From positions 1 through 45,880 of the forward strand of contig JAUCBJ010000926.1 in NCBI GenBank assembly GCA_032718475.1: a DNA stretch of 45,880 nt, read 5' to 3'. Under the pieces are notes generated by a model, which was not told where the DNA came from, ran no database searches, and was given only the letters and a program-made list of their open reading frames with translations. Origin of the DNA: Nemertoderma westbladi. Its lineage: Eukaryota; Animalia; Xenacoelomorpha. The stretch's first letter is position 1. Every line of letters starts with the position of its first letter. The translations under genes were made by a program, and so were the position numbers. Of this stretch, positions 1-45,880 are shown one piece after another.

Positions 1-276
1 ATCAGTACCTGATAGAATAGAATAAAAACATAAGATTGTAATTAATTATAATCCTGAATATATTATAACGATTTATGTAAAATTACCTACGGGGGAACCA
101 CGTGGTTCACATAATTGTTCACAAATAATTCGTAACAAAAACAAAAACTTATAAAAACTAACAGCTTCCACAAATAAATTATTTTATTTATTACAAATTA
201 CAATAACAACCACCAAACAATGAGAAATACAATGTAATTAAACAAAACGGAAAGTTTTACGGGAGTTTCGGTTTAT

Positions 277-793
277 CCCTACCTGGCCCGGGGCTATTTT
301 TTTTAACTTAATTGCTCCCGAATTGGTCATTTTAGATTTTTTTAGTTCTTGGCTCAAAAATTACAATTTTGATGGTATAAGGGTTTTCGATGTCACTGGT
401 CACGATGAAACCAGTTATAAATATTTCTGGTAAATGCAAACTAATTTTGGAGCCATTCTGGCGCCAAGTATGCGGTTACAAGTAGCACAAAATTTTTATA
501 CTGATGCACATTTTGCCTTTGGTTTGGTAATTTTGAAGATATACTGGTTTTCAAGGTCGCTGATCACAAAGTTCACCAAAGAAAACCGCTATATACTGCA
601 GATAAATTAATTTTAGTAAATTATAAAAACTTTTGAAAATTGAAAATTTTGAAAATTTGTTCTATTGGATAGCCCATTAAACTTTAGGAAAAGTCACGAA
701 ATCTCGGATTAACTAACCAACCCGACTCAAAGATACAGATGAATAACAAAAAAATTTCTAAAATGACCCCCCCCCCCCCCGGGCCAAGTAGGA
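277..793. mobile_element. piggyBac-like non-autonomous MITE (~517 bp)
   Basis: Inverted ends CCCTACCTGGCCCGGGG (277-293) and CCCCGGGCCAAGTAGGA (777-793), flanked by TTAT and TTAA (degenerate TTAA target duplication); no ORF. Confidence 0.55.
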
Positions 794-1629
794 TTAAGCG
801 ATTCTGCACTGGTATGAAAAAAACACAACTTTTTATGACCCTCATTTAATAAAACGCGCAATAAAGAGACTCTATTAATAATATTTCGTAACAATATCTA
901 GTATTAAATTTGCACTTATTAAAACCTAAATTAATATAATAAATCGTGATTAGTAAGGTAAAATAAATAACATATAATTGAATATTTCTGTACAAAGTTT
1001 AAATTAATTTAACTAAAGAGATAAACTATAGTGAAAAATGAAAATTAATATAAAATAAATAACAATAAATATAAAGTTTTACACAGAGAAACCAAATTAA
1101 TCAATTATTATGATCTCCAACAAACTCGTAACTAATATAAACTTGTAAGAGGACATGGTACCCTGCCCATTTCCGTAACAAACGTAAGTCGCACAAAGGT
1201 ACACTTTTTGGATGGACCGCTCAATAAAATTTTATGAAATTTGCAACTCGGATACTCGGAACTCGGATAGACCACCTAATCCGGACAAATGTAGAACCTC
1301 AAAAAAATCGAAAAAAAATATTTCCACCAAAAATAAGACCATTTTTTGAAAATCGCTTGTAATTTTTTAAAAAATTGTACAAATCATCAAAAAAACATTA
1401 AGCTGACGAAATATCTGAAATGTTAGAGGTTCCACGGGTAGATAGCATTGATGCTGAGAATCAGTGAAAATTACATAAAATTTAATCTGGAAGTTCCTGA
1501 GATTTGTGTAATTAAAACCACGAAAAATAACTTTAGAGAAAAAGCCATTCAAAGATTTCAAACCTTCCCGCCAAATATCTCTGTTTAGATTTTTCAAATA
1601 TGTGCCAATAATTCGTAATGAAAGCCAAA

Positions 1630-2060
1630 AATTTAGCTGTAGGGGTTTTCATTGTCACTGATTTCATTTCCGATGTCAGTTTTTACATTTGAGTGAATCT
1701 AGAGTTTATGTATACTGTATGGTGTATATTTGTCTGTCTGTCGGACTGTCAGTCAAAAAATAAGGAGGAATACCACTAATGTAAAATTATCGCTATATGG
1801 GTTTTTACGATCGGTTCTTTCATTTCTGACGTTAATATTCACGGTTGATGAAATCTAGACTGTCTTCGTTCTACTGACAGATATACAGACAAACAAACGG
1901 ACAGACAAACAATCTAAATCACATTTAACGTATAAACGGACATCAGAAATGAAATCCCTGACTAGGAAATCCCCCATAGCGAAAATTATAATTAGGTGCT
2001 GTCCTTCCTTAATTTTTATTTGATGGACAGGCAAACCGACAGACAGACAAACTGACATTC
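1630..2060. repeat. Interspersed foldback-like repeat, related to 44450-44810
   Basis: Motif tgatttcatttccgatgtcagt and ctgtctgtc runs occur in both orientations here and recur at ~44550 and ~44710. Confidence 0.45.
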
Positions 2061-2871
2061 AAACAACTACGTTTTGTGCTATGACTTTAAGGTTTTTCGG
2101 TAATCTACGAATGTTGACATTGATTTTCGTGAAAATTTGCAGAGCGCCAAGTCACCTTAATAAATAACTCATTCAGTGTTGGTATATAAACTAAGAATAA
2201 AAATTAAAAAGATATATGCCTTGCCTTACTTAACCGACGGCATCGAGGCACATACAGGTGAACCCATACAGGTGTATAAAACACAAAACACGTAACAAAC
2301 AAAACCTGCAACCTAAAACAATTTCACCATTTAGGCTTTAGGGACACAAATAAAATATTTTACAACTCCAAACGATAATTATGGCTAGAAATTTGGCAGG
2401 TTAACGAAGTACAAATGAATAGACTCACATAAAATTAATAAATATACTTTTTGAAACAATTTTCAATAATAAATATAATAAACCAACATGATTGGTCGCT
2501 AAACCAACCAATAGTAACTGAGATACATCGACGATATTGCAGCAAATATAGGCAGAGTTCTAAATCAAAATATACAACACGATATACGCCACTGATTGGA
2601 TAAAGTTTCCGATATGAAACCATAGCAACATCCAATAGGAACAGCACAAGTATTACTGCCAATATGTCAGCTAATTGTCTCCGGCTGGAAATAAAATAGA
2701 TTGAAATGGTAAAATAAGAAAATGAAATTAACAACAACAACACCAACAACGGAGTGAATAACTAGAGGTCTCGCTATGCGGATCTATAAATTAGAAAAGT
2801 GATGAGATGATCACTGCGACTGCATGCAACAACTAGGTCACCTTTGTGTTACAGTTTTGAGATTTATGGAT

Positions 2872-2877
2872 CTATAC
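2872..2877 (-). CDS. KDM6A: Possible terminal micro-exon of KDM6A-like gene (V-stop)
   Basis: ttacag|GTA TAG just beyond the end of the 31-bp array; phase 0 fits the donor at 13054. Speculative. Confidence 0.25.
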   Translation of the reverse strand, partial: V

Positions 2878-2929
2878 CTGTAACGTTTTCTCCTACTATA
2901 TAACAATAATTAATTACTGATAGATTTTT

Positions 2930-5900
2930 ATACCAACCTTACTGGCAACTGAGTATAAACTAACCTTAATGGCAGAGAGAGATAACTGTTTATAAACTAA
3001 CCTTACTGACAGAGAACTGTTTATAAACTAACTTACTGGCAGAGAACTGTTTATAAACTAACCTTACTGAAAGAGAACTGTTTATAAACTAACCTTACTT
3101 ACAGATAACTGTTTAAAAACTAACCTTACTGGCACATAACTGTTTATAAACTAACCTTGGCAGAGAACTGTTTATAAACTAACCTTACTGGCAGAGAACT
3201 ATTTATAAACTAACCTTACTGGCAGAGAACTGTTTATAAACTAACCTTACTGACAGAGAACTGTTTATAAACTAACCTTACTGGCACATAACTGTTTATA
3301 AACTAACCTTGGCAGAGAACTGTTTATAAACTAACCTTACTGGCAGAGAACTGTTTATAAACTAACCTTACTGGCAGAGAACTGTTTATAAACTAACCTT
3401 ACTGGCAGAGAACTGTTTATAAACTAACCTTACTGACAGAGAACTGTTTATAAACTAACCTTACTGACAGAGAACTGTTTATAAACTAACCTTACTGGAA
3501 GAGAACTGTTTATAAACTAACCTTACCGGCAGAGAACTGTTTATAAACTAACCTTACTGGAAGATAACTGTTTATAAATTAACCTTACTGAAAGAGAACT
3601 GTTTATAAACTAACCTTACTTACAGATAACTGTTTATAAACTAACCTTACTGGCAGATAACTGTTTATAAACTAACCTTACTGGGAGAGAACTGTTTATA
3701 AACTAACCTTACTGAAAGAGAACTGTTTATAAACTAGCCTTACAGACAGAGAACTGTTTATAAACTAACCTTACTGACAGAGAACTGTTTATAAACTAAC
3801 CTTACTGACAGAGAACTGTTTATAAACTAACCTTGGCAGAGAACTGTTTATAAACTAACCTTACTGGAAGAGAACTGTTTATAAACTAACCTTGGCAGAG
3901 AACTGTTTATAAACTAACCTTACTGGCAGATAACTGTTAATAAACTAACTTTACTGACAGATAACTGTTTATAAACTAACCTTACTGGCAGAGAACTGTT
4001 TATAAACTAACCTTGGCAGAGAACTGTTTATAAACTAACCTTACTGAAAGAGAACTGTTTATAAACTAACTTTACTGGCAGATAACTGTTTATAAACTAA
4101 CTTTACTGGCAGAGAACTGTGTATAAACTAACCTTACAGACAGAGAACTGTTTATAAACTAACCTTGGCAGAGAACTGTTTATAAACTAACCTTACTGAA
4201 AGAGAACTGTTTATAAACTAACTTTACTGACAGATAACTGTTTATAAACTAACCTTACTGGCAGAGAACTGTTTATAAACTAACCTTGGCAGAGAACTGT
4301 TTATAAACTAACCTTACTGAAAGAGAACTGTTTATAAACTAACTTTACTGGCAGATAACTGTTTATAAACTAACCTTACTGGCAGATAACTGTTTATAAA
4401 CTAACCTTACTGAAAGAGAACTGTTTATAAACTAACCTTACTGACAGAGAACTGTTTATAAACTAACTTTACTGGCAGATAACTGTTTATAAACTAACTT
4501 TACTGGCAGAGAACTGTGTATAAACTAACCTTACTGAAAGAGAACTGTTTATAAACTAACCTTACTGACAGAGAACTGTTTATAAACTAACTTTACTGGC
4601 AGATAACTGTTTATAAACTAACCTTACTGAAAGAGAACTGTTTATAAACTAACCTTACTGGAAGAGAACTGTTTATAAACTAACTTTACTGGCAGATAAC
4701 TGTTTATAAACTAACCTTACTGGCAGATAACTGTTTATAAACTAACCTTACTGAAAGAGAACTGTTTATAAACTAACCTTACTGGCAGATAACTGTTTAT
4801 AAACTAACCTTACTGAAAGAGAACTGTTTATAAACTAACTTTACTGGCAGATAACTGTTTATAAACTAACCTTACTGGCAGATAACTGTTTATAAACTAA
4901 CCTTACTGAAAGAGAACTGTTTATAAACTAACCTTACTGGCAGATAACTGTTTATAAACTAACCTTACTGAAAGAGAACTGTTTATAAACTAACCTTACT
5001 GACAGATAACTGTTTATAAACTAACCTTACTGGCAGATAACTGTTTATAAACTAACCTTACTGAAAGAGAACTGTTTATAAACTAACCTTACTGGAAGAG
5101 AACTGTTTATAAACTAACCTTACTGACAGAGAACTGTTTATAAACTAACCTTACTGGAAGAAAACTGTTTATAAACTAACCTTGGCAGAGAACTGTTTAT
5201 AAACTAACCTTACTGACAGAGAACTGTTTATAAACTAACCTTACTGGAAGAAAACTGTTTATAAACTAACCTTGGCAGAGAACTGTTTATAAACTAACCT
5301 TACTGACAGAGAACTGTTTATAAACTAACCTTACTGGAAGAAAACTGTTTATAAACTAACCTTGGCAGAGAACTGTTTATAAACTAACCTTACTGACAGA
5401 GAACTGTTTATAAACTAACCTTACTGACAGAGAACTGTTTATAAACTAACCTTGGCAGAGAACTGTTTATAAACTAACCTTACTGACAGAGAACTGTTTA
5501 TAAACTAACCTTACTGGAAGAAAACTGTTTATAAACTAACCTTGGCAGAGAACTGTTTATAAACTAACATTACTGGCAGAGAACTGTTTATAAACTAACC
5601 TTACTGGCAGAGAACTGTTTATAAACTAACCTTACTGACAGATAACTGTTAATAAACTAACTTTACTGACAGAGAACTGTTTATAAACTAACCTTACTGA
5701 CAGATAACTGTTTATAAACTAACCTTACTGGCAGAGAAGTGTTTATAAACTAACCTTACTGAAAGAGAACTGTTTATAAACTAACCTTGACAGAGAACTG
5801 TTTATAAACTAACCTTGACAGAGAACTGTTTATAAACTAACCTTACTGGAAGAGAACTGTTTATAAACTAACCTTGACAGAGAACTGTTTATAAACTAAC

Positions 5901-8900
5901 CTTACTGGAAGAGAACTGTTTATAAACTAACCTTACTGACAGAGAACTGTTTATAAACTAACCTTACTGGAAGAAAACTGTTTATAAACTAACCTTGGCA
6001 GAGAACTGTTTATAAACTAACATTACTGGCAGATAACTGTTAATAAACTAACTTTACTGACAGAGAACTGTTTATAAACTAACCTTACTGGCAGAGAGAA
6101 CTGTTTATAAACTAACCTTACTAGCAGAGAACTTTTTATAAACTAACCTTACAGACAGAGAACTGTTTATAAACTAACCTTACTGGCAGATAACTGTTTA
6201 TAAACTAACCTTGGCAGAGAACTGTTTATAAACTAACCTTACTGGAAGAGAACTGTTTATAAACTAACCTTACTGACAGAGAACTGTTTATAAACTAACC
6301 TTACTGACAGAGAACTGTTTATAAACTAACCTTACTGACAGAGAACTGTTTATAAACTAACTTTACTGACAGAGAACTGTTTATAAACTAACCTTACTGG
6401 CAGATAACTGTTAATAAACTAACCTTACTGAAAGAGAACTGTTTATAAACTAACCTTACTGGCAGATAACTGTTAATAAACTAACTTTACTGACAGAGAA
6501 CTGTTTATAAACTAACCTTACTGGCATATATCTGTTTATAAACTAACCTTACTGGCAGAGAACTGTTTATAAACTAACCTTACTGACAGAGAACTGTTTT
6601 TAAACTAACCTTACTGACAGAGAACTGTTTATAAACTAACCTTGGCAGAGAACTGTTTATAAACTAACCTTACTGACAGAGAACTGTTTATAAACTAACC
6701 TTGGCAGAGAACTGTTTATAAACTAACCTTACTGGCAGATAACTGTTAATAAACTAACTTTACTGACAGAGAACTGTTTATAAACTAACCTTACTGACAG
6801 AGAACTGTTTATAAACTAACCTTGGCAGAGAACTGTTAATAAACTAACCTTACTGAAAGAGAACTGTTTATAAACTAACCTTACTGGCAGATAACTGTTA
6901 ATAAACTAACTTTACTGACAGAGAACTGTTTATAAACTAACCTTACTGAAAGAGAACTGTTTATAAACTAACCTTGGCAGAGAACTGTTTATAAACTAAC
7001 CTTACTGGCAGATAACTGTTAATAAACTAACTTTACTGACAGAGAACTGTTTATAAACTAACCTTACTGACAGAGAACTGTTTATAAACTAACCTTACTG
7101 ACAGAGAACTGTTTATAAACTAACCTTGGCAGAGAACTGTTAATAAACTAACCTTACTGAAAGAGAACTGTTTATAAACTAACCTTACTGGCAGATAACT
7201 GTTAATAAACTAACTTTACTGACAGAGAACTGTTTATAAACTAACCTTACTGACAGAGAACTGTTTATAAACTAACCTTACTGACAGAGAACTGTTTATA
7301 AACTAACCTTACTGGCAGATAACTGTTAATAAACTAACTTTACTGACAGAGAACTGTTTATAAACTAACCTTACTGACAGAGAACTGTTTATAAACTAAC
7401 CTTACTGGAAGAGAACTGTTTATAAACTAACCTTACTGACAGAGAACTGTTTATAAACTAACCTTACTGGAAGAAAACTGTTTATAAACTAACCTTGGCA
7501 GAGAACTGTTTATAAACTAACATTACTGGCAGATAACTGTTTATAAACTAACATTACTGGCAGATAACTGTTTATAAACTAACCTTACTAGCAGAGAACT
7601 TTTTATAAACTAACCTTACAGACAGAGAACTGTTTATAAACTAACCTTACTGACAGAGAACTGTTTATAAACTAACCTTGCTGGCAGAGAACTGTTTATA
7701 AACGAACCTTACTGGAAGAGAACTGTTTATAAACTAACCTTACTGACAGAGAACTGTTTATAAACTAACCTTACTGGAAGAGAACTGTTTATAAACTAAC
7801 CTTACTGACAGAGAACTGTTTATAAACTAACCTTACTGGAAGAAAACTGTTTATAAACTAACCTTGGCAGAGAACTGTTTATAAACTAACATTACTGGCA
7901 GATAACTGTTTATAAACTAACATTACTGGCAGATAACTGTTTATAAACTAACATTACTGGCAGATAACTGTTTATAAACTAACCTTACTAGCAGATAACT
8001 TTTTATAAACTAACCTTACTGAAAGAGAACTGTTTATAAACTAACCTTACTGGCAGATAACTGTTAATAAACTAACTTTACTGACAGAGAACTGTTTATA
8101 AACTAACCTTACTGAAAGAGAACTGTTTATAAACTAACCTTGGCAGAGAACTGTTTATAAACTAACCTTACTGGCAGATAACTGTTAATAAACTAACTTT
8201 ACTGACAGAGAACTGTTTATAAACTAACCTTACTGACAGAGAACTGTTTATAAACTAACCTTGGCAGAGAACTGTTAATAAACTAACCTTACTGAAAGAG
8301 AACTGTTTATAAACTAACCTTACTGGCAGATAACTGTTAATAAACTAACTTTACTGACAGAGAACTGTGTATAAACTAACTTACTGGCAGATAACTGTTA
8401 ATAAACTAACCTTACTGAAAGAGAACTGTTTATAAACTAACCTTACTGGCAGATAACTGTTAATAAACTAACTTTACTGACAGAGAACTGTTTATAAACT
8501 AACCTTACTGACAGAGAACTGTTTATAAACTAACCTTACTGGAAGAGAACTGTTTATAAACTAACCTTACTGACAGAGAACTGTTTATAAACTAACCTTA
8601 CTGGAAGAAAACTGTTTATAAACTAACCTTGGCAGAGAACTGTTTATAAACTAACATTACTGGCAGATAACTGTTTATAAACTAACATTACTGGCAGATA
8701 ACTGTTTATAAACTAACCTTACTGGAAGAGAACTGTTTATAAACTAACCTTACTGACAGAGAACTGTTTATAAACTAACCTTACTGACAGAGAACTGTTT
8801 ATAAACTAACCTTACTGGCACATAACTGTTTATAAACTAACCTTACTGGCAGATAACTGTTTATAAACTAACCTTACTGACAGAGAACTGTTTATAAACT

Positions 8901-11900
8901 AACTTTACTGACAGAGAACTGTTTATAAACTAACCTTACTGGCAGATAACTGTTAATAAACTAACCTTACTGAAAGAGAACTGTTTATAAACTAACCTTA
9001 CTGGCAGATAACTGTTAATAAACTAACTTTACTGACAGAGAACTGTTTATAAACTAACCTTACTGACAGAGAACTGTTTATAAACTAACCTTACTGGCAG
9101 ATAACTGTTTATAAAATAGCCTTACTGGCAGAGAACTGTTTATAAACTAACCTTGGAGGGAACTGTTTATAAACTAACCTTACTGGAAGAGAACTGTTTA
9201 TAAACTAACCTTTACTGAAATAGAACTGTTTATAAATTAACCTTACTGACAGAGAACTGTTTATAAACTAACCTTACTGACAGAGAACTGTTTATAAACT
9301 AACCTTACTGGCAGAGAACTGTTTATAAACTAACCTTACTGACAGAGAACTGTTTATAAACTAACCTTGGCAGAGAACTGTTTATAAACTAACCTTGACA
9401 GAGAACTGTTTATAAACTAACCTTACTGGAAGAGAACTGTTTATAAACTAACCTTACTGGGAGATAACTGTTTATAAACTAACCTTACTGGCAGAGAACT
9501 GTTTATAAACTAACCTTACTGGCAGAGAACTGTTTATAAACTAACCTTGACAGAGAACTGTTTATAAACTAACCTTACTGGAAGAGAACTGTTTATAAAC
9601 TAACCTTACTGACAGAGAACTGTTTATAAACTAACCTTACTGGCAGAGAACTGTTTATAAACTAACCTTACTGAAAGAGAACTGTTTATAAACTAACCTT
9701 ACTGGCAGAGAACTGTTTATAAACTAACCTTACTGGCAGAGAACTGTTTATAAACTAACCTTACTGGCAGAGAACTGTTTATAAACTAACCTTACTGGGA
9801 GATAACTGTTTATAAACTAACCTTACTGGCAGAGAACTGTTTATAAACTAACCTTACTGGCAGAGAACTGTTTATAAACTAACCTTGACAGAGAACTGTT
9901 TATAAACTAACCTTACTGGAAGAGAACTGTTTATAAACTAACCTTACTGGGAGATAACTGTTTATAAACTAACCTTGACAGAGAACTGTTTATAAACTAA
10001 CCTTACTGGAAGAGAACTGTTTATAAACTAACCTTACTGGCAGAGAACTGTTTATAAACTAACCTTGACAGAGAACTGTTTATAAACTAACCTTACTGGA
10101 AGAGAACTGTTTATAAACTAACCTTACTGGGAGATAACTGTTTATAAACTAACCTTGACAGAGAACTGTTTATAAACTAACCTTACTGGAAGAGAACTGT
10201 TTATAAACTAACCTTACTGGCAGAGAACTGTTTATAAACTAACCTTACTGGCAGAGAACTGTTTATAAACTAACCTTGACAGAGAACTGTTTATAAACTA
10301 ACCTTACTGGAAGAGAACTGTTTATAAACTAACCTTACTGGGAGATAACTGTTTATAAACTAACCTTACTGGCAGAGAACTGTTTATAAACTAACCTTAC
10401 TGGCAGAGAACTGTTTATAAACTAACCTTGACAGAGAACTGTTTATAAACTAACCTTACTGGAAGAGAACTGTTTATAAACTAACCTTACTGACAGAGAA
10501 CTGTTTATAAACTAACCTTACTGGCAGAGAACTGTTTATAAACTAACCTTACTGAAAGAGAACTGTTTATAAACTAACCTTACTGGCAGAGAACTGTTTA
10601 TAAACTAACCTTACTGGCAGAGAACTGTTTATAAACTAACCTTACTGGCAGAGAACTGTTTATAAACTAACCTTACTTACAGATAACTGTTTATAAACTA
10701 ACCTTACTGGCAGAGAACTGTTTATAAACTAACCTTACTTACAGATAACTGTTTATAAACTAACCTTACTGGCAGAGAACTGTTTATAAACTAACCTTAC
10801 TGGCAGATAACTGTTTATAAACTAACTTTACTGGAAGAGAACTGTTTATAAACTAACCTTACAGACAGAGAACTGTTTATAAACTAACCTTACTGGCAGA
10901 TAACTGTTTATAAACTAACCTTGGCAGAGAACTGTTTATAAACTAACCTTACTGGCAGATAACTGTTTATAAACTAACCTTACTGGAAGAGAACTGTTTA
11001 TAAACTAACCTTACAGACAGAGAACTGTTTATAAACTAACCTTACTGACAGAGAACTGTTTATAAACTAACCTTACTGGCATAGAACTGTTTATAAACTA
11101 ACCTTACTGAAAGAGAACTGTTTATAAACTAACCTTACTGGCAGAGAACTGTGTATAAACTAACTTACTGGCAGAGAACTGTTTATAAACTAACCTTACT
11201 GGCAGAGAACTGTTTATAAACTAACCTTACTGGCAGAGAACTGTTTATAAACTAGCCTTACTGGGAGAGAACTGTTTATAAACTAACCTTACTGGCAGAT
11301 AACTGTTTATAAACTAGCCTTACTGGGAGAGAACTGTTTATAAACTAACCTTACTGGCAGAGAACTGTTTATAAACTAACCTTACAGACAGATAACTGTT
11401 TATAAACTAACCTTACTGGCAGATAACTGTTTATAAACTAACCTTACTGACAGAGAACTGTTTATAAACTAACCTTACTGGCAGAGAACTGTTTATAAAC
11501 TAACCTTACTGGCAGAGAACTGTTTATAAACTAACCTTACTGGCAGAGAACTGTTTATAAACTAACCTTACTGAAAGAGAACTGTTTATAAACTAACCTT
11601 ACTGGCAGAGAACTGTTTATAAACTAACCTTACTGGCAGAGAACTGTTTATAAACTAACCTTACTGGCAGAGAACTGTTTATAAACTAACCCTACTGGCA
11701 GAGAACTGTTTATAAACTAACCTTACTGGCAGAGAACTGTTTATAAACTAACCTTACTGGCAGAGAACTGTTTATAAACTAACCTTACTGGCAGAGAACT
11801 GTTTATAAACTAACCTTACTGGCAGAGAACTGTTTATAAACTAACCTTACTGGCAGAGAACTGTTTATAAACTAACCTTACTGAAAGAGAACTGTTTATA

Positions 11901-13082
11901 AACTAACCTTACTGGCAGAGAACTGTTTATAAACTAACCTTACTGGCAGAGAACTGTTTATAAACTAACCTTACTGGCAGAGAACTGTTTATAAACTAAC
12001 CTTACTGAAAGAGAACTGTTTATAAACTAACCTTACTGACAGAGAACTGTTTATAAACTAACCTTACTGACAGAGAACTGTTTATAAACTAACCTTACTG
12101 GCAGAGAACTGTTTATAAACTAGCCTTACTGGGAGAGAACTGTTTATAAACTAACCTTACTGGCAGAGAACTGTTTATAAACTAACCTTACTGACAGATA
12201 ACTGTTTATAAACTAACCTTACTGGCAGAGAACTGTTTATAAACTAACCTTACTGGCAGAGAACTGTTTATAAACTAACCTTACTGGCAGAGAACTGTTT
12301 ATAAACTAACCTTACTGAAAGAGAACTGTTTATAAACTAACCTTACTGGCAGAGAACTGTTTATAAACTAACCTTACTGAAAGAGAACTGTTTATAAACT
12401 AACCTTACTGACAGAGAACTGTTTATAAACTAACCTTACTGACAGAGAACTGTTTATAAACTAACCTTACTGGCAGAGAACTGTTTATAAACTAGCCTTA
12501 CTGGGAGAGAACTGTTTATAAACGAACCTTACTGGCAGATAACTGTTTATAAACTAACCTTACTGACAGAGAACTGTTTATAAACTAACCTTACTGACAG
12601 ATAACTGTTTATAAACTAACCTTACTGGCAGAGAACTGTTTATAAACTAACCTTACTGGCAGAGAACTGTTTATAAACTAACCTTACTGGCAGAGAACTG
12701 TTTATAAACTAACCTTACTGAAAGAGAACTGTTTATAAACTAACCTTACTGACAGAGAACTGTTTATAAACTAACCTTACTGACAGAGAACTGTTTATAA
12801 ACTAACCTTACTGACAGAGAACTGTTTATAAACTAACCTTACTGACAGAGAACTGTTTATAAACTAACCTTACTGACAGAGAACTGTTTATAAACTAACC
12901 TTACTGACAGAGAACTGTTTATAAACTAACCTTACTGGCAGAGAACTGTTTATAAACTAACCTTACTGACAGAGAACTGTTTATAAACTAACCTTACTGA
13001 CAGAGAACTGTTTATAAACTAACCTTACTGGCAGAGAACAGTTTATAAACTAACCTTACTGGCAGAGAACTGTGTATAAACT
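2930..13082. repeat. 31-bp tandem satellite, roughly 325 copies, derived from the end of the last JmjC-region exon (splice donor/stop junction)
   Basis: Unit aactgtttataaactaaccttactggcagag, with 27-bp deletion variants. Minus strand reads CAGTTCTCTGCCAGTAAG|GTTAGTTTATAAA, identical to the exon end at 13055. Confidence 0.95.
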
Positions 13083-13246
13083 TTAGTAAGGTCGTCCAAT
13101 GAATATTCCATTAGGACTGTAAACGCTTTTAGGGTTGGATTGCTCCGTCGGGCGCAATCCGCACAGTAAACGTTAAACCGAGAGGAAGAAGGCGATGTAA
13201 GATTAGAGGAAGTTTTAGTGACGAATAAAATACAGAATACTTCAAC
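13055..13246 (-). CDS. KDM6A: KDM6A/UTX-like exon, C-terminal Zn-binding domain (VEVFCILFVT...VYCADCARR...EYSLDDLTKVYTQFSASK)
   Basis: ttttag acceptor; matches UTX VEVFDLLFVT...HCQDCAR...EQYKMEDLMQVYDQF. Ends at AAG|GTTAGT, or reads on to VSL-stop at 13043. Confidence 0.9.
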
Positions 13247-13369
13247 CTAAAAATAAATTAAATAATTAATTAACTTCACAAATTATGTAAAACGGCCCGA
13301 ATACAAATATAACCGTTCGCTCCATGGCTTGTAGTTCTGACTCGCCCCACAAAATACATTGCAGTATAA

Positions 13370-13516
13370 AGGTCTGTATAATGTGTGTAAGTTAGTCTAC
13401 AGGTCTGTATAATATGAGTAAGTTAGTCTACAGGTCTGTATAATGTGTGTAAGTTAGTCTACAGGTCTGTATAATGTGTGTAAGTTAGTCTACAGGTCTG
13501 TATAATGTGTGTAAGT
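13370..13516. repeat. 31-bp intronic minisatellite, ~4.7 copies
   Basis: Unit aggtctgtataatgtgtgtaagttagtctac. Confidence 0.9.
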
Positions 13517-13528
13517 TTAAGTACTGAC

Positions 13529-13655
13529 CTCGCATTGACTGCAATACTGGGCTGGTTCTCCCTGCTTCTTCCCATGCCATCTAACGGCTACGTTCGACTT
13601 CCTCAAACCTTCTAAAGTTAATCGACAGTGCGTAAGCAACCGCAGGAGGGCGTAC
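13529..13655 (-). CDS. KDM6A: KDM6A/UTX-like exon (YALLRLLTHC...WHGKKQGEPAQYCSQCE)
   Basis: tttag|G acceptor, GAG|GTCAGT donor; matches UTX YCLLRTLKQC...WHGRTKEEPAHYCSICE. Confidence 0.92.
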
Positions 13656-15060
13656 CTAAACATAAGAGATACCGTGAGTAACTACAGGAGGGCGTACCTA
13701 ATCATAAGAGATACCGTGAGTAACCGCAGGAGGGCGTACCTAAACATATGAGATACCGTGAGTAACCGCAGGAGGGCGTACCTAAACATAGGAGATTCAG
13801 TGAATAACCGCAAGAGGGCGCACCTAAACATAAGAGATATCGTGAGTAACCGCAGGAGGGCGTACCTAAACATAAGAGATTCAGTGAGTAACCGCAAGAG
13901 GGGGCACCTAAACATAAGATATATCGTGAGTAACCGCAGGAGGGCGTACCTAAACATAAGAGATCCAGTGAGTAACCGCAAGAGGGCGCACATAAACATG
14001 AGATATCGTGAGTAACCGCAGGAGGGCGTACCTAAACATAAAAGATTCAGTGAGTAACCGCAGGAGGGCGTACCTAATCATAAGAGATACCGTGAGTAAC
14101 CGCAGGAGGGCGTACCTAAACATAAGAGTTACCGTGAGTAACCGCAGGAGGGCGTACCTAAACATATGAGATACCGTGAGTAACAGCAGGAGGGCGTACC
14201 TAAACATAAGAGATATCGTGAGTAACCGCAGGAGGGCGTACCTAAAAATAAGAGATACCATGAGTAACCGCAGGAGGGCGTACCTAAACATATGAGATAC
14301 CGAGAGTAACCGCAGGAGGGCGTACCTAAACATAGGAGATTCAGTGAATAACCGCAAGAGGGCGCACCTAAACATAAGAGATATCGTGAGTAACCGCAGG
14401 AGGGCGTACCTAAACATAAGAGATTCAGTGAGTAACCGCAAGAGGGGGCACCTAAACATAAGATATATCGTGAGTAACCGCAGGAGGGCGTACCTAAACA
14501 TAAGAGATCCAGTGAGTAACCGCAAGAGGGCGCACATAAACATGAGATATCGTGAGTAACCGCAGGAGGGCGTACCTAAACATAAGAGATTCAGTGAGTA
14601 ACCGCAAGAGGGCGCACCTAAACATAAGATATATCGTGAGTAACCGCAGGAGGGCGTACCTAAACATAAGAGATACAGTGAGTAACCGCAGGAGGGCGTA
14701 CCTAAACATAAGAGATTCAGTGAGTAACCGCAAGAGGGGGCACCTAAACATAAGATATATCGTGAGTAACCGCAGGAGTGCGTACCTAAACATAAGAGAT
14801 ACCGTGAGTAACCGCAGGAGGGCGTACCTAAACATAAGAGATTCAGTGAGTAACCGCAGGAGGGCGTACCTAAACATAAGAGATTCAGTGAGTAACCGCA
14901 AGAGGGCGCACCTAAACATAAGAGATATCGCGAGTAACCGCAGGAGGGCGTACCTAAATATAAGAGATACGGGCGTACCTAAACATAAGACATTCAGTGA
15001 GAAACCGCAAGAGGGCGCACCTGAACATAAGAGATACCGTGAGTAACCGCAGGAGGGCGT
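13637..15060. repeat. 42-bp tandem satellite, ~34 copies, derived from the splice acceptor of the 13655 exon
   Basis: Minus-strand unit atctcttatgtttag|GTACGCCCTCCTGCGGTTactcacggt; contains a ~544-bp higher-order duplication. Confidence 0.95.
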
Positions 15061-15094
15061 CATATAATTTTATGACAGATTCTTATAAACTAAC

Positions 15095-15208
15095 CGAATC
15101 ATTAAATACAACTGAGGTTCGCTTAAACTCAGATTCCTAGCGACATTCCAAGTTAAATGAGCCATCGGAACAATCGATTTACACGAGTTGAGTTTGTTGA
15201 ATTCATAT
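15095..15208 (-). CDS. KDM6A: KDM6A/UTX-like exon ([38 protein letters not shown])
   Basis: tttttatcag acceptor, CG|GTTAGT donor; matches UTX [25 protein letters not shown]. Confidence 0.93.
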
Positions 15209-15844
15209 CTGATAAAAAAAAGTAAATATATAACGCTGATAATTCGATCAGCATAAAATATACCAACTTTGTTAAATTTATTATATGATGTTAGACAACC
15301 ACGACTTTAGAGGAGAGTTTTTATAACATTTTTATAAAATGTATTACTTAGACTTACCTTTTCGGCGGACAAAATGTCCTATATTTTTCGTAATTTATGG
15401 GATAGCCTATTTCGTGCAACACTTACCGGAACCTGTAGTTACTGTGTATGGTTTGGTGTAATTTTTCTTGTGGTAGTTGGGTTGGGTTATGTAGCACTAA
15501 AATCGATTTGGTATTTTGTTTTTTGATGGGCCTCAGTGCCTGAGTACTAACAGTGGCCCAAGTGGCCCTAAATGCTAGGTAGTATCTGAGGGAATAAGAC
15601 CCCATGTCCTATTTTATTGTTTTCATATTCAATTTATTAACAGAATTAAAAAATGTCGCAATATTAGTTACCATGGTTATATCTCATCGGAACTTGGTTG
15701 GTTGGTACCTTTGATGCAACAGAGCGACACGAGACGATACCTTATGTTGGCCTTTTAGAAAATAATTTTTATACCTTATGTTGGCCTTTTAGAAAATAAT
15801 TTTTAAAGTTTTTTTCATGAGAACCAACCCGTCTGCCTGCCTAC

Positions 15845-15982
15845 CTGTCTGTTGCGTTCTTGTAGACATAGGAACTGAGAGGTCCAACATTCCATGCTAT
15901 GTTGTTACACCAGCCGAGACTCTGCACCCAATGAACACAGGCTGTGTTCACCCAGACCATATCCCCGGGTCTTTGTGTGAAT
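15845..15982 (-). CDS. KDM6A: KDM6A/UTX-like JmjC exon ([35 protein letters not shown]), includes the third Fe-binding His
   Basis: ttccacag acceptor, AG|GTAGGC donor; near identical to [38 protein letters not shown]. Confidence 0.95.
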
Positions 15983-15998
15983 CTGTGGAAGGTTTAGG

Positions 15999-18900
15999 GA
16001 AAAAGTGAGAGAGATACAAGGGGAAATACGAAAAAGTGAGAGAGATACAAGGGGAAATACTAAAAAGTAAGAGAGATACAAGGGAAAATACGAAAAAGTG
16101 AAAGATACAAGGGGAAATACAAAAAAGTGAGAGAGATACAAGGGGAAATGCGAAAAAGTGAGAGATACAAAGGGAAATACAAAAAAGTGAGAGAGATACA
16201 AGGGGAAATACGAAAAAGTGAGAGAGATACAAGGGGAAATACGAAAAAGTGAGAGAGATACAAGGGGAAATACGAAAAAGTGAGAAAGATACAAGGGGAA
16301 ATACGAAAAAGTGTGAGAGATACAAGGGGAAATACGAAAAAGTGAGAGAGATACAAGGGGAAATACGAAAAAGTGAGAGAGATACAAGGGGAAATACGAA
16401 AAAGTGAGAAAGATACAAGGGGAAATACGAAAAAGTGAGAGAGATACAAGGGGAAATACGAAAAAGTGAGAAAGATACAAGGGGAAATTTGAAAAAGTTA
16501 GAGAGATACAAGGGGAAATACGAAAAAGGGAGAGAGATACAAGGGGAAATAGGACAACGTGTGAGAGATACAATGGGGGATACGAAAAAGTGAGAGAGAT
16601 ACAAGGGGAAATACGAAAAAGTGAGAGAGATACAAGGGGAAATACGAAAAAGTGAGAGAGATACCAGGGGAAATACGAAAAAGTGAGAGAGATACAAGGG
16701 GAAATACGAAAAAGTGAGAGAGATACAAGGGGAAATACGAAAAAGTAAGAGAGATACAAGGGGAAATACGAAAAAGTGAGAAAGATACAAGGGGAAATAC
16801 GAAAAAGTGAGAGAGATACAAGGGGAAATACGAAAAAGTGAGAAAGATACAAGGGGAAATTTGAAAAAGTGAGAGAGATACAAGGGGAAATAAGAAAATG
16901 TCTGAGAGATACAAGGGGAAATACAGTCTAAAATCATACGGATACAATGTTATAACAACCTTTATACTGGTACACTGTTGTACCAACCTGTATACTGGTA
17001 CAGGTACACTGTTGTACCAACCTGTATACTGGTACAGGTACACTGTTGTACCAACCCGTATACTGGTACAGGTAAACTGTTGTATCAACCTGTATACTGG
17101 TACAGGTACACTGTTGTACCGACCTGTATACTGGTACAGGTACACTGTTGTACCAACCTGTATACTGGTACAGGTAAACTGTTGTACCAACCTGTATACT
17201 GGTACAGGTACACTGTTGTACCGACCTGTATACTGGTACAGGTACACTGTTGTACCAACCTGTATACTGGTACAGGTACACTGTTGTACCAACCTGTATA
17301 CTGGTACAGGTACACTGTTGTACCAACCCGTATACTGGTACAGGTAAACTGTTGTATCAACCTGTATACTGGTACAGGTACACTGTTGTACCGACCTGTA
17401 TACTGGTACAGGTACACTGTTGTACCGACCTGTATACTGGTACAGGTACACTGTTGTACCAACCTGTATACTGGTACAGGTAAACTGTTGTACCAACCTG
17501 TATACTGGTACAGGTACACTGTTGTACCAACCTGTATACTGGTACAGGTAAACTGTTGTATCAACCTGTATACTGGTACAGGTACACTGTTGTACCGACC
17601 TGTATACTGGTACAGGTACACTGTTGTACCAACCCGTATACTGGTACAGGTACACTGTTGTACCAACCTGTATACTGGTACAGGTACACTGTTGTAACAA
17701 CCTGTATACTGGTACAGGTAAACTGTTGTATCAACCTGTATACTGGTACAGGTACACTGTTGTACCAACCTGTATACTGGTACAGGTACACTGTTGTACC
17801 AACCTGTATACTGGTATAGGTACACTGTTGTACCAACCTGTATACTGGTATAGGTACACTGTTGTACCAACCTGTATACTGGTATTATAGGTACACTGTT
17901 GTACCAACCTGTATGCTGGTATAGGTACACTGTTGTACCAACCTGTATAATGGTGCAATGTTGTACCAACCTGTATACTGGTACACTGTTGTACCAACCT
18001 GTATACTGGTACACTGTCGAACCAACCTGTATACTGGTACACCGTTGAACCAACCTGTATACTGGTACACTGATGTACCAACCTGTATGGTACACTGATG
18101 TACCAACCTGTATGGTACACTGATGTACCAACCTGTATACTGGTACACTGTCGTACCAACCTTAATACTGGTACAGTGATACAGAGATACAGGGGAAATA
18201 CGAAAATGTGAGAGAGATACAAGGGGAAATACGAAAACGTGTGAGAGATACAAGGGGGAATACAAAAAGGTGAGAGAGAAACAAGGGGGAATACGAAAAA
18301 GTGAGAGAGATACAAGGGGAAATACGAAAAAGTGAGAGAGATACAAGGGGAAATACGAAAAAGTGAGAGAGATACAAGGGGAAATACGAAAAAGTGAGAA
18401 AGATACAAGGGGAAATTCGAAAAAGTGAGAGAGATACAAGGGGAAATACGAAAAAGTGAGAGAGATTCAAGGGGAAATACGAGAAAGTGAGAGAGATACA
18501 AGGGGAAATACGAAAAAGTGAGAGAGATACAACGGGAAATACGAAAAAGTGAGAGAGATACAAGGGGAAATATGAAAAGTGAGAAAGATACAAGGGGAAA
18601 TACGAAAAAGTGAGAAAGATACAAGGGGAAATACGAAAAAGTGAGAAAGATACAAGGGGAAATTCGAAAAAGTGAGAGAGATACAAGGGGAAATAAGGAA
18701 AAGTCTGAGGGATACAAGGGGAAATAAGAAAAAGTCTGAGAGATACAAGGGGAAATACGGTCTAAAATAATACGGATACAATGTTATACCAACCTTTATA
18801 CTGGTACACTGTTGTACCAACCTGTATACTGGTACAGGTACACTGTTGTACCAACCTGTATACTGGTACAGGTAAACTGTTGTATCAACCTGTATACTGG

Positions 18901-21900
18901 TACAGGTACACTGTTGTACCAACCTGTATACTGGTACAGGTACACTGTTGTACCAACCTGTATACTGGTATAGGTAGGTACACTGTTGTACCAACCTGTA
19001 TACTGGTATAGGTACACTGTTGTACCAACCTGTATAATGGTACACTGTTGTACCAACCTGTATACTGGTACAATGTTGTACCCACCTATATACTGGTACA
19101 CTGTCGTACCAAACTGTATACTGGTATACTGTTGTACCAACCTGTATACTGGTACACCGTTGAACCAACCTGTATACTGGTACATTGATGTACCAACCTG
19201 TATGGTACACTGATGTGCAAACCTGTATACTGGTATACTGTCGTACCAACCTTAATACTGGTACAGTGATACAGAGATACAGGGGAAATACGAAAATGTG
19301 AGAGAGATACAAGGGGAAATACGAAAACGTGTGAGAGATACAAGGGGGAATACGAAAAAGTGAGAGAGATACAAGGGGAAATACGAAAAAGTGAGAGATA
19401 CAAGGGGAAATACGAAAAAGTGAGAGAGATACAAGGGGAAATACGAAAAAGTGAGAGAGATACAAGGGGAAATACGAAAAAGTGAGAGAGATACAAGGGG
19501 AAATACGAAAAAGTGAGAAAGATACAAGGGGAAAGGCGAAAAAGTGAGAGAGATACAAGGGGAAATAGGACAACGTGTGAGAGATACAAGGGGGAATACG
19601 AAAAGGTGAGAGAGATACAAGGGGAAATACGAAAAAGTGAGAAAGATACAAGGTGGAATACGAAAACGTGTGAGAGATACAAGGGGAAATACGAAAAAGT
19701 GAGAGAGATACAAGGGGAAATACGAAAAAGTGAGAGATACAAGGGGAAATACGAAAAAGTGAGAGAGATACAAGGGGAAATACGAAAAAGTGAGAGATAC
19801 AAGGGGAAATACGAAAAAGTGAGAGAGATACAAGGGGAAATACGAAAAAGTGAGAGAGATACAAGGGGAAATACGAAAAAGTGAGAGAGATACAAGGGGA
19901 AATACGAAAAAGTGAGAAAGATACAAGGGGAAATGCGAAAAAGTGAGAGAGATACAAGGGGAAATAGGACAACGTGTGAGAGATACAAGGGGGAATACGA
20001 AAACGTGTGAGAGATACAAGGGGGAATACGAAAAGGTGAGAGAGATACAAGGGGAATACGAAAAAGTGAGAAAGATACAAGGGGAAATACGAAAAAGTGT
20101 GAGAGATACAAGGGGAAATAAGAAAAAGTCTGAGGGATACAAGGGGGAATACGAAAAAGTGAGAGAGATACAAGGATAAATACGATAAGTGAGAGAGATA
20201 CAAGGGGAAATATGAAAACGTGAGAGAGATACAAGGGGAAATACGAAAAAGTGAGACAGATACAAGGGGAAATACGAAAAAGTGAGAAAGATACAAGGGG
20301 AAATGCGAAAAAGTGAGAGAGATACAAGGGGAAATGCGAAAAAGTGAGAGAGATACAAGGGGGAATACGAAAACGTGTGAGAGATACAAGGAGAAATACG
20401 ATAAGTGAGAGAGATACAAGGGGAAATATGAAAACGTGAGAGAGATACAAGGGGAAATACGAAAAGGTGAGAGAGATACAAGGGGAAATAAGAAAAAGTC
20501 TGAGGGATACAAGGGAAAATAAGAAAAAGTCTGAGAGATACAAGGGGAAATACAGTCTAAAATCATACGGATACAATGTTATACCAACCTTTTTACTGGT
20601 ACACTGTTGTACCAACCTGTATACTGGTACAGGTACACTGTTGTACCAACCTGTATACTGGTACAGGTACACTGTTGTACCAACCTGTATACTGGTACTG
20701 GTACACTGTTGTACCAACCTGTATACTGGTACATGTACACTGTTGTACCAACCTGTATACTGGTACAGGTACACTGTTGTACCAACCTGTATACTGGTAC
20801 AGGTACACTGTTGTACCAACCTGTATAATGGTACACTGTTGTACCAACCTGTATACTGGTACAATGTTGTACCAACCTGTATACTGGTACAGGTACACTG
20901 TTGTACCAACCTGTATAATGGTACACTGTTGTACCAACCTGTATACTGGTACACCGTTGAACCAACCTGTATACTGGTACACTGTCGTACCAACCAGTAT
21001 ACTGGTACACTGATGTACCAACCTGTATACTGGTACACTGTCGTACCAACCTTAATACTGGTACAGTGATGTACCAACCTGTATACTGGTACACCGCTGA
21101 ACCAACCTGTATACTGGTACACTAATGTACCAACCTGTATACTGGTACTCTGATGTACCAACCTGTATGGTAGACTAATGTACCAACCTGTATAATGGTA
21201 CACTGTTGTACGAACCCGTATGGTACACTGATGTACCAACCTGTATACTGGTACACTGTTGTACGAACCCGTATGGTACACTGATGTACCAACCTGTATA
21301 CTGGTACACTGTTGTACGAACCCGTATGGTACACTGATGTACCAACCTGTATAATGGTACACTGTTGTACGAACCCGTATGGTACACTGATGTACCAACC
21401 TGTATACTGGTACACTGTCGTACCAACCTGTATACTGGTACACCGTTGAACCAACCTGTATACTGGTACACTAATGTACCAACCTGTATACTGGTACTCT
21501 GATGTACCAACCTGTATGGTAGACTAATGTACCAACCTGTATAATGGTACACTGTTGTACGAACCCGTATGGTACACTGATGTACCAACCTGTATACTGG
21601 TACACTGTTGTACCAACCTGTATACTGGTACACTGATGTACCAACCTGTATGGTACACTGATGTACCAACCTGTATGGAACATTGATGTACCAACCTGTA
21701 TGGTACACTGATGCACCAACCTGTATACTGGTACACCGTTGAACCAACCTGTATACTGGTCTGGTACACTGATGTACCAACCTGTATGGTACACTGATGG
21801 AAGGTGGAATGGTTGTTGGAACTGGGGAAGGTGGAACTGTTGTTGGAACTGGGGAAGGTGGAATGGTTGCTTGAACTGGAGAAGGTGGAATGGTTGTTGG

Positions 21901-22717
21901 AACTGGGGAAGGTGGCGTGGTTGTTGGAACTGGGGAAGGTGGAATGGTTGTTGGAACTGGGGAAGGTGGAATGGTTGTTGGAACTGGGAAGGTGGAATGG
22001 TTGTTGGAACTGGGGAAGGTGGAGTGGTTGTTGAAACTGGGGAAGGTGGAATGGTTGTTGTAACTGGGGAAGGTGGAATGGTTGTTGGAACTGGGGAAGG
22101 TGGAACGGTTGTTGGAACTGGGGAAGGTGGAATGGTTGCTTGAACTGTAGAAGGTGGAATGGTTGTTGGAACTGGGGAAGGTGGCGTGGTTGTTGGAACT
22201 GGGGAAGGTGGAATGGTTGTTGGAACTGGGGAAGGTAGAATGGTTGTTGAAACTGGGGAAGGTGGAATGGTTGCTGGAACTGGGGAAGGTGGAATGGTTG
22301 TTGGAACTGGGGAAGGTGCAATGGTTGTTGGAACTGGAGAAGGTGGAATGGTTGTTGGAACTGGGGAAGGTGGAATGGTTGCTGGAACTGGGGAAGGTGG
22401 AATGGTTGTTGGAACTGGGGAAGGTGCAATGGTTGTTGGAACTGGAGAAGGTGGAATGGTTGTTGGAACTGGGGAAGGTGGAACGGTTGTTGGAACTGGG
22501 GAAGGTGGAATGGTTGTTGAAACTGGGGAAGGTGGAATGGTTGTTGGAACTGGGGAAGGTGGCGTGGCGTGCCAGAGATACAAGGGGAAATATGAAAACG
22601 TGAGAGAGATACAAGGGGAAATACGAAAAGGTGAGAAAGATACAAGGGGAAATAAGAAAAAGTCTGAGGGATACAAGGGGAAATAAGAAAAAGTCTGAGA
22701 GATACAAGGGGAAATAC
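15999..22717. repeat. 30-bp purine-rich satellite (type A), in blocks ~15999-16923, 18180-18757, 19271-20552, 22573-22717
   Basis: Unit aaaagtgagagagatacaaggggaaatacg; on the minus strand it is a pyrimidine tract abutting the acceptor at 15983. Confidence 0.93.
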
Positions 22718-25700
22718 AGTCTAAAATCATACGGATACAATGTTATACCAACCTTTATACTGGTACACTGCTGTACCAACCTGTATACTGGTACAGGTAC
22801 ACTGTTGTACCAACCTGTATACTGGTACAGTGATGTACCAATCTGTATACTGGTACATTGATGTACCAACCTGTATACAGGTACAGGTACACCGCCGTAC
22901 CAACCTGTATACTGGTACACTGATGTACCAACCTGTATACTGGTACACTGTCGTACCAACCTGTATACTGGTACACTGATGTACCAACCTGTATACTGGT
23001 ACAGGTACACTGCCGTAATCAACCTGCATACTGGTACACTGATTTACCAACCTGTATACTGGTACACTGTCGTACCAACCTGTATACTTGTACACTGATG
23101 TACCAACCTGTATACTGGTACACTGATGTACCAACCTGTATACTGGTACAGGTACACTGTTGTACCAACCTGTATACTGGTACAGGTAAACTGTTGTATC
23201 AACCTGTATACTGGTACAGGTACACTGTTGTACCGACCTGTATACTGGTACAGGTGCACTGTTGTACCAACCCGTATACTGGTACAGGTACACTGTTGTA
23301 CCAACCTGTATACTGGTACAGGTACACTGTTGTACCAACCTGTATACTGGTACAGGTACACTGTTGTACCAACCTGTATACTGGTACAGGTACACTGTTG
23401 TACCAACCTGTATACTGGTACAGGTACACTGTTGTACCAACCTGTATACTGGTACAGGTACACTGTTGTACCAACCTGTATACTGGTACAGGTACACTGT
23501 TGTACCAACCTGTATACTGGTACAGGTACACTGTTGTACCAACCTGTATAATGGTACACTGTTGTACCAACCTGTATACTGGTGCAATGTTGTACCAACC
23601 TGTATACAGGTACAGGTACACCGCCGTACCAACCTGTATACTGGTACACTGATGTACCAACCTGTATACTGGTACACTGTTGTACCAACCTGTATACTGG
23701 TACACCGTTGAACCAACCTGTATACTGGTACACTGTAGTACCAACCAGTATACTGGTACACTGATGTACCAACCTGTATACTGGTACATCGTTGAACCAA
23801 CCTGTATACTGGTACAGTGATGTACCAACCTGTATACTAGTACACCGTTGAACCAACCTGTATACTGGTACACTGATGTACCAACCTGTATACTGGTACT
23901 CTGATGTACCAACCTGTATGGTAGACTAATGTACCAACCTGTATAATGGTACACTGTTGTACGAACCTGTATGGTACACTGCTGTACCAACCTGTATACT
24001 GGTACACTGTTGTACCAACCTGTATACTGGTACACTGATGTACCAACCTGTATACTGGTACACCGTTGAACCAACCTGTATACTGGTACACTGTCGTACC
24101 AACCAGTATACTGGTACACTGATGTACCAACCTGTATACTGGTACACCGTTGAACCAACCTGTATACTGGTACAGTGATGTACCAACCTGTATACTGGTA
24201 CACCGTTGAACCAACCTGTATACTGGTACACTGATGTACCAACCTGTATACTGGTACTCTGATGTACCAACCTGTATGGTAGACTAATGTACCAACCTGT
24301 ATAATGGTACACTGTTGTACGAACCTGTATGGTACACTGATGTACCAACCTGTATACTGGTACACCGTTAAACCAACCTGTATACTGGTACACTGTCGTA
24401 CCAACCAGTATACTGGTACACTGATGTACCAACCTGTATACTGGTACACCGTTGTACCAACCTGTATACTGGTACACTGTTGTACCAACCTGGATACTGG
24501 TACTCTGATGTACCAACCTGTATGGTAGACTAATGTACCAACCTGTATAATGGTACACTGTTGTACAAACCTGTATGGTACACTAATGTACCAACCTGTA
24601 TACTGGTACACCGTTGAACCAATCTGTATACTGGTACACTGTCGTACCAACCAGTATACTGGTACACTGATGTACCAACCTGTATACTGGTACACCGTTG
24701 AACCAACCTGTATACTGGTACACTGTCGTACCAACCAGTATACTGGTACACTGATGTACCAACCTGTATACTGGTACACCGTTGTACCAACCTGTATACT
24801 GGTACACCGTTGAACCAACCTGTATACTGGTACACTGATGTACCAACCTGTATACTGGTACTCTGATGTACCAACCTGTATGGTAGACTAATGTACCAAC
24901 CTGTATAATGGTACACTGTTGTACGAACCTGTATGGTACACTGATGTACCAACCTGTATACTGGTACACTGTTGTACCAACCTGTATACTGGTACACTGA
25001 TGTACCAACCTGTATGGTACACTGATGTACCAACCTGTATGGTACATTGATGTACCAACCTGTATGGTACACTGATGCACCAACCTGTATACTGGTACAC
25101 CGTCGAACCAACCTGTATACTGGTCTGGTACACTGATGTACCAACCTGTATCCTGGTACACTGTTGTACCAGCCTGTATACTGGTACACTGATGTACCAA
25201 CCTGTATGGTACACTGATGTACCAACCTGTATACTGGTACACCGTTGAACCAACCTGTATACTGGTACACTGATGTACCAACCTATATGGTACACTGATG
25301 TACCAACCTGTATACTGGTACACTGTTGTACCAAAATGTATACTGGTACACTGATGTACCAACCTGTATGGTACACTGATGTACCAACCTGTATGGTACA
25401 CTGATGTACCAACCTGTATACTGGTACACCGTTGTACCAACCTGTATACTGGTACACAGATGTACCAACCTGTATGGTACACTGATGTACCAACTTGTAT
25501 ACAGGTACACTGATGTACCAACCTGTATACTGGTATACTGATGTACCAACCTGTATACTGGTACACTGTTGTACAAACCTGTATACTGGTACACTGTTGT
25601 ACGAACCTGTATACTGGTACACTGTCGTACCAACCTGTATACTGGTACAGTGATGTACCAACCTGTATACTGGTGCAATGTTGTACCAACCTGTATACAG

Positions 25701-28200
25701 GTACAGGTACACCGCCGTACCAACCTGTATACTGGTACACTGATGTACCAACCTGTATACTGGTACACTGTTGTACCAACATCTATACTGGTACAGGTAC
25801 ACCGCCGTACCAACCTGTATACTGGTACACTGATGTTCCAACCTGTATACTGGTACACTGATGCACCAACCTGTATGGTACACTGATGTGCCAACCTGTA
25901 TACTGGTACACTGATGTACCAACCTGTATGGTACACTGATGTACCAACTTGTATACTGGTACACTGTCGTACCAACCTGTATACTGGTACACTGTTGTAC
26001 CAACCTGTATACTGGTACACTGTTGTACGAACCTGTATACTGGTACACTGATGTACCAAACTGTATACTGGTACATTGATGTACCAACCTGTATACTGGT
26101 ACACTGATGTACCAACCTGTATACAGGTACACTGTTGTACCAACCTGTATACTGGTACAGTGATGTACCAACCTGTATACTGGTACATTGATGTACAAAC
26201 CTGTATACAGGTACAGGTACACCGCCGTACCAACCTGTATACTGGTACACTGATGTACCAACCTGTATACTGGTACACTGTTGTACCAACCTCTATACTG
26301 GTACACTGATGTACCAACCTGTATACTGGTACACTGTTGTACCAACCTGTATACTGGTACAGTGATGTACCAACCTGTATACTGGTACACTGTTGTACCA
26401 ACCTCTATACTGGTACACTGATGTTCCAACCTGTATACTGGTACACTGATGTACCAACCTGTATGGTACACTGATGTGCCAACCTGTATACTGGTACACT
26501 GATGTACCAACCTGTATGGTACACTGATGTACCAACCTGTATACTGGTACTGATGTACCAACCTGTATACTGGTACAGTGTCGTACCAACCTGTATACTG
26601 ATACACTGTTGTACCAACCTGTATACTGGTACACTGTAGAACCAACCTGTATACTGGTACACTGTTGTACCAACCTGTATACTGGTACAGTGATGTACCA
26701 ATCTGTATACTGGTACATTGATGTACCAACCTGTATACAGGTACAGGTACACCGCCGTACCAACCTGTATACTGGTACACTGATGTACCAACCTGTATAC
26801 TGGTACACTGTCGTACCAACCTGTATACTGGTAGTGATGTACCAACCTGTATACTGGTACACTGATGTACCAACCTGTATACTGGTACACTGTCGTACCA
26901 ACCTGTATACTGGTACACTGATGTACCAACCTGTATACTGGTACAGGTACACTGCCGTAATCAACCTGCATACTGGTACACTGATTTACCAACCTGTATA
27001 CTGGTACACTGTCGTACCAACCTGTATACTGGTACACGGTTGTACCAACCTGTATACTGGTACACTGTTGTACCAACCTGGATACTGGTACACTGATGTA
27101 CCAACCTGTATACTGGTACACTGATGTACCAACCTGTATACTGGTACAGGTACACTGCCGTACCAACCTGTATACTGGTACACTGATGTACCAACCTGTA
27201 TACTGGTACACTGTCGTACCAACCTGTATACTTGTACACTGATGTACCAACCTGTATACTGGTACACTGATGTACCAACCTGTATACTGGTACAGGTACA
27301 CTGCCGTACCAACCTGTATATTGGTACACTGATGTACCAAACTGTATCCTGGTACACTTTTGTTGTACCAATCTATATACTGGTACATTGATGTACCAAC
27401 CTGTATACTGGTACACTGATGTACCAACCTGTATACTGGTACACTGTCGTACCAACCTGTATACTGGTACACTGATGTACCAACCTGTATACTGGTACAG
27501 GTACACTGCCGTAATCAACCTGCATACTGGTACACTGATTTACCAACCTGTATACTGGTACACTGTCGTACCAACCTGTATACTTGTACACTGATGTACC
27601 AACCTGTATACTGGTACACTGATGTACCAACCTGTATACTGGTACAGGTACACTGCCGTACCAACCTGTATATTGGTACACTGATGTACCAAACTGTATC
27701 CTGGTACACTTTTGTTGTACCAATCTATATACTGGTACATTGATGTACCAACCTGTATACTGGTACAGTGATGTACCAACCTGTATACTGGTACAGTGAT
27801 GTACCAACCTGTATACTGGTACAGGTACACTGATGTACCAACCTGTATACAGGTACAGGTACACCGCCGTACCAACCTGTATACTGGTACACTGCCGTAC
27901 CAACCTGTATACTGGTACAGGTAAACTGTTGTATCAACCTGTATACTGGTACAGGTACACTGCCGTACCAACCTGTATACTGGTACAGGTAAACTGTTGT
28001 ATCAACCTGTATACTGGTACAGGTACACTGCCGTACCAACCTGTATACTGGTACACTGATGTACCAACCTGTATACTGGTACAGTGATGTACCAACCTGT
28101 ATACTGGTACATTGATGTACCAACCTGTATAGTGTATACTGGTACAGTGATGTACCAACCTGTATACTGGTACTGTTTTACCAACCTGTATACTGGTACA
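16961..28200. repeat. 28/34-bp satellite (type B) derived from the splice donor of the 28186 exon, in blocks ~16961-18178, 18796-19270, 20590-21797, 22745-28200
   Basis: Minus-strand unit GTACCAGTATACAG|GTTGGTACAACAGT(GTACCT); the core is identical to the exon end VPVYR|gttggta. Confidence 0.95.
21798..22566. repeat. 27-bp G-rich satellite (type C), ~28 copies, embedded in the compound array
   Basis: Unit ggaaggtggaatggttgttggaactgg. Confidence 0.93.
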
Positions 28201-28393
28201 TTGTTCGCGTATAAATCCTCGAGAACGGGCCACCAGGAACCAGTTAGGTAGGATATCCCGTGTCTCTCACACAGACTGTAGATGACCCCCCAGTATTCTT
28301 CGCCAACGCAGAACCATTCGCAGTCTCCCGGCCCAATGTTTATGTTGATGCTGCACAACTGGTTGTTCTCTTGATGTCCCGGAGTACGGGCGC
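28186..28393 (-). CDS. KDM6A: KDM6A/UTX-like JmjC catalytic exon ([27 protein letters not shown]...[19 protein letters not shown])
   Basis: cccgctccag acceptor, CAG|GTTGGT donor; HQE Fe-binding motif intact; matches [30 protein letters not shown]. Confidence 0.96.
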
Positions 28394-28459
28394 CTGGAGC
28401 GGGGATAATATAAAGTATTACAATTTCATTGATTCATTGACTAATTCATATTAATACTA

Positions 28460-28628
28460 GTACTATAAAGTAAATAAAAGTAATATAAAGTAATATAAAG
28501 TAAAGAACGGTAATATAAAGTAAATAACAGTAATATAAAGTAAATAATAGAAATATAAAGTAAATAATAGTAATATTATAAAGTAAATAACAGTAATATA
28601 AAGTAAATAATAGTAATATAAAGTAAAA
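28460..28628. repeat. AT-rich degenerate intronic tandem repeat
   Basis: Recurring gtaatataaagtaaataa units. Confidence 0.75.
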
Positions 28629-28663
28629 GATATTAATATTGCAGCGAAATAAAGAGTTTATAC

Positions 28664-28797
28664 CTGGAACTTTCATATAAAGTTGAACTGTATTCATTCC
28701 CAATATGGAGTTGCCAACGTGACTGAGTAGATTGCCCGCGGATACAACCCGAGTGAATTGAGGTAATTTGGTAAGTTCGGTGAGTTGGGGTTGCCAT
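28664..28797 (-). CDS. KDM6A: KDM6A/UTX-like exon ([45 protein letters not shown])
   Basis: ttttag acceptor, CAG|GTATAA donor; near identical to UTX. Confidence 0.96.
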
Positions 28798-28874
28798 CTA
28801 AAATATTAATATTATTTATCCGGAATTAGAATATACAAAATGAATAAGGTTTGAAACCTTTTAAACCTTATTAA

Positions 28875-29140
28875 GTACACCATTTTGGTCCAAAATATGT
28901 CGACATTTTTTTTATGGTCTATTATAATACACCATTGAATGGTGTTTTAAATCTGAAAACCGCTATTTAATAGCTCTTTTAGTTTTCAAGTTATAACAAT
29001 TTCCATTTATGGAATCCTAACCTGTCATGTAGAATAGCATCTTAGGCACCTATATTCCAAATTATAGCCAAAACCAAACAATTTTGAAACGCTGAGAGTG
29101 ATAAATCGAAGAGTTGTTCGAAAATGGTGTACCCCCCCCT
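28875..29140. mobile_element. Possible degenerate MITE
   Basis: Inverted 12-mers gtacaccatttt and aaaatggtgtac, with TTAA nearby on both sides. Confidence 0.3.
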
Positions 29141-29249
29141 TAAGATAACGTAATTATAGCCTAAGCCTCCTTAATAAGTAAAGCCTCCTTTATATATCTA
29201 TTTTCTGAGGGCTCGACTCGGGGTCTCCCACCCAATATACAGGACTCAC

Positions 29250-29589
29250 TTAGTTTCATCGGATAGATCGACGTTGGTTCCGAACTTTAACGGTTTAAAC
29301 AAGCCGGTTCTTCTTCGCTTCGCCGGCGACGCCCCCATTTCGCTGTCCAGCTCCTCGACCTTCACCCCTACCATCTCCTCGTGCTCCTCCTTGAGGCTCT
29401 CCTGGAAGCTGGAGGCCTGGTACTGGGCGTACTTGGCGATGGTTGTGTAACTCCTAGAGGACTCACACAACCACACCTTACGGTCGCCTTCCCAGTTCTC
29501 CGTCGAGGGTTGGTTGACCTGGGAACGGACCTCCATCACGTGCTCCGGGTTGGCCTCGACCAAAGTCTTCGTAGAAAAAAGCGCCAAAT
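29250..29589 (-). CDS. KDM6A: KDM6A/UTX-like exon ([17 protein letters not shown]...[18 protein letters not shown]...[10 protein letters not shown])
   Basis: tttctctatag acceptor, AA|GTGAGT donor; matches [20 protein letters not shown]...KFGTNIDLSD. Confidence 0.96.
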
Positions 29590-30170
29590 CTATAGAGAAA
29601 AATAAGTTATTGGTAGAAAAACAGCGCCAAATCTAAAGAGAAAAATACGTTATTGGTAGAAAAAACGCGCCAAATCTATAGAGAAAAATATGTTATTGGT
29701 AGAAAAAAGCGCCAAATCTAGAGAAAAATACGTTATTGGTAGAAAAAAGCGCCAAATCTATAGAGAAAAATACGTTATTGGTAGAAAAAAGCGCCAAATC
29801 TATAGAGAAAAATACGTTATTGGTAGAAAAAAGCGCCAAATCTATAGAGAAAAATACGTTATTGGTAGAAAAAAGCGCCAAATCTATAGAGAAAAATACG
29901 TTATTGGTAGAAAAAAGCGCCAAATCTATAGAGAAAAATACGTTATTGGTAGAAAAAAGCGCCAAATCTATAGAGAAAAATACGTTATTGGTAGAAAAAA
30001 GCGCCAAATCTATAGAGAAAAATAAATTATTGGTAGAAAAACAGCGCCAAATCTATAGAGAAAAATACGTTATTGGTAGAAAAAAGCGCCAAATCTATAG
30101 AGAAAAATACGTTATTGGTAGAAAAACAGCGCCAAATCTATAGAGTCAAATAAATTATTGGTAGAAAAAA
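29571..30170. repeat. 42-bp tandem satellite, ~14 copies, derived from the splice acceptor of the 29589 exon
   Basis: Minus-strand unit caataacgtatttttctctatag|ATTTGGCGCTTTTTTCTAC; fills almost the whole intron. Confidence 0.95.
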
Positions 30171-30198
30171 AAGAACTAATGAAACTGAGTTTCCATAC

Positions 30199-30457
30199 CG
30201 AGTCTCAAGGCGGCGGCTAGACCCCGTATTATTGTGACTGGGTTCTCTTTGGCCTGGCAGTAGTTACTGATGGCCTCAGTAAACACATCCTTTCTGTTGT
30301 CAACGTAGATGGTGGGGGTCGGGGGCAGCAGCTGGTCCTTGGGTAGAGGGGGTGAAGGGGGGACGGGGGGCTGCGGGGGTCGAACTCGGGCCATGATTGC
30401 GTCGTCGGCGACCTCCCGATGTCCGTTCGAAGAGAGACGAGCCATGGCGGAGAGAAT
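30199..30457 (-). CDS. KDM6A: KDM6A/UTX-like exon (ILSAMARL...PPLPKDQLLPPTPTIYVDNRKDVF...NPVTIIRGLAAALRL)
   Basis: ttatag acceptor, G|GTATGG donor; matches UTX [24 protein letters not shown]...PVTVIRGLAGALKL. Confidence 0.94.
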
Positions 30458-31141
30458 CTATAATAATTAAATAAATTAAAGAATGAAATAAAGTTAAATA
30501 TCTACACTTTACCGGATCGATCCCTATTCAAGGATATAAAAAATTAATATCTGCGTCTGCGATAACAAAGACTGTCTTGTCACTAAAAGTTCGTAGTGAT
30601 AGAAACTTAATAAAAAAAATGATTTCCGGTAAATAAAGTTAATTACTCGCGCGTTTTAAATACGTAACTTCACCTAAGTAACCATTATTATTTATTTGCG
30701 TGGAATTAATTCGCACTACCAAATCGTTGGGCGACATATTTTCCAACTTTATATCGCAGTGCGACATTGTTTATCAGGTTTACACCATATTTGCGATGTA
30801 AGTCCAGCGATAGAGTAACGTGCCACTGTAACCCGCTCCTTTCCCTTAATTGATTCTCCATTCTAAATATAATCACGATAACGTCATTCGAATACACACT
30901 ATAATTAATTCACAATTACATGAAGGCAATACTGCAAAATAACGAAATGGGTGAGATTCGAACCAACGGCCACATTATTACATGGATAAGCCAACAGTCT
31001 GTGTTATCCATATCCACTATGTACGCTACGAGTGTAATAATTAATCAATAAATAATTATTAATTAATATGAAAGATAGCTGTGAACTGAAATCAGATAAA
31101 AGTTACAGATAGATAGACATGAAGTTTGGGATACAACTAAC

Positions 31142-31576
31142 CGCGGGGGTTGTGTGTATAGACACCGAGTTGGGGATGACCACCGGGACCGGCTTGTCCC
31201 GGGGCGACGCTCCCATTGGCGGTTGCCTAGCGACCCCAGGGGAGAGATTCTCCTCCTCCAGCGCGTCCAACGTGTCGTCCGAGCGCTCGAGCTCGGAGGC
31301 GGCGTTGGCCAGCAGGTTGCCTAGGTTACCCTCGTCGTCCAATAGGGAGCTGATATCGGCGTCGAGGTGGTCGCCTAGGAAGTCCATCGTGTGGACCGAG
31401 AGTTCGGGGAGACCGAGCTCGTCGGTAGGGGGCGTCTTCTTGGGGGCCGGCGGGGAGTAACCGTTGCTAGGTAACGAACGTTGCCAATCACACTCGGCGG
31501 GGGGGCGTTGCTGGGCAACCAAGGACGCTTGTTGTTTCGCGTACAACAACTGGTTCTGCAGGTGATGGAGAATTCC
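31142..31576 (-). CDS. KDM6A: KDM6A/UTX-like exon, low-complexity linker region (GILHHLQNQLLYAKQQ...PNSVSIHTTPA)
   Basis: ttttttag acceptor, GCG|GTTAGT donor, phase 0 at both ends, GC-rich open frame. Joins ILSAM, resembling UTX SVSIYPSSAEVLKAC. Confidence 0.8.
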
Positions 31577-32164
31577 CTAAAAAATTTAAATGAATTAAAT
31601 TTGAATCCGAAGGCGTCACAAATCGTACGAAACTCCAGCGAGTAAACCCAGAGAGTTAGTAACTCATTTGTATAACAACTTATATACGTTCATGGGGCCT
31701 TCGCGCAGCACGAGGATAAGTTTACGACAAACAAATAAAAATTCCATCACATGAAATTTAACAAAACCGCCAATCAATAGAAGAAAGAGTTCCTCCCTTT
31801 TTAATCTGTACTTAACAGCCGAATAAACATTTTAAATTTTTTTTACTTTTATACCGCTCCAGGGTAAATTCGACGCAAATAACAGCTGATTACTCCTAGA
31901 AAATACAACTAACCTGTTCTATTTTCTTTAACTTATTGTTTTGGTTAGAATAAGAGTGCAATTTGTAAACGCTCATTCCCCTTAATTTTTAATTTAACAT
32001 TAAGACGAAATATAAATTCGCCGAGATGGGATTTGCGTCCAACAACGCCCCCCCCCCCCACGTCTCCTTAGTGATCGATCTTTCTGGAATAACGTACATT
32101 TGTTATCACAGTTTGCAGATTTGGGGACTGACTCTTGACGCAGAAAATATTAAAACTAAGGTAA

Positions 32165-32755
32165 CAGTTCCGAATCCGCATAGCACTACATTTTTATACC
32201 ATAAATAATGTTTACCATGGCAGCATTTTAGAGTTCTAGAACAAATTATAAATATTATACAGTATTATTATACACTAATTCTAGAACTTAAATAAAATTA
32301 AAAATATAACGTTCTAGTACATATAGCTAGATATTTATTAATTTTTAATTAGCTTGTAATTTAAAAAAATATAAAAATTGTTTTATTAATGTTTGGTGCT
32401 TTGGAAATTTTCAATTTTCATTTAAATGTAGGCCTATTCAGAAATTGATTTAAAAATAAATTTTTTGATTTAATAGGTATTTTAATTTAAAAAAAATAGC
32501 TACGGCTGTATATGTTAGAAATATAACAATTTTCAATATTCATTTAAATGTATTCAGAAATTCATTTAAATACTTTTTTTTAATTTACTAGCTATTTTAA
32601 AATTTAAAATAAACTAGCTATATGTTCTAGAACGTAATATTATTTTATTTTATTTATGGTTTAGAATAGTATATAATTATTTTCATTTGTTCTACAACTC
32701 TTCAACGTTGCCATGTAACAATGATATATGTTTTAAAAATGTAGTGCTATACAGA
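32165..32755. mobile_element. AT-rich palindromic MITE/foldback element
   Basis: tagcactacattttta (32181) versus taaaaatgtagtgcta (~32734-32749), with extended internal inverted similarity and repeated gttctagaac; related to 43707-44264. Confidence 0.65.
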
Positions 32756-33364
32756 CCTCTAGTCAAAACGGTATTCCTTCTAGAATAATATTTTTTAAAA
32801 GGAACTACAGTATAATAAATTGAAATTATATATAAAAATTAACAAGTGCTACGATAAAAAAATTTGTACGGGAAAGTAGGAGAACGGAACCAGTGTCGAA
32901 AATAATAGCTATGCTTACCTAAAACATAGCTACCGTAAAATTTAGTTGCTTGAATATGAAAGGGACATTTGATCATTGAAGGATATTGCATCAAATGTGA
33001 ATTTCTAGAACTCTCCTCATATTATCAGGTCTCAATCTTTAAAATCAGTTCCAGATTTACTATACCTCTTCCACGTATGCGCCTCTGTACATTACTGTCG
33101 CTGCCTTAAGTTCTAATCAAAGTGGTTGTGAATTGTAACCATGGTAGCTAGTGGATGGAACCTATTAATATGCGAATATTTTATATTTTATTATTATATT
33201 CTAATTGATTGGCTGTAACTAAGCTACCAAAAGCGGGATGGGATTAATAACTGGTTATTTTCCCTAGGGCGAATTCGGATATTTTTTTACATAGCCCACC
33301 ATTGTATTGTTATTTTAAACAGTTTGTAATGGGGAATAACCACTTTTACAGACGAGATTGATGA

Positions 33365-34176
33365 CAGAGACATGTAGATATAGACTATAGATATAAGGAT
33401 ACAGAGACATGTAGATATAGACTATAGATATAAGGATACAGAGACATGTAGATATAGACTATAGGTATAAGGATACAGAGACATGTAGATATAGACTATA
33501 GGTATAAGGATACAGAGACATGTAGATATAGACTATAGGTATAAGGATACAGAGACATGTAGATAGATATAGACTATAGGTAGATATAAGGATACAGAGA
33601 CATGTAGATATAGACTATAGGTATAAGGATACAGAGACATGTAGATAGATATAGACTATAGGTATAATGATACAGAGACATGTAGATAGATATAGACTAT
33701 AGGTAGATATAAGGATACAGAGACATGTAGATATAGACTATAGGTATAAGGATACAGAGACATGTAGATAGATATAGACTATAGGTATAAGGATACAGAG
33801 ACATGTAGATAGATATAGACTATAGGTATAAGGATACAGAGACATGTAGATATAGACTATAGATATAAGGATACAGAGACATGTAGATATAGACTATAGG
33901 TATAAGGATACAGAGACATGTAGATATAGACTATAGGTATAAGGATACAGAGACATGTAGATAGATATAGACTATAGGTAGATATAAGGATACAGAGACA
34001 TGTAGATATAGACTATAGGTATAAGGATACAGAGACATGTAGATAGATATAGACTATAGGTAGGTATAAGGATACAGAGACATGTAGATAGATATAGACT
34101 ATAGGTATAAGGATACAGAGACATGTAGATAGATATAGACTATAGGTAGATATAAGGATACAGAGACATGTAGATA
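33365..34176. repeat. 34-42-bp tandem repeat
   Basis: Unit gatacagagacatgtagatatagactataggtataag with 4-bp indel variants; the MITE inserted into a TA of its last unit. Confidence 0.92.
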
Positions 34177-34650
34177 CACCATGTCCCAGAATATAGTGCC
34201 GTAATTCAGTGACACACACCCCTCTCCTAATTTTTTTACAAATCTTAATGAGATTGCATGAAATGTGAAACTGAGATAGTTTCACCTCCCGACCACTGAC
34301 TGGGAGAGCCAGAATTTTTATTTTAGCTTTCAATCTTTAGCTACAAGCGTTTAAAAAAGTGTCTCCAGCGATATTACCCAGTTACACCGCAGTTATTCTT
34401 CTACCTTGTAGCTGTTTGTTGGAACCAATGGAAAGCTGGCCATGCAAGGATTCCAAATATGTAACACAATTTGAATTTCGTTGAAAAATAGCTGAGATAT
34501 GAGCGTTCAAATGTTACATGGTTTTGCAACGACGCCGCGAGGCTATTATATTCTATTTAATAAATATTCTGGAACATTTGTTAAATGTACGAATAGCTAC
34601 GTAATAGTGTGATTAAAGATGTAATGCATTGTTGCCCAGCTACGTATTTG

Positions 34651-36905
34651 GCCCCCAATTGTCCCAACACCCTCTCCAGTAACCCCAATTATCCCAACAC
34701 CCCCTCCAGTAACCCCAATTATCCCAACACCCCCTCCAGTAACCCATATTGTCCCAACACCCCCTCCAGTAACCCATATTGTCCCAACACCCCCTCCAGT
34801 AACCCATATTGTCCCAACACCCCCTCCAGTAACCCATATTGTCCCAACACCCCCTCCAGTAACCCCAATTATCCCAACACCCCCTCCAGTAACCCATATT
34901 GTCCCAACACCCCCTCCAGTAACCCATATTGTCCCAACACCCCCTCCAGTAACCCATATTGTCCCAACACCCCCTCCAGTAACCCCAATTGTCCCAACAC
35001 CCCCTCCAGTAACCCCAATTGTCCCAACACCCCCTCCAGTAACCCCAATTGTCCCAACACCCCCTCCAGTAACCCCAATTGTCCCAACACCCCCTCCAGT
35101 AACCCCAATTGTCCCAACACCCCCTCCAGTAACCCATATTGTCCCAACACCCCCTCCAGTAACCCCAATTATCCCAACACCCCCTCCAGTAACCCATATT
35201 GTCCCAACACCCCCTCCAGTAACCCATATTGTCCCAACACCCCCTCCAGTAACCCATATTGTCCCAACACCCCCTCCAGTAACCCCAATTGTCCCAACAC
35301 CCCCTCCAGTACCCCCAATTATCCCAACACCCCCTCCAGTAACCCATATTGTCCCAACACCCCCTCCAGTAACCCATATTGTCCCAACACCCCCTCCAGT
35401 AACCCCAATTATCCCAACACCCCCTCCAGTAACCCATATTGTCCCAACACCCCCTCCAGTAACCCATATTGTCCCAACACCCCCTCCAGTAACCCATATT
35501 GTCCCAACACCCCCTCCAGTAACCCCAATTGTCCCAACACCCCCTCCAGTAACCCCAATTGTCCCAACACCCCCTCCAGTAACCCCAATTGTCCCAACAC
35601 CCCCTCCAGTAACCCCAATTGTCCCAACACCCCCTCCAGTAACCCCAATTATCCCAACACCCCCTCCAGTAACCCATATTGTCCCAACACCCCCTCCAGT
35701 AACCCATATTGTCCCAACACCCCCTCCAGTAACCCCAATTATCCCAACACCCCCTCCAGTAACCCATATTGTCCCAACACCCCCTCCAGTAACCCATATT
35801 GTCCCAACACCCCCTCCAGTAACCCATATTGTCCCAACACCCCCTCCAGTAACCCCAATTATCCCAACACCCCCTCCAGTAACCCATATTGTCCCAACAC
35901 CCCCTCCAGTAACCCATATTGTCCCAACACCCCCTCCAGTAACCCATATTGTCCCAACACCCCCTCCAGTAACCCCAATTGTCCCAACACCCCCTCCAGT
36001 ACCCCCAATTATCCCAACACCCCCTCCAGTAACCCATATTGTCCCAACACCCCCTCCAGTAACCCATATTGTCCCAACACCCCCTCCAGTAACCCATATT
36101 GTCCCAACACCCCCTCCAGTAACCCATATTGTCCCAACACCCCCTCCAGTAACCCATATTGTCCCAACACCCCCTCCAGTAACCCCAATTGTCCCAACAC
36201 CCCCTCCAGTAACCCCAATTGTCCCAACACCCCCTCCAGTAACCCCAATTGTCCCAACACCCCCTCCAGTAACCCCAATTGTCCCAACACCCCCTCCAGT
36301 AACCCCAATTGTCCCAACACCCCCTCCAGTAACCCATATTGTCCCAACACCCCCTCCAGTAACCCATATTGTCCCAACACCCCCTCCAGTACCCCCAATT
36401 ATCCCAACACCCCCTCCAGTAACCCATATTGTCCCAACACCCCCTCCAGTAACCCATATTGTCCCAACACCCCCTCCAGTAACCCATATTGTCCCAACAC
36501 CCCCTCCAGTAACCCATATTGTCCCAACACCCCCTCCAGTAACCCCAATTGTCCCAACACCCCCTCCAGTAACCCCAATTGTCCCAACACCCCCTCCAGT
36601 AACCCCAATTGTCCCAACACCCCCTCCAGTAACCCCAATTGTCCCAACACCCCCTCCAGTAACCCCAATTGTCCCAACACCCCCTCCAGTAACCCATATT
36701 GTCCCAACACCCCCTCCAGTAACCCATATTGTCCCAACACCCCCTCCAGTACCCCCAATTATCCCAACACCCCCTCCAGTAACCCATATTGTCCCAACAC
36801 CCCCTCCAGTAACCCATATTGTCCCAACACCCCCTCCAGTAACCCATATTGTCCCAACACCCTCTCCAGTAACCCCTAATGCCCCAAACCGCCCTCCAGT
36901 AACCC
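34651..36905 (+). repeat. 30-bp tandem repeat, ~75 copies, in frame with the LINE ORF (TPIVPTPPPV / THIVPTPPPV)
   Basis: Unit aacccca(t)attgtcccaacaccccctccagt with no indels; the frame is open from 34625 into the ATG at 36974. Confidence 0.95.
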
Positions 36906-36973
36906 AAACACGTCTACCAGCAAACACAATTGCATCAACACGACCCCCTTCTAACCAAACTGCGCGTACTACA

Positions 36974-39823
36974 ATGTGCATTGGTTGCTTGAAGCCGTAT
37001 CGCTACTTGGCCAGTCTGGAAAAGCACCACAAAGTCTGTTTACGTTTCCAGTCCGCTTCTAATCTGTTACTGTTTAGCGAACTCCCTTTCTGTGACGAAT
37101 CCAATATGAAATTTTCAAACAATAGCTCTGGTTACTACACATTAGTTGCATGGAATGTGGAAGGTGCGCGCTCTACGATCGACACAACAATGGATGACAC
37201 CTTCATAGACACTGATATCCTTCTCCTTTATGAAACGTTTACGACAGACTTGGTCATCCCAGGCTTCTCATGTCACAATGTGTCTTGTGAGAAACGCGAT
37301 TTAGGGCGCCCTTACGGTGGTATCACTATTGCCATTAATATGAAAACCGCAATGCGTCAGGAGCCCATTCATAAAAGCTCAACAGCTTTAGCACTACTAA
37401 CAAGTAACTTTGTGATAATATCTGCCTATTATCCCCCATCAACTGATGTCTCTGATATATTACTCGAGCTCACCACTATAATTGTAACTGCACGGGCAAA
37501 GTGCACTCTTCCAATACTGCTAACAGGTGATTTTAACTGCCGTTTAGATGGCCCTCATGATCGTGGAGACACACTATGCAGTGGCCTACTTGGCGCAGGA
37601 CTGAACTGCATTAACGACCACTCAATCCCTACATTTTACTCCTGGAATGGTCAGAGCGTAATCGACCTCGTTTTTGTCGACCACCTACTGGCTGATAAGG
37701 TCTCAGTAAGTATCCGCCCAACTACAAACACTAAACACCAGCGCGTTTATATAAAATATGAAACAACAAGCCCCATCAACTATAGGAAAGAGCGCTGTAA
37801 AGCAATCAAGAGGCTTGATGTAGACAAATTAGGCCACATTCTAACGACAGGAGATTTTCAATCTGCTATAGCCAATGGAGTAGACGATGTCTGTTCTTAC
37901 ATAACTAATGCTATTACAAATTCTTCGTTATCTAGTAAGCCGAGAAATTCCAAACCTTGGTTCAATCAAGAATGCTATCTGGCTAAACACGAACTCATGT
38001 CAAGTTTTCAGTTAATGAAACGGGCGCCAACACCCCTAAACAAGCAAAGATATTCGGAGTTAGCTCGTTCATATAAGAAGTTGATGCATACTAAAAAGAC
38101 ATTGTACGAGGCCCAAAAAGAGTTTAAGTTAATTCAAGAGTGCGAGTCTGACAAACAGAAATTTTGGAACATTCTGAAGACCGGCGACCAAGTCAAACCA
38201 GTTGCTCAACAAGTGTCAGAACAATCTTGGTTCACACATTTCTCAGAGTTGCTTTCAACCAAACACTCACCCCAACTACCGCCAATTCCAGATCAACCAA
38301 ATGATATACTAGATAAACAAATAGAGCCATCGGAAATAACGGTCGCTGTCAATAACGCCAAGCTCCACAAAGCAACGGGGCCAGATGGCGTGTCGAACGA
38401 GGCGCTAAAATCCGGTTTCGGTCATCTTCTTCCGTTCCTTCTGAGTCTGTTGTCCCTCTGTCTCACACTGGGAGTTTGCCCAATATCCTGGTTGACATCA
38501 TATCTGATACCACTGTATAAAGGAAAAGGCAAAAAGACATCCCCTGACAGTTATCGTGGCATAGCACTCCTTTCGTGTCTACTAAAACTATACACCGCTA
38601 TTCTGTTTGAACGTCTGTACGTGTTTGCCGAGATCAGTGGCATCCTTCCTGCTGCTCAATACGGCTTCCGTCGAGGACTCTCAACGGTGATGGCTGTCAA
38701 GAACCTATATGGTTTAATAAATATAGCTCTTCAGTCGGCCGGAGGCCATACATATTGTGTTTTCGTCGACTTCACTAAGGCGTTCGACTCCATCAACAGA
38801 GAAACTCTCTGCCAGCGTCTAGTAATACATGGCATCAGTCGAAAATTTATCACTGCTATATGGGCACTAATCGCAGTTAACTATGTATGTATTTGCATTG
38901 GAACATATGTATTGGACCCAATCACTCAATCGGTCGGAGTAGTGCAAGGTGACAAACTCTCTCCCCTTTTATTCAGCTTGTTCGTTGCTGACCTCCCATC
39001 TATCCTCATGGCCGCATGCTGCATCGTCATAATGTACGCTGATGATCTCGTCATAGTCGGCGATTCGATCGCAGTCACCCAGGACGCACTGGACAGATTA
39101 TCAGAATATTGTCGGGTCAATGACCTGAAGGTCAATATAAAGAAAACTAAGGCAGTCAAATTCCGCAGAGGTGGCCGTTTAGCTTCTGGTGATAAATTAT
39201 ATTATAATGGCACTTTATTGGAGTTTCAAAATACGTTCAACTACTTAGGCGTAGTGCTAGCAACAAAAAATGGTCCCACAGCTCACTTCCAGCACTTATA
39301 CAAAAAAGGCGTGGCCTGCTCTATTCGTATTGCAACTAAGGTAAATCTACATCATATATCGTTAGCCACGGCAAAACGTTTGTGGGCAACTGTAATCTAC
39401 CCGTCGACAACATACGGATGCACTATTTTTACGTCTAATGAAAACGTTCCGCGGCTGGAACACATCCATCGAGTGCGAGCATTTTACTACAAACTTTGGT
39501 GCGGCATCAGTAAATACTCGTCGTCAACTGCAATCCTTAACGCAATAGATAACTGCGATGACGCGGAAATTAATCTCGTGGACCTAACCGGTTTTCGTCG
39601 CCGCGCAGCAGCCCAGTTAATGGCGAACGGCTGCCACCATCGGATTTGTAAAATTTCGAACTGCTGGAGACCCACTGATCAATGTGTCTGCTGGTTGTGC
39701 AATAATAGTGCCACATCTACCGCCCACTACCTGCAATGCACCGGAATGCCAGCCAACCTGTCTACATTAAGATGCGCGCTGTATCTGATGAGCGTAGACC
39801 AACCACTTCCCCATCCACCGTGA
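36974..39823 (+). CDS. LINE ORF2-type protein: N-terminal C2HC zinc finger, AP endonuclease, reverse transcriptase, C-terminal Cys/His cluster
   Basis: CIGC-x12-H-x3-C; APE motifs WNVEG, LYET, YYPP, GDFN, SVIDL; RT motifs GPDG, YRGIALL, QYGFR, FVDFTKAFDS, QGDKLSPLLF, YADD, YLG; terminal CWLC-x8-H-x3-C. Confidence 0.95.
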   Translation: MCIGCLKPYRYLASLEKHHKVCLRFQSASNLLLFSELPFCDESNMKFSNNSSGYYTLVAWNVEGARSTIDTTMDDTFIDTDILLLYETFTTDLVIPGFSCHNVSCEKRDLGRPYGGITIAINMKTAMRQEPIHKSSTALALLTSNFVIISAYYPPSTDVSDILLELTTIIVTARAKCTLPILLTGDFNCRLDGPHDRGDTLCSGLLGAGLNCINDHSIPTFYSWNGQSVIDLVFVDHLLADKVSVSIRPTTNTKHQRVYIKYETTSPINYRKERCKAIKRLDVDKLGHILTTGDFQSAIANGVDDVCSYITNAITNSSLSSKPRNSKPWFNQECYLAKHELMSSFQLMKRAPTPLNKQRYSELARSYKKLMHTKKTLYEAQKEFKLIQECESDKQKFWNILKTGDQVKPVAQQVSEQSWFTHFSELLSTKHSPQLPPIPDQPNDILDKQIEPSEITVAVNNAKLHKATGPDGVSNEALKSGFGHLLPFLLSLLSLCLTLGVCPISWLTSYLIPLYKGKGKKTSPDSYRGIALLSCLLKLYTAILFERLYVFAEISGILPAAQYGFRRGLSTVMAVKNLYGLINIALQSAGGHTYCVFVDFTKAFDSINRETLCQRLVIHGISRKFITAIWALIAVNYVCICIGTYVLDPITQSVGVVQGDKLSPLLFSLFVADLPSILMAACCIVIMYADDLVIVGDSIAVTQDALDRLSEYCRVNDLKVNIKKTKAVKFRRGGRLASGDKLYYNGTLLEFQNTFNYLGVVLATKNGPTAHFQHLYKKGVACSIRIATKVNLHHISLATAKRLWATVIYPSTTYGCTIFTSNENVPRLEHIHRVRAFYYKLWCGISKYSSSTAILNAIDNCDDAEINLVDLTGFRRRAAAQLMANGCHHRICKISNCWRPTDQCVCWLCNNSATSTAHYLQCTGMPANLSTLRCALYLMSVDQPLPHPP

Positions 39824-40362
39824 CTTATTTTATTATAGTTTTAGTAACAGTATTTTAATATTTATATTATATTATTATTTATTTTACGGAAATTTGTGCT
39901 TCAATTGATTAATTTTACTAAGCTCCATATGTTGGAATAAAGAAGTCAATGATCATAAACAAAATATTCCAGATTATGATGCATTTATTAAATAGAATAA
40001 AATAGCCTCGCGCAGGTGCATAACCATGCAACATTTGAACGCCCATATCTCAGCTATTTTTTAACGAAATTCAAATTGTGTTACATATTTGGAATGTACC
40101 AACAAACAGGTATAAGGTAGAAGAATAACTGCGGTGTAACTGGTGTAATATAGACGGAGACACTTTTTTCAACGCTTGTAGCTAAAGATTGAAAGCAAAA
40201 ATAAAAATTCTGGCTCACCCAGTCTGTGGTCGGGAGGTGAAACTATCTCAGTATCTCTTGTTTCAAATTTCATGCAATCTGATTAAGATTTGTAGAAAAA
40301 TTAGGGAGGGGGGGGGGGGGGGGGTGTCACTGAATTACGACACTATATTCTGGGACATGGTG

Positions 40363-40496
40363 TATAGACTGTGTATTTGTGTTTTATAATTTAGATATAG
40401 ATCGTGTATTTGTGTTTTATAATTTAGATATAGATCGTGTATTTGTGTTTTATAATTTAGATATAGATCGTGTATTTGAGTTTTATAATTTAGATT
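40363..40496. repeat. 33-bp minisatellite, ~4 copies
   Basis: Unit atagatcgtgtatttgtgttttataatttagat. Confidence 0.9.
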
Positions 40497-40841
40497 GTGG
40501 GCGACCCAATTTATCAGAAATATTAAAATTAATTTGATTTCAATGTTTCAGCAAAATAATTTAGCTAATTCTAAGGAATCACAATAAATTTTTAATAGTA
40601 TATATATATTTATTAACTATTTCTTTTACAAAAAGTAAGTATAATTTTGTCCACATTTTTTAAAGGTTCTTTCTATAGGCTCCCCATAGATTCTAAAGAG
40701 AGTACCAATTCAGCACTGTGGAATGCCAGACCCAGACAAAACCGTCCCAAATAACTCGGACAGTCACACACTACAGTTGAGTATTATTAATAAACCGGCG
40801 ACGGTTACTGCTCAGGTCAACATGTCTGTTCAAACCTGTAG

Positions 40842-40855
40842 GTTGCCATAGCAAC
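40842..40855. promoter_or_regulatory. RFX X-box-like motif
   Basis: GTTGCCATAGCAAC matches the X-box consensus; function unproven. Confidence 0.3.
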
Positions 40856-41293
40856 ACAAAGTCGTGCACAATAAACAACCTGATTTTCAAGGATAGTATC
40901 CTTATCGAAGCAACATACCTTCATCAGTAACATAATAATAGATTCAGATAGAAACTGGATTGAAAACTAAAGGTTTGGATTTAATGCTTTTTTTATTAAT
41001 GCTAATTTAATAATTTAACGCCAAATGTGTCTTTATTTTCAATTAAAATAATGAAATGAAAACTAAACAATAAATAAATAATTATCGCTAATTCAGATTT
41101 TAAAAATAAATCGTGGTTTTTACGTCACCACCAGTGGAACATGGAACCACAAAGACAATATTGTAGGAAGTCCGTAAAATTATCAGTTAATGTAAAAATA
41201 AACGTCTTGAGACTCAACTTATAAAACCATTTATCTTCTCCATCTTGTCGCCTCTCAGCACTCCACTCCCAATATTGCCTGCGTCTACAACAA

Positions 41294-42270
41294 CTACTTT
41301 TCCTCATTCTTCTCACGAAGAACCGCCAGGGTTATTTTTTTCCTCCCAATACTAACGACCACACTGACAACTCTAAGAAACTCCAGTAGACCCCCTATGG
41401 CGCCCATAATCACGGCGACTAGTAGCAACCTGGTGGAGGAGGGGGAGAGACCCACCACGAACCCGACGAGAGTGCGATCCAACGTGGTGCGAACCGCGTC
41501 GGCGGCGGGACACCGGCCGTCCGCCGCCAACATATTGAGTTCGCCGACGATGTTGTCGGTGTCGAGGAGTACCGATATGACAGAGTGGAGGTCGCAGTCC
41601 ACAGCGGGCCGGGATGGTGGGGAGTGGAGCGGTGGGTGGCCGGCGCGTCCAGCCACACTTGGGTCCGCAAAGAGCGGCGGACGGATGGACTCCGTCGGTA
41701 GACCGTCCGTCGGCACGTTGCTACCGGAGTTAACCAACCCGTTGATGTAGTGGAACTGGACGCCGTCGACGGTAAAGTGGAGCGACGAGTCGACGAGACG
41801 GTCGCAGTCGACTCGGTGCGACCGAACCAGACTCAACGAACCGTCCGGCAACAACTGACTCACAACGTCGCTGTCATGGTGACGGTGACTCACCAAGGGT
41901 CGGTTGTGACAGACCCCCTGGTACCTGAGGGCCTGCAGCACCGTGTAGTTGGCGACCTCGGCACACACTACCACCCCAACGAGGTCTCCGAATGAAACCC
42001 CTTTGAATCCGGGCCCCTCTGTCATACGGAAGTAGCGAGTTGGCAGCTTACTGGCCAGCGGTTTCCACACCAGATGTTCTCCCTCTTGCCGTCTACAACC
42101 CTGGTCTAAGATTTCCGCTTGAATCTTTTTAACCTGTAATATCATCTCCTCCCCGATATCCTCCACATTACCACCATCGCTTTCTTTGACTTCTCTTACA
42201 AACTCAACTTTATCTTTTCCACCAGTTTTAGGAACTCGGAACACAAGAACACCATCGGTAACCAGCCAAC
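41294..42270 (-). CDS. Class III (herpes gB-like) viral-fusogen-like glycoprotein, exon 2 (core helix, domain IV-like region, TM anchor, basic tail)
   Basis: GCRRQEGEHLVWKPLASKLP...GDLVGVVVCAEV...GVCHNRPLVS...VVSQLLPDGSLSLVRSHRVDC parallels herpes gB WCELQN..LW.E..KLNP...GDVMAVSTCVPV...GACYSRPLVS...GQLGENNELRL..D..EPC; hydrophobic C-terminal segment followed by RKK. Confidence 0.75.
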
Positions 42271-42274
42271 CTAC

Positions 42275-42684
42275 GATGGTACTAAAATATCCGCCCAAAT
42301 TTCAATCAACTTTCTAATGATATTTTCCTTTATTAAATTTTCTATATTCCGGAGGGACAAAATCACATTAAATGGCCAAATTTAACTTGTAATATTACCA
42401 AAAATTAATAGCTGAAAATGGCCGGTATTTCCGGTAAAAAACAAGAAAATTTGTTTTTAAAAAAATATTATCTAACAATTATTTGCTCTAGAACAATATT
42501 TTATAACAAAATTAAAATAAAATATATGTTCCAGAACATTTTCAAAAAACCAAGTAATAAAAACTACCAAGTATACAAAATTTGGAAGGTGTGCCCAAAA
42601 TGGATTAATGGGGTGTTAATGGGGTACCATTAATGCCAAACTGATACATTTCTTTAGAAATTTGGCGGCTAAATTAGTACCATC
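42275..42684. mobile_element. 410-bp TIR element nearly coincident with the intron 42271-42680 (introner-like)
   Basis: Left end GATGGTACTAAAATATCCGCCCAAATTTC versus reverse complement of right end GATGGTACTAATTTAGCCGCCAAATTTC (25/29 identical). Confidence 0.7.
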
Positions 42685-43524
42685 TTCATCTTCCTGTATG
42701 CCGTCCGTCTCCTTAGCAACGTACTCGGTGACGTTATAGGCCTCGACGCCCAACGCGGGAACTCTCAGCACCGATACGTTCCCTCCATCGCTAACGACTT
42801 CGGCGAGGAACGTTGAGGAACGCAACGGAACGAACCCGGATGGCAACGGACCCGGCTCCTCCCAGACGACCACGGTCCCGTTGGCCTGGAGACGGCAGAA
42901 CAGCTGGTCGGGCCGGCCGCAACGCGTCGAGGGACCCCAGGGGGTCGTCAGGGACCACCCCCGCTGCCCGGCCGTCGGGGGCAGGAAGAAACACTCCGCG
43001 GTCTCCAGACGGCACCCTGTCGCTATGGTAACGCATGTCTCCGTCCCGTTCGGACACTTTGTGGTGTTGCTAAGCGACCGAGACGCAATGATTCCACCAC
43101 CGGCAGTCCCCATGACCCCGTCGTCGCCCTCTACCGGAGCCTCAGTGCATTGCTTATCACGAACCCAAGTCTTACAGTCCGAGACACTCACATTGTACCC
43201 AATGGAGTGACTCATCTCGGTAACCATGGCTACCCGACCATAGAAGGCGGACCAGAAGGAGTCTGCAACGGGTAGGGCGCGACGCTCACGACGCCAGCGG
43301 TCGTAGAAACAGGCGGTGGCGACGAAACGGAAAGGAACAGGGTTCCGCTGGTAGACAGTAACGTTCCGTAGCTTTATATCTACGGAGGGGGCGGGAGGGG
43401 GGCATGGGGGGCGGTCGGCCAGACGGTAGAAGCGGTTGGGGGGCGAATCGTCCACACACAGGTATAGACTAGCGGAGGCGTAGCAGACAGAAAGACAGAC
43501 GCAGATAAACGCAGTTGAAACCAT
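42681..43524 (-). CDS. Class III viral-fusogen-like glycoprotein, exon 1 (signal peptide, Cys-rich ectodomain)
   Basis: Signal peptide MVSTAFICVCLSVCYASA, many Cys, several N-x-S/T sites, candidate fusion loop SFWSAFYG. Phase-1 donor GATG|GTACT joins cgtag|GT TGG in frame. Confidence 0.7.
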
Positions 43525-43706
43525 CGCAGTTAGTTAAACACTCCGTGGCAATAAGTATTAGCTACACAGACACAACGTTCTAGAACTCCAATTAATTTAG
43601 AAACTAGAATTTGTTTTTAATTCACCGGGTAAGAATTAGATTTATTGTATTGTACAGGTAATAATATTATATTACGGTATTTAAAGTTAAGGTTTAATTC
43701 GGCTAG

Positions 43707-44264
43707 AGTTCCGTTTGCAGTCGCATTTGATATTTTGATATTAATTAATGAAATGATATACTTTTTGCACAAAGTGTCACTAACTTCGTTGCTAATCGGC
43801 AGATTGTAATTTTACAAAACATGATTTATTATACAAACATTTTTTTGAAATTTCTAAAAATACTGTAATTTTTTGTGTTCTAGAACATTAGTAGATATGT
43901 ATTTTTATGGTAGTTAGTGTTTTTTTACTAGCTAGTACCTTTTATAATTATAAAAAATGTAAAACATTAATATTTCATGTTTAAACTGTTGCAGAATATA
44001 TTAATGAACAAAAATATTGATGATTTTATAGCAGTTTATACTTTTTGCGTGGTAACAATGATTTATGTTATAAAAAATGTAGTTTTTTTTTAAATTACTA
44101 TCCATTTTAAATTTGAAATATGACTATATGTTCTAGAACATTGTATTTTTAATTTTATTTATGTTCTAGAACAGTGTATAATAATAATATTTTGTTCTAG
44201 AATTCTACAATATTGCTATGGTAACAATGATTTATATTATAAAAATGCGACTGCATACGGAACT
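43707..44264. mobile_element. AT-rich MITE, same family as 32165-32755
   Basis: Inverted ends agttccgtttgcagtcgcattt and aaatgcgactgcatacggaact; internal gttctagaac repeats. Confidence 0.65.
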
Positions 44265-44449
44265 GTTCCCAAAAATTCATTATTGTGAAATATAATACAT
44301 TTTTTTAAGGGGGGGGGGGGGGGGTCAAAAAAGTAGATTTTTCAATTACAATCTCCTCTGGTGCAATTTTTATGAGGATTTCAAAACTTCCCGTTTGTTA
44401 TTAGCTAATGTAGTTCAAAGTTAAGTGTCATTAAAAATGGTAGGCCTAA

Positions 44450-44810
44450 CTATTACGTCTTTCTGTCAGTCTGTCCGTCCAACAATCTGTCTGACAAAAT
44501 AAGGATATCATCCATCAGGCTAAACCTTTTTTGTTGTGGTTTTCCTGGTCGCTGATTTCAATTCCGACGTCAGTTTTCTCTTTTAACCAAACCTACTTAC
44601 TACCTGTATGTCTGTCTGTCGGTTTTTCTGTCTGTCCAGCGATCTGTATGTCAAAGTAATAGGAATGCATACCAACTAGCTAAAGATTTTGTTACGAGGG
44701 TTTAATGGGCGGTGATTTCGTTTCCGATGTCAGTGTTAAAATGTGACGTCATCCACATTGTCTGTTTGTCTGTTCTGCTGTCGGTGATATTTTGACGGAC
44801 AGACAGACCC
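44450..44810. repeat. Interspersed repeat related to 1630-2060
   Basis: gatttcaattccgacgtcagt, gatttcgtttccgatgtcagt and ctgtctgtc motifs. Confidence 0.45.
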
Positions 44811-45210
44811 CGTGTCACAGACCATGGAGAAACATACAAATGCTTATCAGTCATTTCTCAAATGCGTAGAAATAAACATATAAAAACGTGCCTGGCGTTT
44901 ATATGTTTGTTGTATGTTGCTTCTGTGTTATTTATAAATTTTGTATATTTTCCATGTTTACTTAGTAGATTTTGCAAGTAACCTTTAAAAGTTTATAAAT
45001 TTAACTATGGCGCCACACATCTAATTTGATTGGCTAATATGTTTAATGGCGATTTGTGTGTAAGCATACTGTAATTTAGGAAATTTTGTATGTTTTGTAA
45101 ACTATTTGTATATTTTTATGTGGTTCCAAACAGCCAACGATTTGATTGGATGAAATTAGTAAACACGACTGGGACGAGTCATGAAGTTAGGTAACCTCTT
45201 GGGAGAACTA

Positions 45211-45302
45211 GGACAATTGCCCCCGGACAATGCCTCCCGGACAATTGCCCCCGGAAATTGCCCGGCAATTGCCCCGGCAATTGCCCCCGCACAATTACCC
45301 CT
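45211..45302. repeat. Short 11-14-bp tandem repeat
   Basis: ggacaattgcccc, ~7 copies. Confidence 0.8.
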
Positions 45303-45880
45303 CGATATTTTATTTAATGAATATATTTTAAATCTTGAAATCCTTTGAATGTTATCCTATAGTTTTATGAAATTCAAGTAATATTAAACTTATCAACACT
45401 TCTAAACTTTAAATTTTTTATGTTTTTTTGAAAAATACAATATTTTTTCTTGCACAATATGATTTGACCACCATTTCTAAATTTAATAGTTTTAAGGGGG
45501 TTTTAAAAATATGCACGATTTTTTTTCTATAACAATTTGATTGTCTTTATGCTATAGCTATAATTTTATTATGACGTAATTTAATGGCTTCAGCGCGTTC
45601 ACATTTTATTTTTATTGTAGTAATGAAATACTTCAGTTGGAAAATATCGAAATTATTGAGCACATAAATTGGGACTTTGTTCCAATTCTCATATTGTGAA
45701 ATGTATTCCTTTTTTGCGAATCACTTTTCTAAACTTGCGAACTTTGTTCTTAGATTTATCAGTGTTAGCAGAACCATAGTTTCACAAATTTTCGAGAAGT
45801 GAACAGTATGGCCCCGTGTCTCAAACAATGCATGTGAACCTTATTTTTAATTTTATATAATTTTTTGAAATAATTTGTGA

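What the first reader, a model, noticed from the sequence alone, without database searches (positions are those of the whole stretch)
2930..30170. Four independent intronic satellites are each built from the adjacent splice junction of one gene
Seen: the 31-bp array repeats GCCAGTAAG|GTTAGT (exon end 13055), the 28/34-bp array repeats GTACCAGTATACAG|GTTGGTA (donor 28186), and two unrelated 42-bp arrays repeat the acceptors at 13655 and 29589 with their first codons. In each case the real site is the exon-proximal copy and the array extends into the intron, creating hundreds of near-perfect decoy splice sites. Inference: four such arrays among about 18 junctions is hard to explain by chance. 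It suggests a junction-focused amplification process (for example splicing/R-loop-coupled slippage or repair) or a splicing role, plus strict exon-definition to choose the right copy.
Basis: partly seen in the sequence, partly recalled or inferred. Interest (0 to 1): 0.85.

Follow-up and report, generated by a model that had tools for sequence, protein, structure and literature searches.

The report
Giant splice-junction "mirage" repeats in KDM6
Four exon borders of an animal's KDM6/UTX histone-demethylase gene have been copied head-to-tail 13 to about 330 times into the neighbouring introns, and the one transcript seen still splices only at the real borders, so this is a very large example of a known repeat type (lancelet "mirages") that is likely a tolerated by-product of DNA slippage.

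Summary
Observation confirmed. The minus-strand gene is KDM6/UTX. Four unrelated arrays straddle its junctions: donors 13055 (about 328 units, 10.1 kb) and 28186 (about 284), acceptors 13655 (34) and 29589 (14). One spliced contig of run X3 uses the exon-proximal site at all four and reveals a last exon at 2684. A second sample (X2) also holds the arrays, which argues against an assembly artefact; lengths are unverified. Of 552 decoy sites, 1 would give the normal C-terminus.

Collapsed to one copy, three of the four host introns are 61-82 nt. Four straddling of 9-10 arrays gives P 0.04-0.20, and nothing if introns were short at seeding. All these arrays lie near junctions (post hoc P at most 0.002), but arrays also abut transposon ends. 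Best reading: ordinary microhomology duplication plus minisatellite expansion, filtered by selection.

This is a known kind: amphioxus mirages (PMC3087553) and the human F7 VNTR (PMC1557585). The scan noted it before in other genomes. Only the scale stands out.

The parts
31142..31576 (-). KDM6/UTX exon E1 (first exon seen in the window; low-complexity linker; upstream exons not found)
   Evidence: Open frame joined to E2; predicted from GT/AG and frame only, not covered by the contig
30199..30457 (-). Exon E2
   Evidence: tblastn; loose end of X3 contig maps to 30200-30214
29571..30170 (-). 42-bp acceptor array: 23 nt intron + 19 nt exon, 14 units incl. the real one; intron 2 collapses from 609 to about 61 nt
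29250..29589 (-). Exon E3; real acceptor at 29589
   Evidence: E 5e-37 to KDM6A 3avr; spliced contig
28664..28797 (-). Exon E4
   Evidence: Joints skipping 452 and 270 nt, CT..AC
28459..28639 (.). AT-rich 10/20-bp intronic array, 24 nt from the E4 donor; does not straddle
28186..28393 (-). Exon E5 (JmjC); real donor at 28186
   Evidence: Pfam JmjC E 5e-11; contig continues into E6
16936..28200 (-). 28/34-bp donor array (about 284 units, 8.4 kb in four blocks), interleaved with the GA-rich and 27-bp arrays by higher-order duplication
   Evidence: block junction repeated at 16944, 18778, 20573, 22737
21799..22562 (.). 27-bp array (28 units) nested in intron 5; unrelated to any junction
15999..22716 (-). 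GA-rich 31-bp array (about 96 units in four blocks); pyrimidine-rich on the sense strand, ends 16 nt before the E6 acceptor; does not straddle
15845..15982 (-). Exon E6
15095..15208 (-). Exon E7
13631..15059 (-). 42-bp acceptor array, about 34 units; each carries a branch-point-like motif, pyrimidine tract and AG|GT; intron 7 collapses from 1,439 to about 74 nt
13529..13655 (-). Exon E8; real acceptor at 13655
13363..13517 (.). 31-bp intronic array, 5 units here, 93 nt (3 units) shorter in run X2; 11 nt from the E8 donor; does not straddle
13055..13246 (-). Exon E9 (KDM6 GATA-like domain); real donor at 13055
   Evidence: Pfam KDM6_GATAL E 5e-14; contig
2930..13082 (-). 31-bp donor array, about 328 units, 10.1 kb; about 28 nt exon-like + 3 nt intron; intron 9 collapses from 10,370 to about 255 nt
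2247..2684 (-). Last exon E10: five codons, stop, 3' UTR (far end estimated from contig length)
   Evidence: Loose end at 13055 maps to 2662-2684

Best explanation
These are four independent exon-intron-boundary minisatellites (mirage type) in a KDM6/UTX gene, likely seeded by ordinary slippage between short look-alike motifs one unit apart in what were probably short introns, likely grown by normal minisatellite turnover, and likely tolerated because the exon-proximal site is the one spliced. Shown: the arrays, their junction origin, independence, use of the real sites in one transcript, presence in a second sample, and unit-number variation of a neighbouring array. Inferred: (1) seeding at 8-10-nt microhomologies; (2) a survivor filter: duplications inside exons are purged, those crossing a junction leave one intact exon with the spare copies in the intron; (3) donors are chosen first-come (as shown for human F7), acceptors by pairing with the downstream exon's donor, with nonsense-mediated decay removing errors; (4) no function.
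For: Spliced contig uses all four real sites with no inserted copy. Collapsed host introns are 61, 74, 82 and 255 nt; straddling is not clearly above expectation. Short matches one period apart: 10/10 at E3, 8/8 at E9, 7/9 at E8; the units carry the non-exon letters at those places (27 copies of the intron form against 0 of the exon form at E8; 297 against 4 at E9). 551 of 552 decoys would not give the normal C-terminus; the largest array sits where read-through changes only the last five residues to three. Donor-breaking variants are not favoured or purged in any obvious way: 278 of 328 units keep the donor. Non-straddling arrays of the same size class occur in the same introns and at transposon ends. 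A neighbouring array varies in unit number between samples. Precedent: PMC3087553 (section 16 read), PMC3902484 (passage), PMC1557585 (abstract, discussion); slippage between short direct repeats as the usual proposed origin: PMC2820488 (passage).
Against: All 9-10 arrays are within about 40 nt of a junction and the three longest array-poor introns (684, 602, 452 nt) hold only two-copy repeats near their ends; only intron 3 (about 300 nt) and part of intron 8 were shown to contain dispersed repeats, and no intron interior matched elsewhere in the window, so 'introns were short when seeded' is assumed for introns 1, 6 and 9. Apparent microhomology cannot be told from a partial terminal copy. 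First-AG scanning would predict use of upstream acceptor copies, which carry their own branch-like motif; how they are skipped is not shown. RNA evidence is one contig from a different sample whose own arrays were not seen; contigs drop rare isoforms.
Confidence: 0.65

Rival explanations
1. Boundary-biased origin: duplications arise preferentially at exon-intron borders (splicing- or R-loop-coupled lesions, or recombination tracts ending where conserved exon meets polymorphic intron), so junction arrays exceed what small introns and selection explain.
For: All 9-10 arrays within about 40 nt of a junction, P 0.0001-0.002 on present collapsed lengths; density 8 in 4.4 kb against 4 in 13.4 kb, P 0.003; 4 of the 7 large arrays straddle, P 0.014-0.09; several mirages per gene are reported in amphioxus (PMC3087553).
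Against: Thresholds and window chosen after the fact; the signal vanishes if introns were at most 120 nt; arrays also abut both ends of an inverted-repeat element; transposon-derived DNA is probably younger and had less time to seed arrays; no test of R-loops was possible.
Confidence: 0.24
2. The arrays have a splicing or regulatory role: recursive (ratchet) splicing at AG|GT units, or tuning KDM6 output by intron length or unproductive splicing.
For: Three of the four units contain AG|GT; most units keep the signal; 85% of the gene span is array.
Against: Only one X3 record lay on 12990-13745 and none on array copies; signal retention is expected from recent homogenisation; the arrays are mutually unrelated; mirages elsewhere did not alter splicing (PMC3087553, PMC3902484).
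Confidence: 0.06
3. The arrays, or their great length, are assembly artefacts.
For: No laid record spans an array; lengths were not checked with long reads; summed contig depth is not a copy number.
Against: Run X2, another study and sample with its own SNPs, has contigs running from unique sequence into array copies (joints going back at 28198 and 13053), the far end of the intron-7 array, and depth far above the flanks at all four arrays (about 1,470 vs 25; 209 vs 17; 3,400-6,200 vs 33; 130-400 vs 33). The 31-bp array holds 53 distinct unit types in ordered higher-order runs, unlike consensus noise.
Confidence: 0.05

Closest known systems
Amphioxus 'mirage' minisatellites (Adh3, globins BflGb6 and BflGb9, troponin C, PGBD5; PMC3087553 section 16 read, PMC3902484 passage read; the original Adh3 paper PMC117041 was not held and is known here only second-hand)
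   Same: Tandem copies of an exon-intron boundary, on both donor and acceptor sides, units within the 10-72 bp range given for Adh3, many copies with AG/GT signals, normal mRNA made, terminal copies more diverged, length variable.
   Different: Copy number here is 14 to about 328 (6 and 3 units for BflGb6), arrays reach 10-12 kb and form higher-order blocks; the animal is not identified (best KDM6 match 68%).
Human F7 intron-7 37-bp VNTR (PMC1557585, abstract and discussion read)
   Same: First unit spans the donor; identical downstream pseudo-donors stay silent; the most upstream is used.
   Different: Five to nine sites there against 228 and 280 here; donor side only; mechanism shown by mutagenesis there, inferred here.
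Internal tandem repeats at exon-intron boundaries in human segmental duplications, and intron gain by tandem duplication (PMC2812944, passages read)
   Same: Minisatellites at exon-intron boundaries; AG|GT in the unit.
   Different: No new intron here: each intron has a non-repeat far end, and the spliced protein aligns collinearly with KDM6A homologues.

Membership tests
Mirage minisatellite | Tandem unit spans an exon-intron boundary | tested here: met
   All four units hold exon and intron letters of a transcript-verified junction
Mirage minisatellite | Minisatellite-size unit | tested here: met
   28-42 bp; 10-72 bp given for Adh3 in PMC3087553
Mirage minisatellite | Spare copies lie in the intron and many keep splice signals | tested here: met
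   280, 228, 31 and 13 decoys
Mirage minisatellite | Normal splicing is kept | tested here: met
   One spliced contig, one run; rare isoforms would be missed
Mirage minisatellite | Length polymorphism or somatic instability | tested here: inconclusive
   Shown only for the non-straddling intron-8 array (93 nt shorter in X2); no record spans the four straddling arrays
Intron gain by tandem duplication of AG|GT | Both ends of the intron come from copies of one duplicated exonic AG|GT segment | tested here: not met
   Each intron has its other splice site in unrelated sequence
Recursive splice sites | Internal AG|GT used as zero-length exon in nascent RNA | not testable with these tools
   Motif present in three units; no nascent or raw RNA reads listed
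KDM6/UTX demethylase (host gene) | JmjC followed by KDM6 GATA-like domain | tested here: met
KDM6/UTX demethylase (host gene) | N-terminal TPR repeats (UTX rather than JMJD3 type) | tested here: inconclusive
   No upstream exon found in the window by tblastn with 4 of the 120 listed homologues

The most novel reading that the evidence does not exclude
This animal seeds tandem repeats preferentially at exon-intron borders by a boundary-coupled mutational process, and its spliceosome picks one acceptor out of dozens of complete branch-point/tract/AG modules and one donor out of hundreds across introns that recently grew from under 100 nt to over 10 kb: a natural experiment on the switch from intron to exon definition and on where minisatellites are born.
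Probability: 0.22. Interest if true: 0.65.

Novelty: new member of a known kind. Interest (0 to 1): 0.33.

Why it matters
The origin of mirages is called unclear in PMC3087553, and my searches found no genome-wide test of junction enrichment, though the library lacks most subscription papers. A gene with four verified, very large cases on both donor and acceptor sides would make two questions testable in one organism: whether arrays are born at junctions more than small introns and selection predict, and how upstream acceptor decoys are skipped. On present evidence it is a striking but ordinary member of a known class, and a warning for gene prediction and read mapping in such genomes.

Tried and rejected
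No whole genome held: no genome-wide enrichment test. No earlier notes for this genome or look-alike windows. No RNA holder listed by record; X3 is listed as 'DNA?' and is read here as RNA only because its contig skips introns at CT..AC. X4 covered only repeats and X5 gave nothing. Idea that 13055 is no donor and the frame simply ends at the stop four codons on: rejected for the dominant transcript. Idea that the two 42-bp (14-codon) acceptor units are buffered by staying in frame: rejected; 0 of 13 and 0 of 31 upstream acceptors give the normal C-terminus, because the copy next to the exon is 43 nt (E3) or holds a stop (E8). The 'reach normal stop' count of 8 printed was a faulty test and was replaced. 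Common origin of the arrays: rejected. Intron gain: rejected. Intron interiors as local repeats: no match elsewhere in the window. One TRF row (30465-30498, 17 bp x 1.9, score 54, 7 nt from the E2 acceptor) was left out of the count of 9 and put back. The organism was not identified: the 120 listed of 3,046 homologues were nearly all fish, best 68%. The Adh3 mirage paper could not be read. No supplements were read; those of PMC3087553 hold the mirage alignments.
Full report
Gene. The window holds the 3' part of a minus-strand animal gene. Nine exons (31576-31142, 30457-30199, 29589-29250, 28797-28664, 28393-28186, 15982-15845, 15208-15095, 13655-13529, 13246-13055) with GT-AG borders join into an open 649-residue frame. 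E3 matches human KDM6A (3avr) at E 5e-37; E5 carries JmjC and E9 the KDM6 GATA-like domain; the spliced protein aligns collinearly with four homologues at 56-63% (4 of the 120 listed were used). The best listed homologue of E3 is 68% identical, so the organism was not identified. No genome is held.

Arrays. TRF gives 45 rows in the window. They share at most six consecutive bases with one another. Five more arrays in the same introns do not cross a junction (AT-rich 10/20 bp, GA-rich 31 bp, 27 bp, 34 bp x 2, 31 bp x 5), and a marginal sixth (17 bp x 1.9) lies at 30465. Arrays make up 85% of the 29.3-kb span.

Which copy is used. Six public runs were listed, none on record as RNA. Run X3 has a 1,897-nt contig that skips introns 3 and 4 at CT..AC, so it is read as a transcript. 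It leaves the reference at 28186 into E6 and at 29590 into E2, at 13663 into E7 and at 13055 into sequence at 2684. The eight extra bases at 13656-13663 are a look-alike with two mismatches, and the contig has exactly 244 letters between 28186 and 13663, equal to E6+E7-8. So all four exon-proximal sites are used, and 13055 is a true donor to a last exon of five codons; I had doubted this because read-through meets a stop after three residues. Limits: one contig, one sample other than the window's, its own arrays unseen; contigs drop rare isoforms.

Not an artefact. X1 shows no exon differences from the window and may be its source, so it is not independent. X2 is another study and sample, shares five exon SNPs with X3, and has contigs that run from unique sequence into array copies, the far end of the intron-7 array, and summed depth far above the flanks at all four arrays. 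The tool warns that depth is no copy number; lengths are unverified. The non-straddling intron-8 array is three units shorter in X2.

Decoys. 280 and 228 donor-like and 31 and 13 acceptor-like sites lie in the arrays; only 1 of these 552 would give a protein with the normal C-terminus. Sequence alone cannot single out the real site: 280 and 215 donors are identical over -3..+6, 14 and 10 acceptors over -14..+1, and acceptor units carry branch-point-like motifs at -20 and -18 (the motif is recalled, not tested). For donors, first-site selection is documented in human F7 (PMC1557585, abstract and discussion). For acceptors, exon definition and/or nonsense-mediated decay is inferred. The 42-bp units are not buffered by frame. 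The largest array lies where an error changes only the last few residues, which fits tolerance.

Chance. With each array collapsed to one unit the nine introns measure 684, 61, 452, 109, 82, 602, 74, 158 and 255 nt (my estimates). With seeds placed uniformly and exon-internal ones removed, 16-24% of survivors straddle a junction; 4 of 9 has P 0.04-0.15, 4 of 10 P 0.06-0.20, 4 of the 7 large arrays P 0.014-0.06. About 300 nt of intron 3 is a high-copy dispersed repeat; removing it gives P 0.06-0.20 for 4 of 9, and capping introns at 120 nt gives 0.46-0.83. Against my reading: every array is within about 40 nt of a junction (P 0.0001-0.002, threshold chosen afterwards), and arrays of four or more copies are six times denser in the collapsed gene than in the rest of the window (8 in 4.4 kb, 4 in 13.4 kb, P 0.003). 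Interiors of introns 1, 6 and 9 were not shown to be insertions. For my reading: two of the four outside arrays abut the two ends of an inverted-repeat element at 34174 and 40365, so array formation at boundaries is not confined to splice sites. All of this is one window chosen for looking odd.

Mechanism. At three arrays a short match lies one period apart between exon and intron-side sequence (10/10 at E3, 8/8 at E9, 7/9 at E8), and the units carry the non-exon letters there; E5 is ambiguous. [quoted passage not shown] Later growth by unequal exchange is indicated by higher-order blocks: the junction between the 28-bp and GA-rich arrays recurs four times. Selection removes duplications inside exons and spares those that leave one intact exon. 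Steps shown: arrays, origin from the junctions, correct splicing in one transcript. Steps inferred: seeding, short ancestral introns, the way decoys are skipped, neutrality.

Known kind. Tandem duplications of exon-intron boundaries are 'mirages', described in amphioxus Adh3, globins, troponin C and PGBD5, on both borders, with normal splicing and unstable length (PMC3087553 section 16; PMC3902484 passage; the Adh3 paper itself was not held). I reached these through paper searches before seeing that the scan had noted the same kind in other genomes. This case meets the defining features that could be tested. It differs in scale: hundreds of units and 10-12-kb introns against a handful of units in the cases I read. 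Searches found no genome-wide enrichment test, within the limits of the library.

Verdict. Real, verified at the transcript level, a new and unusually large member of a known kind; junction-targeted origin unproven (about 0.22-0.24). Interest 0.33.

Noticed in passing
window 34625-39823 (+): One open frame of 1,732 codons: 75 in-frame copies of a 30-bp (10-residue, proline-rich) repeat followed by endonuclease and reverse transcriptase domains (Pfam RVT_1 E 7e-33, Exo_endo_phos_2 E 3e-10): an apparently intact non-LTR retrotransposon.
   Followed up: partly
window 34174-34565 and 39983-40365: About 390-nt inverted repeats (89-97% in pieces) enclose the retrotransposon; a tandem array abuts each outer end (33364-34176, 37-45 bp x 20; 40363-40495, 33 bp x 4).
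   Followed up: partly
window 41294-42301 and 42616-43533 (-): Two intronless GC-rich frames (335 and 305 codons); the first has a weak Glycoprotein_B hit (E 3e-5, below the curated cut-off), the second no Pfam hit. They look like pieces of an endogenous viral or retroelement envelope gene.
   Followed up: partly
window 28864-29169: High-copy dispersed repeat filling most of intron 3 (summed contig depth 19,000-209,000 in X1, X2 and X4 against 9-25 in the flanks of X1 and X2).
   Followed up: no
window 21799-22562: 27-bp array nested inside the 28-bp/GA-rich arrays; on the minus strand it reads as a proline/threonine-rich 9-residue repeat reminiscent of the retrotransposon's repeat; origin unknown.
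   Followed up: no
window 15094 and 13054 (-): Introns 7 and 9 begin with the same 12 bases, though only intron 9's start was amplified.
   Followed up: no
window 31577-45880: No upstream KDM6 exon found in 14 kb; this may be one long transposon-filled intron.
   Followed up: partly
window 13048-13399 vs 28150-29600: Run X1 single-copy depth differs fivefold between the two stretches (46 vs 9.5): uneven library or a local duplication; unexplained.
   Followed up: no

Follow-up and report, generated by a model that had tools for sequence, protein, structure and literature searches.

Envelope (env) genes of the gB type are widespread among invertebrate retroelements, and the C2-type errantivirus ENV proteins described from Bryozoa, Nematoda, Branchiopoda and Collembola have a signal peptide, a five-domain class III layout and a transmembrane (TM) segment (Chary and Hayashi, PMC13524379, in the portions of that study and its supplement used here). 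Orphan class III genes have been reported as well: solo chuvirus-derived glycoproteins of mosquitoes, of chuvirus/BEL-Pao type, have already been proposed as domesticated antiviral genes (Dezordi et al., PMC7642597). The adopted envelopes known so far are class I or F-type, and for class III we found only proposals such as the one for mosquitoes; no report of a spliced, domesticated class III envelope was found in the open literature, which, subscription papers aside, was the scope of our search. Drosophila Iris and Iris-B are orphan invertebrate env genes of the F-type, with expression and synteny shown for Iris; Iris-B seemed to be a pseudogene until RT-PCR revealed a new intron (PMC1262188, in part). 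Among short mobile elements, those of the ISL2EU group have GG...CC ends flanked by AT, with the target context A|AT|T (PMC4482050, in part).

The env gene described here lies on the minus strand of a 45,880-nt stretch of the Nemertoderma westbladi genome (contig JAUCBJ010000926.1, positions 1 to 45,880; hereafter the window). Like errantivirus ENV, its product has a predicted signal peptide and TM segment, a putative five-domain class III layout and, by eye, the same domain I-II cysteine and motif order; unlike the ENV genes in the portions of PMC13524379 used here, it is accompanied by neither gag nor pol nor LTRs within the window and carries an insert with terminal inverted repeats (TIRs). 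With herpesvirus gB (PF00606) it shares the domain III/IV motifs, including RPLVS, but the match is only 22–24 bits and the product would have about 600 residues, versus 800–900 for the full-length gB chains listed. The mosquito glycoproteins are likewise orphan class III genes without retroelement flanks for which domestication is proposed, but they are of another type, and none is described with a TIR insert in the sections of PMC7642597 considered. Iris-B provides a parallel for a newly made intron in an orphan invertebrate env, but that intron arose from exon sequence and not from a TIR element (PMC1262188).

Layout and identity of the envelope gene

The gene runs from an ATG at 43524 to a stop codon at 41294 (Table 1). 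Its 5' half comprises 844 nt with a GC content of 0.61 and its 3' half 977 nt with a GC content of 0.57, and between them lies a 410-nt spacer with a GC content of 0.28. Translated separately, the halves give 281 and 324 codons with no internal stop, and their lengths are phase-compatible with a phase-1, 606-codon product, in agreement with the two GC-rich, stop-free ORFs described in the sequence-only reading. Base shuffles reach such open frame lengths in 4/2000 cases for the 5' half and 0/2000 for the 3' half, and the other frames contain 5–15 stops. The earlier proposal of a signal peptide, a TM segment and a Cys-rich, N-glycosylated ectodomain also stands as a prediction, given the hydropathy profile, the 14 + 6 cysteines and the 7 + 1 N-glycosylation sequons (5' half + 3' half). 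The gene had moreover been called intact. However, the genomic copy is interrupted: the unspliced frame reads through into the spacer and stops after 302 codons, at 42616.

Table 1. Positions of the features discussed (residues are numbered within the half concerned)
Feature	Position	Strand	Remarks
5' half of gB-type env	42681..43524	-	Signal peptide, domain I, most of domain II; 281 codons
Predicted signal peptide	43465..43524	-	About residues 1–20; hydropathy only
Aromatic candidate fusion loop	near residues 88–98	-	Domain I of 5' half
AT-rich insert, likely MITE	42275..42684	.	TIR arms 42275–42301 / 42658–42684; 4-nt offset from proposed intron
3' half of gB-type env	41294..42270	-	Last strand of domain II, linker, domains III–V, TM, short basic tail, stop
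Stretch aligning to herpesvirus gB domains III/IV	41738..42145	-	phmmer residues 42–177; PF00606 residues 45–150
Predicted TM segment	41342..41440	-	Hydropathy; residues 277–309 of 3' half
AATAAA, possible poly(A) signal	41032..41037	-	About 255 nt past stop; consensus match only
Utx/KDM6 exons	28290..31577	-	Same strand as env, downstream; KDM6A/UTY E 6e-37 for one exon; short introns between
Second inverted-repeat element, MITE-like	43698..44273	.	About 175 nt upstream of env ATG

A GC-rich island begins at the env ATG and finishes soon past the stop codon. The GC3 of the halves (0.65–0.69) resembles that of the Utx frames, which include some intron (0.65–0.76), and is unlike the nearby LINE, for which the value of 0.41–0.48 covers all codon positions of an element read one base off frame. 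Past the env stop, at 41028–41270 on the minus strand, a G/A-rich stretch is followed by a TG...CA segment with TATAA and AATAAA, which we take to bear a loose resemblance to a decayed 3' LTR; no partner copy of it was found within the window. The purine-rich stretch was considered as a polypurine tract and rejected, since it contains no 9-purine run and there is no LTR pair. On the other side of the gene, an acceptor-like TGTGTCTGTGTAG is present at about 43560–43575 on the minus strand, some 37 nt ahead of the ATG, via which env could be spliced to an upstream donor, perhaps even one of Utx.

Judged from its sequence, the gene holds as a gB-type (class III) envelope that is an orphan in the window. 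For the 3' half, 43 of the 44 matches among PDB sequences (phmmer, E up to 10) are herpesvirus gB, with a best E of 7.8e-4 (3.7e-4 with a shorter query), and the alignment spans the C..Q, W, GD, C..RPLVS and QL motifs (residues 42–177). This agrees with the gB domain III/IV motif order noted previously, if weakly: Pfam PF00606 gives an E of 2.8e-5 and 24.1 bits, under the 43-bit gathering cut-off. Word-index protein searches with the 3' half returned no match, and HMMER, run with this half, found no true relative among 1.84 billion protein representatives; its sole match there, a bacterial repeat protein, was rejected because the score is spread over six repeats. Single-sequence searches of that size require approximately 36 bits, so that distant ENV proteins can escape them. 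Neither viral contigs nor metagenomes yielded loci related to the 3' half. In the ESM Atlas, this half scores 0.92–0.93 against clusters that are unnamed and mostly from rotifers; the recognition value is under the reliable level. AlphaFold models made without an alignment have pLDDT values of 43.7 and 31.4 for the two halves and gave no Foldseek match at E<=0.001; the best-predicted part of the single-sequence 3'-half model is the C-terminal helix.

The 5' half, whole or in pieces, has no gB match in phmmer, Pfam or HMMER searches, no related loci in viral contigs, and ion-channel matches in the ESM Atlas that were rejected, all being below 0.9. Compared by eye with part of the rows for domains I-II in supplementary file 3 of PMC13524379 (Chary and Hayashi), its cysteines and motifs come in the same order as in non-insect C2-type errantivirus ENV, and it has VYQRN in common with one bryozoan row. 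Three loose C2-type patterns, defined post hoc, occur in order at residues 58–72, 112–126 and 194–221, an arrangement reached by 0/100000 shuffles, and the two strict ones among them have no further occurrence in the six frames of the window. Of the rows compared by eye, those of C2-type errantiviruses fit domains I-II better than the herpes, rhabdo, orthomyxo, baculo and insect rows. Placed against the HSV and the bryozoan rows from that source, again by eye, the last part of the 5' half and the first part of the 3' half correspond to consecutive segments closing domain II, which is what an insertion into a single ORF would give. The protein collections searched yielded no close relative of the env protein.

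The 410-nt insert and the proposed splice sites

The sequence-only reading took 42680–42271 to be a spliced GT-AG intron, overlooking the inverted repeats that lie almost at its ends. The insert bounded by these repeats is most likely a MITE that entered domain II of env. In the best terminal register, its arms match at 22/27 positions. This value was attained in 0/5000 shuffles, and among 1173 real windows of the region the highest was 20, inside another TIR element; the 5/27 mismatches may reflect age or be a family trait. The insert folds with its ends paired (z -4.98; 0/100 shuffles), and with 410 nt, a GC content of 0.28 and 5–13 stops per frame it is short, non-coding and AT-rich. A motif resembling TGTTCTAGAAC occurs twice in the insert and elsewhere in the window only at 32.2–32.6 kb and 43.6–44.2 kb, at sites in or beside inverted-repeat elements. 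Rfam has no match for the insert. Within the window no second copy was found, only the two arms matching each other, and the TIR pattern occurs in 0 viral and 0 metagenome contigs.

The inner ends of the insert read GG...CC and are flanked by AT on both sides. Together with its short, non-coding and hairpin-forming character, this resembles the ISL2EU group (PMC4482050) and introners (PMC7789003), as described in the parts of those papers used. Unlike ISL2EU elements, the insert does not have the A|AT|T context at its flanks, and neither a second copy nor a transposase for it was found. A textbook 2-bp AT duplication is, by arithmetic, incompatible with the phase of the two env halves. Spy elements were rejected as the class of the insert, their target AAA|TTT (PMC4122938, in part) being absent.

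The spacer that spans the insert does start with GT and end with AG. The proposed donor, GTACTA, which lies within the terminal stem of the insert, is a poorer site than those of Utx (GTATGG and GTGAGT). The proposed acceptor has an A+T content of 0.60 and an extra AG within 20 nt, whereas all 4 of 4 Utx acceptors have an A+T content of 0.80–1.00 and no extra AG; an AG that precedes it by 11 nt closes a run of T, as at the Utx sites, and does not keep the phase. Of the GT-AG pairs nearby, 20/63 are frame-compatible, and an in-phase AG would fall within 10 nt of the element end by chance with a probability of approximately 0.18. According to the fold prediction, the terminal stem could mask the nearer AG and thereby favour the in-phase one. 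Given that the insert is most likely a MITE, that its acceptor is poorer than those of the host and that an in-phase AG would arise by chance in about 18% of cases, the argument from an intron to domestication largely falls. Of the earlier interpretation, the assignment to class III/gB type and the orphan setting survive; the step from an intron-bearing, frame-intact gene to host co-option does not, the anatomy of the spacer being that of a TIR transposon insertion.

Origin and fate of the gene

We consider it the best explanation, with a probability of about 0.6, that this is an orphan gB-type env, likely from an errantivirus-like LTR retroelement, that was split in domain II by a probable recent MITE which is likely not usefully spliced, so that no working fusogen would be made. 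An env-only remnant, probably derived from an errantivirus-like element, would have received a MITE in domain II recently. In any transcript the frame would then end after 302 codons, leading either to degradation or to a secreted domain I-II fragment without an anchor, so that no anchored fusogen would be made. That the halves are still open would be due solely to the recency of the insertion and of the loss of any earlier constraint. We infer the retroelement source, the MITE identity, the young age and the transcript outcome; the matching TIRs, the end-to-end fold, the TGTTCTAGAAC-like motif shared with neighbouring elements, the consecutive halves, the poor acceptor and the young insertions nearby all speak for this reading. 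Against it, the probability that both halves stay open under neutrality is 0.16–0.53 at 1% divergence and 0.0001–0.04 at 5%, and the arms of the insert differ at 5/27 positions, yet both halves are stop-free. LTR and pol are absent, though a young retroelement relic would usually retain them. Further points against a split relic are the Utx-like GC3 of env, an insert with no fit to a 2-bp duplication, no A|AT|T context and no second copy, a terminal stem that could favour the in-phase AG, and the lack of a close relative pinning the source. Since both halves are open, the flanks are gone and GC3 is Utx-like, env may have stayed under selection until lately, or may still be, and these same features leave domestication possible.

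Domestication would mean that the host has adopted a class III env from which the MITE is removed as a new introner-like intron, with the GT coming from the end of the element and the AG lying just outside it. We regard this as unlikely, even though GT and AG stand in phase a few bases from the insert ends, the halves are open with predicted signal peptide, TM segment and cysteines kept, retroelement flanks are missing, GC3 is host-like, possible poly(A) signals are present, and precedents exist in TIR-bearing introners (PMC7789003) and Drosophila Iris-B (PMC1262188), both sources being used in part. The weak donor within the terminal stem, the acceptor unlike those of the host and in competition with an out-of-phase AG, and the frequency with which compatible GT-AG pairs and in-phase AGs arise nearby all count against it. 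Moreover, most exonic MITE insertions remain unspliced. A domesticated gene would encode a membrane protein of 606 residues; its likelier role would be that of an antiviral or anti-retroelement factor that blocks receptors, with cell-cell fusion less likely. Slightly more doubtful again is the fully specified version, an invertebrate domesticated gB-type class III env nested in Utx and kept working by the splicing of a MITE as a newborn intron, with a role as fusogen or entry blocker. That the GT-AG ends, phase compatibility and low GC belong to a long-standing spliceosomal intron of the usual kind, with ends that pair fortuitously, is very improbable, in view of inverted repeats beyond chance (0/5000 shuffles; fold 0/100) and a motif common to neighbouring elements. 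We give just as little credence to a secreted decoy, in which selection keeps the 302-codon read-through product with its predicted signal peptide and domains I-II; the frame is indeed open that far, but the 324-codon 3' half, still open, would go unexplained, and an early stop of this kind usually triggers decay.

A different source, with the same anatomy and fate, is unlikely to a degree similar to domestication. Candidates would be a Maverick/Polinton, a BEL/Pao element, a genome-copied chuvirus-like mRNA or an unsampled herpes-like virus. Herpesvirus gB is the sole protein to which env has a scored similarity; the supplements of PMC13524379, whose sequence rows compared here cover domains I-II only, yielded no RPLV motif; and a GC-rich island from the ATG to soon past the stop is what a copied single-gene mRNA would give. 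Mavericks carry the gB-like MFUS-1 (bioRxiv 10.1101/2022.07.12.499685), and a chuvirus-like source of a class III glycoprotein is possible from the accounts in PMC7642597 and PMC10084718, each source being drawn on in part. By contrast, domains I-II are closer, by eye, to the C2-type errantivirus rows, and no Pfam mobile or viral gene family was found in the flank ORFs scanned. In the likely case of a split relic, env is the fossil of a gB-type envelope, divergent and orphan, that widens the range of class III fusogens sampled so far, and it shows how a TIR insertion can be mistaken for an intron. Should the insert be spliced out and selection act on the gene, env would become a candidate for a class III envelope adopted by its host, and the insert a case of intron birth from a MITE.

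Genomic neighbourhood

The env gene is probably nested within a Utx/KDM6 intron. The most upstream Utx exon found starts mid-gene and there is no TPR match upstream, suggesting a large Utx intron of more than 14 kb; the TPR search covered 66 minus-strand ORFs of at least 25 codons in the non-tandem stretches of 31.6–45.9 kb, in which short exons could be missed. The earlier statement that no gag, pol or LTR is nearby is upheld for the flanks scanned: gag, pol and integrase families were not found in the 66 minus-strand ORFs and 24 chosen plus-strand ORFs of flanks that reach, upstream, to the end of the window 2.36 kb from the ATG, no long direct repeat within the window spans env as paired LTRs would, and Pfam revealed no Maverick/Polinton polB, integrase or capsid family in the ORFs scanned.

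The nearby reverse transcriptase is part of a LINE on the strand opposite to env. This LINE, just downstream of env, has a stop-free 973-codon endonuclease-RT ORF at a distance of 1.5 kb and is nested in a long-TIR element, suggesting that the neighbourhood collects (young) insertions. The enclosing element, at 34174–40365, has inverted repeats of approximately 390 nt that are 83% alike, and the LINE ORF is preceded in frame by a 2.25-kb array of 30-nt tandem repeats, giving one 1732-codon frame. Upstream of env, the MITE-like element at 43698–44273 is related to another at about 32150–32780 (76–80% alike over 170–180 nt) and may have disturbed or supplied the env promoter. On the downstream side of Utx, satellite arrays with units of 31, 42, 28/34 and 27 nt extend over approximately 25 kb. 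Within a Utx intron, a tandem array (29571–30170) extends as far as the acceptor; the 42-nt unit of this array is similar to the opening codons of the exon that follows.
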